Assembly (NCBI GenBank): GCA_963695545.1
Contig: OY968796.1
Location: forward strand, 3,136,001 to 3,200,000
DNA length: 64,000 nucleotides
Reading direction: 5' to 3'
Origin: Terriglobia bacterium
GTDB taxonomy: Bacteria; Acidobacteriota; Terriglobia; Acidiferrales; UBA7541
How positions within the stretch are numbered: position 1 is the first letter of the stretch; the number at the start of each line of letters is the position of its first letter. Positions 1-64,000 of this stretch are shown here, in pieces. Below the pieces are notes generated by a model. That model was not told the DNA's origin. It saw only the letters and a list, made by a program, of their open reading frames with translations, and did not search any database. The position numbers and the translations under genes are program-made.

Positions 1-1379
1 CCTGTGCCTAACAGCTTTCTGTCCAACTCCTTGATCTCGGTCTCCCGCGAAGAAATCGCCCTCATTAAAGCGGGCAGTGGCCCCTCTTGTGCCACTGCTT
101 CAGCCAGCCGTGTGAGTTCCGTCTCAACTTCAGACCTACGCACCCGAACATCATCAACCTGACCTGACATTGCCTTGAGCTGACAATCCAATTCGAGTTG
201 GAACTTGACGAGTACATAGTGAATCGCCTCTGGCTGGAGGACGGATTCCTGAAGGCCAGCCAGAAGGTACGGCTCGATTCTGTCATTTCGTTCACGTAGA
301 GTATTTGGGCAGGTGCCCCGGTTAAAGTTCAACGGACAGCCCCAACGTGGATGGTTATTCTTGCCATGCCCAGTGATGATGCGCAGCTTGCCTCCGCACT
401 CAGCGCAGACCAGAATCCCAGAAAAGAGATAATTGGATGAAGCGCTCCGCGACAATAGACCATTGGGCCTGCCCTGAGCGTAGACTGCTCGCATCCGCAG
501 CAACCGATGCTGGACCTTTTGCCAGAGTTCCGCTGACACGATCCTTAACTGCGGAGCTTCTCGAATCTTCCATTCCTTTTCTGGACGTGGCCGGGCAACA
601 CGTCGGTTCGTCCCTGGCACTTTCACAAACTTCGCTTTGTTCCAAATCACTCTTCCGACATATCGTTCGTTGTACAGCATTTCTCGGACAGCAGTTGGAC
701 ACCATCCAGCAGCCCCACGACCCTTCCGAGGTCTCGGCGACTGAACGTTCTGGGCGTTCAAAGTCTTCGCAATACGTTTCAGTGAATAACCAGACGCACT
801 GATCTCGAAAATGTTTCGCACTACGTCTGCCTCGGACTCATTTATGACCATGCGTTTCCCATCTACGGTGTCTACGCTGGCATACCCATAGGTGCGCCCA
901 CCCGTATGGCAACCGCGCAGGAAGTTTCCTTCGAGTCCACGATGAGTTTTTTTCGCCAGTTCTTTAACGTAAAGAGAATCCACCAATCCATGGACGGTCA
1001 TCTGAACGTCAGATTGTTCTGAGTGTGTATCGATCCCCTGTGAAACAAAGATGACACGCAAGCCCTGAAACCGTAGATTCTCTACCGTACTCATTGCTTC
1101 GGACTGTCTTCTGGAGAAGCGGCTTGTGTCGTCCACGAGAATTATGTCGAACGGTCTAGGGCGGGAATATGCGGCATTCAACAATCTTTGAAAGGCCGGG
1201 CGGTCTGAACCGGATCCACTAAGCCCTTCGTCAATGTAGATGTAATCGTCGAGAACATGGAATCTATTCCCTTCGGCAAACTCTCTGCATTTCCGAACTT
1301 GGTCATATGGAGAAAGGTGGCTCTGTTTATCAGTCGAGATGCGACCGTAAACAGCACACCGATTCATCGCCTCTGTCAT
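1..1379 (-). CDS. Large serine recombinase/integrase (3' end beyond window)
   Basis: Manual translation from ATG 1379/1367: MTEAMNRCAVYGRISTDKQ...DEGLSGSGSDRPAF...VDDTSRFSR...GGRTYGY...YLFSGILVCAECGGK (zinc ribbon)...coiled coil ELTRLAEAVAQ. Start and end segments share a frame; probably missing from the ORF track because there is no stop in the window. Confidence 0.92.
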   Translation of the reverse strand, partial: MTEAMNRCAVYGRISTDKQSHLSPYDQVRKCREFAEGNRFHVLDDYIYIDEGLSGSGSDRPAFQRLLNAAYSRPRPFDIILVDDTSRFSRRQSEAMSTVENLRFQGLRVIFVSQGIDTHSEQSDVQMTVHGLVDSLYVKELAKKTHRGLEGNFLRGCHTGGRTYGYASVDTVDGKRMVINESEADVVRNIFEISASGYSLKRIAKTLNAQNVQSPRPRKGRGAAGWCPTAVREMLYNERYVGRVIWNKAKFVKVPGTNRRVARPRPEKEWKIREAPQLRIVSAELWQKVQHRLLRMRAVYAQGRPNGLLSRSASSNYLFSGILVCAECGGKLRIITGHGKNNHPRWGCPLNFNRGTCPNTLRERNDRIEPYLLAGLQESVLQPEAIHYVLVKFQLELDCQLKAMSGQVDDVRVRRSEVETELTRLAEAVAQEGPLPALMRAISSRETEIKELDRKLLGT

Positions 1380-1507
1380 TCCGCCTCCAATGCGCTGCCC
1401 GCCAGCTTCTTCTGATTCAAGGAAGCAATGTACCGCTCAACAAGGATGGGAACCACCACTTCCTTAAGAAATTCTTTGACCTCTGGGCGGACTTGACGAA
1501 CTGTCAT
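1376..1507 (-). CDS. Small protein (43 aa) translationally coupled to the recombinase
   Basis: MTVRQVRPEVKEFLKEVVVPILVERYI...; its TGA overlaps the recombinase ATG (ATGA). Confidence 0.45.
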   Translation of the reverse strand: MTVRQVRPEVKEFLKEVVVPILVERYIASLNQKKLAGSALEAE

Positions 1508-2283
1508 TGAAGGCAGACGCGAAGATAGTTCTCTTTCACTCTTGGGGAGCAAGCGGTCGCAGACCGGAATCCCGGTTATAGGAAACTGCAATCCGGGGGC
1601 ATCGGCTCCACTTTCGAAACAGGTGCGTCAACGGTTATAGCGGGGGCATCGGACGTGACCTGCGTGCTTGCTGGTGAGAATGCGGCGGGCTGATCCCCCG
1701 TACCCGTAGGCTCTAATGAAGCCCCGACCAGATGCCACAAACGGGGGCTTGTGAAGATTTCTGTCCTTGCGCCGCCACGGATTCCGGGCGGGAGGACAGA
1801 ATGATGACCGCATCGGACGCGGGTATCGAGCCGGAGATGTGAAAAAACTGTTCCAAGAGGTCTGCCCTTCAAAGGTGCGCTGCGTCTGGTCATCGTGAGA
1901 TCACGTAGCTGCCCACTATCCAAATACGCTCTTTGAAAGAAAACCTGAGGTATGGCTCGCGTGACCGCAGCGATCCCGTGTAACTGAGGCTCGAAACTCA
2001 TCGAATTACAGAACTGCGCCTCGACAGACCTCAGTTAACCTGCCCGGCTGTAATTCGAGGCTAGAAAAGGTCGAATTGGCTACGCCCCGGCTTGTGCCTG
2101 TGAATTTTTTGGGCTTTTTGCAATTTTCCCCGAAACACTGCATCTATAGAGTATGTAGAAAATCGGTACTGGCGACCCTGGAGACCGCCAAACACAATCT
2201 GGAGGACGAAACCCGCTGCGCGACCGCAATTAGTGCCGCGCACGGTAGGCACTCAAGGGCACCCCCGAAGTTGGCGTGTTCCC

Positions 2284-2339
2284 GTCGCCTGTTTTGCCCC
2301 GCTCTGTAGCGAGCGGGACGAAACAGGCGACTTTTTTTT
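2284..2339 (+). terminator. Intrinsic terminator/attenuator hairpin
   Basis: GTCGCCTGTTTTGCCCCGCTC-tgtagc-GAGCGGGACGAAACAGGCGAC (21-bp stem with one G-U and one mismatch) followed by T8. Confidence 0.7.
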
Positions 2340-2391
2340 GGCATAGGACCCGACCGCGAGGCGGGCAGCCCAGTAGGAGATGAAAAAATGA

Positions 2392-3137
2392 GTGAGACAC
2401 TGGCAAGTTCTGAAGAAGATGGTGGAGGAGCCGCACAGAGCGAAGATGAATACCAACGGTGTAGTTAGGGTGGGCGGCGGTCGCGGTTTCGTCATGGAAC
2501 ACCGTGTTTACTTCGATTTCGGCGACGGCAATGGCCACAGGAAACTTTGCCGCAACGTAGTGGTCACGGCGTCGCACTGCCTGCCCCACGCGCCCAAGGT
2601 GATGTCCGGCGTTGACTACCAACGGGCGACCTACCCGAAACTGCTCGCGCCGCTCGGCGAGGAGCCTTCTGTCTGGACGCAATGTCTGTTTTTCGACCCG
2701 GTCGCGGACGTTGCCGTGCTCGGCGAACCCGACAATCAAGACTTGTCGGACGAGTGGGACGGCTATCACGCGCTGGTGAGCGGGCGCAAACCGTTCGCGA
2801 CTGCCGCGCCGGAAAGCGGCGAAGGGTACATGCTTGCTCTGGACGGTGTCGCGTGGAAACCCACTGCTCTGGAAGTCCACCTGACCATCGGGGGAACCGG
2901 GCTTTCGACGGGAGAGACGCTTGGCGGGCAGTCCGGCTCTCCGATCTTGGACAGAAAGGGACGGGCGGTCGCGCTGGTCTCGATGGGCAGTGAGACCACA
3001 AGCAACGGAGTGCGGAAGCCGATGGAACGCTGGAACGGCCGCAGCCCATCCTGAAACTCGCGCTGCCGCCTTGGCTGCTTCGAGCGACGAAGGAGCACTC
3101 GCGCAAGGTAGCTCAGCTAGCGGCGGTGCGCGGATGA
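2392..3137 (+). CDS. Trypsin-like serine protease (one frameshift near 3039)
   Basis: Triad motifs VVTASHC, DVAVL, GQSGSPIL. Adding one C at 3039-3040 gives GPQPILKLALPPWLL...* ending in an ATGA overlap with the next gene. Start uncertain (2392 or 2446). Confidence 0.75.
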
Positions 3138-3685
3138 GCCAAGCCACTCAGACACGAAAAGCACGGATTTCTGCCAAACGATCTGCTTCAAGGAACACCT
3201 CAATGCCTAAAGCACCGAATTCCGTGAGTCGCCGGGTGTTCGTCGCGAGGTTCACCGACTGCCCTGAGTACGACATCAAGCGCGGATGGTCGGCGTCAAT
3301 GGATTACGACGGCGAGACCAAGTATGAGGCTCTATTCTCATTCTTGTCTGAACACCCGAGCATCGACCCCGATTCCGTTAAGGTCGGCTGGCACAGGCAC
3401 CACAGGAGATGGGTAATCGTGCATAACCCGCGAGGACTTTCTTGCTGGCGGCTCAATGGGACGACGGAAGAGCAGGCTGTCGATGAGGCGCGTCGCTGCT
3501 GCGTAGCCGGGGAAATCGCGAGGGAGGGGTACGGCTACGTGACCGAGGGGCGAGTCCGGCTGGTGGCGAAGCTGGACGTTCGCGACCGCGACGGCAACCC
3601 GCTGTGCGTTTTCACGTGCGAGGGCACAAGCCCGAAGGCCCCGCTGACTTGGTACATGGAACACATGGGGGGCACGGATGAGTAA
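3134..3685 (+). CDS. Hypothetical protein
   Basis: ATG 3134 overlaps the reconstructed protease stop; globular-looking ~183 aa. Confidence 0.6.
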   Translation: MSQATQTRKARISAKRSASRNTSMPKAPNSVSRRVFVARFTDCPEYDIKRGWSASMDYDGETKYEALFSFLSEHPSIDPDSVKVGWHRHHRRWVIVHNPRGLSCWRLNGTTEEQAVDEARRCCVAGEIAREGYGYVTEGRVRLVAKLDVRDRDGNPLCVFTCEGTSPKAPLTWYMEHMGGTDE

Positions 3686-3840
3686 GCGTGAACCGACGCG
3701 ACAAGGATCGCAATTTTAGGAGGACAACATGAAGCAGGTATTCGAGCTGGAGAACGTCAAGATCGAGGAATTTCCGAAGAAGCGGAAGGCGGTTCCAGAT
3801 AGAAACCCGCAAGCTCCCGCATCTGCGGCTTGGGATCGTC

Positions 3841-4071
3841 CTACTCATCCTCCGGTGCTCTCATCATCTCGTCTAGATCGCTCTCACACTGCGGGCATTT
3901 CTCGTAGTCGGTCATGTTGCCGTGTTTGCAGATGCTCACCCTTCGGACGATCACAAATAGCTCCATCAATGCCGTCCGCCAGTCCTCGGTCTTGATCGCT
4001 CGGTAGATGCGCTCGTCCTTCTCCTGCCGCTCCAGCCTCTCCAGCCATGTCTGAGTCCAACTGCCTGCCAT
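3841..4071 (-). CDS. Small hypothetical protein with CKH...CPQC motif
   Basis: 76-aa ORF with a GAGGAG RBS upstream. Confidence 0.55.
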   Translation of the reverse strand: MAGSWTQTWLERLERQEKDERIYRAIKTEDWRTALMELFVIVRRVSICKHGNMTDYEKCPQCESDLDEMMRAPEDE

Positions 4072-4202
4072 TGTTGCAAGCCCTCCTCGTCCGGGTCGAT
4101 CTTTTCAGACCCTCTGTACAAAGCGTTCGGTAGCGAACTTTTGCGACATTGGCGGTTTGCCAGTATTTAGTTTTGCGACTTTCTATCTCTAGGAGAGGAC
4201 AC

Positions 4203-4511
4203 ATGAAGACAGGAAGACCAAAGCTGACGGTCTTCCGCGAGAAGTTCGCGGAGCTTGTGGCGGCAGGCTGGACGGTGGAAGCGGCAGCCAAGGCTGTGCG
4301 CATCCACCGGGCGACCGGATACCGCTGGTGCGACCAGATGGGGCTGCACGAAACGGCTGTTACCGCAAGGCGGAGAAGAAGTGACTACCGATTTCATAGG
4401 TGCGGGTGCCCAAGGGTACCGAGGGAGCCGTCTCATCTCACCCGGCCCCCTCAAATCAATCCCGCGAAAGAGATGCAGGCTCGCAACCTGAGTGGAACAA
4501 ACAATAGGTGA
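4203..4511 (+). CDS. Small HTH DNA-binding protein (3' end uncertain)
   Basis: RBS GGAGAGGA, then MKTGRPK...GWTVEAAAKAVRIHRATGYRW (HTH pattern). Confidence 0.6.
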   Translation: MKTGRPKLTVFREKFAELVAAGWTVEAAAKAVRIHRATGYRWCDQMGLHETAVTARRRRSDYRFHRCGCPRVPREPSHLTRPPQINPAKEMQARNLSGTNNR

Positions 4512-4817
4512 GATATGGACAACCGAAAATGTGAAAACATGCAGGTACCTCCAAGACGAATTCTTCCCGGGTCGGGACAAGGATAGCTGCTACCAGTGCG
4601 TCATGGATCACCCGAGGCGGAAGCGTAAGAAGCTAGAAGTGCCCGGAGTGTGGAAACGAAACGCGCAGCCTGATTATGTGGGACAACAAGCAAGACGTGC
4701 GGACCCTGCCGGGAGAAGCGTGCCGGAAACGAAGGTAAGCTCAAAGCCGAGCGCAAGGCGTTCAGGCAAGAAGCCGAGCAAGTATGGGCGCTGAGCGGAC
4801 ACCAAAAAAGCGAAGCG

Positions 4818-5989
4818 ATGAAGCCTCGGCCGGGGCGCATAGAACTTGTGCAGCACATGGATAACGTCGAGATCAAGGTCGGGCAGGACACAGTCAAGCG
4901 GGAGTTCATGATCAAGGTCACGGCGTCAATGCCGGCACGGTCAAGCCCAAGGCGCAGAAATGGCTATGGCAAAATCGTGTTCCCGCGGGTGCGATCACTT
5001 GGGGCGTCGGCAAGCCCGGCAACGCCAAGAGCCTGTGGGCAACCGACCTCGCGGCGCGTGTATCTTCGGGCGCGGATTTTCCCGATGGCGCGAAGAACGA
5101 GGGGCGCGAAGAAGGTGCTGATGTACTGCGGTGAGGACGACTGGAGCGCACCGTAGTGCCGAGGCTCATCGTCGGGGCTAACCTCGACAACATCACCCTG
5201 CTGGACAACCAATCGTTCGACGTGTTCGACAAAGAATACAACCGCGTTGACCGACGCTCCATCGACCTGGCCAAGACTGCGACACGCTGAACCATCTGGT
5301 ACACGACCACCCGGAGATCGCGCTGCTGATCCTCGATCCCACCACCGGGGTTTACGGCAGTAGAAATACAAATCACGACAAGGACATGCGCCCGATCATG
5401 AACGATCTGCGCGATATGTGCGAGAAGCGCGGGCTGACCATCGTGGGGATCACGCATACCAACAAGCGGGGGAGGCGGCGGCGATAGACCAAATCCAAGG
5501 CGCGTCGAGCATCGCTGGAGCGGCCCGCGGCGCATGGCTCTTCACCCGCGACCCTGAATCCGACGATGAGCACGCGCATGTCATGTCGTGCATCAAGTCC
5601 AACCTCAGCGACAACCATGATGGGCTGAAGCTGTTGACCAAGGCTGTGAAGGTCAATGATGAAGTGGGTGATCACCCGATGATCGTATGGGGCGAGAGCA
5701 CCAAGATGCAGGCGGACGAGGCGAACCAAGCGTTGAAGGAGAAGCGCGAGACCAAGGGCGGCAAGCGGACGCCTCCAAAATCGGCATCCTCGCGATGCTC
5801 GGCGAAAAGCCGATGCTGTCCAAGGACGTATACACCGCACTGGAAAAGCAGGGCTTCTCGGGCGAGACCGTGAAGCGGGCTGCCGCGGAACTGACCAAGG
5901 AGTTCCAAATCCATCGCAAGCAGCAAGGCGGTCGCTGGTACATGGTGTTGGCGGAGCACCTGTATGAGTTCGAGCAGAAACGAGGCTGA
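4818..5989 (+). pseudogene. AAA_25/RepA-like helicase with C-terminal winged helix, multiply frameshifted (may begin ~4381)
   Basis: Stitched frames give Walker A GKPGNAKS, YCGED, Walker B IALLILDP, IVGITHTNK, QIQGASSIAGAAR, and C-terminal MLSKDVYTALEKQGFSGETVKRAAAEL...GGRWY. Confidence 0.8.
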
Positions 5990-6041
5990 GGCAAACCCGA
6001 GGCTGTGATGGCGTTATCGGCGACGGAGGCTCTGTGAGACC

Positions 6042-6200
6042 GTCAGAAGGTCACATCTGTGTGTGTTACGTTCTGGCGTTCTGACCTTCTGAATATAATT
6101 TATATACTTTATGAAAGAAACAAAGGAGTTAGTGGTCAGAAAGCCAGAACGCCAGAAGGTCAGAAAGTCAGTGGTATCGGTCACGAGATGACCTTCTGAG
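6042..6200. repeat. Putative replication origin: G(T/C)CAGAAN octamer iterons around an AT-rich core
   Basis: 3 inverted copies at 6070-6092, AT-rich 6093-6124, 4-5 direct copies at 6135-6171, outer 11-bp inverted repeat TCAGAAGGTCA at 6043-6053/6189-6199; immediately after the helicase. Confidence 0.75.
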
Positions 6201-6947
6201 GCTTGGGCGTTTGGCGATCACATCTCGCGTGCTCTCTCAAGCTTTTTGCGGCACCACTCAGCACCAATTCCGCGACTTTCAAATCCATTTCGTGAAGCAG
6301 AGTTTTGGCAGTCCCGGCAGCATTGCTGATCTCGCCGATCACACGAAATTGCCATCGTTAATGGCAAATCGTGCTGATGCACCTTGTAACCAAGAACGTG
6401 GAGTCATGCCGAAAGCCGCTCAGAGCCGAGTCTACGGAGGAAATCTAAGAAATGCGTGCAAGACCGCAGGTGAAAACATACCTGCTCATCACCAAGCTCC
6501 AGCGCTGGGCGCGTATCGGGGCGTATCCTAGCTGTTATCCCAACTGCTCGGCGTCAATCGCCCGCCGCAACTACGCACGGCTGTACGCACGACACGAATC
6601 GTTGGCCCGCAGCATAGGGCTTACCCCAATTTCGGCTTATCCTCCGCTTTGATCCTGAGAGTCTTCGAACGATGGCATACCCACGCATGGACGAAATGGT
6701 CTGGATCGGCGGCGCTGGTGGTGGTTCCCCGGAAGGCAGATCACCGTGGAGTCGCACTTCGAGTGGAAAAACGGCAGGGCTTACCTGCTGGAACCCGATG
6801 GCACCGCCATCGAGGGAATTCTGTTTGTCGGCGAAGTCGCGTCCGATTGACGCGTCAACTCTGAGCGACCTTTCAGCGTCCGCAAGCCGAGATCAATCGT
6901 CCTCTTTTGCGTTGGCTCGATATAATGGTGGTTGGGAAAGGGCAGGT

Positions 6948-7733
6948 ATGAACTCGGAAAAGAAACGGATTGAGGCTTACATGCTTGCCGCCGCCCGCAA
7001 AGCAGGCGTGCCAATACCGACTGGCGAAACGCCCGACGAGGAACCAGATTTCAGGTTCAACGATGAAACTCCGGCATTGGGAATTGAGCTTTCCGAGGTG
7101 TTACGCCCTGCCAGTAGCAATCACGGGATTGTGCCCGTTGAGGAGGATTCCTTTCATAAGGACATCATCACGAAAGCCCAACTCCACTACTACGATGCGC
7201 CTGATGCCAAGCCTGCTCATATTAGCGTTTATTTCACGAACACTAGGGGTGGGAAACGCAACAAAGCGGGACTGGCTCGTGCTCTTGCTGGGTTTGTGAA
7301 GGCTAATGTTCATCGGGCGAATCCTTTTGTGAGTTTGTACCGACCCGAAACGCCGGATGGTTTCGATTCCATTGTCATCAGTGCTGAATCAAGAGATTGG
7401 TGGTGCGGAGAAGGCGGAGGTTACACGCTTGATGACATACGCCCTCAAGTTGCCGCCAGAATCAGCGACAAAGACAAACTGGTGCAGACTTACCGCGCCA
7501 ACTTGCCAGAGGGCGCGAACGTTTGGCTGCTCCTTTACACTGGCGTCACCGTAGCTCGAAGCATGATGATTCCGCACGGAATAGAGACGTGGAAATTCCC
7601 GTTCCGGTTTGACAGAGTGTTTTGGTTTACCGCTTTAGAGGGACAATTTGCGGAGATTCAACGAGCAGAAGCCGCGAACGTAGCGGGGCTACCCATGCCC
7701 TCCCGCTCGTTTTCATCGACTATTGTGCCCTGA
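6948..7733 (+). CDS. Putative PD-(D/E)xK restriction-endonuclease-fold protein
   Basis: EEPDFRF...GIELSEV motif near the N-terminus; TATAAT at 6921-6926; intact ORF. Confidence 0.55.
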   Translation: MNSEKKRIEAYMLAAARKAGVPIPTGETPDEEPDFRFNDETPALGIELSEVLRPASSNHGIVPVEEDSFHKDIITKAQLHYYDAPDAKPAHISVYFTNTRGGKRNKAGLARALAGFVKANVHRANPFVSLYRPETPDGFDSIVISAESRDWWCGEGGGYTLDDIRPQVAARISDKDKLVQTYRANLPEGANVWLLLYTGVTVARSMMIPHGIETWKFPFRFDRVFWFTALEGQFAEIQRAEAANVAGLPMPSRSFSSTIVP

Positions 7734-8061
7734 CTTTAATCCGCGCCTCCCGTGCCCAATTTGGTGTACGAGAACGTCAGCCCTGCCTGCCGGAACCTGC
7801 GTTGTGGTAGTTAGTAACCCCCAAGTGCCCTAAGTTTGTCCTACCGAAGGGCGGCTGACCTTTCACGTTTAGCATTAATAGCAGGAGACACCTTCTGCTA
7901 CCCCAGAAACGCACCCCTGAGTGGCGGCGTCAGCATTTGCTGACCGCCGAGGACTTCGCGAGGACGCTGTCGGACTCGGAGTTGTTGGAACGGTGCATGT
8001 GCCCGCAGGCGCGATCATGCCCGAGCAATTCTGTCCACTCGCGAAAATAAGAGGAAGAAAA

Positions 8062-8761
8062 ATGAAGAAATCTGACAAGCAACGCATCCGCGAAACGGCT
8101 CTGGCAATGGACAAGCCGTTCACCGTGCAGACCCTCAAGGGCCGTCTTGCCCGACCTTGTGTTCACATCGGCTGCGCCGAAAGGCAGGGAATGGCGTCGC
8201 GTGCTGGACGAGATGATGGCGGAAGGTGTTCTAGTCGTCCACAGTCAGGGTGCGAGCATCCCAGCGGGTGGAAATGAAAGCGACGACAAGCAGAGGCAGT
8301 ATGTCGTCTCCACGGCGGCAACGGCACAGGCACGAGCCGAGACACCGACTGTATTGGAATCTGTTCGGGCAGAGGTGGACGCAGGCGAGTATGAAGGGCT
8401 GTCGCTCAATGATGACGCGGTTGACCGAATCTACCACGGGCAGCGCAATGGCAAGGTACGCGCCGAGAAAGGCGACATCTGGGATATGGCAAGGCATGTG
8501 ATCGCGACCCGCAGCGGTCGCAAATTGCCCGACATCCTGCCGGATGTGCTCTCTGTCCTGCGCAAGCGTCTGCCCGGCGATTCGTTCGTGGTCGCGGACT
8601 TGGCGCACGAGTTGCGCACTGGCGTAGACGGACGCCTCGGACGCACCTGCGAGAAGCTTTACAAGCAGGGCGTGCTCGACCGCAAGAGGGATGAGGGGGA
8701 GAGTGGACGTTGGCGTTACACAATTAAAGCCGACCTTTGGCAAAAGTCGGTGCTCGCTTAG
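8062..8761 (+). CDS. Hypothetical protein with winged-helix-like ends (frameshift ~8148)
   Basis: MKKSDKQRIRETALAMDKPFTVQTLKGRL joins PDLVF...; C-terminal FVVADLAHEL...CEKLYKQGVLDRKR...RWRY. Confidence 0.55.
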
Positions 8762-8808
8762 ATTTCCTGTTTTTCACGTTGCTCTCTTTAACCCACCCCC
8801 CAAGGAGT

Positions 8809-9477
8809 TCACCATTTTCTTACGCGTTCGCGATAACGCCGAATGACACGCTTGCTCACTTTGCCTTCGGCATCCTCGATTAGCTCTCGCATGGAATGTT
8901 GCGCTGCAAAGCATCCATAGATTGCGTGCCTGCCCGAACTCTCGTCGATAATTCTGTGCAGTTGCTTAGCAGAGAACGGGCGAAACCCCAGCAGCCCCCG
9001 CGCTGCAATCGGGACTTCGGTCTTGAAATCGTTCGCTGCCAAGAACGCCTGAATCGCACCATCGCGGGCGATGGCCCCGAATTCCTCATTCTTGCCCGAT
9101 GCACGCAGCTACATCCCAAGCAGAGGCGTACGACGATTCTTCGTTCCATTTCAACGCTTGAATGTGGTCGATGAAGCCGTGAGGATTCTCATCGCGGTGG
9201 ATTTTGACCGGAATTATCGCTTTTCCGAGGGCGAGTGCAAACCCGGTTTCTTGGTCTGTCCAGTCTGATTCAGAGAAGGCCTTGGTAAGCAGCGGGATGA
9301 AAATGTCGCACTCGCGCAGAGCCTTTCTAATCTCGGTGCGCCAGCCGGGCAGACGGGACGGATGTCTTCGTGGGCCAGAAACGCGTCGAAGCCAAACTCT
9401 TCAAGACCCGCCTTCAGTCCTCCGGCGAGCTTTTTCGCCTTATGCGAGTAGCTTAGAAAAATGTTTAGAGGTTCCAT
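8809..9477 (-). CDS. TIR-domain protein (~222 aa after correcting homopolymer indels at ~9345-9355 and ~9095)
   Basis: IFLSYSH...AFLAHEDIRP...WRTEIRKALRECDIFIPLLTKAFSESDWTDQETGFALALGKAIIPV...PHGFI; the catalytic Glu (WxxQE) is present. Confidence 0.85.
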
Positions 9478-9478
9478 G

Positions 9479-10253
9479 TCATTTCTCGGGCTCCGCAGGT
9501 AAGACCGCGTTCTGCGCCGAACGTACGGCTTTCACATAAATCACGCCATCTGCGCCGTTCGGTAATTTCCCTTGATAGGAGTGCGGAACCGTGACCAAGA
9601 ACGCCTGACTACGAGGAGTTACAGCCGTCTTGTGACTGGCTTCAATGATCCTGAAAAGCCCCTCGCAGTATCCTCCGAGATGGTTGCAGTACGCTTCTAG
9701 TTTCATGTTCAGTTCCCGTTCCTGCACCGCCTTTTGTATCTCCACTTCGTCGAGCGGAGCACGTTGTTCAGGGGTCTTGGCATCCAACGGCGGAAAAACA
9801 CGGGCAATGAATGCGTCAGTGGAACCGTCGTGCAGCGTGACAATCACCCCGGCAAACTGGTGGGACAAATTTCGATACTCCTGAATCTCGTTGACAGTCG
9901 GGTCGTCGTCGAGGGCCTTGACGAGTTCGTCGTGCCGCCCTTTCGTCACAATACCTTCCTGCTTGCACCGTCTGTATGCCGTGCACAGCAATTCAGCAAG
10001 ATGGCGAAGCTGCCAGAGAACGCCTGCGAAATGCGCACGGAACACAGTCGCGTCCTCCTGAAGCATCTCACGTTAGCCTGCGAGAACGGTTGAGTCGCTG
10101 TGTGTGCGCGCTTGCTCCCAGCCAAGCACATCGCACCCGTGTCCGCATAAACCCTCACGTACGCTGCGTGATAAAGGCAGACATTCAGCGTGTGCCAGAC
10201 CTCGGCGACCATGCCGTCGAAGTCTTGATTGGGAGTGAACGTACCCTGTCCAT
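9479..10253 (-). CDS. Helical hypothetical protein with HEPN-like RNxxH motif (indels at ~10250, ~10132, ~10075)
   Basis: Reconstructed MGQGTFTPNQDFDGMVAEVWHTLNVCLYHAAYV...EMLQEDATVFRAHFAGVLWQL...IQEYRNLSHQ; stop lies 1 nt before the TIR ATG. Confidence 0.5.
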
Positions 10254-10369
10254 GTTTTGCGCTTCCTCGCCTCAAACAACGGCTCGAACGACGCTTTGGA
10301 ATCACCTGCTCGCTCACAAAGGTGCTTCGAGCGGGGGCGTAAATCATCGCGGAGCGATTCGCCGGGCTT

Positions 10370-11909
10370 CAAGCTAATGGAGCGGAGGAGGAACGCCGTC
10401 GCAACTGGATCGAGATCGACAGCTTGAACGCGATCTTCAGTTGACTGCGCTCGTTCGGATACGGCAGCACTTCCCACTTGAGTGCGGCTCGTAGAATCCG
10501 TTTCGTCCGCCCGTCGCCATAAAATCCAACTGACGCTTTCCGGCTATCGTCCTTAAAGAAATCACAGCCTTCCGAGGTTAGCAGTTGTTTTTGTTGGGCA
10601 CTACTACGCTGTACCTCAGTTTTCCGAAGCGGCGATCACGGGTCAGAAGATGAACGTTTCGGGCGTCGAAGACCCTGCCATCCGGCCGCCGGAATTTTTC
10701 CGTGGGGTTCGTGAAGCCGCAAAATGACCCATTCTAACGACTGGTAAACAATTCCGAGTTCATTTCCCTTTGGATCGGCATAGGCGACGAAAATGTTGTA
10801 CCCCCCCTTTCTCATCTCTCGGCTTGCAGGCTGATCAATAAGGTAGCCGCTGAACCCGTGTGGGTTCTACCATCCGTAGAACGCCTGATTGGGTCAGCCC
10901 AACGCAGAGTGCAGCCGCGTGTGAGCGGATTACCTTCTGTGCATGCTCGGAGCCGCAGACAGACGCCTTGACCTTCGTACCAGCCGTACTGCCAAAACAA
11001 ACGCAGCCTGCAATGTATTGCCGAAGGACAAACCGTAAGCAAATTCGGAACTGCCGAGCGGACTCGCCAGCCATTCAAAGGCGACAACCAAATTGCGTGC
11101 CTCAGCAAGGGAAATCTCCTTGACGGTCGCGTTTTTGAAATCAGAGGCTAATGCCATTTTTTCGGCAAGGAGCGGATCGGGTTGTTCTGCCATACGTTCG
11201 CGGTTCACGCGCTGGAAGGCTTTGCCATTTGCTGGATAATCCTCAAAGTCTTTGGAAATTTGTTTCTCGCACTCCCCAGCGTGCTTCGCCAAGTTCCTCA
11301 AAGCAAGAGTCAGCTTCTTGGTGATCGTCGGGCTGAGCCGACTGCGAAGCTGGGTTACTTTTTCCAGCTTCTCCCTACGGCTGGCCGATTCGAGGTCGCG
11401 AATCAACTCTGACGCAACGAGATTCACGTCCGGCTCCGAAATTACGCCAGTCGGCGTGACGATCTCTCTGATCTCGCGAAGCAAGCCGCTGTAGTCAGTT
11501 CTCCGTTTTTCTCTCGCGCCTGAACGAGAGCCTTTTCAAACGTAGCATCATCAACGAGGCGCGCGATTCTCTGCCACTTCGCGCTCTGATCCTTCGATAT
11601 ACCGATTTCCTCTAGTGTGGGCGGATTGGCGGTCGGTCTGCTCGACCGCCTTTTGACTCCATCCTTACGCGGTCGTCCTTCACCCCTTGTGCCGGGGTTC
11701 TTTTCCATTTCAAGCAAGAGTTGTCCTGTCCTGCGCTCGGCACGAATTCTTATCTCCGCTGCCTGATTCTGGAGTTCAAAGTCGCCCGCCTGCTTGGCGT
11801 AAACGCGAACGGCTTCCGCTTTGTCACGGATCGCCTTCACCTCATCGACACGGTGGGCGGCGGCGAGCGCACGTCGGGCGGCGTCGTAACGAATGAGCGC
11901 GACAGTCAT
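10370..11909 (-). CDS. Mom-family (GNAT-like) DNA adenine-modification protein fused to an N-terminal helical domain; several indels, 3' end approximate
   Basis: Stitched: MTVALIRYDAARRALAAAHRVDEVKAIRDKAEA...VKEISLAEARNLVVAFEWL...YGLSFG.YIAGCVCFG...LTRGC...AATLLIS...YNIFVAYADPKGNELGIVYQSLEWSFCG...LKWEVLPYP(K). Confidence 0.72.
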
Positions 11910-11980
11910 ATTCAGAGAATTCTCTGGCAGCAAAGGACAACGTCAAGCTACGAGAGCCGTGAAGTGGTATCTTTTTCGGC

Positions 11981-13017
11981 ATGACATCGGACAGGCGCAC
12001 GGTTTTCGTAGTGGGAGCGGGTTTCTCCGCTGATCTTGAATACCCGCTTACTTCTCAACTGCTGCCCCGAGTCAGAAATCGTTTCGACAAAGCGTTTTCG
12101 ACGCAGTTTGACGAGGTGGTCAGATTTCATCACCCCGGATGGGACAGGCGACGGGCTACGCTTCCCGACATCGAACAACTGTTGACGGAATTGTCTGCAA
12201 ACGAAGAGTTGCTGCCTGCGGTTCGTTCGGACTCCCGTTCGATAGCGTTACTCTCGAACGGTTTCGGGAGGAATTGCTGCGCCTCGTTGCCGTTTGGTTC
12301 CACGAAATCCATCAGAAACGCTCTTCGGCGGGCGACAGATCATTGGATCGCTTTCTGAAGCTTATAGGCGAATCAGAGAATCCAGTGGTGATCTCTTTCA
12401 ACTGGGATTACGAGTTGGACGAAGCGTTGTTCGGCAAGAATGGCAAATCCCCAGACCTAACCCGCGAAAGTTACGGGCTAAACACGGGAAAGCTCGCGAG
12501 TCCCGCGTTGCTGAAACCACACGGATCACTGAATTGGTATCCCTCTCGTTCCGGCAAGCACATACAACGTGACTTGCGATTACGGCTGTGGAGATCATCT
12601 GGGTCGGAGCCGTCCATGTACTGTTTCATGCGATGGCGGGCGGTACGCTCGACGCAGGGACGGCGATATGTACCGTGGATTGTTCCACCGACACACTGGA
12701 AACGATTCGACCATTCGATGATGAAACACATTTGGAAGCGGTGTGTGGATACTCTGAGCACCGCTCGTCGAGTGTATTTTCTGGGTTACTCGCTGCCGCT
12801 TGCGGATTGGCATTCCAGATACATTTTTCGCTGTGGGTTCCATAATCAAATTGAAGGACTACCGCTGGCGGGTGGAGGGCGTGCGAAGCCAACCCGATTG
12901 GCAAAGGTCACGGTGGTGAACCCGGATAGCGTCGCCGTTCAGAGGATAGAAACGACGTGTGGAGTGAAAGCCCGCTGGATCGACGACACGATCAGATCAT
13001 GGCTACGATCCCGTTGA
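11981..13017 (+). CDS. SIR2-like (SIR2_2) NADase-family protein (single frameshift at 12229-12230)
   Basis: VFVVGAGFS, ISFNWD, LKPHGSLNW, IVPPT, FLGYSLP.AD motifs; adding one G joins the two ORFs. Confidence 0.85.
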
Positions 13018-13338
13018 TTGAGCGTATTTCGAGCACGATGTGTCATCGGTTTTTGCTTGTCCCTGCCCTGCGGCTGCGTCCGACCTCGATCTGCTCGCGT
13101 TTATTTAACCTATCTTCCAGCGTCACCGTAAGCTGCTGATGTCAAAGGGCGAATTTCGCCGATTTTGACAGCCCAAATTTCATCCGTTAGATGAACATTA
13201 CGGGAGCCGGGCGATGAAACCGTTTTCGGCTGAGAATAATCTTCATCTCTCTACTGCTTCGCTCGCTGGAAACTGACCTGACCGGGGTTTTTTGTACCAG
13301 CGGGAGTGAGAGAGAATTCACTCTGGAGGGAAGCTGGT

Positions 13339-13617
13339 ATGCCGATGAGGAGATACAAGCCGGAGCAGATCGTCACGCTGCTGCGGCAAGTTGAAGTTGA
13401 AATCGCCAACGGAAAGAGCACCCCACAAGCCTGCAAGGAAGCCGAGATCACCGCGCAGACCTACTACCGCTGGCGGAAGGAATACGGCGGCCTGAAGTTG
13501 GATCAAGCGAAACGCCTCAAAGAGTTGGAGCGGGAAAACGCCAAGCTGAAACGGTTGGTGGCGGAGCTTTCGTTGGAGAAGCAAATTCTGAAGGATGTGG
13601 CAGAGGGAAACTTCTAA
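13339..13617 (+). CDS. IS3 transposase OrfA
   Basis: YKPEQIVTLLRQ...QTYYRWRKEYGG...LKELERENAKLKRLVAEL (HTH + leucine zipper). Confidence 0.93.
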   Translation: MPMRRYKPEQIVTLLRQVEVEIANGKSTPQACKEAEITAQTYYRWRKEYGGLKLDQAKRLKELERENAKLKRLVAELSLEKQILKDVAEGNF

Positions 13618-14483
13618 GCCCTGAGCGGCGACGTAGCGCGGTGGAGCATGCACGCGAGAGCTACCAAGTATCAGAGCGGCATGCCTGCCGGTTGCTGGGG
13701 CAGTGGAGAGGGACACAACGCTACGAGGTGATCCACCGAACGGATGAAGACGCGCTGACGCGAGACATCGTGGCGCTGGCCAGCGAGTACGGGCGCTTCG
13801 GCTATCGGAGGATCACGGCGCTGTTGCAAGCACGGGGCTGGTATGTGGGCAAGGATCGGGTGCAGCGGATCTGGCGGCGCGAAGGGCTGAAAGTGCCGCA
13901 GGGACAAAGGCCGCGAGGAAGGCTGTGGTTGAACGACGGATCGTGTGTTCGTCTCCGGCCGGAACGAGCCAACCATGTGTGGAGCTACGATTTCGTGAGC
14001 GCGATGACCCACGACGGCCGAACACTGCGAATGCTGACGCTGATCGACGAATACACGCGGGAGTGCCTGGCGATCCGCGTGGCGAGAAGGCTGGGGAGAT
14101 ACGAAGTGATCGAAGCGCTGGCGGACGTGATGCTTTACCGGGGAATTCCGGAACATATTCGCTCGGACAACGGCCCGGAGTTCGTGGCCAAGGAGCTGAG
14201 GAGTTGGCTGGCGAAGGTGGGAACGGGGACGCTGTACATCGAACCGGGAAGCCCTTGGGAGAATGGCTACTGCGAAAGCTTCAACGGGAAATTGCGCGAT
14301 GAATGTTTGAACGGAGAGATTTTTTACTCGCTGAAGGAAGCGCAGATCGTGATCGAGAAATGGCGGATGGTGTACAACACGCTGCGTCCGCACTCAGCGC
14401 TGGGCTACAGGCCACCGGCGCCGGTGGCCTGTAGCCCCTTGGTGCCGCCAATTCTCGGTTCGCCGTCGACGGCTGTGATGTAG
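13614..14483 (+). CDS. IS3 transposase OrfB (DDE), reached by -1 frameshift
   Basis: WSYDF, IDEYTRE, SDNGPEF, PGSPWENGYCESFNGKLRDE, RPHSALGY. Confidence 0.95.
   Translation, partial: LSPERRRSAVEHARESYQVSERHACRLLGQWRGTQRYEVIHRTDEDALTRDIVALASEYGRFGYRRITALLQARGWYVGKDRVQRIWRREGLKVPQGQRPRGRLWLNDGSCVRLRPERANHVWSYDFVSAMTHDGRTLRMLTLIDEYTRECLAIRVARRLGRYEVIEALADVMLYRGIPEHIRSDNGPEFVAKELRSWLAKVGTGTLYIEPGSPWENGYCESFNGKLRDECLNGEIFYSLKEAQIVIEKWRMVYNTLRPHSALGYRPPAPVACSPLVPPILGSPSTAVM
14402..14437. repeat. Perfect 36-bp palindrome inside IS orfB
   Basis: GGGCTACAGGCCACCGGC|GCCGGTGGCCTGTAGCCC, no loop. Confidence 0.95.
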
Positions 14484-14523
14484 ACTCTCTCATTCACCGT
14501 GGTACAAAAACTCGGGCTGGTCA

Positions 14524-16336
14524 AGAGCCACGGCGGGTTGCCGATGATGAAGTCGAATTGTTGCTTCAGCATCGCGGGTCTGTAGCTGTTGCGGATGATG
14601 AACGACCAGATGGTGTTCTTCTCCTGTCGGATCAAGTCCGCCAACTTTTCGGTGAAAGACCAAAGCGCGTCAACAATCGCTGCATGCTCAAGCAGTTTGT
14701 ACAATTCGGGAACATTGACCGTCAGATACTTGTTTAGTGTCGTTCTGCTTTCCTTCTTCGATTTTGCGTGCGCCTCGGCGACCGTCGCGCAGGCGGCAAT
14801 CGCGTCGTCAAAAAGCTCCGGTGAGTGGATAAGCCAGTCCGGCATCGCGACCGTCTTTTCATTCTTCTCGCCGAACTGAATTTCGAAACCGCTCAACTTC
14901 TCGTACAGATTCTGCTCGACTTCGCGCGGAAGGAACAGCGAGTCCGCCAGATACACGGGGATGTTGACGGGCTTGCGTGCGGCGTTCACGAGCTTGCCGA
15001 GCGCGAGAACGTATGTGGCGCGGGAGATAGTAACCGCGACGGGGTGGATGTCGATGCCCTGAACCTTGCCGAGTATCATTCGCAGCTTGTCGTTGTCAGT
15101 GCCATCGGGATTGTGGTTCAGGAAGTGGTGGATCGTGGCACGCAGGAAGCTGCCCGAGCCGCAGCTTGGATCGAGCACCGCTTTGTAGCCGTGCTTCGGT
15201 AAAAGCTCGTCCACGATGCGTTCGCACAGCCAGTCGGGCGTGTAATACTCGCCAAGGTCGTGACGATCCTTGGGGTCGATCAACTGCTGGTAGACGCCCT
15301 TGAGCACGTCCTCCTTGATGTGAGACAGGTCATAGTCCGCGAGGTGTGAGAGGATGCGCTCCCACATCGGGGCGAGAATCTTCTCGGCTTCCACGCTGCG
15401 AATCCAGTGAAAGAAGTCATCATCCACGAGGTTCGCGAGCCGCTTGGACTCGAAGTAGCGACCCGAGAGCACATCCTTCGCGACCTGCCTCAGGTTCGCG
15501 GTGCTCTTGCCCTGCGACAGGGCAGCCCAAATCAGCAGCCGGGCGATGCTCGCGAGATAGGTGTGCCGCAGGAACAGGTTCTCAAGCTCGGAGATTTCCT
15601 GCGCGGTCTCTATGTCCCGCACCGCCGTGGTGTCCTCGGTCAGGCGACCGTAGGTGACGGTGAGGTACCGCTGCCACGTCTCGAACGCGAGCTTGGCTTC
15701 CGATCCGCCGCTGACCTTTGCCCACGCACGCTTGAGCGCAGCCATGCCCTCGTGGAACTGGAAGCTCTGGCTGCCGAACTCAAGCTGGAACTGCTCGGCG
15801 GTCGCCTCTACCTGCTGCTCACGAAACAGCAAACTCGTGAGCCACAGCCAAAACTCGCCCAGCGTCTCATCTGCCAGCTTGAAGTCGCTTAGTTCGTCCA
15901 GCACGACGTTCTCAGGCGTCGGCTCCTTCCCCTCGGGAAGCACGGGGCGGTAGCGAATCCAACGGCTGCCGTCCGTCGCTATCGCCAGCAGTGGACGCAG
16001 CGCGTTTCTCTTTTCCTTCTGCCAAGTCCCGGCGACGTACTCGCAAAGCTGACCCTTCGCCTCTTCGAGCGTGGCGGACAGAGACTTCTCAAACTCGATG
16101 ATGGCGTTGCCGTAGTAGGCGTCGGCGCGTCCTCTCTTCTGTCCCACCGCTTGGTCGATGCGGATCAGTTTCTCGACCCCACGGGAGAACTCGGAGACGG
16201 CGTTCGTGCCGGGGAAAAGCTCTGCGATTACGGCGGCGAAGCGCGACCGCTTGGCGGCTTCGTTGGGGAGTGTCTTGACCTCGCGGGCGTAGGCCCGCAA
16301 CGTCTCCTTGACCTTTGGCTCAAGCGTCTCAGGCAT
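14524..16336 (-). pseudogene. Type IIG-like fused restriction endonuclease / N6-adenine methyltransferase, truncated by the IS
   Basis: N-terminal GRADAYYGNAIIEFEK nuclease motif, GEYYTPDWL, VLDPSCGSGSFL, FIIGNPPWL, then the IS end; the C-terminal region is absent. Confidence 0.88.
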
Positions 16337-16421
16337 TGGCGTGAATGATAGCAGCGAGGGCAAAGAAAAGGGGTGCATCTTGCGATGCTCTTACGGCATC
16401 AGCAACTTTTCTTGTTCCGCT

Positions 16422-17892
16422 TTAGCTGGAGGCGAGTCGAAGTTTTTCTAACAGCTTTAGAAGAGCTAGCGTATCCAGAGCACAATAGTCGAGCAGAGCT
16501 TTCTGAATTCTCTCGCGCTCGCCGCCATCAAAGCAGCCGCGCAAGAGCGCCTCCCACGCCAGTCCGGCTTCCTGCCCGTTCGCAACCGTCATCCCGTCGT
16601 AGCTCATCTCAGGCACGAGAGCGGGCAGCACGGACTTGAGGCTGTACGATCCGGCGAACGCGGGGTGGTAAACATGTGCCCGCACGATGGGCAGTAGATC
16701 GAACAGGCGGTCTTGGATTGTTTTGATCTGATCCGCGAACCGAGGAAACCAAGTCGCGAGTTCCGAAAGACGCTTAGATTCGAACGACGAATACACGACG
16801 ATGCTGCCGCTTTCGCCGAGTGCAGCGCAGAGGGAGCTAATGAACTCGCGCCGAGGATCGCTGCTACCTGCGGCAAGAAACTCGTAGTGCTCTGGCTCTG
16901 CGCCCGCTTGTCGCTGCACATGGACTGACCATTGAAAGGGCAGGTGGTCGTAGGGTCGCATTCCCGCGAACGGCGGAATCGCCCGATTCAGAGTCTCGAA
17001 ATCGGCGAAGTACAACGGGTAGGTCAACCCGTCCAACAGATCGCGGAGTCCATCGCTGAACCACGGTCGTCCCGTCTGCACGCACGTCGCAGCACGGCGT
17101 TGAATGTCGCTCAACTGGAAATCGTGAGGGATGTCCCGAATTGACTCGACGCCAATCTCCTCAAGCGCATCGACCGCGCTGGCGTGGATGCGCGGCAAAA
17201 ATCCGATGTGATCCTGCGAGCGCGGCGGGTTGCAGTGATCGAAAAATTCGCAAGTGACGGGGGCGGTACAGTGCGCACCAATTTTGATGTTGGGAGGAGT
17301 CGGCTGCTCCAGAATCCGAAATTCCGACCGTAGCTGCAACGTCAGCTTGTGCTGCAACCCCTCGACTCGCCGGGCCACATTGCGGATGCGAAAGAATTCT
17401 CGCGGGTCGATTTCACCGCCCGGATAAACATAGTTTCGGTTGATGTGAGCCAGAGATGCCGAAGCCATGTCCAGCCCTGACCGCGAAACCACGCGATACT
17501 GGATCGCTACGTCTTCGAGGTGGTGATCCTTGAGATCGGTCGTTGACTTGACTTCAATCAATTTCCAGCGACCGTCGAGCCGTCGCTGTAGGACGTCCAC
17601 TTTCACGAGCACGTTCTTGTGCTCAAACACCCCCTCGAAAATCGCTGGCACGTCCGGGTTTGCCACCAGTTCGCGAGTTGCGCGGATCGCTTTGTCCAGC
17701 CTGCCGTCACTCGGAACCTCGACCCCGCCCGGAAAAAGCTGCCGGGCAAGCAAGACCGACCTGCCGCCCCTGTTCGATGATGGCTTGATCAGCAGCGTCC
17801 GGCGCGACTGCCAGTTCTGGTTCGTGGACGAGCAGATACAAACGTTTGGCGCACTGGCGGCCAGCAATAACTTTTGTTTTGCTGATTCTCAT
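16422..17892 (-). CDS. DUF2779-type RecB/Cas4-like nuclease (frameshift ~17750)
   Basis: ISKTKVIAGRQCAKRLYL, VDVL...LIEVKS, HC..PVTCEFFDHC, ADFET, LPFQWSVH, GSYSLKSVLP, YCALDT. Confidence 0.85.
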
Positions 17893-17925
17893 GTTCAAGG
17901 CTTCGAGCAGCGGCGTCGGACTGAA

Positions 17926-18267
17926 TTATGCATCCGCCCGATACGGCTTCCTATCGTCGATCAGATGAAGCTTGTACTTGTGAAATTGCGCGATGCTTGC
18001 CGGGGAACGGTCGCGCCCGCAGAAGATGTCCTTGAGTCGCGAGTCCGCGCAAGCGAGCCGCTCAAGAGCACGCCACCACAGGATACCGGGTCGCCCGGAG
18101 TCGGTCGCACCGTCCGGGCGCGAGTGGAGGAGCCGGAACTCCCTTTCGGAATTGACAAAGTCCCTGACGGCGTTCTCCACTTCCTCCGGGCTGGGGTTGA
18201 CGAACTTGACCTCGATCTCTCCATCCGGCTTGACGCTCGTCTCGATGATTTCGTCGAACATCTCCAC
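17926..18267 (-). CDS. Hypothetical protein, paralog of the adjacent gene
   Basis: GAGGAG RBS; FDEIIETSVKPDGEIEVKFV aligns with the neighbour. Confidence 0.65.
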   Translation of the reverse strand: MEMFDEIIETSVKPDGEIEVKFVNPSPEEVENAVRDFVNSEREFRLLHSRPDGATDSGRPGILWWRALERLACADSRLKDIFCGRDRSPASIAQFHKYKLHLIDDRKPYRADA

Positions 18268-18293
18268 GTCACTCCTCCTCGCAGCGTCGCCCG

Positions 18294-18623
18294 CTAAGCC
18301 TGCGCCTTGACCCTGTGCATATAGAGCAGGAGCGAGCGGAACCGTTCGTATGCTTCCGCCCGCATCTCCTTATCAGCCCACCCCTCGAAGAACATCTGCT
18401 TGAGTTTCCCCTCGGCGGCAACCGACCTGTCCTTCGCTGTCTCGTCCGCGTATGTGCACGAGAAGTACTCGTTGGCGGCGAACTCGACCATGGTCTGCGC
18501 GAGGTCGATGTCGCGGATCATCTGCTCGTCGCCGATCAGCCTCACGGTTACCGTGCCGTCAGGGGCAATCTTCGTCTCGATCTGCTCGTCGAGCGTCGTC
18601 GCGACCTGCTTGTCGTCCGCCAT
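18294..18623 (-). CDS. Hypothetical protein, paralog of the adjacent gene
   Basis: GGAG RBS; LDEQIETKIAPDGTVTVRLI. Confidence 0.65.
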   Translation of the reverse strand: MADDKQVATTLDEQIETKIAPDGTVTVRLIGDEQMIRDIDLAQTMVEFAANEYFSCTYADETAKDRSVAAEGKLKQMFFEGWADKEMRAEAYERFRSLLLYMHRVKAQA

Positions 18624-18665
18624 CTCTTCTCTTTCTCCCTATCGAATTGAGGTTCCGCTTCCTTC

Positions 18666-19203
18666 CTATACGGTGGCGTACATGTTCCGGCGAATCCAGC
18701 GGCTCAGCAGCACCAGCAGCACCGGGGCAAATACGAAGAACGGAGCGATGGCGAACACCAACGCCGCACTCTCGGGGTTGAGACTGCTGAGGCGTTCGGG
18801 AAACACCTTACCGAGTCCAATCGCGAAAATAACTTCGGCGGCGACGGAGCCGATGAAACCGCTGACCATGAACCAAATCGACTTGGCGAGCGTCTGCCAC
18901 ATACCGCCGTGGTCTTGACGCCAAGTGCTCAGCTTTCCCGCTCGCTGCCACTGCCGGACGCTGTGCCAATGGCAGATGAAGACCATCCAGATCGCGCAGG
19001 CAAGCGGTCCCGGTAAGGAAGTAGAGCACGCCCCAAATCCGCATATCGGCACCGCTCAACGCGAGAGCCTCGATGCCGACTGTAAAAAGAAGAGGAGCCG
19101 ATAGTCCAAACATGAGCAGGGTGAGTAGGAACAGGATTTCCGACAGCACCCATTTCAGGAATTCGCGGGCTGTTCCGGCGATGTCGATAACCATTGGCTC
19201 CAT
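18666..19203 (-). CDS. Multi-pass membrane protein (frameshift ~19020)
   Basis: Two overlapping hydrophobic ORFs (18808-19203 and 18666-19052); GGAGG RBS. Confidence 0.55.
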
Positions 19204-19257
19204 GGACGTTTCCTCCGGTACGAGACCCCTTCGCGATAGTTCTGGCGTCGGAAGATG

Positions 19258-19896
19258 TCAGGCGCATGCAGCCGTAGCGTGCTGAGAACGGGCAGCGGCG
19301 TACACAGTCCCAACTGACAGATTCATTTCGTTGGCTATCCACCGCCACGAATGCCCGGAGGCTCGCAGTGAGTTGATCCGGTCAACATCGACAGCTTTTC
19401 TCGGTCGCCCGAGGCGTTTGCCCTTCGCCCTAGCATTTCGCAATCCTGCCCGCACGCGCTCAACTATCGTCTCTCGCTCGCTTTCCGCTACCGCTGCGAG
19501 AACGTGAAAGACAAATTTGCCTGATGGAATCGTCGTATCAATTTGCTCGATCATTGCCACAAAATTGATCTTCAGCGCGTGAAAGGTCTCAAGTGCTCGG
19601 CACAGGTGTGAAACTGAGCGCGAAAAACGGTCGAACCGCCAGACGACGACCACGTCGAATCTCCGCGCATGAGCATCCGCCATCAAGCGATTCAGTTCGG
19701 GTCGGGAATCCTTCCTGCCCGAGACGCCCTCGTCCACATAGCAGTCAAAAATATCCCAGCCCCGTCGCTGACAGTACTCGCGCAGTTCTCGTGTCTGCAT
19801 CGCCGAGTCTTGCCCGTGACCTATCGTCGAAACCCGAGAATACACGGCAGCTTTGATCTTTTGCGGGCCGCAATCGCGAACAACCTGCAATCCCAT
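19258..19896 (-). CDS. Small serine resolvase/invertase with C-terminal HTH
   Basis: VYSRVST, DEGVSGRKDSRPEL, VWRFDRFSRS, ERVRAGL...GKRLGRP, SWRWIANEMNLSVGTV. Confidence 0.92.
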   Translation of the reverse strand: MGLQVVRDCGPQKIKAAVYSRVSTIGHGQDSAMQTRELREYCQRRGWDIFDCYVDEGVSGRKDSRPELNRLMADAHARRFDVVVVWRFDRFSRSVSHLCRALETFHALKINFVAMIEQIDTTIPSGKFVFHVLAAVAESERETIVERVRAGLRNARAKGKRLGRPRKAVDVDRINSLRASGHSWRWIANEMNLSVGTVYAAARSQHATAACA

Positions 19897-20063
19897 CAGG
19901 ACTCCCTTCGTACCCCAAACTGTTTGCCAAACCCGTTCAAAAACCCTGCGCGGGGCGTTCCGGGCGACGCTCTACTCTCCCGTAGACCTGATCCCTTCTG
20001 GTGAGCGTAGAACCGCCCAGAACGCCCCGACGAAGGCTGCTCATTTGCTCTTGGAATCGTCCT

Positions 20064-20315
20064 TCATCGCCTGCCCGCCTTCTGCTGCTCGTGCGCCTTT
20101 CGCAACGTCTCATCGAAGCATGCTTCGCACATGCCGCCAGTCTCGCCGCCGTCGCCTTGCGTAAATCGGTGAGCACAGGAAGGGCACCTGAACTCGATTC
20201 CGGTCGGAGGTTGACCTTGACCGTTGGGATGGAGCGGGACAGCCTCCGTTCCGCACCGAACGCACTTCTCGCCGAGAACTTGCTGGCACTGCACACAGAT
20301 GCGAGTCACGCGCAT
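20064..20315 (-). CDS. Small zinc-finger protein
   Basis: 83 aa with four CxxC motifs (CVQC, CVRC, CPSC, CEAC). Confidence 0.65.
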   Translation of the reverse strand: MRVTRICVQCQQVLGEKCVRCGTEAVPLHPNGQGQPPTGIEFRCPSCAHRFTQGDGGETGGMCEACFDETLRKAHEQQKAGRR

Positions 20316-20457
20316 CCCCGAATGGTGCCGAAGAACCGGGTGGGACTTGCGATTGCTGGCGAGGTTCCGAATGAAAACAGGGGCGTGAATGCGAGCGGAC
20401 AGACGACTGTTACAATTCGAGCAGCCATTGCAGCCTCCAGTTAGGTTGCTGTGGTCA

Positions 20458-20491
20458 GGGACGACCCGGTGTATCAGCACCGGGTCGTCCC
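20458..20491. terminator. Perfect 14-bp hairpin after the RHH gene
   Basis: GGGACGACCCGGTG-tatcag-CACCGGGTCGTCCC; no long U tract. Confidence 0.5.
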
Positions 20492-20493
20492 GC

Positions 20494-20637
20494 TTATTTC
20501 AATTCTTTGGCTCTTTCCTGAAGGTACTTATCAATCGCACGCCGGATCAGTTCGGCAAGCGGAGCACCCGTCTTATCGGATAGCTTTTGCAGCTTCTCAA
20601 TCTGCTCTTCTTTAAGGAAGAGGGCCGTACGCTTCAT
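20494..20637 (-). CDS. CopG/ribbon-helix-helix regulator (47 aa, not in ORF track)
   Basis: MKRTALFLKEEQIEKLQKLSDKTGAPLAELIRRAIDKYL is a classic RHH pattern. Confidence 0.85.
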   Translation of the reverse strand: MKRTALFLKEEQIEKLQKLSDKTGAPLAELIRRAIDKYLQERAKELK

Positions 20638-20990
20638 AGGCATACATATTACCATACAGATGCATACATGTCCATAGGCCGGAAGTACTGGCGTACTTTG
20701 AGGTGCGAAAGATTGGGTTTTGGAACATCTTTGGAACAGCTAGGATGATAGGAAACGAGGGGGTTCATTGCGGCTTAGCGCAGCCTTTGCACCATCCACT
20801 TCCGGGAGCAGCGGTCAGAAGGGCGAACCCGCGAGGGCAGTTCTTGCTTTGGGGTGGACTTTCCGGAATTCTTCAGTATGGGTCGGAGCACCGTCTTCGA
20901 ACGTGATAGTTGGCAGAACTCCTATGAAGAGCGCAACTTACCAACAACTTGTACCTAAACGGCAAAACTAGCGCGTTCAGTGCGTTGCAA

Positions 20991-21003
20991 GCCCCCGCAA
21001 CCA
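20991..21003 (+). other. Putative att site: duplicated 3' end of tRNA-fMet
   Basis: GCCCCCGCAACCA matches the typical initiator-tRNA 3' end including CCA; no T-arm or cloverleaf upstream; terminator directly downstream. Confidence 0.7.
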
Positions 21004-21020
21004 ATTCGATGCTTCACGCG

Positions 21021-21057
21021 AAAAGGGCTTCCGATGCCAGACTCGGAAGCCCTTTTT
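21021..21057. terminator. Bidirectional intrinsic terminator
   Basis: AAAAGGGCTTCCGA-tgccagac-TCGGAAGCCCTTTTT. Confidence 0.85.
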
Positions 21058-21193
21058 CCTTGTTAGCGCTGATTGTGGCCGTTCTGCCGGTGTCCCGCGC
21101 ATCTAGTCGGAAGGCGCCGGCCCCTCACTCCGTTCGGGCACGCTCCCATCTTCTTCAGTATTTCGTCGCGCGAAGAACGCGTTGCGCCGACCG

Positions 21194-22012
21194 TCAGGCT
21201 TTCTTCGCCTTCCCGGGAGGAACGAGCGCGACCGAGGCCTCGGTGGTGAGCAGCAGGAATGTGAACGTCTCCTGCAGATACAGGCGCACAGCGGTGTCGG
21301 TGTGGCTGAGATAGCCGATCGAGACGTCCTGTCCGATGTGCAGGTCGAAATCTCCGCCGCGCGTGGTCAGCACGAAAGCGCCGCTGATCGCGGGCGCCCA
21401 GATGATGGCATCCTTCACGAGCCGCTTAACATGCTCGAGTACGGGATATCCGTGGTCGCTGGTTTCGGCGAGCGCCGTGTACGCGTCCGCGCCGAGCAAC
21501 ACCGAGTACGGGCCATTGACGCCCACCAGACGAAGTTGGCTCAGGCCTTGCGCAATCGCGTCCGGGTATTCCAGTACGTTTGCGGGGAGCGTCATGATCG
21601 GATTGCTGGTGCCTTGACGAATGCCGCCGATACCCGCGGCGGTGTAGCGATCGAAAATCGCGCAGTCTTCGGCGAAGGCGATTTTCTGCGCGGCGTCCTT
21701 CGCGGGTTGCCAATTCGCGTCGTTCGCGCCGCGCTCAACATCGTCAACGTCTTTGCGCTCCAGCTCGAAGGGAACACGCAGCTCGACCAGCGCCTTAACC
21801 TCGCGTTGTCTTGCAAGGACGCCGTCCGCTGGTGGCGTGATCGTCTTCAGGTGGCCCGTGCCCACGCCGGAGAGACCTGTGCCCGCCGCGGGGTGCACGT
21901 CGACGACGCGGCGACCGGCGATGTAACGCTTGAACGTGCGCGAAGTTTCCTCTTCGATTTGCGCCCACGCGGGGTCGGAAATGGGAGCGAGTTCGCGATG
22001 CAGGTTATTCAT
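21194..22012 (-). CDS. Family 1 encapsulin shell protein (Linocin M18-like)
   Basis: MNNLHRELAPISDPAWAQIEEE...GRRVVDV...ELRVPFEL...RGGDFDLHIGQDVSIGY. Confidence 0.96.
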   Translation of the reverse strand: MNNLHRELAPISDPAWAQIEEETSRTFKRYIAGRRVVDVHPAAGTGLSGVGTGHLKTITPPADGVLARQREVKALVELRVPFELERKDVDDVERGANDANWQPAKDAAQKIAFAEDCAIFDRYTAAGIGGIRQGTSNPIMTLPANVLEYPDAIAQGLSQLRLVGVNGPYSVLLGADAYTALAETSDHGYPVLEHVKRLVKDAIIWAPAISGAFVLTTRGGDFDLHIGQDVSIGYLSHTDTAVRLYLQETFTFLLLTTEASVALVPPGKAKKA

Positions 22013-23099
22013 CTTGGCTTTCTCCTTTGAGAGAACCGATGTCGAGCGAACCATCGTTGCTCGGCGAAGTTGTTGGCGCGGTTTCGTCCGCTGACGGTTC
22101 GGCGGAAGGCGCCGCATCGGCAGCCCCGTCGTCGCTCACGTCGTCAAGAAATGTCGCGGACGGCACGAAGAAAAGATTTCCGGTGACCGCGCGGCTGAAG
22201 TCGAGCAGCCGGTCGTAGTTGCCCGGCGGGCGGCCGACGAACATATTCTCGAGCATTAGTTCGATCGTGCGGGCCGAACGACTGTAGCCGATAAAATAAG
22301 TCCCGAATTCAGCTTCGGTGGGCCGGCCAAAGGGCATGTTGTCGCGCAGAATTTGGAGTTGTTTGCCGTTCTCGAAGATGATGTTGAGCGAGCTGTGCGA
22401 GTTGCTCGGCTTGACGGATGCGTCGAGCTCGATATCGGAAAGTTTGTGGCGACCGATGATCCGCTCCTGCGCTTCGACGGGAAGCGCATCCCATCCGGCC
22501 ATATCATGCAGATATTTCTGCACGATCACGTAGCTGCCGCCGGAGAACGCGGCGTCCTCTGCGCCGATCAGCACGGAGTCAACCGCTTCCTGGCCCCGCG
22601 GATTCTCCGTGCCGTCGACGAATCCGATGAGATCGCGATCGTCGAAATAACGGAAGCCGTGCACTTCGTCCGCGGGCGTAACCGAATCGCCGATGCGCGC
22701 CATAATCTGCGTCGCGAGCTCGAAGCACAAATCCATGCGCTTCGCGCGAATGTGAAACAGCAGATCGCCCGGCGTGGATACCGCGTGGCGGTCACCGGAT
22801 CGAATCTCGCGGAATGGATGAAGCTCTGCCGGTCGCGGCGAACCAAACAAGCAGTCCCACGCCTCCGATCCGACGCCCATGATGCAGGAAAGGCCGGCTT
22901 CGAGATCGCGCATCTCCACGGCGCGAACCACCGCGGCGAGGTCCGCGGAGAACGAGCGCAGCGCGGAGCGACTCTCGGAGCCCGGCTTTATGGTCACCAC
23001 CAGGAAAATTGCCGCACGGGTGAGCGGCGCGGAAACCGGCTGCGCGAGAGCGCTCAAACCGGCTGCGGCGTTCTGTGTGCTCTTCGGATCGGGCTCCAT
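22005..23099 (-). CDS. DyP-type peroxidase with encapsulin cargo-loading peptide
   Basis: GFVDGTENP, ILRDNMPFG; C-terminal DGSLDIGSLKG; 8-bp overlap with the encapsulin gene. Confidence 0.96.
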   Translation of the reverse strand: MEPDPKSTQNAAAGLSALAQPVSAPLTRAAIFLVVTIKPGSESRSALRSFSADLAAVVRAVEMRDLEAGLSCIMGVGSEAWDCLFGSPRPAELHPFREIRSGDRHAVSTPGDLLFHIRAKRMDLCFELATQIMARIGDSVTPADEVHGFRYFDDRDLIGFVDGTENPRGQEAVDSVLIGAEDAAFSGGSYVIVQKYLHDMAGWDALPVEAQERIIGRHKLSDIELDASVKPSNSHSSLNIIFENGKQLQILRDNMPFGRPTEAEFGTYFIGYSRSARTIELMLENMFVGRPPGNYDRLLDFSRAVTGNLFFVPSATFLDDVSDDGAADAAPSAEPSADETAPTTSPSNDGSLDIGSLKGESQDE

Positions 23100-23253
23100 C
23101 GGATCTCATCCTGGCGGAGCGCGCGGAATTCCGATCCGCGAAACACCGCGCCTGCCACACGCGCTGAGGTCAAGCGCCGAAGCTTAGCATCGTCGGCGGA
23201 CGAACGTCCAGACTGCCGGCGAATCGACTCAAGCAACGCAAGGCGCAGCGAGG

Positions 23254-24306
23254 CTAGGCGCGCGCGGAGTTTGCCGTCAGCGCTTTGCGGACGATGGGCG
23301 CGACGCGCGTGCCCAGAATCTCGATCGCGCGCAACATCTTCGGATGCGGAAGCGTCGAGACGCCCATTTGAAACGTGATGCGCGAAAGGCCGCCAAGCAC
23401 ATCGTTCACGTACAGGATTTTCTTCGCCACGGTTTCGGCGTCGCCGATCAGGAGCGCGCCCGTAGGTCCGCGCACCCCATCGAATTGCGCGCGGGTTGTC
23501 GGTGGCCAGCCGCGTTCTTTGCCGATCTCGGTGAAGGTGTGCGCGTATCCCGGGAAAAAATCGTCCGCGGCTTGCTTGGTGGTGTCCCCGAGAAAACCGA
23601 TGGAGTGAAGACCCACAATGAGTTTTTCGGGGGAGTGGCCGGCGCGGCGGCCTGCTTCGCGGTAGAGATCGATCAGAGGACGGAATCGTTTCGGCTCGCC
23701 GCCGATGATCGCGACCATCAAGGGAAGTCCGAGCATTCCCGCGCGGACGAAGGATTCCGGCGTGCCCCCGACGCCCACCCAAATCGGCAGAGGATTTTGC
23801 AGCGCACGCGGGTAGATCGATTGTCCCGTGAGTGGCGCGCGGTGCTTTCCGGACCAGTGGACTTCCGTGTTGTCTCGGATTTTCAGGAGCAGATCGAGTT
23901 TTTCGGAGAACAGCGAGTCGTAGTCTTCGAGACGCAAACCGAAGAGCGGATAGGATTCGACAAACGAGCCGCGGCCCGCGACGATCTCCGCGCGGCCGCG
24001 CGAGACCAGATCCAGAGTGGCGAATTCCTGAAAGACGCGCACCGGATCCGCCGCGCTGAGAACTGTGACTGCGCTGGTGAGGCGAATATTGTTTGTGCGC
24101 GCGGCGGCGGCGGACAGAATCACCACCGGAGCGGAGTCAAGAAACTCCGGCCGGTGATGTTCGCCGATGCCGAAAACTTCAAGACCCACCTTGTCGGCAA
24201 GCTCGATTTCTTCCAGAAGGTGCTGCATGCGATCGACGGGGCTGAGAGTGAGGCCCGTGGTAGGGTCCGAGATGGCTGCCGCGAAGCTGTCCACTCCGAT
24301 TTGCAT
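23254..24306 (-). CDS. LLM-class flavin-dependent oxidoreductase
   Basis: GIGEHHR, SAVTVLSAADPVRVFQEFATLD, GRGSFVES. Confidence 0.93.
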   Translation of the reverse strand: MQIGVDSFAAAISDPTTGLTLSPVDRMQHLLEEIELADKVGLEVFGIGEHHRPEFLDSAPVVILSAAAARTNNIRLTSAVTVLSAADPVRVFQEFATLDLVSRGRAEIVAGRGSFVESYPLFGLRLEDYDSLFSEKLDLLLKIRDNTEVHWSGKHRAPLTGQSIYPRALQNPLPIWVGVGGTPESFVRAGMLGLPLMVAIIGGEPKRFRPLIDLYREAGRRAGHSPEKLIVGLHSIGFLGDTTKQAADDFFPGYAHTFTEIGKERGWPPTTRAQFDGVRGPTGALLIGDAETVAKKILYVNDVLGGLSRITFQMGVSTLPHPKMLRAIEILGTRVAPIVRKALTANSARA

Positions 24307-24414
24307 ATGCGCGGCTCCTGATCAGCCGTCCTCGATTGGATGCCGAAGTCGCGTAATCGTCGCAAGCCCGTGCAGGAACTCTCTGATCGGGACCTCGCGC
24401 GGGTCTCGCTGTCG

Positions 24415-25350
24415 TTAAAAGCTGTAGCTGATTCCAAGCGAGAGCACGGGATAAAATTTCAAGATCGAGAGCTTGTGGTCGAGCTTAGTTTCCTGCGCGA
24501 GAACACTGGCCTGTATAGATGGGCTGGTGACCGTGTTCGCACAGGTGGGACCCTCGCTGTTGGGCGGGGTGCAAGCGAATCCGCTCAGATCAAGTGAGAC
24601 ATCCGGCGATCCCTGGAAGGCCACTCCGCCCTCGAAGTCGATGCCCCAGCGCCGGCGGTCGCGGCCGCGAGGAACCAGATTCCCGATTCCCACGAGAATT
24701 TCTGGAGCGACCTTGTTTACGGTGAGACCGGCGTCCACGGCAACGGGTGATGACCTGCTGCTCTCATAGGTCGTGCCGCCGATGATGAATCCCTGACCGC
24801 CGGCAACCAAGGCAGTCTCCCTCGCGTTGTTGTCGTCATAGAGGAGCAGGCCGGGGCTCACATGAATATTGCGGAACACGAAGTAGTCAAAATTCGCGTT
24901 CACCGATCGCAGGTTCAAGTTCCCTGTATAGAAGATGCCGTCGTTGGTCAACGAGCCGTGATAGTCGAATAGATCCAAGCCCACTCGAACATTGGCTCGT
25001 TGCAAAACTTGCACCGCAAATTGCCCGCCGATACCCAGCGTGGACGCGTCGGCGCCGAATCCGAATCTGAACCAGCAACACGAACCCGCAGGCTGAGCCT
25101 GGGGAGCGGCCGGCGAGGGGGCGGCGGGCGCGGCCGGCAGATTTGCGACTGGCGCGAATAGCGTGGACGAAAACGCCGCGTCGGCGGGCGGCGTCGGGTC
25201 CGACGATGCGGCGCTTGCGTCGGATGCAACGCCGGCGTTGTCAGCGCCGGCGAAACAGACATTTGGCAAAAGGCCCGCGAAACCAAACACCAGTAGCACG
25301 ACAGCAAGTAGCGACAATCGTCTCAACGCACCCTCCGGGGGCCGGACCAA
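24415..25350 (-). CDS. Putative outer-membrane beta-barrel protein
   Basis: Signal peptide, Pro/Ala linker, ASTLGIG, C-terminal YPVLSLGISYSF. Confidence 0.75.
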   Translation of the reverse strand: MVRPPEGALRRLSLLAVVLLVFGFAGLLPNVCFAGADNAGVASDASAASSDPTPPADAAFSSTLFAPVANLPAAPAAPSPAAPQAQPAGSCCWFRFGFGADASTLGIGGQFAVQVLQRANVRVGLDLFDYHGSLTNDGIFYTGNLNLRSVNANFDYFVFRNIHVSPGLLLYDDNNARETALVAGGQGFIIGGTTYESSRSSPVAVDAGLTVNKVAPEILVGIGNLVPRGRDRRRWGIDFEGGVAFQGSPDVSLDLSGFACTPPNSEGPTCANTVTSPSIQASVLAQETKLDHKLSILKFYPVLSLGISYSF

Positions 25351-25594
25351 ACATCATCGCACACAGTATGGGATGCGTTTGCAAAACTATGCTATGCCAA
25401 CGCCGGCGCCTGAGGGTGGGAGAACGCGCCTTTCCCAACTGCTTTTGATGCGTCTAGTAGCACATGCGGCGGTATCGCGGAAGTGTGATCGCTCTGGTTT
25501 GTGCTTTCGGGCAAAACATTGGAGGCAAGAAGTATCGAAGATATATGCAAAATTGCGTATTGGGTGCAAGAATCTCTCGGTGGGGGAGAAGTAC

Positions 25595-26002
25595 ATGGAG
25601 CCAGATCAATCGGCGATTGCGTTTCGGTGTTCGATCGCGCCGTGGTTGTCGGTTCGGGAGAGCGCCAAGGCTGTCGAGTTTTACAAATCGGCGCTTGGAG
25701 CGATCGAAGTTTTTCGGCTGGAGGGCCGCGGAGGCGTGGTCGCAAGACTCTCCGTGGACGGTGCCGAGTTCTGGGTCAGCGACGAATCGCCGGAACACGG
25801 CAACTTTAGCCCCATGTCACTCGGCGGGGGATCGGTACGCATGATACTAACGGTTGCGGACCCGGATTCGCTTTTCGCGCGAGCGCTCGGCGCTGGCGCC
25901 ACCGAGGTGTATCCCGTGAGCGAAGGGCACGGTTGGCGGGTGGGGCGCGTGCTGGATCCGTACGGGCATCACTGGGAGATTGGCCGTCCGCTTGCGCGCT
26001 AG
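25595..26002 (+). CDS. VOC (PhnB-like glyoxalase) family protein
   Basis: AVEFYKSALGA...GWRVGRVLDPYGHHW. Confidence 0.9.
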   Translation: MEPDQSAIAFRCSIAPWLSVRESAKAVEFYKSALGAIEVFRLEGRGGVVARLSVDGAEFWVSDESPEHGNFSPMSLGGGSVRMILTVADPDSLFARALGAGATEVYPVSEGHGWRVGRVLDPYGHHWEIGRPLAR

Positions 26003-26036
26003 TTGGCGTCCGCCGCCGTAATTCGGTCGCGAAGGA

Positions 26037-26411
26037 TTAGGGATGCTGAGCGATGGAGAGAATATTTCCGTCGGGATCTTTGAACCACGCGACCTTGTCG
26101 CCGTTGGGCGTGGTCCAAATTCCGAGTTCGCGATCCTGGACCCATGGATATTTTTCGAGCGCAACGCCGCGATCGGCGAGCCATTTGGCGACGGCTACGA
26201 TGTCGGCAACTTCCCATCCGAGAATCGTGGCTTGCAGCGGAGTGAAATTGGGCGGCTTGGCGATACGAATTTTGTGGCCGCCGATAGTCATGACCAGCGC
26301 GTATTGATCGAGGCTCACAAAATCGAAGCCCAGCTTGCCCTCGTAAAACGCGCGCGCCTTGTCATAGTCCGTCGTCGGGATGAATCCGACCATTTTTCCC
26401 GAAGCCAGCAT
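26037..26411 (-). CDS. VOC family protein
   Basis: DYDKARAFYEGKLG...VAWFKDPDGNIL. Confidence 0.9.
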   Translation of the reverse strand: MLASGKMVGFIPTTDYDKARAFYEGKLGFDFVSLDQYALVMTIGGHKIRIAKPPNFTPLQATILGWEVADIVAVAKWLADRGVALEKYPWVQDRELGIWTTPNGDKVAWFKDPDGNILSIAQHP

Positions 26412-26521
26412 TTTTTGGCTCCCCCTTCCACTTGAAGATATTCTAACTCCATGTTTTCATGCATGGACAGTCGGCCCGAATCCCAGCGCGTCCGATACGT
26501 CGGAGATTTGAGGGGGACGTG

Positions 26522-27082
26522 ATGAACGAGGTAAAGAGTTTAGGCAGCCGCGACAATGCACCGACGCGACGGCAGGTGATCGCCGGCGCGGCCATCGCGT
26601 TTGGCGGATTGGCCGCAGGCGCGGCGGTTCGGGGTCAGGCCTCGCAACCTGCGATGCAGGAGGCGCCGAGCACGGCGGCCAACTACCCTCGCACATTTCT
26701 TCACCAGGAAGTCGATTTCAAGGCGAGTCCGCAACGAATTTACGAAGCGCTGCTCGATTCAAAGCAATTCGCAGCGTTCACGGGCTTGTCGGCCGCAATC
26801 GATCCTTCCGAGGGCGGAGCGTTTTCGACGTTCGGCGGGTTGATCGCGGGACGTAATATCGAGCTCGTGCCCAACCAGCGAATCGTTCAGGCGTGGCGGC
26901 CAACGCATTGGGATCCGGGCGTGTATTCGATCGTGAAGTTTGAATTGAAGCCGGCAGCGTCAGGGACGACGATTATTTTGGATCATACCGGATTTCCCGA
27001 AGGGGATTTCGATGGTCTCGACTCCGGCTGGCCCGTGAGATACTGGAAGCCGCTGGCCACATTTCTCGCGCAGCAACCGTAG
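26522..27082 (+). CDS. SRPBCC/AHSA1-domain protein with Tat-like signal
   Basis: TRRQVIAG signal; ASPQRIYEALLD...ELVPNQRIVQAWR...GW..RYW. Confidence 0.85.
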   Translation: MNEVKSLGSRDNAPTRRQVIAGAAIAFGGLAAGAAVRGQASQPAMQEAPSTAANYPRTFLHQEVDFKASPQRIYEALLDSKQFAAFTGLSAAIDPSEGGAFSTFGGLIAGRNIELVPNQRIVQAWRPTHWDPGVYSIVKFELKPAASGTTIILDHTGFPEGDFDGLDSGWPVRYWKPLATFLAQQP

Positions 27083-27124
27083 ATCGGGCAGGGAAAACTT
27101 AGACCAGCCGATATCTCAAGCGGG

Positions 27125-27436
27125 CTAGCCGCCGGCGATCGCGCCGATGATCAGAAAAGGCTCTTCCCCGGAGGCGACTCGATCGGGCAGCGGCGCGTCC
27201 GGCGATTCGTGAGAAAGATCTTCCTGGCACGCAAAGAAGCGCAGGAATGGGCGGCGCTGTTGCGTGACGTGATCGCGAATGGTTCCTTGCAATAGCGGAT
27301 AGCACGCTTCAAGCGCGTCAAGTACGGAGCGCTGCGTCGGCGTGCCTACGACCTCGATCGAAACCTCGCTGCCCACATGCGCGAGCGTCCTGAGATGCGC
27401 GGGGAGAACTACGTGAATTGTTTGCTTCGCTTGCAT
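27125..27436 (-). CDS. MoaD/ThiS-family ubiquitin-like protein
   Basis: [10 protein letters not shown]...LDALEACYP...C-terminal AIAGG. Confidence 0.9.
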
Positions 27437-27453
27437 TGCTAACGGCACCGGCG

Positions 27454-28569
27454 TCACGCGAGCGTTTGGACCTCGACCGAGAGCACGGCCGGAAGATCGT
27501 GCACAATCGGCAGGAAATTCTCGCCGGCGTCGGGTGAAACATAAACCTGTCCGCCGGTCGTGCCGAAATACACGCCGCACGAATCGAGCGTGTCCACGGC
27601 CATCGCGTCGCGCAGAACATTCACGTAGCAATCGCTCTGCGGCAGTCCCCTCGTAAGCGGCTCCCATTCATTTCCGCCGGTGCGGCTGCGATACACGCGC
27701 AGTTTTCCATCGAGCGGGAAATGTTCGGAATCACTCTTGATCGGGACCACATAAATCGTTTCCGGTTCGTGCGCGTGCACGTCGATGGCGAATCCGAAGT
27801 CCGTGGGCAGATTGCCGCTGACTTCTTGCCACGAATCGCCGGCGTTGTCGCTGCGCATCACGTCCCAGTGTTTCTGCATGAAGAGCACGTTCGGGCGCGA
27901 GCCGTGCATGGCGATGTGATGAACGCAGTGGCCCACCTCGGCCGTGGGATCGGGAATGTGTTCGGATCTCAGTCCTTGATTGATCGCCTTCCAGGTTTTG
28001 CCGCCGTCGTCGGTGCGGAATGCGCCCGCGGCCGAAATCGCAATGTAGATTCGCGCCGGATCGCTTGGATCGAGAAGAATCGTGTGCAGGCACAGTCCGC
28101 CGGCGCCCGGTTGCCAGCGCGGCCCGGTGTTGTTTTCGCGCAGTCCGGGCAATTCCTGCCACGTTTGCCCCGCGTCAGTCGAATGAAACAACGCGGCATC
28201 CTCCGCGCCCGCATAGATCGCATCGGGATCGGTCAGTGAGGGCTCGAGATGCCAGACGCGCTTGAATTCCCATGGATGCGGGGTGCCGTCGTACCACTGG
28301 TGCGTACCGGGAACGCCGTCGTAAACAAATTTATTCCCGACAGCCTCCCACGTTTTGCCGCCGTCGCTCGAGCGCTGAATGAGCTGGCCGAACCAGCCGG
28401 TCGATTGCGACGCGTAAAGGCGATTCGGATCGGCTGGCGAGCCTTTAAGGTGATAAATCTCCCAGCCGGCAAAGTGCGGGCCACTGACGCTCCACTGCGC
28501 GCGCTTGCCGTCGGATGTGAGAATGAACGCGCCTTTGCGCGTTCCAACCAGTACGCGGACCGTGCTCAT
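27454..28569 (-). CDS. BNR/Asp-box beta-propeller (sialidase-like) protein
   Basis: Repeated S/TxDxGxTW boxes; VLVGTRKG N-terminus. Confidence 0.9.
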
Positions 28570-28817
28570 GGATGGCTCCTTGCGTTGCTTCGCGAATTAC
28601 GTCGCAACATATCAATTTAATCCGCGCGCTGCAAGTTCCGGCGTTGCGTCTGGCGAACAATTCGATTCAATTCACGCAGCGAAATGCCCGTGCGCGCGCA
28701 TCGCAACATCCCGGGTTACGGGATAAGCAAGCCGCGCGGGCGGGTCCATGGACAGCGGCGCGCAAGTGTGACAAAAGTGAACGATGCGCATTTTAGCGAG
28801 AGGTGAGTCGTAGAAAC

Positions 28818-30083
28818 ATGTCTTCGCGCGCCAAAATTGCGATTCAGGTGTTCGTGTCCTGCGTTCTCATCGCTGCAGCTTTGGTGTTTGGGCTCAGCAT
28901 CAAATTCTTTGTTTTGGCGCTGCTCGGCCAGTTTTTCGCGCTGGGACTGGCCAGCGCCACGATCGTCCATCTGAGGGTTCGGCCGCGCCGCGAAGATGTG
29001 CTGTTCGTGCTTCTTTTCGCCGCATTGCTTTCGGTGATTGTGTTCTGGAGTTTCGAGCTCAGGCTCAGCTTCAAGGTCGCGCTGGCTTTTGTTGGGCTCG
29101 CAAGCTTCACGGTCATGGGTATCCGGACCATCTGGGCGCGCGGCGAAGAGCGCACGCTTTTGTGGTGGGCCTATCTACCGGCGCTGCTTTTTCTAGGCTC
29201 GTTGTGGATTGCGCCACCATTGCTGAATCTCACCGAGAGGCTTTGTCCGAGGACGCTCGATTTGTACTTGTACTCGTTTGATTGCAGCCTGCATATCCAG
29301 CCAAGTTTCCTGGTGGGGCAGCTATTCTGGAAGTTGCCGTGGCTGAGGACCGTGAGCATCGACTTCTATCTAGGCCTGTCCGTCATTATCGCACTTACTT
29401 ACGTGGAAAGTTTGTTGCTCCAGGGGAAGAAGGCGCTCTCGGTGATGCTCGCTCTGCTGTATCTCGGGCCCATCGGATGGATTTTCTACAATGTTTTTCC
29501 GGCATGTGGCCCCGGCCATCTTTTCCCCGCGATCTTCCCGCTCCACCCACTTTCGATCGCCGAAGCCGCGCGCCTCTCGCTGCACTCCGTTGCGGTGCCA
29601 AGCCCGCGGAACGCCATTCCTTCGTTGCATATGTCGTGGGTTTTGCTGGCGTGGTGGTACGCGAAGAATTTTTCACCGTGGGTGAAAGCGATCTCGCTTT
29701 CGTTTGTGATCTTCACGGTGCTCGCGACGCTCGGCACGGGCGAGCACTATTTCATCGATCTGGTTGTGGCGTTTCCGTTCACCCTTATGTTGTACGCTCT
29801 GTTCTGCTTCGCATTGCGGTGGGATAGCAGGGAGCGCGCGATGGGTTTCCTCGGCGGCTTGCTGGGAGTGCTTCTCTGGTTTGCGCTGCTCCGTTATGCG
29901 AACCCCATGTTTTGGATTTCGCCGCTCGTTCCCTGGAGCCTCGTTGCAGCGACGATCGCTCTCGTTCAATTGCAGAAAAATCGCATTCTCGCCGCTGCCA
30001 GCGTTCCCTCGTGCGCCTCCGCCGAGCAGGTCGCGATCGTGGGTTCTTCCATCGGCGATGCGGCGTCCGTGTCGGCCGATTGA
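28818..30083 (+). CDS. PAP2-superfamily (IPC-synthase-like) membrane protein
   Basis: Many TM segments; FPACGP, NAIPSLH, HYFIDL. Confidence 0.85.
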   Translation: MSSRAKIAIQVFVSCVLIAAALVFGLSIKFFVLALLGQFFALGLASATIVHLRVRPRREDVLFVLLFAALLSVIVFWSFELRLSFKVALAFVGLASFTVMGIRTIWARGEERTLLWWAYLPALLFLGSLWIAPPLLNLTERLCPRTLDLYLYSFDCSLHIQPSFLVGQLFWKLPWLRTVSIDFYLGLSVIIALTYVESLLLQGKKALSVMLALLYLGPIGWIFYNVFPACGPGHLFPAIFPLHPLSIAEAARLSLHSVAVPSPRNAIPSLHMSWVLLAWWYAKNFSPWVKAISLSFVIFTVLATLGTGEHYFIDLVVAFPFTLMLYALFCFALRWDSRERAMGFLGGLLGVLLWFALLRYANPMFWISPLVPWSLVAATIALVQLQKNRILAAASVPSCASAEQVAIVGSSIGDAASVSAD

Positions 30084-30239
30084 CCGGAGCCGCCCTTCCT
30101 CCCGAATTCTTCTGAGCGAAATCCATTCTGTCTCGTGCGCCGGTGAATCAAGACGAGCCGGTGTGATCGGCGTGTGTGCTATAAGTGTCTGCGCTTCGCG
30201 CCGATGCGAAGGCGGATCAAAGGCGTGGGAGGGAGCGTA

Positions 30240-31310
30240 ATGATCAATCGACAAATACTGTTGTCTCTTGTGCTCGCGTTCGTCACGCTCGTCGGGGTCT
30301 CGCCGCTGTGCGCTCAATATGCTCCAGCTCCCGATGTGTACACCGTCACGGAGACCACCGCGATGATGGGGCCGGGCGAGACGATGAAAGTTTATCGCGA
30401 CGGCTCGAAAGCCGTCATCGACATCATCCCCGCCGCCGGGGCGGCTGCGGGCGTGACTCCCGCGCGCTCGTTCTACGATTTGCAGGCGCACACCAGCATC
30501 AGCTGGGACCCGACGTCCACCGCCGTCACGTGTGGCCAGGGCACGTTCTCCGGCGATTGGGGCGATCCCTTTGCCGGCGCCGCTGACCAGGCTTCCGACC
30601 TTGCGAAGCAGGGCGCGAAAAAAGTGGGCACGGAATCGATCGACGGATTTTCAACGGACGTGTACACGTTCCTCGAGCCGACGACCAAGACTGCGTATAA
30701 GGCGTGGGTCGATACGAAGTACGGTCTTATCGTGAAGCTGCAGGCGGGCGATCAAGTACTCCAGGAGATCACGCAGCTCAGCTTGGCCCCGCCGCCCGCT
30801 TCGATATTCGTGCTGCCCGCGGCGTGCGCCAATTTGCCGCCGATTTTGACGGACACCCAGAAGATCGCCGCGGAAACCGGCGGCAACGGCGATAACTACG
30901 TGTATGCGCACTTGCCTCCGCCTGAGGGATCGACGAACTCCTGCACGGTGGCCTTCAAGGTTGTGCAGGCCGGCACATTGAAGCCGGTCGAGATCAACTA
31001 CGCTGTGGGCCTCGATCTCGACCAGAACTCCAACGGCGGCTATAGCGTGGGCGAGGGCCTTGCCGGAACTGCGAAGTTTTCAGGCGGCGCGATCAAAGAC
31101 GTATCGGCGCAAAAACGCAATGGAGTGCTGCGCATTCCGTATGCGCCGCCGCATTTCTATATGGACGTCGAATTCGGCGACGCCGGGTCCGCTTCTGCGT
31201 TGCTCTACAGGCAATGCTTCGGGCCCGAGACCACTCTCTTGCTGGTCCTCAAAAGTCCCGACAACCTTTCCGACGGCGCCGATTGGTTGTGGTCCAAAAC
31301 CGGGAAGTAG
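30240..31310 (+). CDS. Secreted hypothetical protein
   Basis: Signal peptide; long ORF with host-like codon usage. Confidence 0.75.
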   Translation: MINRQILLSLVLAFVTLVGVSPLCAQYAPAPDVYTVTETTAMMGPGETMKVYRDGSKAVIDIIPAAGAAAGVTPARSFYDLQAHTSISWDPTSTAVTCGQGTFSGDWGDPFAGAADQASDLAKQGAKKVGTESIDGFSTDVYTFLEPTTKTAYKAWVDTKYGLIVKLQAGDQVLQEITQLSLAPPPASIFVLPAACANLPPILTDTQKIAAETGGNGDNYVYAHLPPPEGSTNSCTVAFKVVQAGTLKPVEINYAVGLDLDQNSNGGYSVGEGLAGTAKFSGGAIKDVSAQKRNGVLRIPYAPPHFYMDVEFGDAGSASALLYRQCFGPETTLLLVLKSPDNLSDGADWLWSKTGK

Positions 31311-31399
31311 GATCTTCTTCTGTTCGTTTCGCGAGAACTCTGCAAGCCGAGGAGCGCGCCGGAAAAAGTTTCCAGCGCGCCCCCCACATTTCGTGACGC

Positions 31400-32956
31400 C
31401 TACTTTGGTGTCGTCGTCGGCGTAGGCATGGTCGGATTATATTTCGCGCCCAAGTCAGGCGTCGATTCCACGTCGGTCGGATTGACGGCCTTCGCGACTT
31501 CCACCGCGAAAACGTAGCTCGGACCAAACATGTTGCTCGTGAAGAAGACGAGCTTCTTGTCCGGCGAGAAGCGCACATTCGGCTCCAGGTGATAATCGTG
31601 GTGCGACATGTTCACCAAGTGCTCGGATTCAAAGACGCCGGGCTGCCAGAAACTGGGATCGTTCAAGTCGCCCGGTCCTTCGTCAGCCACGATCATGTGC
31701 GGGTGAAACAGCTCGATCCATTCGCCATCGGGCGCGCTCGCCACCTGGCCCGGATCGCCGCCATCGCCGGTGAACATGTCGAGATCCTGCGTCAAGTTGA
31801 AGTGGATTGACCATTCGTTGCGCTGCATGTGATACGCGGTACGCGTGTGCGTCGTCAGGTTGTAGCTCGCCAGGAAAAAATCCTCGCCCTTGGGATATTG
31901 CCAGTCATACCAAATTGTTCTGCCGTCGAGCCCCCAGAATTCGTGGCCGGCAATTTCCATGAACATCGTGCGTTTGTGAATCAAAATGTTGCCCGTGCCG
32001 TCGGCGTGGATCATCCAGATGCGATCGACTTTTTGCCACAAGCCTTCGTGGCAATACATGATCAGGTCGGGATCGGTCGGCGAAAATAGCATGTGCCCGA
32101 TCCAGTCCGTCGAGTGGAACAGGACCTTCATGTCGCCGGCCTTTTCGCCGTTCGGGCCGGGCTCCAAGCGAATCACGAACATCACCACGGGAATGCGCGC
32201 GGCGAGTCGCCGCTCCATCATCTGTCCTTTTTGATTCGACTGCACGAGACCGCCCGGCGCGGGTGCCGCGGCGCCGGCGGCGGGAACCGGTGGCGCGGGC
32301 GGCGGCGTGGGCGGCGCGATCGAATCGGGGGTGGGGCCTTCGTTGTAGGTGCCCACGCCGAGAGTCTCATCGGCGTTCACGCTGGCCACCATGATGCCCG
32401 CGGGGAGATCGATCAGCTTGCGAATCGCGCCGGTATTTGTGTCCGCCTTGTAGATCGCGCTCGTACGAGTCGCCGGATCCATTTGCGTGTAGAAGACGCT
32501 ATCGGTTTTGTGGCCCACAACGATGGCGTGAACGCCGAACATGAAGCGCGCGCGCGGCGATGCGTCGGCATCGGCCGGCGGAGGCTGATTCGGCACGAGC
32601 AGCCGCGTCTTCATCGTGGCCAGATCGAGCACGCGGATGCCTTCGCGAGAGGTGTACACCATTTGTTTGCCGTCGGGCGTGTAGGCATTTACGTTGAAGT
32701 AGAAGGCGCTGGAGTTTGGCTCGTCCGAGACGCGCCAGACGCGATGTCCGGTATCTTTGTCGACCCACGTTTTCGGCGGCACCGGGCCCGCTGCGGAGGG
32801 CATGGCCATGCCTTGCATCGGCGCGGCGGCGGGCGGAGCTGCTTGCTGGCTCCCGATACTTTGCGCGCGCGCCGCAATCGCGGCGCCTCCGGCGATGGCG
32901 ATCACGAATGCACTGACTGCGCAACAGAACTGGATCGAAAGGCGACTCGGCCTCAT
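31400..32956 (-). CDS. Oligogalacturonate lyase family protein
   Basis: WVDKDTG, FYFNVNAYTPDG, YCHEGLWQKVDRIW, AGHEFW, EPNVRFSPD. Confidence 0.88.
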   Translation of the reverse strand: MRPSRLSIQFCCAVSAFVIAIAGGAAIAARAQSIGSQQAAPPAAAPMQGMAMPSAAGPVPPKTWVDKDTGHRVWRVSDEPNSSAFYFNVNAYTPDGKQMVYTSREGIRVLDLATMKTRLLVPNQPPPADADASPRARFMFGVHAIVVGHKTDSVFYTQMDPATRTSAIYKADTNTGAIRKLIDLPAGIMVASVNADETLGVGTYNEGPTPDSIAPPTPPPAPPVPAAGAAAPAPGGLVQSNQKGQMMERRLAARIPVVMFVIRLEPGPNGEKAGDMKVLFHSTDWIGHMLFSPTDPDLIMYCHEGLWQKVDRIWMIHADGTGNILIHKRTMFMEIAGHEFWGLDGRTIWYDWQYPKGEDFFLASYNLTTHTRTAYHMQRNEWSIHFNLTQDLDMFTGDGGDPGQVASAPDGEWIELFHPHMIVADEGPGDLNDPSFWQPGVFESEHLVNMSHHDYHLEPNVRFSPDKKLVFFTSNMFGPSYVFAVEVAKAVNPTDVESTPDLGAKYNPTMPTPTTTPK

Positions 32957-33147
32957 TAAATTGTCCTCCTGGTGGACGCACGCGATGCTGCGGTCAGTGA
33001 AATCCCGAATGGCGCGCGCGAATCGACGCGCAAGCAGATGGGACCGCTCGGTTTCCGAGTATGGCTGCTCGGGTCACCTCCATAGACGCCGCTCGCCCGC
33101 ATCGCGTTTCGACGCGGACGAGCTCGCTCGACGCGCCCGGCGCGCGG

Positions 33148-33176
33148 TTGACACTCGGCGCGGTGGCCGGTAGCCT
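33148..33176 (+). promoter_or_regulatory. Sigma70-type promoter
   Basis: TTGACA-17 nt-TAGCCT upstream of the reductase gene. Confidence 0.7.
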
Positions 33177-33229
33177 GTTCTTGTGGGGAACCGCGTGCAT
33201 GCCGGCGGTTTAAACTGGAGACGAACAAG

Positions 33230-35485
33230 GTGAAGGCCTCGAACGCATCGTGGGCGCAGCGTCTCTCCGGGAAGATTCCGGAGGCTTTGGCGCATGAAAT
33301 CGACGCGTTTGAGATCGATATCGATCTGCGCAAGCAGGGCAAGGTCGATGAGCGCCTGTTTGCCGAAACGCGGCTTCGGCGCGGCGCCTACGGACAGCGC
33401 TATGACAACGGCCACAGGCACAACGGGAAATCCGTTCTGGACGTCGTTTATCCCTCCGGCACGCTCACCAAAGGTCCGAACACCATGTGGGACGCGCCCG
33501 GCATGCAGCGCATCAAGATTCCTGCGGGCGGCCTGAACGCCGAGCAGCTTGAGACGCTAGCGGAACTGGCCGAAGAATATTCGGACACCATCGCGCACAT
33601 TACCACCCGCCAGGATTTTCAGCTGCACTACGTGCAGATTGACGACACGCCCAGCCTGATGCGCCGCTTGGCCGCCGCCAATATCACCACTCGCGAGGCG
33701 TGCGGAAATTCCGTGCGTAACGTGACGGCGTGCCCTTACGCCGGCACGTGCACGGACGAAACTTTCGACGTCACTCCGTACGCACGCGCGCTCTCGAAAT
33801 TTCTGCTCGGCCATCCGGACGCCCAGAATTTTGGCCGGAAATTCAAGCCGTCGTTCAGCGGCTGCGCGCAGCACGCGTGCGGCCTGGCGAGAATGCACGA
33901 CCTTGGATTGATCGCCGCCACGCGCATCGAAAACGGAAAGCAGAAGCGCGGCTTTGAAATGTTCGTCGGCGGCGGGCTCGGCGCGGTGCCCTACCAGGCG
34001 AAATTGTTCGATTCGTTTATTCCCGTCGAGGAATTGCTGCCGCTCGCGCAATCGATCGCCCGGGTTTTCGCCAGGCTCGGCGAGAAAAAGAATCGCAGCC
34101 GCGCGCGGATCAAATTCCTGATACAGGATTTGGGCATCGAGAAATTCAAGGAGTTAGTTCTCGAAGAACGCGCGACGCTGCCGTTCGATCCGCGATGGAC
34201 CGAATTCGTGAACGACGCCGAGCATTTCGAGGAAGAGCCGCTCAAGCCGGCCGGCGAATTGCCGCTATTGACGACAGTGGGCTTCGAGCGCTGGCGGAAA
34301 ACCAACACTCGGCCGCAGAAGCAGCCGGGCTACGTGGTCGTCACGGTGACGTTGCCACTCGGCGACATCACCGCAAATCAGTTGCGGTCTCTCGCGGATA
34401 TCGTGCGCCGCTTTACTCGCGAAACGGTGCGCACCACGGTCGAGCAGAATTTCGTGATTCGCTGGGTGAGCAAGAGCGATTTGCCGGAGCTTTACAAGGC
34501 GCTTGATGCCGTGGGCCTGGGCGATCCGGGTGCAGGCGCGATCGTGGACATCGTGGCGTGCCCTGGAACCGACACCTGCAAACTGGGAATCTCTTCGTCG
34601 CGCGGCCTCGCAGCCGAATTGCGAAAAAGGTTGGACGAGAAAAGCGTCGAGGTCGACGAGTCCGTTGAAAATCTGCACATCAAAATCAGCGGCTGCTTCA
34701 ATAGTTGCGGGCAGCATCACGTCGCGGACCTGGGTTTCTATGGCGTGAGCCGCAAAATCGCGGGCTACGCGGTGCCGCATTTCCAGGTGGTCCTCGGAGG
34801 CGAGTGGGCGAATAACGGCGGTTCTTATGGCTTGCCCGTCGTGGCCATTCCGTCCAAGAGAATTCCTGAAGTCGTCGCGCGGCTCACAGGAAAATATGTT
34901 GCCAAACGCACCAAGGGCGAAACATTCAAAGATTTCGTGAAGCGCATCGGCAAAGTTGAGTTGAAGGCTGAGCTGGAAGATCTGGCTCGCCCGCCGTCGG
35001 ATCCGACCGATCGTTCGCTGTTCAGCGATTGGGGCGATCCGCGCGAATACACGCTCGGAGATATGGGCGTCGGCGAATGCGCCGGCGAAGTGGTGTCCGC
35101 TGTCGAATTCGATCTCGCCGCGGCGGAGCGCGAAGTCTTCGAGGCCGAGGTGGCGTACGAGAAGGGCGCCGTCGAGCAGGCCGGCAAGACCGCCTATGTC
35201 GCCATGCTGCACGGCGCGAAGGCGCTGGTGAAGCTCGCCAATCCGAATATCTCCGACGATCCCGACCGCATCGTCTCCGAATTTCGGGCGCTCTATTACG
35301 ACACGCAGAAATTCTGGGACCCATTCGCGGGCGGGAAATTCGCGAATTACTTGTTCGATGCTCACCGCAAATCGAGCGAGGCGTACACTTCCGATTCCAG
35401 CCGTTATCTGATCGATGAAGCCCAGCTTTTTATGGACGCGGCGCACAATTGTTACAATCAGCTGGGCACGTCGGTATCCGTTTAG
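33230..35485 (+). CDS. Siroheme nitrite/sulfite reductase with C-terminal extension
   Basis: HITTRQD, ACGNSVRN, ACPGTDTC, SGCFNSC. Confidence 0.93.
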   Translation: MKASNASWAQRLSGKIPEALAHEIDAFEIDIDLRKQGKVDERLFAETRLRRGAYGQRYDNGHRHNGKSVLDVVYPSGTLTKGPNTMWDAPGMQRIKIPAGGLNAEQLETLAELAEEYSDTIAHITTRQDFQLHYVQIDDTPSLMRRLAAANITTREACGNSVRNVTACPYAGTCTDETFDVTPYARALSKFLLGHPDAQNFGRKFKPSFSGCAQHACGLARMHDLGLIAATRIENGKQKRGFEMFVGGGLGAVPYQAKLFDSFIPVEELLPLAQSIARVFARLGEKKNRSRARIKFLIQDLGIEKFKELVLEERATLPFDPRWTEFVNDAEHFEEEPLKPAGELPLLTTVGFERWRKTNTRPQKQPGYVVVTVTLPLGDITANQLRSLADIVRRFTRETVRTTVEQNFVIRWVSKSDLPELYKALDAVGLGDPGAGAIVDIVACPGTDTCKLGISSSRGLAAELRKRLDEKSVEVDESVENLHIKISGCFNSCGQHHVADLGFYGVSRKIAGYAVPHFQVVLGGEWANNGGSYGLPVVAIPSKRIPEVVARLTGKYVAKRTKGETFKDFVKRIGKVELKAELEDLARPPSDPTDRSLFSDWGDPREYTLGDMGVGECAGEVVSAVEFDLAAAEREVFEAEVAYEKGAVEQAGKTAYVAMLHGAKALVKLANPNISDDPDRIVSEFRALYYDTQKFWDPFAGGKFANYLFDAHRKSSEAYTSDSSRYLIDEAQLFMDAAHNCYNQLGTSVSV

Positions 35486-35544
35486 TTCGTTCGCGGTTCT
35501 GAGCGACACAATTACCCTGAAGTTCTCACGAGGAACGCCGCCCG

Positions 35545-36126
35545 ATGGAGTTGCAGCACGTCAACGTGAAGCTGTTCATCGAAAAACCCGGTGAGGTAGA
35601 TCTCGCCGCGTTGATACCGGTATTTCAGAAGTGGATCGAAGGTCAGATCTTCGGCGGCCTGCTGCTCGATATCGCCGATTACAGTCACTTGCATGCCGGA
35701 CCCGGAGTGGTGCTGATCGGTTTCGACGGCGATTACAGCGTGGACAACACAAATAATCGGCTAGGTGTGCGCTACAACCGCAAGGCCGTGCTCGGCGGCA
35801 GCAATCAGAATCGCTTGGAGCAGGCTATGCGCGCGGCGCTTTCCGCCTTTGCGAGATTGGAAGCCGAATCGCGATTAGAAGGGAAGCTACGCTTTGATGG
35901 CCGCGAGATCGAAGTTTTCATCAACGATCGCCTTCTCGCTCCCGATAGCGACGCCACTCGAAAAGCTGCCGACGCCGATTTCCGGAAGTTTTTCGAGAGG
36001 CTATTTCGCGGCGCTGGTTCGCTCTCTGCCGCGAAGGAAGAAGATCCGCGCAGGCTCTTCAGCGTAACGGCGAAGGCCTCGCGGCGGTTCTCTATCGCGG
36101 AATTATTGGCGAACCTCGATTCCTGA
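35545..36126 (+). CDS. Hypothetical protein downstream of the reductase
   Basis: Co-oriented, 59-bp gap; DIADYSHLHAGPGVVLIG. Confidence 0.75.
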   Translation: MELQHVNVKLFIEKPGEVDLAALIPVFQKWIEGQIFGGLLLDIADYSHLHAGPGVVLIGFDGDYSVDNTNNRLGVRYNRKAVLGGSNQNRLEQAMRAALSAFARLEAESRLEGKLRFDGREIEVFINDRLLAPDSDATRKAADADFRKFFERLFRGAGSLSAAKEEDPRRLFSVTAKASRRFSIAELLANLDS

Positions 36127-36186
36127 ATCGCGCGAAATCCGCGGCACCACGTCACGGAGGTTAGCGAGCGAAATGGACGGCCGAGA

Positions 36187-37167
36187 TTAGGGACGGAAGT
36201 AGTAGCTGCCCTTGGCCAGGATCACGTAATCGCGTCCCTTGTTTCCAAACGAGGGCACCAGACGCACATCCAGTTTGTGCGGTTTGCCGCCGACTTCACT
36301 TGCGGAAGTGTAGTAGCCGAGCGTGTAGCGCGTCCGGATGCGCTCGAGCAGCGCGCTGAACACGGAGCTCAGATGCGCCGTGTCCGGCACATCGAAAATT
36401 TCCCCACCCGACGCTTCCGCGACTTTTCCGATGTTCACCAGGCCGGGAATCGAAGCCGCGTACATTTTGGTTGCCGGCGGGTTGTAGCCCGGAATCTTTA
36501 AGTTGTAGACCGAAGCGTCCGCCGCGATGGTTTCGGTGATGATATCGCGCGTGCCCTGCGCGCCTGCGTCGGTGCCCACGTCGTCGCTAATCAAGATAAT
36601 CACGCGGCGGCCCTGCGGCGCCGTGGTCAGAAAATTCTCGGCCGCGATGAAAATTCCGTCGTTGATGTTCGTCGCGCCGCCGGCCTTCAGCGTGCTGATC
36701 GCGGCGGCGATGCTGGTTTTGTCTTTCGTCAGCGGCACCAGAAGTTGCGCGTCGGTTGCGAACGTAAACAGCGCCACTTGGTCCTCGGGCTTTAGCGTCG
36801 CCAGCGCGGTGGTCGCAGCGTCGCGCAGCGGACCGAGAAACGGACCGATCGAATCGCTGAGATCGAGCACCAGCGCGACGTTCAGCGGCAATTCATCTCG
36901 GCTGAACAGCGCGATTTTCTGCGCGACGCCGTCTTCGCGAACCTCGAAATCCGATTGCTTCAGATCGCCCATGATCTGGCCGGACTTGGTCTTCACGGTC
37001 GCGTCCAGCATCACGAGATTTGAGTTCACGTGAATGGCGGTGTCGTCGTCCTGGGCTTGCACCGAGACCTGTGGCCAGCGCGCGAGAGCGGCGGACAGAA
37101 AAACCAAAACGAACACTGGAGTAAGCAGGCTGAGGATGCGCATTCGGCGGCGCGGGAGTCTAGACAT
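36187..37167 (-). CDS. VWA-domain protein (acidobacterial type)
   Basis: LVMLDATV, MIDAS DLSDS, ILISD, YTLGY. Confidence 0.88.
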   Translation of the reverse strand: MSRLPRRRMRILSLLTPVFVLVFLSAALARWPQVSVQAQDDDTAIHVNSNLVMLDATVKTKSGQIMGDLKQSDFEVREDGVAQKIALFSRDELPLNVALVLDLSDSIGPFLGPLRDAATTALATLKPEDQVALFTFATDAQLLVPLTKDKTSIAAAISTLKAGGATNINDGIFIAAENFLTTAPQGRRVIILISDDVGTDAGAQGTRDIITETIAADASVYNLKIPGYNPPATKMYAASIPGLVNIGKVAEASGGEIFDVPDTAHLSSVFSALLERIRTRYTLGYYTSASEVGGKPHKLDVRLVPSFGNKGRDYVILAKGSYYFRP

Positions 37168-37450
37168 TGCGTGTGACGATTGCCTCGTTTCTTTTTCGGC
37201 TGCATTCCAACAATGAGTTCTACGCAAGGATGACCGGGACTGCCGATTTTATCCAGCGATAGTGCGGCGGACCCGGCTCACGGTGGAATGGTCGTGGCCG
37301 GCGGCTGCTTCCCGAACTGGAACCGCACCGGCCGCAATTGGGATTAGATGCCTAAATCCCGAACCGGGTTGAAATCTTCGCCGCGTTAAGAATCAGCAAT
37401 TTACCCAGCGCAATCAGCGATTCTGACAATAAACGCGCAATCGCCGCGTT

Positions 37451-37466
37451 TGGTAAACGTATTGCA
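37451..37466 (+). promoter_or_regulatory. Possible sigma54 (-24/-12) promoter
   Basis: TGGTAAACGTATTGCA (GG-N10-GC); IHF-consensus AATCAGCAATTTA at 37391-37403. Confidence 0.4.
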
Positions 37467-37619
37467 TTGTTCACGTGTGGCAGCTGCTTGGATTGGATAC
37501 TGCCCGAAATATGTTTCTCCCCTCAAAGCATATTGATTTCGATCACAGAGGGGACGTAAGTGCGCTCAAAGGGCCGAAGCTGCGGTTCCGGGATCGCCGC
37601 GACAATTGAGGAGGCCGTG

Positions 37620-39749
37620 ATGAAATTTGCGACATTGGCGAGATTATCGAGGTTGGGCCGGCTGGGGCGGTATCTGATCGCTGCGCTGGCGCTGATGTTT
37701 GCTCTCGCGCCAGCACTTCGCGCGAACGACACAGCCGCGCCGCAACCAACGGTGAGTCCTGCCCCCGGCTCGACCGCCATCGCGGCGCCGAGCGCAACGC
37801 CCGCGCCAGCGCCGCAGCCTACGCCGAGCGCGGCACCGAGCCTCGCCGATCCGGTGGATTCATTCTCGAGCGTTGAAACGGACGTGGCGAACGCCGCGGT
37901 TGCGACCACGCCCGCGCCATTCGGACTCTTCACGCCGATGTGGGCGATGCCGCCATCGCTGGTGCGCGACGAAGCGCGTGGTGAAAGCGCGGGCATGGCC
38001 CAGCATCCCTGGGGAGAGCCGGGCGATTATCCGAAGTGGGAGCTATTCCTGGGCTACTCTTTCTGGCAAGCCACTCCGGAGACCAATCGCAACCGCATCC
38101 TGTATATGAACGGCGGCAACGCGTCCACCGCCTACAACGTCACGGAGCACGTCGGCTTCGTCCTCGATTTCTCGGGCTTCGGTGACACCAGAGTGCGTCT
38201 GCCGCTCAACGGCATCCCTCCGACGAAAGAATATGACTCGAGCGGGAATGTACTCACGTTCATGGTCGGTCCGCGTGTTTCCTTCCGCCACGAACGGATA
38301 ACTCCGTTCGGCCAAGTCTTGTTCGGGTCCGTGCTCGCCAGTGCGGTCACGCTCGATGGATGCACCGGCACTCTTGCCGCGTGCAGGCCTCTCGCGGAAG
38401 AAAGAGTCTACGGCGCCACAGCCGGAGGCGGTCTGGATTTCACATTAAGCCGGCACATCGCGCTGAGATTGTTTCAAGTGGAATACCTGCTCACCGGATT
38501 CAGGAACGCCGCCTCGCCAACCGGAATGAAAAGTTGGGAAGGCAATCTGCGCATCTCCACGGGAGTTGTGTTTCGCTTCGGCGGAAATCCGCCACCGCCT
38601 CCGCCGAATCATCCGCCGGTTGCTTCGTGCTCCGCTGACAAAAGCGTGGTCTTCGTCGGTTCGGGAGACGTGGTGATGGTGCGCGCGGATGCCAGCGATC
38701 CGGATAATGATCCTCTCACGTATATGTGGTCGGCTGATGGCGGCGCCGTGGATGGCACGGGCGCGCAAGTCCACTGGAATTCCTCCGGCGTGAGCGTGGG
38801 AACCTACACTGTGCGCGTCACTGTGAGCGATGGACGCGGTGGCACCGCGGCCTGCTCGGCGGGCATTCAAGTCGCGCCACGGCCCGATCACCCGCCGACA
38901 ATGACCTGCTCGGCGGACCGCACCAGCGTAAACATCGGCGATTTGGTGCAGATCACGGCCACGGCCAACTCTCCGGACAACGATCCTCTGACGTATTCCT
39001 GGACAGCGAGCGGTGGAAACATTCGCGGCACGGGAGCGGCGGTGCAGTTCGATACCGGCGGCGTGGTGGCGGGGCACTATTCGGTGTCGGGTCACGTAGA
39101 CGATGGCAACGGCGGCAGCGCCGATTGCTCGCTGGGAATTGAAGTGCACGAACCGCCGCCATCGCCTCAAATGATGGCGCTCGAAGGCAGACTGTCCCTG
39201 CACAGCATTTATTTCGCGACGGCTCGCCCGACGGCGGAAAATCCCGAAGGCGGTTTGCTCGACAGCCAGCAGAAAACTTTGCTGGCCCTGGCGGCCGACT
39301 TCCAAAGTTATTTGACGTTCAGCCCGAACGCCCACTTAATTCTTGGCGGGCACGCGGATAAGCGCGGTTCGGAGGAATACAACAAGGCTCTGACGGAGCG
39401 TCGCGTCGACCGCACCAGGAGCTTCCTCGTGGAGCACGGCGTGCCCTCGGCCGACATCGAAACGCAAGCGTTCGGCAAAGACGACGATCTGGATGCGGAG
39501 CAAGTGAAATCGCAAATCGCCACCGATCCGGATTTGACCCCGGCCGATAAGCAACAAATGTTGGAAAACATGCAGGTGATGGTCCTGGCCAACAATCGGC
39601 GCGTGGACGTTTCTTTGAGCACGACCGGCCAACAATCCACGCACCGGTATCCATTCAACACCGCGGATTTCCTCGCGCTGATCAACACCACGGACAAAAC
39701 GCATCGCAGGCCCGCGGCGATGGCGCCAAGGAAGAAACCTCAGCAGTAG
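37620..39749 (+). CDS. OmpA-family protein: beta-barrel, two PKD/Ig-like domains, OmpA domain
   Basis: ASDPDNDPLTY repeats; GHADKRGSEEYNKALTERR; NRRVD. Confidence 0.9.
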   Translation: MKFATLARLSRLGRLGRYLIAALALMFALAPALRANDTAAPQPTVSPAPGSTAIAAPSATPAPAPQPTPSAAPSLADPVDSFSSVETDVANAAVATTPAPFGLFTPMWAMPPSLVRDEARGESAGMAQHPWGEPGDYPKWELFLGYSFWQATPETNRNRILYMNGGNASTAYNVTEHVGFVLDFSGFGDTRVRLPLNGIPPTKEYDSSGNVLTFMVGPRVSFRHERITPFGQVLFGSVLASAVTLDGCTGTLAACRPLAEERVYGATAGGGLDFTLSRHIALRLFQVEYLLTGFRNAASPTGMKSWEGNLRISTGVVFRFGGNPPPPPPNHPPVASCSADKSVVFVGSGDVVMVRADASDPDNDPLTYMWSADGGAVDGTGAQVHWNSSGVSVGTYTVRVTVSDGRGGTAACSAGIQVAPRPDHPPTMTCSADRTSVNIGDLVQITATANSPDNDPLTYSWTASGGNIRGTGAAVQFDTGGVVAGHYSVSGHVDDGNGGSADCSLGIEVHEPPPSPQMMALEGRLSLHSIYFATARPTAENPEGGLLDSQQKTLLALAADFQSYLTFSPNAHLILGGHADKRGSEEYNKALTERRVDRTRSFLVEHGVPSADIETQAFGKDDDLDAEQVKSQIATDPDLTPADKQQMLENMQVMVLANNRRVDVSLSTTGQQSTHRYPFNTADFLALINTTDKTHRRPAAMAPRKKPQQ

Positions 39750-39977
39750 CATTCGCAATCGTGGTTGGGGCGGCGCGGCGCCGCGTTCGCGACGCCGCGC
39801 TGCCCCGCACGCGTCCCCGATTCGCGCAACGGAATTTGCATCGAACATGCGGGCGACGCCGCCCGTGCAGAGCGACACTCCCGAGAGATTCGGATGGGTT
39901 GCCGGTCCCCCCCGCAGCCAATCTTTGAATGCAGGCAGGCCGGGCTCTCCGCCCGGCTTTTCTGTTTCTGGACGCGT

Positions 39978-40154
39978 TTACTCCAGAGCTTTGGCGCCGA
40001 AGCGGGCGAGGGCGTCGCCTTGCAATGAATAGGTGATTTCGATCGGTCTGCAGCAGACTTCGCAATCCTCGATGTAGGTTTGATGAGGGATCGATGGGTC
40101 CAGGACCATCGAGATCTGCTCTCCGCAGTGCGGGCAGCTGAAAAAATGTTCCAC
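39978..40154 (-). CDS. CPXCG-motif cysteine-rich small protein
   Basis: CPHCGE...YIEDCEVCCRPI. Confidence 0.85.
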   Translation of the reverse strand: MEHFFSCPHCGEQISMVLDPSIPHQTYIEDCEVCCRPIEITYSLQGDALARFGAKALE

Positions 40155-40432
40155 TGCGCCTCCGCGCGATCGTGTGGGACGTCTTAGCGGCACATCGTAG
40201 CAAACGAGGCGTCGCCGCACAGTGCAATATTTTGTTGGACGAACGGCAACGGCGATCCGCGTCGAGCATTGCGCGGCGAAGTGGCAGGGTGTACATTTTT
40301 ATTCCGCTGTCGCCCTTCCGGGGGGCTCTAGCGAGCGGCAATTTGGCCGGAAGGGAAGTCGCAAGCTAGGATTTCCACAGACGCCCTGATGGGGCTCGGC
40401 AGGTCCAGACAAGGCCAGGCAAAAAAACAACC

Positions 40433-41686
40433 ATGCTCAAACTCTCGAAGTATTCGCTCGGCGTAGGGGACCGCTTCGCGCAGGAAGCCGAAGCGCAGTT
40501 ACGCGCGTTCGTGATCGCGCTGGAAAAGGGCGTGGAAGTGATCCCGGTGTGGAATAAATCCAATCGCGAGCATCTGATCGTCGGCTCGGAGCCGCCGAGC
40601 GTGCGCGCCGCGGCTGAAGTGGCCGTGAAAAAACTCGGCTGGAAGTTACCGTGGCACGTGGATGCCGACCACATTCGGCTCGACACCGTGGATCGGTTCG
40701 TATCCACCTCGGATTTCTTCACCATCGATGTAGCCGATTCGATCGGCAAACCAGCCGCAGCGGAGTACGTGCAAGCGCTCGCGGCGCGCCACTCTGAACT
40801 GATCGGGCGGGTGGCGATTCCCGGTATCGAAGAAAGTTTTCAAACAACGCGAGCCGAAATCGAACGCATCGCGAACAAATTTCTTTTTGCCGTGCAAGAG
40901 GCGGGGCAAATTTATCGGCACGTCGCGAAGATGAAGGGCGAAGGCAGCTTCATCGCGGAAGTTTCGATGGACGAGACGGATTCGCCGCAGACGCCGGTTG
41001 AATTGCTGCTGATTCTGGCGGCGTTGGCGGATGAGAAGGTGCCGATCCAGACCGTCGCGCCGAAATTTACCGGCCGCTTCAATAAGGGCGTGGATTACGT
41101 GGGCAACCTCGCGCTGTTTGAAAAAGAGTTCGGCGACGACATCGCGGTGATTGCGTTTGCGGTTAAAAAGTACGGGTTGCCCGACAATTTGAAATTGAGC
41201 GTGCATTCCGGCAGCGATAAATTCTCGATTTACGCGCCTATTCACCGCGCGATCCGCCGGCACAATGCAGGGTTGCATTTAAAGACCGCGGGGACCACCT
41301 GGCTTGAAGAACTCATCGGCCTCGCCGAAGCGGGCGGCGCGGGGTTGCAGCTTGCAAAACAGATTTACACCGAGGCGCTCGCGCACGTGGAAGAATTGAG
41401 CGCGCCGTACGCGGCGGTGATCGATATCGACCCCGCGAAATTGCCGTCGGCCGCCACGGTTGCGCAGTGGAGCGGCGCCCAATTCGCGGCTGCTTTGCGG
41501 CACGATCCCAAATCGAAAGAATTCAACGCGAGCCTGCGGCAATTGCTGCATGTGGGATATAAAATCGCGGCGAAGAAGGGCGACGAATATCTGAAATTGG
41601 TTCGCTCTTCCCAGGCCACCATCAGCCGAAACGTCACCGAAAATCTTTACGAGCGGCACCTGAAGCCGGTTTTTCTGGACGCGTGA
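40433..41686 (+). CDS. uxaE: Tagaturonate/fructuronate epimerase
   Basis: GVGDRF, DADHI, EVSMDET, SVHSGSDKF, HLKTAGTTWLE. Confidence 0.9.
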   Translation: MLKLSKYSLGVGDRFAQEAEAQLRAFVIALEKGVEVIPVWNKSNREHLIVGSEPPSVRAAAEVAVKKLGWKLPWHVDADHIRLDTVDRFVSTSDFFTIDVADSIGKPAAAEYVQALAARHSELIGRVAIPGIEESFQTTRAEIERIANKFLFAVQEAGQIYRHVAKMKGEGSFIAEVSMDETDSPQTPVELLLILAALADEKVPIQTVAPKFTGRFNKGVDYVGNLALFEKEFGDDIAVIAFAVKKYGLPDNLKLSVHSGSDKFSIYAPIHRAIRRHNAGLHLKTAGTTWLEELIGLAEAGGAGLQLAKQIYTEALAHVEELSAPYAAVIDIDPAKLPSAATVAQWSGAQFAAALRHDPKSKEFNASLRQLLHVGYKIAAKKGDEYLKLVRSSQATISRNVTENLYERHLKPVFLDA

Positions 41687-41809
41687 TGCCGTAAGGGCGC
41701 TTTACGTTTGCGGACGCGGGGAACAGATGCGTGCTCGCGCGACGGCTCCCTTCGATTTACAATTGCTTGAGCAGAGAGAAATCCACACCGAAAGGCAGAC
41801 CACCAGTTC

Positions 41810-42706
41810 ATGAGCTCCGAGAGCACAGCTTCCGAGGCGCTGGCGAATTTTAAGCCGAAATACGAATTCCTGGTGGGCATCGATTCCGACGGCTGCGCCT
41901 TCGACAGCATGGAGATCAAGCACAAAGAATGCTTCTGCCCGAATATCATTAAGTTCTGGGGATTACAGCCGGTCTCGAAATACGCGCGCGAGGCGGTCGA
42001 GTTCATCAATTTGTACTCGAAGTGGCGTGGCACGAATCGCTGGCCCGCGCTTCCGCTCACATTCGATCTGTTGCGCGTGCGTCCGGAAGTGATCGCGCGC
42101 CACGCGACAGTGCCGCAGGTCCCGAAGGTGCGCGAATTCATCGCTTCGGGCAAGCCGCTGAGCAATGACGGCCTGAAGGCCTACAAATCCGAGCATCCGG
42201 ATCCCGAGCTTGATCTTGCGCTCGCATGGAGCGTCGCGGTGAACGATTCGATCGCGGACATGGTTCACGATCTCCCGCCGTTTCCCTTTGTGCGCGAGAG
42301 CCTGGAATTTTTGAAGACGCGTGCGGACGCGATTGTCGTCTCGCAGACGCCCACCGAAGCCCTGGTGCGCGAATGGGCGGAAAACGGAATCGATTCCTAC
42401 GTGCGCTTGATCGCGGGCCAGGAGCACGGCACGAAGAAACAGCATTTGAAAGCGGCGGCGACGGGGAATTACGCGCCGAATCACGTGTTGATGATCGGCG
42501 ATGCGCCCGGCGATTTCGACGCGGCGCGCGCCAATAACGCGCTGTTTTTCCCGATCAATCCCGGACACGAAGAAGCGTCGTGGGAACAGTTTTACAAGGA
42601 AGGCGTGCGGAAATTCATGGCCGGTGAATTTGCGGGCGCCTACGAGGCCGGCTTGATCGCCGAATTCGAGAAGCTGCTGCCTTCGACGCCGCCCTGGAGC
42701 CACTAG
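41810..42706 (+). CDS. HAD-superfamily hydrolase
   Basis: GIDSDGC, VVS, MIGDAPGD. Confidence 0.88.
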   Translation: MSSESTASEALANFKPKYEFLVGIDSDGCAFDSMEIKHKECFCPNIIKFWGLQPVSKYAREAVEFINLYSKWRGTNRWPALPLTFDLLRVRPEVIARHATVPQVPKVREFIASGKPLSNDGLKAYKSEHPDPELDLALAWSVAVNDSIADMVHDLPPFPFVRESLEFLKTRADAIVVSQTPTEALVREWAENGIDSYVRLIAGQEHGTKKQHLKAAATGNYAPNHVLMIGDAPGDFDAARANNALFFPINPGHEEASWEQFYKEGVRKFMAGEFAGAYEAGLIAEFEKLLPSTPPWSH

Positions 42707-42739
42707 AAGCAATCAAGAACGCCGAAACGCGACTGCGCG

Positions 42740-44038
42740 ATGCACACAAGAATGCCCAGCGGAATCGGATCGACCGACAGGTACTTAACCCGCAACGAAG
42801 TTCGCCAATTCGTCAGCGAAACCCTGGCGCCACTTTCGCTCGAAGGCAAGCGCGTCCTCGTGCTGATTCCGGACGGCACACGCAGCATGCCGATGCCCTT
42901 GATGTTCGACGCGTTTGAGGAAATGCTCGGCCCGCGCGTCGCGGCGCTCGATTACCTGGTGGCACTCGGGACTCACAAGGCGATGAACGACGAACATTTG
43001 AGCAAGCTGGTTGGCCGGCCGGTGGTCGACGGCAAGGCTGGCCGAAGCAACATTTTCAATCACCACTGGGAGAATCCGGATACTTTCGTCCAACTCGGAA
43101 CAATCCCCGCCGATGAAATCGCCAAGATCACCGGCGGCCTTTTGTCGCAAGAAGTTCCCGTCAAGCTGAACAGGCTGATTCTCGATTACGATCAACTGTT
43201 GATTTGCGGGCCGGTGTTTCCGCACGAAGTTGTGGGCTTCTCCGGTGGGAATAAATATTTCTATCCGGGAATCGGCGGGCCGGAGATCATCAATTTCACG
43301 CACTGGTTGGGCGCCGTGATCACCAGCTATCACGTGATCGGCGCGGGTTACACGCCGGTGCGCGCCGTGATCGATCGCGCCGCGGCCTTCGTGCCGCGGC
43401 CAGTTTCGTGTTTTGCGGTGGTCGTGACGCACGATGGAATCGCCGGCATTTATTTCGGCTCGCCGCAGGAAGCTTGGGATCAGGCTTCGCAACTCTCGGC
43501 CAAAAAACACGTCGTGTACGTCGACAAGCCGTTTCGTCGCGTGCTTTCGATTCTGCCGGAGTTGTACGACGATCTGTGGACCGGCGCAAAAGGCGCTTAC
43601 AAAATGGAACCCGCCATGGCCGACGGCGGGGAAGTAGTCATTTACAGTCCGCACATCACGGAGATCAGCTACACGCACGGCAAAATCATCGATGAAATCG
43701 GATATCACTGCCGCGATTACTTCATGAAGCAATGGGATAAGTTCAAGCATTACCCCGGCGGCGTGCTCGCGCATTCGACACACGTGGTGGGCTTGGGCGA
43801 GTACGACGCGGCCACCGGCGTGGAGAAGCTGCGGATTCGCGTGACGCTGGCGACAGGCATTCCCGAAGAGCGTTGCCGTCGCGTGAATCTCGGCTACATG
43901 GATCCCGCCAGCGTGCGTATCGAAGAATGGCGTGGCCGCGAGAATGAAGGCATCGTGGTAATTCCTCGCGCTGGAGAAATACTTTATCGGCTCAAGATTG
44001 CGGACGACAAACAGAAGGACGCCGCCGCGGCGTCCTAG
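42740..44038 (+). CDS. LarA-family (lactate racemase-like) epimerase
   Basis: PDGTR, ALGTH, PHEVVGFSGGNK. Confidence 0.88.
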   Translation: MHTRMPSGIGSTDRYLTRNEVRQFVSETLAPLSLEGKRVLVLIPDGTRSMPMPLMFDAFEEMLGPRVAALDYLVALGTHKAMNDEHLSKLVGRPVVDGKAGRSNIFNHHWENPDTFVQLGTIPADEIAKITGGLLSQEVPVKLNRLILDYDQLLICGPVFPHEVVGFSGGNKYFYPGIGGPEIINFTHWLGAVITSYHVIGAGYTPVRAVIDRAAAFVPRPVSCFAVVVTHDGIAGIYFGSPQEAWDQASQLSAKKHVVYVDKPFRRVLSILPELYDDLWTGAKGAYKMEPAMADGGEVVIYSPHITEISYTHGKIIDEIGYHCRDYFMKQWDKFKHYPGGVLAHSTHVVGLGEYDAATGVEKLRIRVTLATGIPEERCRRVNLGYMDPASVRIEEWRGRENEGIVVIPRAGEILYRLKIADDKQKDAAAAS

Positions 44039-44125
44039 CCTTACACTTCCTGCAATCCTCGTTGCGATCGCCGGCCAGGCACGCTAACGCAATCTCGGCA
44101 GCTTCCATGGAGAGGAGCGAACCAG

Positions 44126-44851
44126 GTGTCGGACAAGAAAGCGAAATGGCGCGGATCGAAATTCTGGCGTGAGGATCGCAATCTGAGTTTCTTCCTGGCG
44201 TTCCTCGTGCTCATGACGGTTTTTGTTCCGATGGTGGGTCTGTCGCGTCCCGGGCGAATTGCAATCGATCTGGTTTTCGCGCTCATGCTGGTCTCCGGCG
44301 GACTCGCGACCATACGCAGCCGCTTGCTGATGTATCTGATTGTTGCGCTCACCGTTCTGGAATTTACGGCGGACTTGATCGTCGAATTCAATCCGGGGTT
44401 CAGCTTTTTGGGTTGGGACACCGCGATAAAATTACTGGGCATGGCCATACTCGTGGTCATGACGCTAAAGCGCACGTTTCATGCCGGCGAGGTGAACGTG
44501 CATCGCGTAATGGGCGGCGTCGCCGCGTATTTGCTGATCGGCGTCACCTGGGCATTCGCGTACAAACTGCTCGCGGTTGAGGTTCCTGACGCGATCCACT
44601 TTCAATCGTCATTCAATGGTTTTGCCACGGGAGAGCCGGCGCGTTTCATTGACTTCAGCTTCTCAACGCTCACCACCCTAAGTTTCGGCGACGCCTACCC
44701 GGTAAATCGCATTGCGCGATCGCTGACCACGGCGGAAGCGCTGATCGGCCAACTTTATCCCGCGATCCTGATCGCCACATTGGTTGGCATGGCGTTGCAG
44801 GCGAAGTTTACCGCGGCAATGGCAGACGATGACGATAAGAGATCGAGCTGA
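44126..44851 (+). CDS. Ion-channel (K+ channel-like) membrane protein
   Basis: FSFSTLTTLSFGD pore-like motif, EALIGQLYPAIL. Confidence 0.82.
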   Translation: MSDKKAKWRGSKFWREDRNLSFFLAFLVLMTVFVPMVGLSRPGRIAIDLVFALMLVSGGLATIRSRLLMYLIVALTVLEFTADLIVEFNPGFSFLGWDTAIKLLGMAILVVMTLKRTFHAGEVNVHRVMGGVAAYLLIGVTWAFAYKLLAVEVPDAIHFQSSFNGFATGEPARFIDFSFSTLTTLSFGDAYPVNRIARSLTTAEALIGQLYPAILIATLVGMALQAKFTAAMADDDDKRSS

Positions 44852-44908
44852 ATGCGGGCGCGCCTTCGCGCCGCACAACTCGACGATGCCGCAAAAGAAA
44901 TTGGAGAT

Positions 44909-45349
44909 TCACCAGGTGCTGTAGGGAGTGTTCTCGAACGGAGAAAGCTGGTCGTTGGTGGAATGCACGTCGGTGATTCCCGTGCCGCTCTGATCGGGGC
45001 TAAGGGCCACGTTTTCGTAATCGACGTGCCAATCGCGGGACTTGGTGAACGGGTCGGCGGGAACTTCCCGCAAGTAGCCAGCACTGACGAGATCGTCGAG
45101 CGACTGCGGCGCCTGCAATTTATCGAGCGAGTATTGCTCGATTGCGTGGCGCATCACGAACAGGTCCTGCTTCAGCGCGGCTTCCTTGGCGCGCGTCACG
45201 GAGCGCTCGTAGCGCCCGCCGGCCATGGCGATCAGAATCAGGATGATCGTGATCACAATCATCAATTCGATCAGCGTGAATCCGCGCTCAGGACGCCGCG
45301 GATCAAGCGCCGCTCGATTGCGAATTGATTTAAGTATGCGTGTCATCAT
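44909..45349 (-). CDS. Type II secretion pseudopilin (GspG-like)
   Basis: Prepilin motif GFTLIELMIV. Confidence 0.9.
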   Translation of the reverse strand: MMTRILKSIRNRAALDPRRPERGFTLIELMIVITIILILIAMAGGRYERSVTRAKEAALKQDLFVMRHAIEQYSLDKLQAPQSLDDLVSAGYLREVPADPFTKSRDWHVDYENVALSPDQSGTGITDVHSTNDQLSPFENTPYSTW

Positions 45350-45361
45350 TCACCGCTCGAA

Positions 45362-46024
45362 TTACCAATCCGAATATTTGCTGCCGTCGATCCCCGTGTT
45401 GGTCGAAAGCGAGTAGACGTCAAAAACGTCCTGTCCGCCCCACGCGTCGGAATCGGGATCGTCCTGCACCGAGCGATAGCCCCATTCGGCTTTGCCGGTC
45501 ATCGGGTCCACTGGAATCTTGCGCAGAAATCGCACGTGCATGGTAATCGATGCCGGCGCGCTGCCCGATTCGCCGGCCTGACTCGACTGACCGAATTGAC
45601 CGGCCGCGCCCGCCGAAGGATTCGTCGCGCCAGACGCGGGAGACTGTGTCGCTCCGCCGATCGCTTCATTTCCGACTTGCGTCGCGCCCGCAAGCGCGCC
45701 GGTCGTGGTGATGTCCACGCCTTCCACCAGCGTGTCAAGAGTCGGCGGATAGCCGTCGGTGTCCACTTCGGTCTGGAATAGATTGCGATCGGCGGCGTCT
45801 TTGTACGCATCGATCGCATTGCGCATTTCGCGCAAGTCGACGCGCAGCTCTTGCTCCTGCTGGCGCTTCGCAGTGATGCGCGCGATCGGCAGCGCGGCCG
45901 AGGAAAGAATCAGCAGGATCGCGCAGACCATCACGAGTTCGAGCAGCGTCATGCCGCATTCCGCGCGCGGCGTTCGCTTGCGAAGCCATGACCATGCGAT
46001 CGATCGCGGGCCGCCGTTGCTCAT
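45362..46024 (-). CDS. Type II secretion pseudopilin
   Basis: GMTLLELV, FLRKIPVDPMTG. Confidence 0.9.
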   Translation of the reverse strand: MSNGGPRSIAWSWLRKRTPRAECGMTLLELVMVCAILLILSSAALPIARITAKRQQEQELRVDLREMRNAIDAYKDAADRNLFQTEVDTDGYPPTLDTLVEGVDITTTGALAGATQVGNEAIGGATQSPASGATNPSAGAAGQFGQSSQAGESGSAPASITMHVRFLRKIPVDPMTGKAEWGYRSVQDDPDSDAWGGQDVFDVYSLSTNTGIDGSKYSDW

Positions 46025-48360
46025 TTCACTTCGATTGAAGTCTCGCCGGTGACCAGCGGGATCGCGTGCTGCTGCGAATCTCGCGCGTTGGTTTGCACGA
46101 TCGAAAGATTGGTTTGCCCGGGCGCGAGGGCGCGAATCTGAATCCCGAACAGCGTGCCGGTGCCATTCACGCCCGCCGTATGCGGCATGCGCGTCGCGGA
46201 AACCACCGCCTGGCCGCGATCTTTGTCCACTCGGTCGACCAGCGCGATCTCCTGCGTTCCGCCGGAGAGGAATCCGCCCTGGCTTACGGCTTCCACCGAG
46301 ATCACTTTCGGATCGTATTGCAGCAGGATCGGAATCGAGAACAGATCCTCGACGTTGTCCGCGACCACCGAAATCGTGGTGGTTTCCCCCGGCTTGAGCG
46401 ACACGCTCGGCGGATCAAATCGCAGACGCGCGCCTTCGCCCGGGGTGGCCTGCATGGGCGCAGCAGGCGCTGAGGAGGCGCCAGGCGCGGGCGCCATCGC
46501 CATGGTTGACGGCGTCGCCCCTGTTGGCGCGCTCGCCGAGCCGATCACGGTCGCTGGCGCGGGCGCAGGTGTCGCCACAGTCGCGGGCGGCGTGGCCGCC
46601 GCCGGCGCAGCGGCATTGTCCTCCGCCATGAGCACCGCCGGCGTCGTCTCGGTCCCAGAGTAGAACGATTTCAGGCTCTCGGGCGTGATGTCCGGCAAGC
46701 GGATAATATGCGGCGTCAGAACGATCAGAAGTTCGTCATCGTTGTTCGTGTTCTGATTGTCCGCTACGAAGTAGCGCATGATCGGAATTTTCGCCAGGCC
46801 CGGCCAACCGGAAACCGATTGCACGGTATCCCGCGTCATCAAGCCGCCAATGATGCTTACCTCGCCATCTGTCAGACGCACTTCTTGCTCGGTCTGATCG
46901 TCGCCGATCTCGGGCTCATTGATCCCGCCGATCGGTATGGTCGCCACCACCGCGGAAACATCGATCTTCATCTTCAGCGTGACGGAATTGTCGGGATGGA
47001 TGCGCGGCGTGATGTCCAGCGACACGCCGACTTGCTCATACTGAAATTGCGTGTTCACCAGCGGGCTGACCACGCTCGCCGCGGAAGTTCCCACGCCGGC
47101 CTGGAAGCTGCCGGTAGCCACCGGCACTTTGTCGCCGACATCCAGTTTGGCGTCCTCGCCGTCCACCATGCGAATCTCCGGGCTCTGAATGGTATGCGTG
47201 GTTGAATCGGTCATCAGCGCGTTGGCTGTGGCGCTGGGCAGGGTAATGCTGTAGTCCGAACGCAGCGATAACTTCTGATTCAGACCAAGCGTCGCCGCGA
47301 CCGATGTGCCGCTGGTGCTCGAGGAAGACGACGTCGACGACGTCGAATTCGGCGCGAGTGTGATCGACGTTCCCGGCGTGATGCCCAGGTCGCGCATGCG
47401 ATCGCGGTTGGCAACCAGCACTTCAGCCTGAACGATCACTTCGGGCCTGGCACGGTCCACGTCGTCGATGATTTTCCCGGCGAGCATCACTTTGTCCGGC
47501 GTGTCTCGAATCACGATGGCGTTCATCGAATTGATCTGCTGAATGCGCTTCAGGTCGAGCAGCGCTCGCAGGCTGGTCACGAGGTCCTGCAGATCCTGCG
47601 ATTGGATCGAATTTTTGATGTAGAACGTCTTCACGATCTCTTCATCGTAATCGCGGTGCTTCTGCAATTGATCGAGCGTCACAAAAATAATGTTGCTCGT
47701 CAGCGGTTTCCAGGACGCCTTGCTTTCGAGCGACGCGACGTCCAGCGCCTGCTCGAGCGTCACGTTGTCCAAATCAACCGTGATCCGGCGCGATGTGAAA
47801 TCGGGATCGAAAACCACCGTGAGCCCCGCCAATTTCGCGATGGTCTCAAACACGGTCTTCGAGTCGTTCGCCATCTTCAGATTGATCGGCGTGATCGAAA
47901 GCGGCTTGAGCTCCGGCGGCCCAGTCGCCAGATCATTCTCGTCAGCAGACTCCTCAGGAGCGTTCCCGGGAGCGGCCGCCGCGGCGGCGGCGCGGGCGTT
48001 GATCAGGTCCAGCGTCTTCTTCACTTCCTCGTCGGCAGCCGGGCTCGACGGATCGAGCTCCCCGGCCTTGCGGAATTCCGCAACGGCCATCTCCAGGTCG
48101 CCCTTCTCGCGAAGCTTTTCGCCCTGTTCGATGCACGCCTGCGCGGCCTCGAAGCGCACCTGATCGGCATGCAGCTTGTATTCCGCGTTCTGCGGATCGG
48201 ACTTCAGGGCGCGATTGTAGGCTGCCAGGGCGGTTTCGTAGTCGTGAAGCGCCTCGGCCTTCTTGCCCTGGTCAAAGTCGCTGCTGCCTTTGGCGCATCC
48301 GCCGAGCACGATCAGGATGCAGCCAAAGGCCACCGCGGTCAGGGAATTACGCTGTGGCAT
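46021..48360 (-). CDS. Secretin (GspD-like) with TPR and C-terminal cohesin-like domain
   Basis: Lipoprotein-like signal, TPRs, VGVSLDITPRI, PGLAKIP, ELLIVLTPHI, C-terminal LQYDPKV beta domain. Confidence 0.9.
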   Translation of the reverse strand: MPQRNSLTAVAFGCILIVLGGCAKGSSDFDQGKKAEALHDYETALAAYNRALKSDPQNAEYKLHADQVRFEAAQACIEQGEKLREKGDLEMAVAEFRKAGELDPSSPAADEEVKKTLDLINARAAAAAAAPGNAPEESADENDLATGPPELKPLSITPINLKMANDSKTVFETIAKLAGLTVVFDPDFTSRRITVDLDNVTLEQALDVASLESKASWKPLTSNIIFVTLDQLQKHRDYDEEIVKTFYIKNSIQSQDLQDLVTSLRALLDLKRIQQINSMNAIVIRDTPDKVMLAGKIIDDVDRARPEVIVQAEVLVANRDRMRDLGITPGTSITLAPNSTSSTSSSSSTSGTSVAATLGLNQKLSLRSDYSITLPSATANALMTDSTTHTIQSPEIRMVDGEDAKLDVGDKVPVATGSFQAGVGTSAASVVSPLVNTQFQYEQVGVSLDITPRIHPDNSVTLKMKIDVSAVVATIPIGGINEPEIGDDQTEQEVRLTDGEVSIIGGLMTRDTVQSVSGWPGLAKIPIMRYFVADNQNTNNDDELLIVLTPHIIRLPDITPESLKSFYSGTETTPAVLMAEDNAAAPAAATPPATVATPAPAPATVIGSASAPTGATPSTMAMAPAPGASSAPAAPMQATPGEGARLRFDPPSVSLKPGETTTISVVADNVEDLFSIPILLQYDPKVISVEAVSQGGFLSGGTQEIALVDRVDKDRGQAVVSATRMPHTAGVNGTGTLFGIQIRALAPGQTNLSIVQTNARDSQQHAIPLVTGETSIEVK

Positions 48361-48472
48361 TTACGCTCCGGTCCGGGGGCTGGGGCAATCCGGTTGAGTC
48401 TAACACTCGGTCCAAACGCTCACAAGGTGATGTCTTGCTTCTAGTTACTAGCGGCGGCTATGATAGCTGGCT

Positions 48473-48991
48473 GTGAGCAAATCGGTTACGCCTTACAAGA
48501 AAACTGTCAGGCCAATCAAGAAAGATGGGCCGCCGGGCGAAAAGGTTGTCGCGCAAAATCGTGCCGCTTCTTACAATTACCACCTGCTCGAGAAAATGGA
48601 AGCCGGAATGGTGCTGCGCGGCACCGAAGTTAAGTCCCTACGCGATGGCAAGGTCATGATCCGCGACGCGTACGCCACTGTCCGCGGCAACGCCGTTTGG
48701 CTGCTCAACTGCCACATTCCAGAGTACTTGCCGGGAGGCCCGTTTAACCACGAACCGCTGCGCGCCCGAAAATTGCTGCTGAACAAGGCCGAAATCGAGA
48801 AGCTGGCGGGCAAAACCGATCAGAAAGGCCTGACCATCGTGCCCCTGCGCATTTATTTCAAACAGGGCATTGCCAAGTGCGAATTGGCGCTCGCCAAGGG
48901 CAAGAAAATGTGGGATCGTCGCCAAACCGAGAAAGATAAAGAAGCCCGTCGCGAAACCGAAGACGCGCTGCATCGTTATCGCCGGCGCTAG
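48473..48991 (+). CDS. smpB: SsrA-binding protein
   Basis: NRAASYNY, EAGMVLRGTEVKSLR, RKLLL, AKGKKMWDRR. Confidence 0.97.
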   Translation: MSKSVTPYKKTVRPIKKDGPPGEKVVAQNRAASYNYHLLEKMEAGMVLRGTEVKSLRDGKVMIRDAYATVRGNAVWLLNCHIPEYLPGGPFNHEPLRARKLLLNKAEIEKLAGKTDQKGLTIVPLRIYFKQGIAKCELALAKGKKMWDRRQTEKDKEARRETEDALHRYRRR

Positions 48992-49050
48992 GGCGCAAGA
49001 ATCGCGCATCGAAAAGCAGAAGGAATAAGGCAATAACGAAAAGGAGAAGC

Positions 49051-50550
49051 ATGGAAATCACTTTGGCAACTGGGCCGGCGGCGCAACTGGAAGTTGGCGC
49101 CCTCGTGACCTACGCGTTCGAGCAGGACAAGCCTGTCGACGGCGCGCTCGCCGAGCTCGATAAAGCCATTGGCGGCGCGGTGGGACGCCTGGCGGATGGC
49201 CGCGAATTTACCGGCAAGTCGCTCGAAATGACGTTATTGCACTTCCCGAAGGGCATCAAGGCCGAGCGGTTGTTGGTGGTTGGCGCGGGGAAACGCGAGA
49301 AATATTCGGCTGCCGAACTGCGCAAGATGGCTGCTGCTGCTGCGCGCTATCTGAAAGCGCGCTCGGTTCGCCGCCTCGCATTCCTGGCGCGCGAAGAAGA
49401 TCGCACTGCCGCCGGCGCCGAGGCCATCACCGAAGGACTTCTGCTCGGCGAATTCGAGGGCGATAAATACAAATCCGAGAAAAAGGATCCACCATCGGGA
49501 ATCGACGCCGCGATTCTGGCGGGATTCGATGGCGCCGCACGCACCACCGGTGAACAGGGCCTTGAGCGCGGCACAGTGCTCGCTGGCGCGCAGAACTTCG
49601 CGCGCGAACTCGGCAATGAACCCGGGAATCGGCTCACGCCGGCGGTATTGGGCGAGCGCGCCGAAAAAATGGCGCTCGACGAGAATTTAGCCGTTGAGAT
49701 TTTCGACGAAAAGAAAATTGCGGCGCTAAAAATGGGCGCGCTACTTTCCGTCGCGCAGGGCAGCGTCGAACCGCCGCGCATGATCGTCATCACCTACACG
49801 CCGAAAAAGGCGCCCGCGGCGAACGCGCCGGTGCTGGGATTGATCGGAAAAGCCGTGACGTTCGATACCGGCGGAATATCCATCAAGCCCGCCGCAAATA
49901 TGGAAGATATGAAATATGACATGTGCGGCGGCGCTGCCATGCTCGGCGCGATCCGCGCTCTTGCGCAATTGAAGCCGCAAATCAAAGTGATCGCCGTCGT
50001 GGTCTCGACGGAAAACATGCCCGGCGGCCGCGCGCAGAAACCCGGCGACGTGCAAACCGCCATGTCCGGCAAAACGATTGAGGTCATCAACACCGACGCC
50101 GAAGGCCGCCTGATTTTGGCCGATGCGATCCACTACGCGAAACAACTCGGCTGCACGCACCTGGTCGACGCCGCCACGCTGACCGGCGCGATTGTCGTGG
50201 CGTTGGCCGGCGTGCAGACGGGATTGTTCGGCTCCGACGCGAAATTCACGGAGCAAGTTTTGGCGGCCTCGCGTACCGCGGGTGAAAAAATGTGGCCCAT
50301 GCCTCTTGACGACGAATATCGCGACATGATCAAGAGCACCATCGCCGATATCCAAAACGTTGGCAGCGGAAGAGGCGCCGGAGCCAGCACCGCCGCCGCG
50401 TTCCTGCGTGAATTCACCGGCGACACGCCGTGGGTGCACCTCGATATCGCCGGCACCGCCTGGATCACCGAAGCCAAGCCGTGGAGCGCGAAGGGCGCGA
50501 CCGGCGTCGCCGTCCGCACCCTGGCCGAATTAGCCATGCAACTGCGCTAA
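49051..50550 (+). CDS. pepA: Leucyl aminopeptidase (M17)
   Basis: GKAVTFDTGG, MKYDMCG, NTDAEGRL. Confidence 0.96.
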   Translation: MEITLATGPAAQLEVGALVTYAFEQDKPVDGALAELDKAIGGAVGRLADGREFTGKSLEMTLLHFPKGIKAERLLVVGAGKREKYSAAELRKMAAAAARYLKARSVRRLAFLAREEDRTAAGAEAITEGLLLGEFEGDKYKSEKKDPPSGIDAAILAGFDGAARTTGEQGLERGTVLAGAQNFARELGNEPGNRLTPAVLGERAEKMALDENLAVEIFDEKKIAALKMGALLSVAQGSVEPPRMIVITYTPKKAPAANAPVLGLIGKAVTFDTGGISIKPAANMEDMKYDMCGGAAMLGAIRALAQLKPQIKVIAVVVSTENMPGGRAQKPGDVQTAMSGKTIEVINTDAEGRLILADAIHYAKQLGCTHLVDAATLTGAIVVALAGVQTGLFGSDAKFTEQVLAASRTAGEKMWPMPLDDEYRDMIKSTIADIQNVGSGRGAGASTAAAFLREFTGDTPWVHLDIAGTAWITEAKPWSAKGATGVAVRTLAELAMQLR

Positions 50551-50604
50551 CGCTCCGTCACGAAAGCGAGTCCCTCGCGCCGAGCGAGCCCGGAATGCGG
50601 AGGT

Positions 50605-50633
50605 TTTGTAGGGGCGGAGCTCGTCTCCGCCCG
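50605..50633 (+). repeat. GTAG-type REP-like palindrome, copy 1
   Basis: TTTGTAGGGGCGGAGCTCGTCTCCGCCCG; 27/29 identical to the reverse complement of 61412-61440. Confidence 0.75.
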
Positions 50634-50693
50634 CTTTCCCTCAATTTTCCCGCAACGTATCCAGCCGTGCCGCAGATTGCGGCGCGTGGACAG

Positions 50694-52646
50694 CTACATT
50701 TTTTCGGGAGCTTCGATTCCAAGAATATCGAGCGCGGCGACCAGCTTCCGTTCGACCAGCGCCGCCGTATCCAGCAGAAATCGTTTTTTCGCGGAGTCTG
50801 CTTCCGAGAGAATATGGTGTTTGTGATAGAAAAGATTGAAAGCCTGCGCGAGCTGAAAACTGTATTTCGCGATGAACGCCGGCTCCTGCGCCCCCAGCGC
50901 CGCTTCGATCTGCGTTTCGAGCGAATCCGCCAGCAATACTAATTCCCACACGTCATCCTCGAGATGTTTCGTCGCGTCCCCGCGCGCGTCGGCAGTCGGC
51001 GCGTAGGCAGAAGCGTCCGGGTTCTGTTCCTCAAGCTTGCGGAAAATATTGCGGATACGCACCACCGCGTATTGGCAGTACGGCCCAGTCTCGCCCTCGA
51101 AGCTCAACGCGTCCTTGAAGTCGAACGCAATGATCGTCGAGCGCGTGAAGCGCAACAGAAAATAACGCAGCGCTCCGATGGCGACCGCGCTCGCGATTGC
51201 CGCGCGCTCGGCTTCGGGGGAATCGCCGTGGCGCGAATCGACCTCGGCGCGCGCCGCCGCTTCCAGTCGATCGAGCAAATCGTCGGCCTTCACGCCCATT
51301 CCTTTGCGTCCGCTCACCTCGACGTACGGCCGCTTCTGATCGTCATCAGAAAGCACGTAGCCCATTTCCGCCGCGCAGCGCGGCGTGAGCGCCACGATCT
51401 CGTAAGAGAAATGCGTCGAGCGATCCGCCTCGGAATCAAAACCCAGCGCGCGCAGCCCCGCCACAACCACGCGCTGCAAATATGCCTGCCGCGCGTCAAT
51501 CACGTTGTAAACCTGCGCGGCGTGGCCGAACGCCGGGTGTGCCGCCGCACCGCTCTCGGAAGTTGTCATCCAAAGCGAGCGCCCATCCGCATACCTCTCG
51601 AACGGCTGATAGTGAAAATCGCGCCCCAACAGTCCGAATTTCCAAAGCTGGTAGGCGATGTCTTTGCCCACATAGGTCACGGTTCCGTCTGAGCGCACAA
51701 TGATTTTCGCGTCGTCGTCCGAGCCCGTCGCGCCCGGCTCGTCCATGCGCATCACCCAGCATCCCGCGTTCTTTCCGCTCTCTGCCTTGTGAATTGCTTT
51801 TTTCTCCTTCAGTTGCTCGAACGCCGCGTCCCAGAATTTCAAGTGCAGGATTTCGCTTTCGCGCGGCAGCAGATCGTATTCGATTCCGAGACGCAACATC
51901 GTCTTTAGATGTGCGCGCAGAACAGCGGTTGATACGATCTCGGCCATTTTTGCCGATGGGCCGTGACCTTCTTCGATCGCCTTGAGCGCCTCGCCGCGCA
52001 GCGCCAATCGAGATTTATCTTCCTCGAAGAATTGCGTCACGCGCGCATACAAATCCCAGCAAAGATAATCGAAGCGCGGCAATTCCGTGAGCCGCCGCAC
52101 ATCATCTGCCGATTTGTGCTCAAGCCGCTCGAAGCCCACCACCACGTCGGCAACCTGCACGCCGGTGTTGTCGATGTAGTTTTGCACTTCGACGCGACGC
52201 CCCGCGCGCCGCAACAGCCGCACGAAAGTGTCGCCCAGCGCGGCATTGCGGAGATGTCCAATGTGTGCGGCCTTATTCGGATTGATATTCGTATGCTCGA
52301 CGATGGATTTCGGTGCGTCGTCGGACGCAACCGGCGCCGCCGCGGAATCAGCCAGCGTCCCAGCGAAAAACCCGCCGCGGTCGAAGAAAAAGTTCAGGTA
52401 GCCCGCGCCCGCAACTTCGACTCGCGACACGCCTTCGATTTGCCCGATCGCGCCGGCGATTTCCTGCGCTATCTGTCGGGGGGCGCGCTTCAGGCGTTTG
52501 GCAAGCTCGAACGCCAGCGGCGAGGCGAGCTCTCCCATCGCGACTTTCGGCGGCCGCTCTGTGACCGGCGCGGCGTCAACGCCGTATTTTTGCTTTACGA
52601 TATCGCGCAGCGCAGCGCGCACACGCGCTTCGAGGATGAGATACAC
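50694..52646 (-). CDS. argS: Arginine--tRNA ligase
   Basis: EHTNINPNKAAHIGHLRNA, SFEGETGPYCQYA, C-terminal PEKM. Confidence 0.97.
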   Translation of the reverse strand: MYLILEARVRAALRDIVKQKYGVDAAPVTERPPKVAMGELASPLAFELAKRLKRAPRQIAQEIAGAIGQIEGVSRVEVAGAGYLNFFFDRGGFFAGTLADSAAAPVASDDAPKSIVEHTNINPNKAAHIGHLRNAALGDTFVRLLRRAGRRVEVQNYIDNTGVQVADVVVGFERLEHKSADDVRRLTELPRFDYLCWDLYARVTQFFEEDKSRLALRGEALKAIEEGHGPSAKMAEIVSTAVLRAHLKTMLRLGIEYDLLPRESEILHLKFWDAAFEQLKEKKAIHKAESGKNAGCWVMRMDEPGATGSDDDAKIIVRSDGTVTYVGKDIAYQLWKFGLLGRDFHYQPFERYADGRSLWMTTSESGAAAHPAFGHAAQVYNVIDARQAYLQRVVVAGLRALGFDSEADRSTHFSYEIVALTPRCAAEMGYVLSDDDQKRPYVEVSGRKGMGVKADDLLDRLEAAARAEVDSRHGDSPEAERAAIASAVAIGALRYFLLRFTRSTIIAFDFKDALSFEGETGPYCQYAVVRIRNIFRKLEEQNPDASAYAPTADARGDATKHLEDDVWELVLLADSLETQIEAALGAQEPAFIAKYSFQLAQAFNLFYHKHHILSEADSAKKRFLLDTAALVERKLVAALDILGIEAPEKM

Positions 52647-52676
52647 AAGTCTCCGGTCGGGAAAAAGAGAATTTCG

Positions 52677-52705
52677 ATTATAGGTAACGCGCTCCGTCCA
52701 GTCAA
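52677..52705 (-). promoter_or_regulatory. Sigma70 promoter for argS
   Basis: TTGACT-17 nt-TATAAT on the minus strand. Confidence 0.75.
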
Positions 52706-52741
52706 AGCGCGCGCATGTCGCGCCGGATTCTGGTGCGCGAT

Positions 52742-52770
52742 TTGACAGCGCTCCACGCGCCGCTTAGTAT
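52742..52770 (+). promoter_or_regulatory. Sigma70 promoter for metG
   Basis: TTGACA-17 nt-TAGTAT. Confidence 0.7.
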
Positions 52771-52845
52771 CGTTTGTTTAGAATCACGCGCTTAGGTTCT
52801 CTGTGCGCGCGTCCCGCCGCGGCGGGCGCGGTTTCCTCTCAACCC

Positions 52846-54888
52846 ATGAGCCCGAATCCGGCCACGCCGAAATTTTACATCACGACGCCGATCTACTACG
52901 TGAACGCGCGGCCGCATCTGGGCCACAGCTACACGACGATCGTGGCGGACACCATCGCGCGTTACAAACGTATGCAGGGCTACGACGTCGTGCTGCTCAG
53001 CGGCACGGACGAGCATGGACAAAAAGTCGAGCGGTCCGCGCGCGCCGCGGGCGTTGAGCCGCAGCAATTTGTCGATACGATTTCCGCCGAGTACCGCGAA
53101 TTGTGGCAGCAGCTCGGCCTCGGAATCGATCGCTTCGTGCGCACCACGGAACTCCGCCACGCGCACGCCGTGCAACTGCTTTTCCGCCGAATTCAGGCCA
53201 ACGGCTGGATTTACAAAGGGCACTACGAAGGAAATTACTGCGTCTACGACGAGATGTACGTGGAAGATCCCACGCCCGGAGTTCCGTGCCCCGAGTGTGG
53301 CCGCCCGACCGAGCGCATTCGCGAAGAGAATTATTTTTTCAAGTTGAAGGATTTTCAGCAGCGCCTCCTCGCGCATTACGCGGCGCATCCGGATTTCATT
53401 CAGCCCGAAACGCGGCGCAACGAAGTGCTTTCTTTCGTGCAAGGCGGATTGCGCGACCTTTCGATCAGCCGCACCACTCTCAAGTGGGGAATCCCGTGGC
53501 CGGGCGATGAAAAGCACGTGTACTACGTTTGGTCCGATGCGCTCACGAGCTACCTGACGGGAATCGGCTTCGCCGACAATCCCACCGAATTTGCGCGTTT
53601 GTGGCCCGCCGATTTGCACCTGATCGGCAAAGAAATTCTGCGATTCCACGCCGTTTTCTGGCCGGCTTTTCTGATGGCTGCGGGCGAGCCGCTGCCAAAG
53701 CAGTTGTTCGCGCACGGCTGGTGGCTGTTCGACCAGGAAAAAATGTCGAAGTCGCGCGGCAACGTGCGCAGGCCGCAGCCGATCGTCGCCGTGCTGGGCG
53801 TCGACGCGCTGCGATATTTTCTGCTGCGCGAAATGGTTTTCGGCCAGGACGGCAATTTCAGTTACGACGCGCTGATCACGCGCTACAACGCCGATCTCGC
53901 CAACGGTCTCGGCAATCTCGCCAGCCGAGTTTTGACGATGATCGAGCGCAATCTCGGCGGCAAAGTGCCATGGTTCGATCAAGGAACTATTTTGACCGGC
54001 CAGTCCGGAACGGCCGAAGGTTTCGACGACGAGAATTTGGCGGAAATCGCCAAGCTCTATGAGAGCTATAAGTTTTCGCAAGCGCTCGAAAAGATCTGGG
54101 GCTTGATCGCCGCGTGGGACAAATATTTGGCCGCGGAAAAGCCGTGGACCTACGCCGAAGATCCGAGCCAGCGCGAACGATTGGAGCGTACTCTCTCCAC
54201 GGCAGCTGAGGCGCTGCGGATAATTTCGATTCTCGCGCATCCCGTGCTGCCGAACGCGACGCAGAAAATCTGGCAGCAACTCGGAAGGCGCGAGCGCCTT
54301 GAAGACCAACGCATCGATCAAGTGAAATGGGGAACAGCGCCGGGAGAAACACGCATCGGCAAGCTCGAATCGATTTTTCCGCGCGTAGACCGAGCGCAGG
54401 CCATCGAAAGGATGGAAGCTATGGAACAGGATCCGCAACACAAACCCGCCGCCGCTGCCGCGAGCGGTGAAGGCACTTCTGCAACTGCGCCCGCCGCGGC
54501 GGGAACTCCCGCGCCGGCCGGCGCGCCAAGCACTTCGCCCGCGGCGACCACCGCGCCGGCGAAGATCGGCATCGAAGATTTTGCCAAGGTCGAGCTTCGC
54601 GTGGGCCAGATCAAAAGTGCCGAGCGTGTGCCGAAGGCCGATAAGCTGCTCATGCTGATGGTGGACATCGGCGATGAAGTGCGCCAGATCGTCGCCGGCA
54701 TCGCGACAGCGTACGAGCCGGAGAAATTGATCGGCCGCAAGGTGATCGTGGTCGTCAATTTGCAGCCGCGAAAATTGCGCGGCGTGGAATCGAACGGCAT
54801 GATCGTCGCCGCGTCCGCCGGACCGGACGGCGCTCCGGTGCTAGCTGGATTCCTCGAAGATGTTCCCGTTGGCGCGCGATTGAAATAG
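52846..54888 (+). CDS. metG: Methionine--tRNA ligase with C-terminal tRNA-binding domain
   Basis: YITTPIYY, HLGH, GTDEHG, KMSKS, NLQPRKLRGVESNGM. Confidence 0.97.
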   Translation: MSPNPATPKFYITTPIYYVNARPHLGHSYTTIVADTIARYKRMQGYDVVLLSGTDEHGQKVERSARAAGVEPQQFVDTISAEYRELWQQLGLGIDRFVRTTELRHAHAVQLLFRRIQANGWIYKGHYEGNYCVYDEMYVEDPTPGVPCPECGRPTERIREENYFFKLKDFQQRLLAHYAAHPDFIQPETRRNEVLSFVQGGLRDLSISRTTLKWGIPWPGDEKHVYYVWSDALTSYLTGIGFADNPTEFARLWPADLHLIGKEILRFHAVFWPAFLMAAGEPLPKQLFAHGWWLFDQEKMSKSRGNVRRPQPIVAVLGVDALRYFLLREMVFGQDGNFSYDALITRYNADLANGLGNLASRVLTMIERNLGGKVPWFDQGTILTGQSGTAEGFDDENLAEIAKLYESYKFSQALEKIWGLIAAWDKYLAAEKPWTYAEDPSQRERLERTLSTAAEALRIISILAHPVLPNATQKIWQQLGRRERLEDQRIDQVKWGTAPGETRIGKLESIFPRVDRAQAIERMEAMEQDPQHKPAAAAASGEGTSATAPAAAGTPAPAGAPSTSPAATTAPAKIGIEDFAKVELRVGQIKSAERVPKADKLLMLMVDIGDEVRQIVAGIATAYEPEKLIGRKVIVVVNLQPRKLRGVESNGMIVAASAGPDGAPVLAGFLEDVPVGARLK

Positions 54889-54924
54889 CGTCGTTCGCTG
54901 CCGAGCTGTGCTGCAGGACGCACT

Positions 54925-55782
54925 GTGGAATCGCCGCAAGAGACAAAAATCGAGTTGATCGATTCGCACGCGCATCTCGACGCCTCGGAATATGACGTCG
55001 ATCGCGCCGCCATGCTCGAACGCGCGCGGGCGGCCGGCGTCTCCACCATTTTGACGGTCGGCATCGGCGAGACGCTCGATCAAATTCGCGGCGCGATCGC
55101 GCTCGCCGAGCAGCATGATTGGATTTTCGCTGCCGCGGGATTTCATCCGCACGATGCGGCGCACGCGGACCAAACGAAACTTGCGGCTTTGGCCGAATTG
55201 GTGCGCTCCCCGCGCGTGCTGGCGTGGGGAGAAATTGGCCTCGATTATCATTACGATCATCCTCCGCGCGACGTTCAAGCGCGCGTCTTCGCGCGACAAC
55301 TTGAACTCGCCCGCGCGGCGAAACTGCCGGTGATCATCCATTGCCGCGAGGCCTGGCAGGATTGTCTGGATATTCTCGATCGCGATTGGCGCTCGTCGGG
55401 CCTGGGCGGAATTCTGCATTGTTTCTCCGGAACCCTCGCGGACGCGCGGCGCGGAATCGAAATGGGTTTTCTGATCTCGTTCGCCGGCAACGTGACGTTT
55501 CCGAAGTCGCAGGCGCTGCGCGACGCCGCGCGCGAACTGCCGCTCGCCTCGCTGCTGATCGAAACCGATTCGCCGTATCTTGCGCCGCCGCCGCACCGCG
55601 GCCGGCGCAACGAGCCGGCCTTCGTGGCCGAAGTAGCGCGAACCTTGGCAACTGTGAGAGACTTGCCCGTGTCCGAAGTTGCCGCCGCCACGGCGGACAA
55701 TTTCAGGCGCCTGTTTGAGTTCATCGGGGATTCCATCGGCCGGGCGCCGCGGGCTGAGCGGAGAGAGCCATCGCAATTCTGA
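54925..55782 (+). CDS. tatD: TatD-family hydrolase
   Basis: DSHAH, GEIGLDY, IHCRE, ETDSPY. Confidence 0.94.
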   Translation: MESPQETKIELIDSHAHLDASEYDVDRAAMLERARAAGVSTILTVGIGETLDQIRGAIALAEQHDWIFAAAGFHPHDAAHADQTKLAALAELVRSPRVLAWGEIGLDYHYDHPPRDVQARVFARQLELARAAKLPVIIHCREAWQDCLDILDRDWRSSGLGGILHCFSGTLADARRGIEMGFLISFAGNVTFPKSQALRDAARELPLASLLIETDSPYLAPPPHRGRRNEPAFVAEVARTLATVRDLPVSEVAAATADNFRRLFEFIGDSIGRAPRAERREPSQF

Positions 55783-56753
55783 CTGCCAAAGAGATTTTCG
55801 ATTTGGTGCGCGACGACCTCGGGCGCGTTGAGGCGGAGCTTGCGATTCAGAACGCTTCCGCGATCGAGCCAGTTTCGGAAATTACGAGTTACCTGATGGG
55901 CGGCGGCGGGAAGCGGCTGCGGCCGGCTCTGTTGCTGCTGACCGCGGGCTACGCCGGCTACAACGGACCGAGCGCGATCAAGCTCGGCGCGGTTGTGGAG
56001 CTGATTCATTCCGCTACTTTGATTCACGACGACGTGATCGACGGCGCAGACACGCGGCGCGGACGTCCTTCGGCGAATTCGCGATGGGGCAATCATCGCA
56101 GCGTGCTGGCGGGCGATTGGTTGTACATGCAATCGTTCCAGATGGCGCTGGGCGAGCGCAATTTCAAGGTGCTCGACATTCTGATCGAGCTGACGCAGAA
56201 CATGGTGGAAGGCGAGCTGCTGCAACTTTCCAAACTCGGGCGCATGGATTTGGGGCCGGACGATGCGCTGGAACTCGCGGCGCGCAAAACCGCTTGCTTG
56301 TTCAGTGGCTGCGCGAGACTTGGCGCGGTGCTGGGACAATTGGACGACGACGGCGAACAGGCGCTGGCTGAATATGGACGCTGCGCGGGCCTGGCGTTTC
56401 AGATGGTTGACGATCTTCTGGATTTCACGGCGTCGCCGGAGCGCTTGGGCAAGCCGGTGCTGAGCGATTTGAAAGAAGGCAAGGTTACGCTGCCGCTGAT
56501 TTTTGCGATGGACAATGGACATTCCGAAGGGCGCCGCCTGGTGGCGAAGGTTCTCGAAGAGGGCGGATTTACGAGCGTGCGTCCGGAAGAAATCACGGCG
56601 CTGGTGCGCGATTCCGGAGCGCTCGATCGCGCGCGGCAATTGGCCGGAGATTACGCGGCGCGCGCCAAGGCTTGCTTGAACGGCAGCGCACGCGGAGATT
56701 TCGGGCGCGCATTGCTCGCAGTGCCGGATTTTATTCTCGACCGCGACAACTAA
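55770..56753 (+). CDS. Polyprenyl diphosphate synthase (start possibly ATC 55770; otherwise TTG 55803)
   Basis: GGKRLRP, HDDVID, RRG, FQMVDD. Confidence 0.93.
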   Translation: MAILTAKEIFDLVRDDLGRVEAELAIQNASAIEPVSEITSYLMGGGGKRLRPALLLLTAGYAGYNGPSAIKLGAVVELIHSATLIHDDVIDGADTRRGRPSANSRWGNHRSVLAGDWLYMQSFQMALGERNFKVLDILIELTQNMVEGELLQLSKLGRMDLGPDDALELAARKTACLFSGCARLGAVLGQLDDDGEQALAEYGRCAGLAFQMVDDLLDFTASPERLGKPVLSDLKEGKVTLPLIFAMDNGHSEGRRLVAKVLEEGGFTSVRPEEITALVRDSGALDRARQLAGDYAARAKACLNGSARGDFGRALLAVPDFILDRDN

Positions 56754-56795
56754 GCGGGACCGCGCGGTTGCGCGCACGCCGCCGATTTGACTTCG

Positions 56796-57725
56796 ATGCT
56801 TCCGTTTCGCGTGGTCTACCACAACGATTACGATTTGAATTTGGGCGCGCACGTTTTCCCATCGCAGAAATTCCGATTGATTCGCGATGCGTTGCTGGCC
56901 GACGGCGTGGCGGGCGCGGAAGATTTTCTGATTCCCGAGCCGGCTCGCGACGCCGACGTCTTGCGCGTGCACACCGAAGCCTGGGTGAGCAAACTGCGCG
57001 ACGACAAATTGACGCTTACCGATCGCATGCGCCTTGAGATTCCGTATTCGGCCGAAACCGTGCGCGCGTTCTGGCTGGCGGCGGGCGGCTCGATTCTTGC
57101 GGGCCAGCGCGCGCTCGAAAATGGTTTCGCGTCCAACCTCACCGGAGGATTCCATCATGCCTACGCGAATCACGGCGAAGGATTCTGCATGATTCACGAT
57201 GTGGCGATCGCGATCCGGCGCTTGCAGGCGGACGGCGCGATTCAAATGGCGATGGTGGTCGATACCGACGTGCATCAGGGAAATGGAACGGCGGCGATTT
57301 TCTCGGGCGACCCGAGCGTGTTCACACTTTCGATTCATCAAGAGAATAACTATCCGGTGCCGAAGGAATTCTCCGATCTCGATATCGGTTTGGACGATCG
57401 AACCGGCGACGACGAGTATCTGCAGCGCCTGGAAAAAGGACTCGGTGCCTCGCTCGAGAAAGTTCAGCCGGACATCGCGTTTTACGTGGGCGGCGCCGAT
57501 CCTTACCGGGAAGATCAGTTGGGCGGCTTGGCGCTGACGATCGAAGGACTCGCGGCGCGCGATCGAATGGTGTTCGAGCACCTGCGGAAGCGCGGCGTGC
57601 CGATCGCGATGACACTTGCGGGCGGTTATGCGCGGCGCGTGGAAGACACGGTGCGCATTCACGTGAACGCGATTCGCGTGGCGGCGGAAATCGCGCGCGG
57701 CGAATCGCGAGCCGCACCGGCCTAA
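56796..57725 (+). CDS. Histone deacetylase-family protein
   Basis: GGFHHA, GFC, DVHQGNGT, GADP, GGY. Confidence 0.94.
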   Translation: MLPFRVVYHNDYDLNLGAHVFPSQKFRLIRDALLADGVAGAEDFLIPEPARDADVLRVHTEAWVSKLRDDKLTLTDRMRLEIPYSAETVRAFWLAAGGSILAGQRALENGFASNLTGGFHHAYANHGEGFCMIHDVAIAIRRLQADGAIQMAMVVDTDVHQGNGTAAIFSGDPSVFTLSIHQENNYPVPKEFSDLDIGLDDRTGDDEYLQRLEKGLGASLEKVQPDIAFYVGGADPYREDQLGGLALTIEGLAARDRMVFEHLRKRGVPIAMTLAGGYARRVEDTVRIHVNAIRVAAEIARGESRAAPA

Positions 57726-57764
57726 TTCATTCGAGAACATCATGGCGAATCTCCGTGCGCGCGA

Positions 57765-59267
57765 CTAAGGTGTTGCGGCGAGCGTTTTATCGACAGCGGT
57801 TTTTAGTTGGGAGACGGAACTATCGGGATCGAATCCATCGGCGCGATAGGCGATCTTGCCGGTGCGATCGAGAATCATGAGCGTGGGCAGATCTTTCACG
57901 GCGAGCAGATTGTCCAATCCATCCGCAAAGACCACGTTGCCGGCCATGTGCACATGTTGCAGAAACGGTTCGACGCGCGTGGCGTCTTCGTCCGTGTTGA
58001 CGGACAAAAAGACCACGTCGGTTCGGCCGGCATAATCCTGCTGCAATTTGCCGATTCGCGGATCGAGTTCGCGGCACGGCGTGCACCAGGTGGCCCAGAA
58101 CGAGAGCACAACCACTTTGCCCTTGGCGCTCTGCATCTGGAACGGCGCGGTGCCGTCGGGGCGGCTTAAAACGAACGCGAGAGGTTCCTTGATGCCGTCG
58201 TTGGGCGCGGGCGTCGCGGCGGGTTTCGCTACGGTCGCGTCTTCGTCGTAAGCCTGAAGCAGGCGCTCGCCCAAGCCGGCGTCACTGCCATGCTGGATGC
58301 GCCAGAGATTGCCGAGCTTCTTGCGCAGCACGGCGCGATCGACGGTGGCATCGTCCTGATCGGGAAGAACGAATGCCAGGGCGTATTCGCGAATGGCTTC
58401 ATCGGGATGCTGCTGGATTTCGGCGAGCTCGCCGAGGTGCATCGCGGCTGTGGGATTTGGAAGGATCTGGAATGCGGCGTCGAAATCTTTTTTGGCGTCG
58501 TCGTATTTGAGAGCGTCCATTTCCAATCGCCCGCGTAAAACGAGGACCGTGACTTCGGCTTTTTTCTTGCTGGTTTCCCAATCTTCGGGCGACTCCTGAT
58601 CCGAGCGCTGATCGGGAGTGGCTTGCTGGATTTGCGCGAGGACGCGCGAAGCGTAGTCGGTGGCGCGTTCGAGGCTTTCGGGATCGCCCTTTTGTTCAAG
58701 CATTCCGGCGGCCATGAGCATGATCTGGGCGTCGGTGGGATCGATGGAGATCAGACGCTCAGCGTAGTCGAGGGCCTTGGTGGGATCCTGGATTTGCAGT
58801 GAGGCCTCGACGAGCGCGCGGTAAATTTCAGGTTTGCGCGGCGCGTCGGGGAATTTCACGAGGTAGGCTTCGAGATTGCGAACCAAAGCGGCGCTGTCAT
58901 TATTTGCGCTCTCGACGGCTTGCTGAAGTTCGGCCTCGGGATCGGGCGGTTTGGGAGCGGTCGCGGCAGGCGGCGTTTTTTGCTGCGCGGCGGGAGTGCC
59001 TGCGCTCGTCGCGGGCTTGGCCGCAGGTTTAGCGGCTGGTTTAGCGGGCGCCTTGGCGGCGGGCTTGGCTGTCGCCGCGGGCGTTGTTGCCGGCGCGCCG
59101 GGCGCGGAGGCGGGTGCCGCAGGGGCGGTCGACGTCGCGGGCGGCGCGGTTTGAGGCGCGGGAGTCTGTGAGGACTGCCGCGCGGAGAGCGACCCGGAGG
59201 CGAACGCGAACGCGAGCAGCGAGCAGACGGCCAACAATTTCGATGTGACGCTAATTTTCATTTTCAT
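57765..59267 (-). CDS. Exported TPR + TlpA-type thioredoxin protein
   Basis: Signal peptide, Pro/Ala linker, helical repeats, FWATWCTPC. Confidence 0.88.
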   Translation of the reverse strand: MKMKISVTSKLLAVCSLLAFAFASGSLSARQSSQTPAPQTAPPATSTAPAAPASAPGAPATTPAATAKPAAKAPAKPAAKPAAKPATSAGTPAAQQKTPPAATAPKPPDPEAELQQAVESANNDSAALVRNLEAYLVKFPDAPRKPEIYRALVEASLQIQDPTKALDYAERLISIDPTDAQIMLMAAGMLEQKGDPESLERATDYASRVLAQIQQATPDQRSDQESPEDWETSKKKAEVTVLVLRGRLEMDALKYDDAKKDFDAAFQILPNPTAAMHLGELAEIQQHPDEAIREYALAFVLPDQDDATVDRAVLRKKLGNLWRIQHGSDAGLGERLLQAYDEDATVAKPAATPAPNDGIKEPLAFVLSRPDGTAPFQMQSAKGKVVVLSFWATWCTPCRELDPRIGKLQQDYAGRTDVVFLSVNTDEDATRVEPFLQHVHMAGNVVFADGLDNLLAVKDLPTLMILDRTGKIAYRADGFDPDSSVSQLKTAVDKTLAATP

Positions 59268-59316
59268 CTCGTTTGTTTTGATTTCTTCGCCATTGTATCC
59301 CGTTCGGGTGAGGGAG

Positions 59317-60633
59317 CTACCTGAAATCCAGAAGCACGTCGGCCATGTGCGTGGAGGTGTTGGGGCGCACCCAGTGGCCGCATTCGGAATAGTGCACGGG
59401 CAGATCGCCGAAGATTTCGGGCGTGGGCTTTTGGAGTTCGGCGATGAATTGGTCGACGTAGACGGAATCGAAAATCTGGGCCGGCGAAAGATGGAACGCG
59501 GCGCGCACGCGGCTTTCGCCGTCGAGCGAAAGGCCGGTGATCACCAAGTCTCCCATGCGGTAGAGCGGACCTTCGTCGATCGCGACTTTGTAGGTGACGA
59601 CAGCGCTTGCGTCGTCGATGGCCTCCTGCGGCGTGACTTTCGCGTCCAGGCGGCCTTGACGGCCGTAGGCTTGCTCGACCTTGTCCCATCCGGCCGCGAT
59701 CTGCATTCCATCGGCGATATCGCTGGGTTTCAGGCTGATCATGGCGTTGAGCGCGGCGGCATCCATGACCGTGTTGCCGCTCCACTGCGCGCCGCCCCAG
59801 CGATAGACGGCGCCGGGATCGATAGGCAGAGTTACGGTGACTTGCGCGGGCGACGGGCCATTGGGATCGCCCTGGAATTTCACGACCGGCGCGGCGAACT
59901 GCACGCGAAGATGTCCGGTGGACAAATAGACGGGACGGACTTGCTCGAGTTCAAACAGCTCGATGGTCATGCGCGAGTAGGGCTTGCCGATGATGTCCGC
60001 CAGGCTTTGATGCACGTGCACGTCGGCTGAGGCCGCGGGATCACCGAATTGAATTGATGCGACGTTCACGCTATCGCCTTCGACGTGGAACTCGATCATT
60101 TTCCCGTCGGAGAGCGGATCCTGGATGAGATCGCGATCGACGACTGCGTGGACGCCACGGCTCGGCAGCAAGGCTTCGAGCGCGGCGGTCATTTGATCGA
60201 GGATCGTGCCGTCCTGGGGCGCAGTGCCATCGAAGAGGCCCACGGCGCTTTTTAGCGCCGCAGTGAGTTCATCGTCGGTGAACCACGGAATGTTGTCGAA
60301 TTCGACCGGGACGGTTGGCGCGTCTACCACGACAAACTCGAGGGCCACGCCGGCGGGCGACGATTTGAAGCGGTAGTTGACTTGAGAGAAAGCGCCGAGC
60401 TCGGCGAGTTTGTCAGCGGCGGCTTGCATGTCGTCGCGGCCGACTTGCTGGCCGATCGTGAGGCCGCTCACGGCGGCGATTTGATCGGAAGGATAGCGCT
60501 TTGTGCCGGTGACGGTGATGGCGGTGAGCTTCGCGGTGGCTTCGGGAGTGGATTGCTGCGCGGGCGCTTGCGGCAGGAGGGGACCAGCCATGGCCGCGGC
60601 GAGAAAAGTGACGATGATGAAGCGAAACGGCAC
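59317..60633 (-). CDS. POTRA-repeat protein (no barrel domain)
   Basis: Signal peptide; repeated beta-alpha-alpha-beta-beta units ending I(D/E)xGxxYR; start GTG 60633 or ATG 60642. Confidence 0.8.
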   Translation of the reverse strand: MPFRFIIVTFLAAAMAGPLLPQAPAQQSTPEATAKLTAITVTGTKRYPSDQIAAVSGLTIGQQVGRDDMQAAADKLAELGAFSQVNYRFKSSPAGVALEFVVVDAPTVPVEFDNIPWFTDDELTAALKSAVGLFDGTAPQDGTILDQMTAALEALLPSRGVHAVVDRDLIQDPLSDGKMIEFHVEGDSVNVASIQFGDPAASADVHVHQSLADIIGKPYSRMTIELFELEQVRPVYLSTGHLRVQFAAPVVKFQGDPNGPSPAQVTVTLPIDPGAVYRWGGAQWSGNTVMDAAALNAMISLKPSDIADGMQIAAGWDKVEQAYGRQGRLDAKVTPQEAIDDASAVVTYKVAIDEGPLYRMGDLVITGLSLDGESRVRAAFHLSPAQIFDSVYVDQFIAELQKPTPEIFGDLPVHYSECGHWVRPNTSTHMADVLLDFR

Positions 60634-61192
60634 GGGGCACATTGTACCCGGATATTGCATGTGCGTCTTGGGCAGGCATTCCTTGGGACAGGCTGAGCGT
60701 TGGCGTATCCCGATTATCGCAAGCGACTGAATGGAGGGGTTTTGGTGGCGAAACCTCAAGTGACGCTTCAGACGTCGGGCAGCGCGGGGTATATACACCC
60801 CGGGTATGTTTTGCGTAAGAGTGGCAAACAAAGGAGTTCCAAGAGAAGAGTGCGCATGAGTGTGAAAACAGGCGCGTTGAAATTGAACTGGTTCAATGAG
60901 ATGCGCACTCTTTGGGAGGAGTGCGGAAACGTTTGAAATGAAATGATTTGCGGGGGCGTTTTTTGCGCACTGATGTGTTTGATGATGCGGGAAATTTGTG
61001 CGCGAGAGCGGGGCGAGGCGGGATTTTGGCGTCGAGGATGTGCGATTGCGAGTCACACGGGAGCATAACATGGTGAATACTAGTGTGTCAACAGGAATCT
61101 ATGGGTTATTCGAATAGAATGGGTAGAAAAGTGGCGGGGATTGTTGCGCGCCTGGATTTGCGGGAGGATTCGAATTAAACGCGGGTGGAAAG

Positions 61193-61296
61193 AATGTGTC
61201 GCCCCTACGGGGCTCAAAACAATTGAGAAAATTATTTTGGGGCTTCGTTACCCAGGGCTTACGCCCTGGGCTAAAATGTGCCGCCCCTACGGGGCT
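61193..61296. repeat. Composite REP-like element
   Basis: Direct repeats AATGTG(T/C)CGCCCCTACGGGGCT at 61193-61214 and 61275-61296 flanking the hairpin CCCAGGGC-ttac-GCCCTGGG. Confidence 0.75.
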
Positions 61297-61411
61297 GGTT
61301 GGGAGTGGCCTTGTTGATTGCGCGACGGGTGTCCCGTCGGACGTTCGAAACTGATCGGACCAGAAGGTCGATCATCCCCGGATTCGCGACGTCGGCCGGA
61401 TGAGGCAACAC

Positions 61412-61440
61412 CGGGCGGAGGCAAGCTCCGCCCCTACAAA
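61412..61440 (-). repeat. GTAG-type REP-like palindrome, copy 2
   Basis: Reverse complement TTTGTAGGGGCGGAGCTTGCCTCCGCCCG. Confidence 0.75.
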
Positions 61441-61485
61441 GGCACGGCCAACGAAGAAAGCCGGCATGCCGGAAGGATCGGTGGG

Positions 61486-63348
61486 CTATTCGACGGTGAC
61501 GGATTTGGCGAGATTGCGGGGTTGATCGACGTCGCAGCCGCGGCGGACGGCGATGTGGTAGGCGAGAAGTTGCAGCGGGATGATTTCGAGGATGGGGACC
61601 ATGATTTCGGGGGCGCAGGGAATTTCTATGATGTGATCGGAGGCTTCACGAGCCTGGCGATCGCCTTCGGTGACCACGGAGATCACGATGCCGTCGCGGG
61701 CTTTGACTTCCTTGATGTTGGAGACGCTTTTTTCGTAGCGCGTCATGGACGCGGGATCGGATTCATCGCGCGTGGCGATGACCACGACCGGAAGATTGGT
61801 GTCAATCAGGGCGTTAGGACCGTGCTTCATTTCGCCGGCGGGATAGCCTTCGGCGTGGATGTAGGAAATTTCTTTCAGCTTCAGCGCGCCTTCAAGGGCC
61901 ATGGGGTAGTGGATGCCGCGGCCGAGGAAAAGAAAATCGGTGTAGCGGAAAAATTCGCGCGCGAGGGCCTCGAAGACGCCGGCTTCGTCGCCGCGCAAAA
62001 CGGTTTCCATGCGATGCGGCATGCGCGTGAGCTCGAGCAGTAACTTTTTGGAAGTTTCGGTGGAGAGGCGGCTGCGCACCTGGCCAAGATAGAGAGCGAC
62101 GAGCATGAGCGCGGTGAGCTGTCCGGTGAAGGCTTTTGTGGAGGCCACGCCGATCTCTGGCCCCGCGTGGGTGAGAAGCGTGCCGGAAGCTTCGCGCGTG
62201 AGCATCGAGCCCATGACGTTGCAAATCGCCAGTGTTTTCGCGCCTTTTTGCTTGGCCTCGCGCTGGGCCGCGAGCGTGTCCGCGGTTTCGCCGGATTGGC
62301 TGATGAAAATGGCCAGAGTGTTGGGATCGATCAGCGGATCGCGATAGCGGAATTCGCTGCCGTAATCCACTTCGACCGGAATGCGCGCGAGGCGCTCGAT
62401 CATGAATTTTCCGGCGAGCGCGGCGTGCCAACTGGTGCCGCAGGCGACGATTTTCAGATTCCGAAAATCCTGGAATTCTTTTTCGGTGATGTCCATTTCA
62501 TCGAGGAAGACGCGGCCGCTATCGAGCGACATGCGGCCGAGCAGAGTTTCGCGCACGGCGCGCGGCTGCTCGAAGATTTCCTTTTGCATGAAATGCTTGA
62601 AGCCGCCCTTTTCGGCCATGATGGGGTCCCAGGTGACGTGCTGCACGGGGCGCTCGATGGGGCGGCCATCGAAATCCATCAGGCGCACGCCTTGCGGCGT
62701 GAGCACGGCGATATCGCCATCGGCCATGAAGAAAACGTCACGCGTGTGGTAGAGCACGGCGGGAATATCGCTGGCGACGAAATATTCATTCTGGCCGAGG
62801 CCGATGACTGCGGGCGGGCCGAAGCGCGCGGCGACGATTTTGTTGAGGTCGCGCGTGGAGATGACAGCGAGGGCGTAAACGCCGGTGAGTTGACGAACGG
62901 TTTTGCGCACGGCATCTTCGAGAGGTCCATCGCCAAAATTCTTTTCGATCAGGTGGGCGATGACTTCGGTGTCGGTATCGGTGACGAATTTATGTCCTTC
63001 GGTTTGAAGCTGCTGCTTGATTTCGGCGTAATTCTCGATGATGCCGTTATGCACCACGACGATTTCGCCCTTGCAATCGCGATGAGGGTGCGCGTTCTGC
63101 TCGGTGGGGCGGCCGTGGGTGGCCCAGCGCGTGTGGCCGATTCCGTAGACGCCGTCAATCGGAGATAGGCGCAGGGATTCTTCGAGATTGTGGAGTTTGC
63201 CGGGGGCGCGGCGGATTTCGAGCTTGCCGTCCTGGGTGATGACGGCGATGCCGGCGGAATCGTAGCCGCGATATTCGAGGCGCTTGAGGCCGTCGAGAAT
63301 CACTGGGACGACTTTTTTAGGGCCGATGTAACCTACAATTCCGCACAC
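61486..63348 (-). CDS. glmS: Glutamine--fructose-6-phosphate transaminase
   Basis: [34 protein letters not shown]. Confidence 0.98.
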
Positions 63349-63520
63349 GCGATGTTTCTCCTTCGAGGGGCGCGGAAATCGAAAGATTCATTGCCGCGCC
63401 GGGGGAACAAAGCCCGCGTTCCCAGACTAGCATAAGTGACGGATCGATTTCGGGACGAAGCCGGTGCCAGTTTATGTGGTGTGGCCGGCGACGTGGCCGG
63501 AGGGAATTACGTTCGATCGT

Positions 63521-63763
63521 CTAATCGACGATCTCGAAACGAAATTCTTCGATGACCGGATTGCTCAAGACTTCGCGCGCGATGCGTTCGACCTGCTGCG
63601 TGGCGGATTCGCGAGTCGCGCCGTCGAGGGCGAGGACGAAAAACTTGCCCTGGCGGACGTCGCGCACTTCGCGGTGGCCGAGCGAGACGAGCGCTTTTTC
63701 GATCGCTTTGCCTTGCGGATCGAGCACCGTGGTTTTGAGCATCACCCAGACGTGAGCTTTCAC
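63521..63763 (-). CDS. purS: FGAM synthase subunit PurS
   Basis: VLDPQGKAI, VRQGK, LSNPVIE. Confidence 0.95.
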   Translation of the reverse strand: MKAHVWVMLKTTVLDPQGKAIEKALVSLGHREVRDVRQGKFFVLALDGATRESATQQVERIAREVLSNPVIEEFRFEIVD

Positions 63764-63769
63764 AGGCTA

Positions 63770-63778
63770 ATTATAGCA
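63770..63778 (-). promoter_or_regulatory. Extended -10 promoter, leaderless purS
   Basis: TGCTATAAT, 6 nt before the GTG start; no SD sequence. Confidence 0.6.
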
Positions 63779-64000
63779 AGCCCGCGGCATTTCGCCCGCG
63801 TTCAAATTCGGCCTGGAGCGCGTCGCGCTCGGGCACGTCGAGAAACGCGCATTCAAAGCCGGATCGCGCGAGGCGCAGGAGATCTTGCGGCGCGACGCCA
63901 ATGCGGCGGGCCAATTCGTACTCGGCGGTCAGGGAGGTCTCAAACATGGCGGGATCGTCAGCGCCCAGAGTGACGCGCACCCCGCGGCGGAGCAACATTG
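63771..64000 (-). CDS. add: Adenosine deaminase-family protein, C-terminal part
   Basis: GVRVTLGADDPAMFETSLTAEY. Confidence 0.8.
   Translation of the reverse strand, partial: MLLRRGVRVTLGADDPAMFETSLTAEYELARRIGVAPQDLLRLARSGFECAFLDVPERDALQAEFERGRNAAGLL

Follow-up and report, generated by a model that had tools for sequence, protein, structure and literature searches.

A capsid-less serine-integrase island at tRNA-fMet in a Terriglobia bacterium, with an attachment site inside the integrase gene

The window (the whole stretch of 64,000 nucleotides that was analysed) belongs to a Terriglobia bacterium, an Acidobacteria-like host, and opens inside an island inserted in the starter tRNA gene. This mobile island reaches over 21,251 bp, from the intact tRNA-fMet, found 324 bp to the left of the window, up to a 12-bp repeat of that gene's 3' end. 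Judged from its sequence, it is a capsid-less integrative element that is driven by a large serine recombinase (LSR) and carries both a replicon of phage type and defence genes. Its attP is placed within the final codons of the LSR gene, such that recombination would exchange the tail of the LSR. We give about even chances to the proposal that the tail of the excised form is an ssrA-like ClpXP degron, which integration would remove. The boundaries and the integrase gene are as follows (window coordinates, or those of the genome, G000, where stated).

G000 3135676-3135752 (outside the window, 324-248 bases to its left), + strand: tRNA-Met(cat), the intact tRNA-fMet
G000 3135741-3135752, left of the window: attL
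G000 about 3135767-3135790, strand opposite to the LSR: terminator-like hairpin, crossed by the LSR gene
1..1379 plus 292 bases beyond the left edge (to G000 3135709), - strand: LSR, 556 aa
20873..21003, - strand: frame that becomes the C-terminal tail of the LSR after excision; LxLPF motif, 43 aa, no terminal Ala-Ala
20992..21003, + strand: attR core, which repeats 12 bp from the tRNA 3' end
21020..21057, + strand: displaced native tRNA terminator hairpin (z -3.9)

Sequence inspection of the tRNA-Met(cat) revealed a C1:A72 mismatch and three G-C pairs in the anticodon stem, the features by which initiator tRNAs are recognised. Its final 12 bases have a single other occurrence on the same strand, at 20992-21003, and both att sites lie where the original prediction expected them. 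The end of the tRNA is evidently restored by the inserted element. The right end is confirmed by the displaced terminator hairpin that stands behind attR: unoccupied sites in genomes of the same genus have a similar hairpin directly behind the tRNA. Synteny of the flank cannot provide this confirmation, since the encapsulin gene right of attR is found there in only 1 of 30 relatives. We consider both junctions, attL and attR, as established from these comparisons. The GC content of the island is 0.567, against 0.600 and 0.603 in the flanks. No excision or empty-site junction was identified in the reads (four runs of one study, in the form of contigs, with a depth of about 0-4 over most of the region); their coverage starts 600 bases before the window and stops at position 19399, short of attR.

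The LSR has the Resolvase, Recombinase, and Zn-ribbon domains of Pfam, and its AlphaFold model has long helices behind the zinc ribbon, in keeping with the coiled coil of serine integrases. Past the window edge, its gene crosses the terminator-like hairpin of the opposite strand and attL, and stops in the antisense strand of the tRNA-fMet. In the integrated state the protein thus has a VAG motif followed by 10 terminal residues antisense to the tRNA, and in the excised state its tail comes from sequence at the opposite end of the element. The change concerns around 10-25 terminal residues and leaves all Pfam domains of the LSR intact. The crossover dinucleotide is probably CC. The attP arms are inverted repeats around it: of 26 positions, 16-22 match in six of the eight elements, and 14 and 10 in the other two, the present element having the least symmetric arms (10 of 26). 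The attB arms lack this symmetry (5-10 of 26), and this difference is expected for the sites of serine integrases. Most unusual in the island is that an att site lies within the integrase gene, which had not been noted in the original prediction.

This arrangement is found in many relatives. Among 81 LSR homologues, 73 end in an antisense tRNA-Met peptide, a proportion that is biased because the query contained the tail. The integrated tails are encoded by antisense tRNA in two frames, accounting for 34 and 27 of 150 representatives. Twenty loci, drawn from 28 class-level match rows, include 10 that adjoin tRNA-Met or its 3' part, 7 that adjoin tRNA-Phe, and 3 that adjoin neither. AlphaFold models of the integrated form and of a natural relative with a non-tRNA tail, both from shallow alignments, gave a pLDDT below 50 for the two tails.

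Across relatives, the excised-form tail looks like coding sequence, and it frequently ends in Ala-Ala. In the eight mapped tRNA-Met elements it always contains an Lx[IL]P[FY] motif, invariably in the frame of the LSR and outside the 26-bp att arm; three of these tails end in Ala-Ala and five in Ala. The motif is kept in G066, where a different frame of the LSR runs over the core, and in G257, where the cassette is flipped; we rejected the idea that these two tails had decayed, as they are a frame variant and an orientation variant. It differs between distant tail groups. The tails of two tRNA-Phe elements, with another target and another frame, also end in Ala-Ala. In a metagenomic set of 114 distinct P-arm sites, retrieved with a pattern that fixed the first 7 codons, 110 tails close within 100 codons, among which 22 end in Ala-Ala, 43 end in Ala, and 86 have 14-30 aa. 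For comparison, Ala-Ala ends were found in 2/106 and 3/101 tails read in the other two frames, in 130/18747 shuffles (0.7%), and in 38/2073 ordinary ORFs of the host genome. By eye, the tails ending in Ala-Ala fall in about four related groups, and these counts are therefore not independent. The terminal residues are encoded with all four Ala codons and followed by all three stops, and the differences among 10 related tails are distributed 157/81/256 over codon positions 1, 2, and 3. In viral contigs, 6 of 13 hits have a non-tRNA tail in the frame of the LSR, just one of which ends in Ala-Ala. Such in-frame tails can also arise by tandem integration instead of excision. No attR was found in the examined sequence of G293, G301, G135, G416, and G180, and the attR of G309 is tentative. 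The host genome has clpX, and its tmRNA tag ends in LALAA.

In the mechanism that we propose, the LSR would insert the element at the CC dinucleotide near the 3' terminus, within the last bases of tRNA-fMet. The free circle would produce an LSR with an ssrA-like ClpXP degron, and thus a short-lived integrase; integration would be confined to a short period, an excised element would seldom re-integrate, and there would be time for replication and transfer. Integration would strip the tag, resulting in a stable integrase that awaits its directionality factor. If another element entered this tRNA, it would give the resident integrase its tail, which could lock the resident in. The island itself would most likely be transferred passively, by a helper phage or otherwise, and the present copy may be impaired. 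The broader proposal, that the serine integrase lineage of tRNA-fMet and tRNA-Phe regulates itself by degron loss and that newcomers tag residents, giving rise to tandem islands, is more tentative, and we hold it to be somewhat short of an even chance. According to PMC10862746, a terminal Ala-Ala is critical in the ClpXP degrons of E. coli, but does not alone ensure degradation. Several observations speak against a degron: the tail of the present element, with its 43 aa, lacks a terminal Ala-Ala, as do 88 of the 110 metagenomic tails and 5 of the 8 mapped ones.

What is conserved in all eight mapped elements is LxIPF and not Ala-Ala, which suggests a role of the tail beyond that of a degron. 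The tail might be a catalytic or directionality switch, where LxIPF completes the C-terminal or coiled-coil region or docks on it, and where only the excised-form enzyme integrates efficiently, the integrated form being damped or biased towards excision. We regard this as unlikely, though worth weighing. Such a switch would account for a motif that follows the frame and the orientation of the LSR outside the att arm when only 3/8 tails end in Ala-Ala. It is in line with the lower activity of Mx8 integrase upon replacement of its tail, as summarised in PMC4701971, and with the suggestion by McMurdie et al. (PMC3146451) that full function of DsiB is perhaps restricted to the circle. However, it leaves the enrichment in Ala-Ala in two target clades unexplained, and the motif varies between distant tail groups. 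The switch and the degron are compatible explanations. A swap without regulatory use, in which att drifted into the end of a gene with an ancestral constitutive Ala-Ala degron whose loss was tolerated, seems improbable: Ala-Ala is frequent in related LSRs without a recognised tRNA-antisense end (10/82, and 9 of 27 above 590 aa) and the integrated tails are whatever the antisense tRNA encodes, but the arrangement has been retained across two tRNAs, two frames, and two orientations, with a tail that still codes 10-51 kb away from the gene.

Our preferred reading, degron loss upon integration, concerns the integrase; the remaining genes of the element that carries it are listed here.

2392..3054, + strand: trypsin-like peptidase ORF, cargo (Trypsin_2, E 1e-5, just below the cut-off)
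4203..4511, + strand: small HTH gene upstream of the helicase (family match)
4510..6034, + strand: AAA_25 helicase with C-terminal winged helix, frame-broken in several places
6043..6199, no strand: iteron-type origin, inverted CAGAA arrays around an AT-rich core
8809..9477, - strand: TIR-domain gene, frame-broken
10372..11933, - strand: phage-type gene(s), frame-broken (N-terminal match to phrog_33995; weak Mom-like piece at 10639-10866)
11981..13017, + strand: SIR2-like gene, frame-broken (weak family matches)
13286..14515, + strand: IS3-family element (the genome has 9 near-identical copies)
14511..16378, - strand: type IIG restriction-methyltransferase, truncated by the IS3 (616 of 1100 profile positions)
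16422..17867, - strand: DUF2779 / RNase H-like nuclease ORF
19258..19896, - strand: small serine resolvase
20497..20739, - strand: reading frame with ribbon-helix-helix (RHH) regulator

The replicon combines the helicase, of about 520 aa in intact relatives, with an origin that has 9 CAGAA/TTCTG units in 200 bp (0.66 are expected per 230 bp) and a 39-bp core of 18% GC. A similar origin layout stands behind the gene of five related helicases, and no primase domain was detected. Its closest relatives occur with tyrosine integrases at tRNA-Ser/Arg, some of them in tailed phages. The HTH gene, a candidate regulator or directionality factor, is common to two tyrosine-integrase islands. For the conserved 130-nt leader before the helicase, the idea of a structured RNA found no support (z -1.05, and 3 sequences without compensatory pairs), and an Rfam search over positions 1-26000 gave a sole match, a chance one of miRNA type on the origin hairpin. 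The "divergent small regulators" of the original prediction are reduced to this HTH (4203) and the RHH (around 20497-20739), which have family support; the others lack it.

The prediction of a capsid-less LSR element with a replicon and defence genes at tRNA-fMet is borne out by family matches, including those of the TIR, SIR2-like, and type IIG genes. PHROGs gave no match for capsid, portal, large terminase, or tail among 41 reading-frame pieces, and Pfam gave none for relaxase or T4SS families among 42 ORFs and 16 pieces, in agreement with the predicted absence of capsid, relaxase, and T4SS genes; the relaxase, coupling protein, and T4SS that define an ICE are not there. The claim that terminases are lacking stands for the large subunit and has to be qualified for the small one, whose PHROGs profile matches the gene at 4203-4511 in the HTH part only (E 9.6e-6, 35 of 166 positions). 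The further suggestion of an undescribed satellite family characterised by LSR, helicase, and origin found no support: among the seven other mapped elements with the LSR cassette, four carry VirB/VirD4 conjugation genes and none has the helicase in a six-frame search. Hence, we rejected the LSR as the marker of one element family, the cassette being also on four conjugative elements. A second accreted module at 16-21 kb finds no boundary either, as no internal att copy was found. The small resolvase fits better as a companion gene, like DsiA beside DsiB, since 63-64% identical genes are found within the LSR elements of G325 and G149.

Frame breaks affect the helicase, TIR, SIR2-like, Mom-like, and other genes, and were absent from the original prediction, as was the truncation of the restriction-methyltransferase gene by the IS3. 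The breaks are many in the island, whereas a comparison of 69 genes from the rest of the genome showed them in 2. Two short-read contigs without substitutions have one gap each over inferred breaks, which indicates an assembly error for some of them.

In line with the satellite reading of the original prediction, the island could be a true phage satellite, of the PICI, PICMI, or VEIME type, packaged by a helper phage, and we rate this reading as a serious one, if a little below even. The layout of integrase, regulator, replicase, origin, and defence genes without structural genes, the HTH with its partial small-terminase match, and the prophage-like region near 3.40 Mb of the genome, with large terminase and capsid genes, are all consistent with it. 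The replicon also recurs in three further capsid-less contexts (L236-L238), and capsid-gene-less satellites, also with serine recombinases, are reported in PMC9618062 and PMC10803314. Yet, no packaging site or packaging-hijack gene was found among the scanned genes, 21 kb exceeds the size of most P4-like elements, and the related replicons were examined over at most 10 kb downstream. Of the five core components of PICIs, the island has at most three, a class deemed unreliable by the PICI authors: an integrase and a primase-replicase module (AAA_25-wHTH helicase and origin, the gene being frame-broken) are present, the regulator (AlpA, MerR, or Stl homologue) has generic HTH matches only, the small terminase is limited to the 35 HTH positions, and a capsid morphogenesis gene has no match in the 41 pieces. 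The psu-delta-sid operon, alpA, and the alpha primase-helicase of P4-like elements were absent from the Pfam and PHROGs scans. It is rather unlikely that the island is what remains of a defective prophage, with the late genes lost and the cargo decaying. Tailed phages do have the helicase and origin, located upstream of genes for terminase and portal (L233, L235) and of a capsid gene (L233), the IS3 truncates the restriction-methyltransferase gene, whose distal part is gone, and frame breaks abound. Nevertheless, the LSR, the origin, and both att ends are intact, the helicase pieces, in the C-terminal half, share 75-100% identity with an intact relative and are interrupted by short gaps and not by stop codons, some breaks point to assembly error, and capsid-less versions recur in other genomes.

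Serine integrases with an att site in their gene are already in print, for DsiB and for the streptococcal ICEs in rumA, the latter reportedly by Ambroset et al. 2016. The Dehalococcoides ssrA islands (McMurdie et al. 2011, PMC3146451), for which the authors suggest regulation, are similar in that DsiB is a serine integrase of around 540 aa facing its target RNA gene, with a 3' end over attL and a stop outside the island, an overlap that the present LSR shares; their module also contains a Mom homologue as well as a second, small serine recombinase. In contrast, their target is ssrA and not tRNA-fMet, the C-terminal region is called divergent, and the available portions of that paper describe no conserved excised-form tail or degron, list no helicase/iteron replicon, and give another module order. 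The six-gene synteny at attL (dsiB, dsiA, RecF-like, ParB, Mom, 700-aa gene) is not found here: the small resolvase and the weak Mom-like piece are present but 9-18 kb away, and there is no ParB match. The rumA ICEs (PMC4701971) also have att in a serine integrase gene, with an excised form of other length and C terminus, but their target is protein-coding, they are conjugative, and the summary in that article mentions no degron. Mycobacteriophage BPs (PMC4557955) has an integration-dependent tag switch that underlies its immunity; there, as far as this account goes, it is the repressor gene that is split and the integrase retains a tag, whereas in the present case the tag would be lost from the integrase. 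An att site in the gene together with an ssrA-like end of the free form is present in many relatives, not in the present copy. The Mx8 and archaeal suicidal integrases (PMC4701971, PMC4383910, PMC8371274) have attP in the integrase gene, which is split on integration in the SSV type, but they are described there as tyrosine recombinases, with 112 residues replaced in Mx8 and a split gene in SSV, against about 10-25 residues here. PICIs, PICMIs, VEIMEs, and tycheposons are described with an integrase, a regulator, helicase-type replication, and defence cargo, without structural genes, and tycheposons target tRNAs including one tRNA-Met. Unlike PICI-type satellites, the present island has no capsid-morphogenesis gene, no convincing small terminase, and no AlpA match, and unlike tycheposons, whose integrases face inward and are mostly lineage-specific tyrosine recombinases, with tyrosine recombinases in 910 of the 937 reported elements, its integrase is an LSR and faces the tRNA.

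The Islander database paper (PMC4383910) states that serine integrases were not known to target tRNA genes. Our literature search gave no paper on a serine integrase that targets tRNA and swaps a degron, although supplementary tables, for instance those of TIGER, might list such sites; the main text of PMC10083194 lacks the word "tRNA", and its supplement may list them. As a satellite candidate, the island is of modest interest. The wider clade is a widespread group of LSRs that do target tRNA, and their att sites can be mapped within the 3' end of the initiator tRNA, which is near-universal. Serine integrases are major tools of genome engineering. If the lineage does regulate itself by degron loss, it would span ICEs, phages, and capsid-less islands, the antisense-tRNA peptides on database proteins would be genuine ends, and the excised-form enzyme would be largely missing from annotations. 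If the tail swap governs stability or activity, the control of directionality would be built into recombination itself, and the mining of integrated genomes would yield only one of the enzyme's two forms.

The studied genome (G000) is a single contig of 4.16 Mb, of which the window covers G000:C1:3136001-3200000. To the left of the window, and ending 248 bases from it, is an intact tRNA-Met(cat) gene that shows initiator features, and a second same-strand copy of its last 12 bases is found only at window positions 20992-21003 (attR), giving a core-to-core distance of 21,251 bp. The tRNA-Met and the att copy that the original prediction had placed left of the window were thus both located. A strong hairpin (z -3.9) behind the right core copy resembles the terminator that immediately follows the tRNA in the same-genus genomes G002 and G005, where the site is unoccupied, and the GC content of the island is 0.567, against 0.600 and 0.603 in its flanks.

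An encapsulin and Dyp peroxidase gene pair lies just right of attR (window 21194-23099). Since the encapsulin is present in only 1 of 30 relatives, this flank may be older accreted DNA. A dispersed 150-bp repeat occurs upstream of a GGT gene (G000:C1 near 3133000) and at at least eight other sites, and is multi-copy in same-genus genomes too. In several relatives (L012 3831/4227, L023 3356/3765, L028, L031, and L033) the 3' end of tRNA-fMet recurs in short form 130-410 bases beyond the tRNA; we read these copies as mini-inserts or scars. In genome G016, an orphan C-terminal fragment of a large serine recombinase (LSR), 67% identical, is fused to a degenerate tRNA-fMet copy (L021 18081-18380).

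Scans with Pfam, PHROGs, and PADLOC gave the gene content of the island.

Genes of the island
LSR, the integrase gene at the left end
Trypsin-like ORF
Small HTH gene
AAA_25 helicase, in pieces
TIR gene, frame-broken
SIR2-like gene, frame-broken
Mom-like gene, weak match, frame-broken
IS3, with 9 copies in the genome, interrupting the type IIG RM gene
Type IIG RM gene, cut by IS3 at 616 of 1100 profile positions
DUF2779 nuclease
Small resolvase
RHH regulator

None of the 41 pieces scanned matched capsid, portal, large terminase, or tail families, in agreement with the earlier description of the element as capsid-less. The sole packaging-class match was to a terS profile, over 35 of 166 positions covering the HTH alone. 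Frame changes are far denser in the island than elsewhere in the genome (2 of 69 compared genes). Some are probably assembly errors, since two substitution-free short-read contigs each have one gap over the inferred breaks. The truncation of the RM gene by IS3 is real decay.

The LSR, helicase, and origin had been proposed to form one, possibly undescribed, satellite or integrative-element family. We searched 400 genomes of the class for the LSR (E<=1e-60), found matches in 26, and fetched 20 loci out of 28 matches: 10 adjoin tRNA-Met or its 3' part, 7 tRNA-Phe, and 3 neither (31-34% identity). Seven other tRNA-Met elements, of 10-51 kb, have both ends mapped; their gene content was taken from ORFs of at least 110 aa, and from selected ORFs only in G370 and G257. 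VirB/VirD4 genes mark four of them as conjugative elements at tRNA-fMet (G264, 42 kb; G115, 47 kb; G370, 50 kb; G257, 51 kb). Each of the remaining elements has a DnaA_N-type gene with NACHT/RM cargo, DUF927 with type I RM, or a Rep-like gene. The G115 element also has a patatin and SMODS (CBASS-like) pair, and that of G264 arsenic-resistance-like genes.

The window's helicase has no match in any of these seven elements, and was detected in 5 of the 400 genomes at low identity. Its close relatives, at three genome loci and three viral loci (two of the latter near-duplicates), lie near tyrosine integrases wherever the flank is covered, at tRNA-Ser in L236 and L238 and at tRNA-Arg in L233. Intact helicase relatives have a length of about 520 aa, reach 94% identity over the 100-aa query, and tile the island's pieces across their frame changes. 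Structural genes are absent from the sequence examined in L236-L238; in L233 and L235 the relative lies upstream of terminase and portal genes, with a capsid gene in L233. The origin comprises 9 repeat units in 200 bp and an AT core, and a similar design lies behind five related helicases. The LSR module and the helicase/origin module travel separately, and the island is therefore a mosaic with a PICI-like layout, having at best three of five PICI components, rather than a member of one satellite family. A second accreted module, suggested earlier for 16-21 kb, is unsupported, since the small resolvase recurs within two other LSR elements and no internal att copy was found in the island.

The approximately 130 nt before the helicase start (window 4385-4515) share about 97% identity with L236. 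In L238 they fall within a stretch of 92% identity; the helicase of that locus shares only 35% identity with the family query. This conservation points to a possible regulatory leader; neither folding nor covariation supports it as an RNA. Elsewhere, a prophage-like region near 3.40 Mb (G000:C1 ~3393000-3413000, L241/L242) has large terminase and major capsid matches, an IS3 copy inside, and mostly ORFs lacking a PHROG match; no link to the island was seen.

The LSR (556 aa) faces the tRNA and runs across attL, with its stop codon within the antisense tRNA. The same terminal peptide is shared by 73 of 81 homologues, a count biased by a query that included the tail. By pattern, the 150 full-profile representatives include 34 that end in the antisense tRNA-Met peptide, 27 with its other-frame version, and 7 with a version from tRNA-Phe. 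A terminator-like hairpin lies on the strand opposite the LSR end (folding z only -1.9). The attP arms are inverted repeats on either side of a CC dinucleotide (matching at 16-22 of 26 positions in six elements, 14 in one, and 10 in the studied island), whereas the attB arms are not (5-10 of 26), which places the crossover at CC and connects the site with the LSR. On sequence grounds, recombination at an att site within the LSR gene necessarily exchanges the tail.

A sister LSR clade at tRNA-Phe(gaa) has the same gene-through-att layout (L039, L040, L041, L043, L049, and L051). In G257 (L036/L073) and metagenome loci L168 and L171 the cassette is flipped, the LSR at the far end reading out into host DNA; in G257 the sequence coding for the conserved tail directly follows the tRNA. 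In the message of the integrated LSR, the final 14 codons (L001 11709-11752, left of the window) show complementarity to mature tRNA-fMet, an abundant molecule, and they run against the direction of its transcription; an antisense effect may damp the integrated gene.

The excised-form tail, encoded at the element's far end, has Lx[IL]P[FY] in the LSR's frame some 10-18 codons past the core in all eight mapped elements. In G066, whose LSR uses a different frame through the core, the motif follows that frame, and in G257 it adjoins the tRNA. Three of the eight tails end in Ala-Ala (AA) and two more in A. Two tails of tRNA-Phe elements end in AA and a third, tentative one runs on; attR was not found in three tRNA-Phe elements. 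A metagenome pattern scan gave at least 118 stretches (114 after removing duplicates and those with <150 flanking bases), the pattern setting the first 7 codons and about 9 overlapping the att arm. Among the matches listed, 110 tails close, 22 with AA and 43 with A, and 86 are 14-30 aa long; AA-ending tails fall by eye into about four related groups. Read in the two other frames, these matches end in AA in 2/106 and 3/101 cases; the figures are 130/18747 for shuffles and 38/2073 for ordinary ORFs of G000. Different synonymous codons encode the AA ends, and in 10 related tails the differences fall preferentially on third positions. By these patterns, the tail of the excised form looks like protein-coding sequence.

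In 6 of 13 viral-contig matches a tail of this kind continues the LSR reading frame, and one of these tails ends in AA. The integrase of Rhizobium phage RR1-A has a similar end after VAG, with VA as its last residues. All of these may represent either the excised or a tandem form. Among related LSRs lacking a recognised tRNA-antisense end, 10 of 82 end in AA, which suggests an ancestral tag now removed by integration.

Terminal Ala-Ala is described as critical for ClpXP recognition, though insufficient by itself (PMC10862746), and the host encodes clpX and a tag ending in LALAA. In BPs, integration is reported to strip such a tag from the phage repressor (PMC4557955). The LSR of the free circle would likewise carry a ClpXP-type tag and be rapidly lost, and integration would remove the tag and leave a stable LSR; we give an even chance to a short-lived free-form and a stable integrated-form integrase. 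The studied island's own tail has the motif, runs to 43 aa, and lacks AA, which may reflect either a sequence error or decay. By analogy with Mx8, the LxIPF segment might alter LSR activity or direction, a tentative reading, the leading alternative here, that is compatible with a degron. A tail swap serving no regulatory use seems improbable to us.

Sources on Dehalococcoides DsiB (PMC3146451) and rumA ICEs (PMC4701971) describe att sites inside serine integrase genes. Our literature search, with later TIGER tables, supplements, and subscription papers outside its scope, found no description of an LSR that targets a tRNA and exchanges a conserved tail or degron. The point of interest is the integrase cassette, rather than the satellite reading of the island.

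Follow-up and report, generated by a model that had tools for sequence, protein, structure and literature searches.

A Mom-family gene and its exchangeable, defence-rich neighbours in an integrative island of Acidobacteria

A Mom-family gene in the genome of a soil-dwelling acidobacterium is best read, with a probability of about 0.7, as the gene by which capsid-less integrative elements modify their own DNA against restriction, and as the anchor of a defence hotspot, the HEPN-like, TIR and SIR2 genes beside it being probable abortive-infection cargo. The element that carries these four genes in the window (a 64,000-nucleotide stretch of contig OY968796.1, from a Terriglobia bacterium) has recognisable ends and an integrase; the Mom family has the fold of Mu Mom and keeps three of its essential residues, its neighbours are exchanged on both sides, and matches to defence systems are frequent among them. 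The first-pass annotation had proposed either a modification-coupled four-gene defence system or a defence hotspot with the element's own anti-restriction gene next to it, and it is the latter that is backed by the turnover of the flanking slots, the defence matches, the N-terminal module of the Mom protein and the type of element.

An island of 21.25 kb with a serine recombinase, located at the tRNA-Met gene, houses the four genes in this Acidiferrales-type genome (Table 1). The open stretch of the recombinase runs on into tRNA-Met and stops 288 bases outside the window, before its first base, and attL lies 259-248 bases before the window; an empty integration site was not demonstrated in five same-genus genomes. 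The helicase-like gene is presumably of the AAA_25 type. Head, tail or packaging matches were found neither in 25 window proteins nor in 107 proteins of Mom loci.

Table 1. Features of the island, in window coordinates
Feature	Position	Strand	Remarks
Large serine recombinase, island integrase	1..1436	-	575-aa open stretch from 1436, extending past the window start
Replication helicase-like gene	4674..5989	+	several pieces; P-loop motif; related to the primase/helicase gene of locus L115
TIR_2 gene	8809..9477	-	~221 codons; unannotated C-terminal domain; 2-3 frameshifts
HEPN-like gene	9479..10253	-	~257 codons; four-helix bundle, invariant R-N-x-x-H; 2 frameshifts
Mom-family GNAT gene	10369..11909	-	~500 aa (~510 codons); in pieces in this assembly
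Spacer	11910..11980		71 bp between Mom and SIR2
Stand-alone SIR2-like gene	11981..13017	+	~345 codons; sirtuin motifs intact; 1 frameshift
IS3-family element	13274..14523	+	9 genome copies at 99.9-100%; no target duplication seen
Type IIG restriction-methylation gene	14405..16378	-	cut off by IS3; ~620 of 1100 profile positions
DUF2779 gene	16422..17867	-	near Mom also in loci L080, L082, L086 and L098
Small serine resolvase	19258..19896	-	resolvase near Mom in 9/46 loci
attR, island right end	20992..21003	+	12-bp repeat of the tRNA-Met 3' end

Frameshift-aware alignment against intact relatives, with X at the breaks, covered each of the four genes nearly end to end and bore out the proposal that these are real genes broken solely by one-base indels, at least 12 in all, with no in-frame stop. 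The layout was confirmed together with the coordinates: Mom (ATG at 11909, stop at 10369-10371), the HEPN-like gene (starting 115 bp downstream of Mom) and TIR (starting 1 nt past the HEPN-like stop) follow one another on the minus strand, and SIR2 starts divergently 71 bp from the Mom start. Mom is 75% identical to its intact relative P0117, with seven frameshifts near 11485, 11018, 10926, 10828, 10725, 10609 and 10457 and a probable eighth close to the stop; the HEPN-like gene is 87% identical to P0002 (frameshifts at 10228 and 10073), TIR 91% to the gene of locus L009 (frameshifts at 9351/9344 and 9097) and SIR2 80% to P0278, with one frameshift inside the gene at 12234.

Open stretches of at least 200 aa account for 36% of the locus, where the median across the genome is 95%, and only 6 of 990 bins are as low. 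Short-read contigs span all three junctions (9358-9616, 10166-10660 and 11713-11992), which rules out a mis-join as the source of the gene order. At four break sites (9091/9095, 9346, 10074 and 12232) their sequence departs from the window's by a single base. The runs may derive from the window's own sample and do not count as independent support. Errors of the consensus, at a locus that is variable and has thin coverage, are the most likely source of the indels; Mom-made DNA marks were dropped as a cause of sequencing errors, the breakage being local. Were the indels real, the cluster would be a decaying, non-functional relic in this strain, which we consider unlikely. The breakage is indeed confined to this locus, reaching as far as the helicase-like gene, IS3 has genuinely interrupted the Type IIG gene next to it, and the assembly is accurate elsewhere, since the nine IS3 copies are near-identical and a host stretch aligns gap-free to the genome G315 over 1860 bp. 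Mu Mom is, moreover, toxic on overexpression (10.1101/861617), which would favour loss of the gene. Decay is hard to square, however, with at least 12 one-base indels and not one in-frame stop, or with contigs that carry only 1-4 substitutions and yet differ at the TIR and SIR2 break sites, and it has no bearing on what the intact Mom family does.

The gene identities proposed in the first pass stand on profile matches for Mom and TIR_2; the SIR2 profile match is weak and its motifs are intact, and the HEPN-like assignment comes from a motif and a model. No NCBIfam profile names any of the four above its cut-off.

Mu Mom acylates DNA adenines from charged tRNA, a Gly-tRNA-dependent modification; to our knowledge this chemistry has been elucidated only recently, and for phage enzymes only. 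The window's Mom gene encodes, in order, an N-terminal helical module, a helical linker and a C-terminal Mom domain. The Pfam family Mom (PF25680) is found in 117 of the 120 Mom relatives listed, the intact relative P0105 scoring 62.8 bits against a cut-off of 27.1; the window's fragment alone reaches 14.1 bits. Mu Mom (PDB 8BV8) is the top Foldseek match of the Mom model (mean pLDDT 63; E 1.1e-8, rmsd 5.7), followed by the next GNAT at E 2.6e-4, and is also the sole PDB sequence match (E 0.047). Common to both proteins are the GNAT fold, an insertion located where Mu Mom has its HTH-like insert and, in an alignment at 16-17% identity, the essential Mu residues R111, S124 and D149, all kept in 93/93 relatives. 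The window's family differs in its ~250 extra N-terminal residues, in its occurrence in capsid-less integrative elements and in three further positions: R151 is R in only 15/93 relatives, H58 is replaced by E in all 93, and W181 is kept in none, V or I standing in its place. With R151, H58 and W181 changed, the fusion is a variant and no equivalent of Mu Mom. In the window copy R111 and D149 are kept; the S124 site reads T beside a frameshift, which leaves this copy uncertain. R151 is essential in Mu Mom according to PMC13219725, a paper whose supplement covers a network of more than 8000 Mom homologues.

The N-terminal module (phrog_33995) links the fusion to the adenine methyltransferases of phages and prophages (MT-A70, Dam; Hia5/Hin1523; ParB-MTase loci), from which it differs in that its catalytic domain is Mom and no methyltransferase. 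Among 74 other phage and metagenome proteins with the module, 48 are fused to a DNA methyltransferase (MT-A70 in 29, Dam in 15, N6_N4 MTase in 4), two to DUF5131 and 24 to nothing. In IMG/VR the N-terminal part alone occurs at 66 loci and the full-length fusion at none. Mom and adenine methyltransferases replace each other in Mu-like prophages (PMC3299994). ParB-like genes precede short Mom genes in loci L194 and L195, an order resembling that of the ParB-MTase loci in PMC4738411.

The neighbours of Mom were compared across 46 other loci (487 kb in all, 27 of them at least 9 kb long). The slot upstream of Mom holds 18 families in 23 cases, 17/23 of them divergent, and the downstream slot 21 families in 22 cases, where neighbours were selected on the length of their ORFs and may in part be spurious; the downstream neighbour is convergent in 15/22 relatives, and the window's downstream genes are co-oriented with Mom. 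Of 29 loci scanned, 11 have a neighbour of Mom that matches a defence protein at E<1e-20, and the other 18 gave no strong match; the PADLOC set used was hand-picked and had no control loci. The matches include NsnA/NsnB, TIR-APAZ with short pAgo, PD-T4-7 and dGTPase, together with GmrSD-like, Type III MTase, PDC-S06, PDC-S21 and others. An integrase or invertase is present in 10/16 long Mom loci. A conserved anchor, variable defence-rich neighbours and a mobile element, the features of an anchor-gene hotspot, thus occur together here, as judged without a matched control set. The arrangement resembles the P2/P4 hotspots (Rousset et al., PMC9122126), in which a conserved anchor in a small mobile element is flanked by changing defence cargo that includes uncharacterised SIR2, TIR and HEPN genes. 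In contrast with those, a DNA modifier serves as the anchor here, the elements live in Acidobacteria, variation affects both flanks, the integrase is of the serine type (tyrosine in most relatives) and there is no known helper phage.

That all four genes form one system, in which Mom would mark self DNA and SIR2, TIR and the HEPN-like protein would kill the cell on meeting unmarked DNA, is suggested by their tight spacing (71, 115 and 1 bp), by short-read variants bridging all three junctions and by the Mom-restriction nuclease fusions described in jumbo phages (PMC7824862). We regard it as very improbable, and the first-pass proposal of such a system does not hold: the window's HEPN-like, TIR or SIR2 families occur in 0/46 other Mom loci, neither Mom nor SIR2 in any of 15 HEPN-like loci, and no DNA-reading domain was found in the SIR2, TIR or HEPN-like protein. 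Genome G006, 100% complete, has the HEPN-like and TIR genes and no Mom match, and the Mom-bearing genomes G480, G590 and G618 are not among the 26/400 with a SIR2 match. The four-gene order was not found by a DNA search of 400 family genomes (partial matches in 23 of them, with only 2 candidates scored per genome), by protein searches in 300-400 genomes or by metagenome and genome locus scans, and nowhere else did close relatives of the window's TIR and SIR2 turn up side by side; partners may lie off-contig, because many metagenome Mom loci are short. Of the first-pass prediction that homologues of the genes would co-occur, what survives is that, of the three adjacent pairs, two were seen again in one or two other places; the four together were not found elsewhere. 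Nor are modifier and effector conserved together across genomes, as in the logic of R-M, BREX or Dnd-like systems.

One of the recurring pairs is Mom with SIR2. The over-called N-terminus of the SIR2 relatives P0278 and P0399 corresponds to a Mom 5' end read in antisense (tblastn E 1e-6): out of 32 codons, 24-29 are compatible for 31 of the 120 Mom proteins, and no more than 16 for any of 292 other proteins. The junction thus recurs in one further lineage. A linked pair with a shared divergent promoter, SIR2 acting for example as guard or addiction partner, could be read from this, but we give it little credence: the match ends after ~33 codons, so that this Mom may be a remnant, the window's SIR2 is in 0/46 Mom loci, Mom is absent from all 28 SIR2 loci examined (24 of them only ~3.5 kb), and shared descent of one insertion explains the junction. 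The spacer probably holds back-to-back promoters and is similar in other Mom loci though the divergent gene differs. A cargo-side -10-like pattern, picked after viewing the sequences, occurs in 16/43 spacers (shuffle mean 0.8, maximum 5), and a consensus promoter scan gave 3 promoter-like sites against 1.7 expected. The Mom-side promoter pattern, found in 1/43 spacers (shuffle maximum 3), was rejected as written. The SIR2 gene itself matches SIR2_2 at 17 bits (cut-off 24.5) and the PADLOC SIR2 profile at E 6e-6; four motifs, which we take to be the sirtuin motifs, are present in 101-106 of 106 relatives and in the window copy. IMG/VR holds no SIR2 relative.

The other recurring pair is the HEPN-like gene with TIR, found together in 2/15 HEPN-like loci (L009 and L010, at 84-91% DNA identity); in relatives the cassette has a 166-aa middle gene that is absent from the window. 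An intact TIR relative matches TIR_2 at E 1e-19, and a W-x-x-x-E in the window's gene is presumably the catalytic glutamate motif.

The HEPN-like gene probably represents a new Rx3H HEPN-like family serving as abortive-infection cargo. R128, N129 and H132 are invariant in 68/68 members, and R and H in 11/11 near and remote relatives; the spacing is one residue short of the HEPN Rx4-6H, a difference also from Cthe_2314-like HEPN (PMC3710099). No use of 'RxxxH' with HEPN was found in the literature search. The family has 103 close relatives, none with a Pfam annotation; the 68 members gave no Pfam match (best E 0.004, unrelated families), 68 + 20 family proteins gave no Pfam HEPN match, and IMG/VR holds no relative. 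The model (pLDDT 86) has four helices with the motif where helix 3 ends; HEPN chains score only Z 6.2-6.9 against it (2hsb: Z 6.9, rmsd 4.2, 110 aligned), below generic bundles, which reach 9.2, and HEPN was not singled out by fold searches; Foldseek gave no match at E<=0.001 and a PDB search with the remote alignment none. A homodimer is predicted with a score of 0.74 (best of three controls 0.00; runs agree in 82% of contacts, pLDDT >=80), the mark for this score being reached by 20/30 solved pairs and 1/23 single chains. E18 and H132 lie at the predicted interface, and the prediction may reflect likeness to solved dimers.

In Thoeris, the TIR protein ThsB is co-transcribed with a SIR2-SLOG or Macro ThsA. 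The layout, which the first pass did not recognise from named systems, resembles Thoeris and Sir2-HerA in having TIR and SIR2 within 3.5 kb and weak ThsB and SIR2 profile matches. Unlike Thoeris, TIR and SIR2 here lie on opposite strands with two genes between them, and the SIR2 protein (345 aa) has no second domain match; TIR scores 47 bits against a ThcB4 cut-off of 220. Unlike Sir2-HerA, SIR2 is followed by IS3, and no HerA match was found among the island ORFs scanned; a partner of SIR2 could have been removed by IS-driven deletion.

Under the hotspot reading, the element would excise and replicate, and the Mom fusion, aimed at DNA by the N-terminal module that elsewhere carries methyltransferases, would acylate adenines from charged tRNA as Mu Mom does, allowing the element to escape restriction in the host that it enters next. 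Both flanking slots of Mom would accept independent defence genes, the upstream one being transcribed from the divergent promoter in the conserved spacer. Here the upstream slot would hold a solo SIR2, which probably depletes NAD+, while a TIR NADase and a dimeric HEPN-like RNase, travelling as a small cassette, would fill the downstream slot, all three presumably acting by abortive infection independently of the Mom mark.

A bolder version, which we think distinctly unlikely, is that the fusions actively transfer acyl groups from tRNA to DNA through an altered pocket (E in place of H58, no R151) and perhaps with a non-glycine donor, being used by cellular integrative elements and not by lytic phages, and that the neighbouring cargo (modification-dependent nucleases, Nmad2/3, SRAP, SIR2, the Rx3H HEPN RNase with TIR) exploits the mark. 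If true, soil bacteria would possess a new DNA modification together with a modular, mark-aware immune cassette.

In titles and abstract openings no description of the arrangement was found, and Mom, integrative element, hypermodification and restriction were not found together in one paper. Bacterial Mom loci are reportedly discussed by Iyer et al. (2009, 2013), who may already describe the window's Mom family.

The Mom fusion family is widespread, has a changed active site and belongs to non-phage elements, which opens a direct test for bulky adenine marks in bacteria and for other amino acid donors. Acidobacteria are poorly covered by defence catalogues, and the HEPN-like family is one candidate there. 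The Mom gene indicates a new place to find defence genes and is a practical anchor, its flanks carrying known defence systems and many unannotated Acidobacteria genes.

Frameshift-aware alignment to intact relatives, with an X put at each break, places a Mom fusion, a HEPN-like gene, a TIR gene and a divergent SIR2 gene at the same coordinates as the first-pass annotation. Its claim that single-base indels break the ORFs also stands: the alignments run nearly end to end without an in-frame stop. Named relatives of the four genes come mostly from Candidatus Acidiferrales. The breakage is local, long open stretches being equally scarce in 6 of 990 bins across the single 4.16-Mb contig that forms the genome. 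In contigs from short-read runs that possibly represent the window's own sample, four break sites show a one-base difference and all three gene junctions are spanned, two at 91–93% identity only, which points to a locus that varies within the population. Consensus error is a likelier cause of the indels than decay, and that the cluster is a decayed relic is unlikely.

Features of the island and its surroundings in window coordinates
Feature	Position	Strand	Identity to relative	Remarks
Mom fusion	11909-10369	minus	75% to P0117	7 shifts, probably an eighth near the stop
HEPN-like	10253-9479	minus	87% to P0002	2 shifts
TIR	9477-8809	minus	91% to L009 gene	2-3 shifts
SIR2	11981-13017	plus	80% to P0278	1 shift
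Large serine recombinase	island left end			575 aa
Left edge repeat	259-248 bases before window			12 bp
Right edge repeat	20992-21003			12 bp
IS3 plus Type IIG restriction-methylation gene	13274-16378			IS3 cuts the gene
Intact ORF	6672-7733			weak phrog_35865 match
Intact ORF	8147-8761			
Intact ORF	2921-3685			
Adjacent gene pair	21194-23099			immediately beyond attR

The island edges are repeats of a tRNA-Met 3′ end that occur on this strand only at those two sites genome-wide, with one further copy on the opposite strand. Other island genes are helicase-like (in pieces), trypsin-like, DUF2779, resolvase and the cut Type IIG gene; none of 25 window proteins matches a phage structural family. 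The missing Type IIG half does not lie in the stretch from SIR2 to the IS, nor does a target duplication show, which together suggest a deletion that maybe took a SIR2 partner too. The three intact ORFs, without a Pfam or NCBIfam family, are possible further cargo. The gene pair beyond attR is common to another genome, G315, and presumably resembles a dye-decolorising peroxidase plus encapsulin. A second, tiny island (G000, the window's own genome; locus L186) consists of a 238-aa gene with a terminal HNH-like motif, enclosed between tRNA-Gly(CCC), 3675–3602 bases ahead of the window, and a 31-bp copy of the tRNA's 3′ end at 4471–4441; nothing connects it with Mom's use of Gly-tRNA.

The four genes do not travel together. 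Tblastn and profile searches covered 46 Mom loci, 43 from metagenomes and 3 from genomes (487 kb in total; 27 loci of at least 9 kb; a few partial or near-duplicate), and found the window's HEPN-like, TIR and SIR2 families in none; 15 HEPN-like loci hold neither Mom nor SIR2. The Mom-HEPN-TIR(-SIR2) order recurs in neither set, so the single four-gene defence system first proposed is most improbable. A linked Mom-SIR2 pair is very unlikely, its SIR2 family being absent from all 46 loci, although the over-called N-terminus of the SIR2 relatives P0278/P0399 is antisense to about 33 codons of a Mom 5′ end, placing the divergent junction in a second lineage; this sequence likeness counts against full independence of the four genes. 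L098, L127 and L128, none of which has SIR2, carry sequence similar to the 71-bp Mom-SIR2 spacer as far as the SIR2 start codon, and an ACTT box lies ∼30–40 bases upstream of Mom in at least 70% of 43 spacers.

The window's TIR family stands 3′ of the HEPN-like gene in 2 of the 15 loci (L009, L010), unrelated TIR genes flank it in L013 and L017, and L053 (with <700 bases upstream) and L061 carry the TIR family without a HEPN-like match. A HEPN-TIR functional unit is conceivable, if doubtful. In L009 (10821-11321) and L010 (10805-11305) a further gene stands between the two; its 166-aa product, hydrophobic at the N-terminus, has no Pfam, PADLOC or NCBIfam match and is a candidate third part of the cassette. 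Exactly this gene is missing from the window, and from the whole genome. In L018 and L057 the HEPN-like gene is adjoined by a three-gene block that presumably resembles an ImuA-like protein plus a long polymerase-like gene. The window TIR scores under Thoeris cut-offs; its conserved glutamate is presumably catalytic. SIR2 is a single domain with intact sirtuin motifs and 682 relatives, and differs from HerA and ThsA arrangements in having neither HerA nor a ThsA-type second domain.

The HEPN-like family counts 103 close relatives and, near 25–30% identity, remote ones; R128, N129, H132 and E18 are invariant in 68/68 members. In the model a four-helix bundle carries the motif where helix 3 ends, the layout that PMC3710099 gives for HEPN, but the spacing is Rx3H and not Rx4-6H. 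HEPN is not set apart from other bundles by structure searches. For a remote relative, Cthe-2314-like HEPN is the nearest Atlas cluster that has a name (0.91); a close member finds clusters without names, plus one unrelated family (0.90). Modelling supports a homodimer, which scores 0.74 where the best control scores 0.00 (20/30 solved pairs and 1/23 single chains reach the mark), with E18 and H132 at the interface. The protein is probably a HEPN-type RNase.

Longer Mom relatives number 136, mostly of 480–520 aa, with Pfam Mom in 117 of the 120 listed, and the best structural match of the Mom model is Mu Mom. Compared with Mu Mom, R111, S124 and D149 are retained in 93/93 relatives and R151 in 15/93; H58 (always E) and W181 occur in 0/93, and the Y159 position is F, Y or L. 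Mu Mom takes glycine from Gly-tRNA, attaches it to the N6 of adenine and requires R111, S124 and R151 (PMC13219725); against these needs the mixed pattern suggests a Mom variant of putative activity. The first 145 residues are also borne by other enzymes in phages and metagenomes: in 74 of 86 proteins found, near-duplicates and short ones excluded, the partner is MT-A70 (29), Dam (15), N6_N4 methylase (4), DUF5131 (2) or nothing (24). In Mu-like prophages, Mom and non-specific adenine methyltransferases interchange at one position (PMC3299994). This interchange and the module swapping are the best evidence that the fusion would belong to a mobile element and modify that element's own DNA.

Short Mom-only genes (L194:9361-11108, L195:8971-10750, L193:9139-10806, L196:8992-10472) are split forms of the fusion, directly 3′ of a ParB-like gene in L194 and L195 and after a separate N-terminal-module gene in L196. 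In L049 the element with the fusion contains a second, Mom-like gene (17420-18310, phrog_1384) at a distance of 7 kb. Remnants of Mom 5′ and 3′ ends, separated or flanked by other genes, are seen at L052:8568-8648 with 11184-11246, L060:9742-9924 and L101:1861-2077; the ends of Mom may serve as recombination scars.

Genes that recur beside Mom are element genes: SRAP (9 loci), resolvase (9), one tyrosine integrase family (8) and primase genes. Integrases or invertases match in 10 of 16 long loci, where 107 proteins (105 of 118 listed plus 2) give no head, tail or packaging match at E 1e-12. Across 23 scorable loci the closest gene upstream represents 18 families and is divergent in 17; across 22 loci the closest one downstream represents 21 families and is convergent in 15. 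Among hand-picked neighbours at 29 loci, scanned without a control set, PADLOC matches at E<1e-20 adjoin Mom in 11: NsnA/NsnB (presumably Menshen), TIR-APAZ plus short Argonaute (presumably SPARTA), PD-T4-7, dGTPase, GmrSD-like, Type III MTase, a Dsr1-like gene, Argonaute-associated REase, PDC-S06, PDC-S21 and PDC-M57B. Pfam adds Nmad2/Nmad3, DarT/NADAR, RES, HNH, OGG-like and RiboL-PSP-HEPN. Nmad2 lies near Mom in 4/46 loci (L051:10866-12298, L090:3-985, L103, L114), in two with Nmad3; these DNA-modification-associated genes and SRAP may be true partners. The flanks fit the pattern of P2/P4 anchor-gene hotspots described in PMC9122126.

Mom, solo SIR2, TIR or HEPN cargo and anchor hotspots are already known kinds, and PMC7824862 mentions bacterial Mom loci; in the literature searched, supplements aside, no description was found of the Mom fusion family as hotspot anchor or of the Rx3H HEPN-like family. 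Module swapping, slot turnover and defence matches favour the alternative first-pass reading, an anti-restriction gene beside a defence hotspot. Together with the island ends, the integrase and the Mom fold and residues, they are the observed basis for reading the locus, at a probability of roughly two in three, as a self-modifying Mom of a mobile element whose flanking slots hold abortive-infection cargo. Mom would be switched on at element excision and copying and would mark element DNA as protection from restriction once in the next host, a brief role that the toxicity and tight timing of Mu Mom (10.1101/861617) would fit. The slots would gather genes that guard the carrier: SIR2 probably depletes NAD+, the HEPN-like dimer probably cleaves RNA, and TIR probably either uses up NAD+ or acts in signalling, where the HEPN-like protein or the middle gene may be the receiver.

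Follow-up and report, generated by a model that had tools for sequence, protein, structure and literature searches.

The gene studied here, part of a mobile element of a soil bacterium and lying on the minus strand from 11909 to ~10370 of the window (the whole 64-kb stretch of DNA that was analysed), encodes a helical leader shared with phage adenine methyltransferases that is fused to a Mom-family GNAT domain. The initial annotation had taken it for one gene in pieces whose C-terminal half was largely missing from the open reading frames, and frameshift-aware alignment bears this out. The motif pieces that it quoted were all found in this interval, spread over three frames, and the single gene, broken by 7 single-base indels, is collinear with four intact relatives at 67-76% identity. 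The two-part anatomy first described captured the leader and the Mom domain and missed the ~75-aa helical linker and the ~40-aa FQRxIRE extension that lie between them. The parts of the gene are as follows.

11919..11946, minus strand: sigma70-like promoter TTGACG-16-GAGAAT, 9 nt short of the ATG, with a probable near-leaderless start
11484..11909, minus strand: leader module, 142 aa (phrog_33995, pLDDT 88); the leader stretch of the quoted pieces, 11909-11484
11260..11483, minus strand: helical linker of ~75 aa, found in the fused family only, limits approximate
10440..11259, minus strand: Mom-family GNAT with the pre-GNAT FQRxIRE extension (~40 aa) and five to six probable assembly indels
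11082-11071, minus strand: AFEW, with EW at the positions of Mu H58/Y59
10925-10914, minus strand: LTRG, with the equivalent of R111
10785-10771, minus strand: AYADP motif, with the equivalent of D149
10752-10741, minus strand: IVYQ motif
10467-10456, minus strand: LPYP motif
10370..10439, minus strand: C-terminal tail, low confidence, stop imprecise owing to the indels

The frame shifts are placed near 11485, 11018, 10926, 10828, 10722, 10609 and ~10450 (six -1 and one +1) in three of the four alignments; the alignment to the fourth relative stops earlier and includes 6 shifts only. Zero in-frame stops were placed in the window gene by the alignments to intact relatives. Near-identical short-read contigs contain one extra base at 10927 and at 11018, matching the missing bases predicted from the alignments, and another at 12233, inside the adjoining SIR2-like gene. 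These contigs, which come from four runs of a single study, show 0-3 other differing letters per 150-340 bases; none of them spans the whole gene, and the indels seen are part of a set with 14 more beyond them. Because the contigs restore both positions, the breaks at 10927 and 11018 are probably assembly errors, and we infer that the window gene is broken by consensus errors, its island having poor coverage. A protein of ~510 aa is most likely intact in the population, the window copy only looking broken through sequencing errors. That the family is real and the window copy a decayed pseudogene strikes us as the least probable of the readings considered. It would account for seven indels in 1.5 kb next to other broken island genes, for only 2/7 breaks being seen restored, in contigs of other samples, and it has a precedent in naturally inactivated copies, the 488-aa members of the P0390 cluster without a Mom core. 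However, the near-identical contigs show about one gap per 1-3 substitutions, which is too gap-rich for natural decay, as decay yields far fewer gaps relative to substitutions. Similar scattered single-base shifts were present in 5/11 genome-collection copies examined (at most 9, in L009; of the shifts counted against the reference P0001, three for L002 and two for L009 are P0001's own), and L002 is a single open 501-aa frame. Frames of at least 250 aa cover 22-30% of the window between 4 and 14 kb vs 85% genome-wide, a shortage that is local, and the fusion gene is single-copy in the window's genome (G000).

The indels were also considered as a possible trace left by modified bases. Where the base is known (10927, 11018 and 12233), all three indels lie inside SASNY pentamers, against a background of ~0.3 per base, as read by eye; they fall outside homopolymer runs. 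For 10 further deletions with an inferred base, an SAS motif was obtained for all best options in 2, for some in 2 and for none in 6, the background being 0.35-0.40, and the base inference was wrong at both sites with a known answer, which makes this a weak test. In this underpowered comparison no clear enrichment at the Mom motif was seen and the idea was left unsupported.

The fusion itself is not a stitching artefact, because 113 of the best 120 longer leader homologues carry the Mom domain in a single frame. They were taken from 1195 matches of a leader-only search limited to longer proteins. The intact fused relatives are mostly 500-515 aa long, in one open frame, and the 7 of the best 120 homologues without a Mom domain are shorter (280-374 aa). 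In an AlphaFold model of the fused protein, built with 49 intact members (pLDDT 73, pTM 0.44), the N-terminal half is helical and the C-terminal half alpha/beta.

As judged from profiles and from the predicted fold, the C-terminal half is a Mom-family GNAT, as had been proposed from its motifs. The Pfam family PF25680 scored 65-76 bits in 7/7 intact relatives (cut-off 27.1) and 14.1 for the broken window fragment alone, phrog_1384 matched with E 1.3e-27, and Mom was the top match in a viral library search (E 5e-12). With the Mom region, residues ~260-475 of the fused protein, the top hit of the profile search against the PDB was Mu Mom (8BV8, E 2.4e-4), and Foldseek with the P0004 model again placed it first (8bv8_A, E 6.6e-9, target TM 0.65; next GNAT 9e-4). 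An insertion at Mu residues ~175-209 is reported to be required for activity; the fused proteins span this region in the 8BV8 profile alignment and the model has helices there, at low similarity.

According to Silva et al. 2026 (PMC13219725), Mu Mom takes glycine from Gly-tRNA and attaches it to adenine within SAS motifs. This chemistry, with a charged tRNA as the donor for a DNA modification, was not solved until 2026, in the case of Mu. That work classes R111, S124 and R151 as essential residues; H58, Y59, D149 and Y159 are important ones, and H58A strongly lowers activity whereas R151A abolishes it. Among 108 full-length relatives of the window protein, R111 is Arg in 108/108, S124 is Ser in 107/108, D149 is Asp in 108/108, and the position of Y159 is Tyr or Phe in 96/108. 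The position of H58 is Glu in 108/108 and that of R151 is Arg in only 19/108. The window copy has R, T, D, Y, E and K at R111, S124, D149, Y159, H58 and R151, respectively, and its Thr at the S124 position adjoins an indel. The Glu at H58 and the variable R151 mark the fused Mom domains as a distinct subfamily. The fused family belongs to the Mom profile family but has neither the His nor, as a rule, the Arg that Mu Mom relies on, and we do not class it as a Mu-type 6-NcmdA enzyme.

The E/W pair at H58/Y59 is present in 117 and 116 of 120 standalone Mom-like proteins and in 80 and 77 of 80 viral members, and the H-Y pair is retained by Mu and 4/5 cultured-phage Mom-like proteins. The fused (SH-aLRT 99) and standalone (98) domains are sister groups on one EW branch (100), distant from Mu, in a quick tree in which Mu is a long branch and alternate standalone matches of at least 235 aa were included. 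The alignment of fused and standalone EW Mom profiles reached hhalign probability 100 over 252 columns, including FQRxIRE. Since H58 is replaced by Glu throughout and R151 is mostly lost, the chemistry may differ from that of Mu Mom. One reading is that of a common fold with another chemistry: the EW subfamily would use another donor (aminoacyl-tRNA or acyl-CoA), base or motif, and the modification would not be 6-NcmdA. The near-universal E/W pair, the single branch far from Mu and the common FQRxIRE extension speak for it. However, R111, S124, D149 and mostly Y159 are retained in the EW subfamily, and the loss of R151 is not diagnostic, as the cultured-phage Mom-like proteins are also without it. 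We consider this reading unlikely, though it is the strongest rival to a Mu-like enzyme.

Compared with Mu Mom (PDB 8BV8, PF25680, phrog_1384), the fused family is alike in the GNAT fold, in R111/S124/D149, in the HTH-like insertion site and in the C-terminal YP motif, but differs in its ~18% structural identity, in H58->E, Y59->W/Y and a variable R151, and in ~260 extra N-terminal residues. The standalone EW Mom-like proteins (P0270-P0389, phage f2b1 QIA28539 and 80 IMG/VR loci), which are the sister of the fused Mom domains and have FQRxIRE in common with them, contain no leader in the chain; L094, L096 and L097 are the only cases with a leader gene immediately ahead of them. Mom-like genes outside Mu are already known: they are reported from phage and bacterial genomes and in endonuclease fusions (PMC7824862), from small marine elements (10.1101/2025.08.03.668216) and from operons under Aca control (PMC13551039). 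The jumbo-phage Mom-REase fusions (PMC7824862) also place Mom in a multidomain protein; there the partner is an endonuclease, whereas the present family has a non-catalytic helical leader, joined in one lineage by a methylase. We found no report of leader-Mom or leader-MTase-Mom proteins in the literature searched (Iyer et al. 2009/2013 and the Silva supplementary figures lay outside that search), and provisionally regard both architectures as new.

The N-terminal part was said to resemble leaders of phage-type methyltransferases, and its partners agree with this. The window leader (N-terminal ~125 aa) matches phrog_33995 with E 2.8e-12, no Pfam family was found for it, and its family comprises 9,514 clusters at 50% identity. 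Of 150 listed representatives, 108 are at most 280 aa long. Among the 113 scanned, a methylase was recognised in 21 (7 Dam, 7 MT-A70 and 7 N6_N4), and one further protein each carried a 2OG-Fe(II) oxygenase or MgsA_C; HAP1_N and TSC22 (one each) were below the cut-off and were taken as spurious. Among viral leader ORFs, MT-A70 or Dam was present in 10/14. The survey of partners that had been suggested therefore returned the expected methylases, but most representatives (88/113) had no recognised partner. Those partners that could be identified are almost all adenine-type DNA methylases. The phage orphan adenine methyltransferases (Dam PF05869, MT-A70 PF05063, N6_N4 PF01555) have the same 140-aa leader, 45-58% identical, with a SAM-dependent methylase in place of the GNAT, and occur in viral contigs, among which no Mom fusion was seen. 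By these comparisons the leader is a portable helical module common to several unrelated adenine-modifying enzymes, very common and as yet unnamed, and shared by three unrelated methylase classes.

The predicted leader (pLDDT 88) combines three long helices with a flexible, GRP-containing basic loop and a short unit that resembles a helix-turn-helix. A relation of this C-terminal unit to the ParB/KorB-type HTH (PF17762) was considered; in a shallow comparison against 29 chromosomal ParBs the hhalign score was 10, inside the shuffled range (maximum 18), and gave no signal. Phage methylases fused to a ParB-type HTH are known (PMC4738411), and a link between them and the leader was not found. No convincing structural relative emerged, the fold searches returning generic helical bundles (best Z 7.9), and a sequence search of the PDB gave no match. 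DUF3102 (PF11300) was indicated at lead level only (Atlas score 0.81, 98/256 features), and the 25 families listed when 111 leader proteins were scanned do not include it. DNA binding might be read from the basic loop, from the HTH-like pattern and from the partner enzymes, but stays a guess because the leader is without a fold match and without ParB-HTH similarity. Among its possible roles, tethering or targeting the enzyme to DNA comes closest to an even chance; repression of its own promoter, limiting a toxic activity, is a distinctly weaker candidate, and an interaction scaffold weaker still. Two other arrangements were noted. In the viral contigs L015 (9860-11742) and L021 (9749-11648) tandem leaders occur, a partnerless copy (no Pfam) lying directly upstream of a leader-MT-A70 fusion, and in P0185 a 2OG-Fe(II) oxygenase and DUF4326 are fused ahead of the leader, from which the leader may also serve base-oxidising enzymes.

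The initial annotation had explained the architecture by a swap in which Mom replaced a methyltransferase domain. This direction is not supported. The changes that can be traced inside the fused clade run the opposite way, a methylase being inserted into the fusion or replacing Mom; most leader representatives are without a recognised partner, and unfused leader and mom genes exist side by side. All Mom-fused leaders fall in a single clade (SH-aLRT 99 in one tree, 93 in another). Inside it, the N6_N4 methylase fusions L084 and P0122 share a branch (support 100) with L003, L008 and L077, which are Mom fusions, and forced monophyly of the Mom fusions was rejected only marginally (p-AU 0.046, for a group named after the first tree). 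By eye, L084 retains a degenerate copy of the promoter of the Mom cassette. In L008, L012, P0390, P0408 and P0410 a DPPY methylase of ~230 aa (phrog_24333, E 9e-35) stands between linker and Mom; an example of this triple fusion, 719 aa long, is encoded at L008:10001-12157 on the plus strand. In the same 90% cluster as P0390, 488-aa members keep leader and methylase, run into the HQRLIRE extension of Mom, and terminate in residues that correspond to the Mom C-terminus read in a shifted frame. Accordingly, the Mom core of these members has gone, through deletion and frameshift. The order that can be traced is leader-Mom, then leader-MTase-Mom, then leader-MTase. The triple form was seen in a single cluster and, among five genomes checked, was present in one, twice. 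The three forms make a natural series with ready-made controls.

A second route is suggested by L094, L096 and L097, where a solo leader gene overlaps the start of a separate EW mom gene; such unfused operons show how neighbours might fuse. These operons (L094:1825-3329, L096:4196-5972 and L097) belong to elements integrated at tRNA-Leu or tRNA-His; that of L096 consists of an HTH_17 gene, the solo leader and the EW mom, on an element that also has an integrase and a Prim-Pol gene. In the Mom tree, L094 and L096 branch among the standalone proteins and are not the immediate sisters of the fused clade. The linker was compared with the tails of solo leaders, P0194 being set aside as a fragment of the fusion itself, since a match would have proved a fusion of neighbours; the best scores were 8.2 forward vs 6.4 reversed (hhalign probability 2%), with no homology emerging. 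Leader and mom as a general gene pair were rejected, as a leader lay within 5 kb in 0/80 viral EW-Mom loci and a Mom in 0/17 viral leader loci. The original joining may have been either a swap or a fusion of neighbours.

The fusion gene travels as a cassette with its own promoter-like motif. The layout TTG-N3-17-[CG]A[CG]A[AC]T, a pattern written after viewing the data, was found in 47/57 distinct upstream regions, vs 0.07 in shuffles and 5/1283 host ORFs; the 57 regions belong to 54 Mom fusions and to L084, L094 and L097, the last three being without the full motif. It ends 6-13 nt ahead of the start codon, and a Shine-Dalgarno-like word is present in 11 upstream regions. Leader, linker and Mom are all under purifying selection in the 10 usable pairs (median dN/dS 0.09, 0.16 and 0.12, respectively; unsaturated pairs from 47 genes).

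In the window, the island begins with a large serine recombinase (left edge) and ends with a resolvase near 19.9 kb; its G+C is 56.8% vs 60-61% around it. Its recognisable genes, and defence cargo adjoining the fusion elsewhere, are listed below.

1..1379, minus strand: large serine recombinase, island left end, 3' end ~290 bases past the window edge (match to L119:17712-19379 with Resolvase, Recombinase and Zn ribbon)
4928..5938, plus strand: C-terminal portion of a primase/helicase-type protein known from related elements, matched with frameshifts (across four frames, at 33-43%, with an L092 ORF)
9214-10066, minus strand: frameshifted TIR-domain gene and 195-aa ORF, downstream of the Mom fusion
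11981..13017, plus strand: divergent SIR2-like gene with a single indel, at 12233 (the SIR2_2 match, E 0.006, stays under the cut-off)
14405-16378, minus strand: type IIG RM-like methylase/endonuclease
16422-17867, minus strand: DUF2779 gene
19258-19896, minus strand: resolvase
L042:6304-9160: TIR-short pAgo
L037:5200-8095: Sir2-HerA
L044:5408-8559: NsnABC
L064:5102-6475: ApeA-like gene

The SIR2-like gene belongs to the variable cargo and is no conserved partner. Contigs of runs X1 and X3 contain the TIR gene and the 195-aa ORF and diverge at 10228, which indicates that the cargo changes at the 3' edge of the Mom cassette. Within 13306-16378 of the window, a transposase-like pair, which we take to be IS3-like, abuts and seems to truncate the 3' end of the type IIG RM-like gene. 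No tRNA gene was found in the 64-kb window, and the best candidate for att repeats, a 15-nt match inside flanking genes, was rejected.

A non-Mu element had been proposed, and the neighbourhoods agree. No head, tail or lysis families were found among 142 neighbour ORFs from 11 loci, and of the 32 loci of at least 12 kb, a tyrosine integrase is present in 18, a primase/helicase in 13, a resolvase in 10, SRAP in 9 and one or more mobility markers in 26 (serine-recombinase and resolvase matches can cross-match). tRNA genes, for nine amino acids, occur in 18/43 loci. We take the islands to resemble phage satellites or integrative mobilisable elements with defence hotspots (P4-like, PICI). Like P4-like and PICI satellites they have an integrase, a P4-type primase/helicase, tRNA integration and variable defence cargo; unlike these and cf-PICI, they have no recognised helper-hijack or packaging gene among ORFs of at least 170 aa within 10 kb. 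The integrase and primase/helicase expected of satellites occur among the islands at the counts given above; in the window itself their place is taken by a serine recombinase and by a broken gene of primase type. The SRAP (HMCES-like) genes of L011, L031, L034, L044, L062, L064, L070, L075 and L082 lie, as over all loci, usually just upstream of the fusion and on the opposite strand; SRAP may handle abasic sites arising from modified bases.

All 12 of 12 genome-collection loci of the fusion are from Acidobacteriota. Out of 401 genomes of the phylum, G000 alone held the full-length fusion; with a profile of the Mom subfamily, 3/401 genomes of the class gave a match, G000 included. Some genomes have several copies, with four contigs in G766. 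Among 50,697 cultured-phage records none covered 80% of P0004, a viral scan with the L096 Mom alone gave no match, and neither did plasmids, searched with the standalone P0270 only.

The defence neighbours vary (type IIG RM, TIR-short pAgo, Sir2-HerA, NsnABC, ApeA-like), and islands so rich in defence genes raise the question of whether the fusion is itself host defence cargo, its modification being a self mark for an island nuclease or a poison for incoming phage DNA. A self-mark role has been proposed for the jumbo-phage Mom-endonuclease fusions (PMC7824862), and among the relatives P0365 has an HNH repeat and P0384 an endonuclease VII. However, no nuclease family recurs beside the fused gene, the commonest recurring neighbours being primase/helicase, integrase, SRAP and resolvase, and P0004 and P0390 match none of the PADLOC models. 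We regard the defence reading as quite improbable.

Our preferred reading, which we hold with slightly more confidence than doubt, is that the protein is an orphan anti-restriction DNA acyltransferase working like Mu Mom. The GNAT domain would transfer an activated acyl group to adenine in double-stranded DNA, as glycine is transferred from Gly-tRNA in Mu, and the acylated adenine would block many restriction enzymes. Carried with its own promoter on integrase/primase islands of Acidobacteriota in which no virion genes were found, the cassette would modify the DNA of the element through low or transient expression, cloaking it when excised, replicating or transferred and blocking restriction upon arrival in a new host. 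Mobile elements are reported to bear orphan DNA modifiers (PMC12707154), and Mu Mom is reported to protect against >20 restriction enzymes (PMC7261163). Overexpression of Mu mom is lethal according to the same source; the stand-alone promoter, with no Com-like control seen, speaks against a Mu-like reading. Also counted against it, no route of transfer was recognised for the elements, nor an att site in the window. In contrast to the Mu com-mom operon of a transposable phage, the fused gene has its own promoter directly before the ATG and resides on islands without virion genes found. Candidates for host tolerance are the non-canonical -10 box and the leader as a possible repressor.

The family offers many natural Mom variants, with a changed active site and a home outside virion-forming phages. 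It makes testable whether Mom-like enzymes produce other base modifications, how a chromosome accommodates a modifier that is normally lethal and is driven by a promoter of its own, and which role the leader has. A bolder proposal, to which we give little credence, is that the leader is a general 'writer-docking' module by which mobile elements aim interchangeable DNA modifiers at their own DNA. The Acidobacteriota EW Mom, with a rebuilt active site, would then make a non-Mu modification in virion-less elements, and one lineage would both methylate and aminoacylate adenine in one chain.

Three further observations concern the surroundings of these genes. Viral EW-Mom domains occur in open frames of 575-753 aa that would hold other fusion partners (L162, L197, L202 and L205). 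The island of L002 contains, besides the fusion, a second, unrelated standalone Mom gene (18377-19270, minus strand). Just right of the island in the window, at 21194-23099 on the minus strand, lies what we take to be a dye-decolourising peroxidase and encapsulin-like pair.
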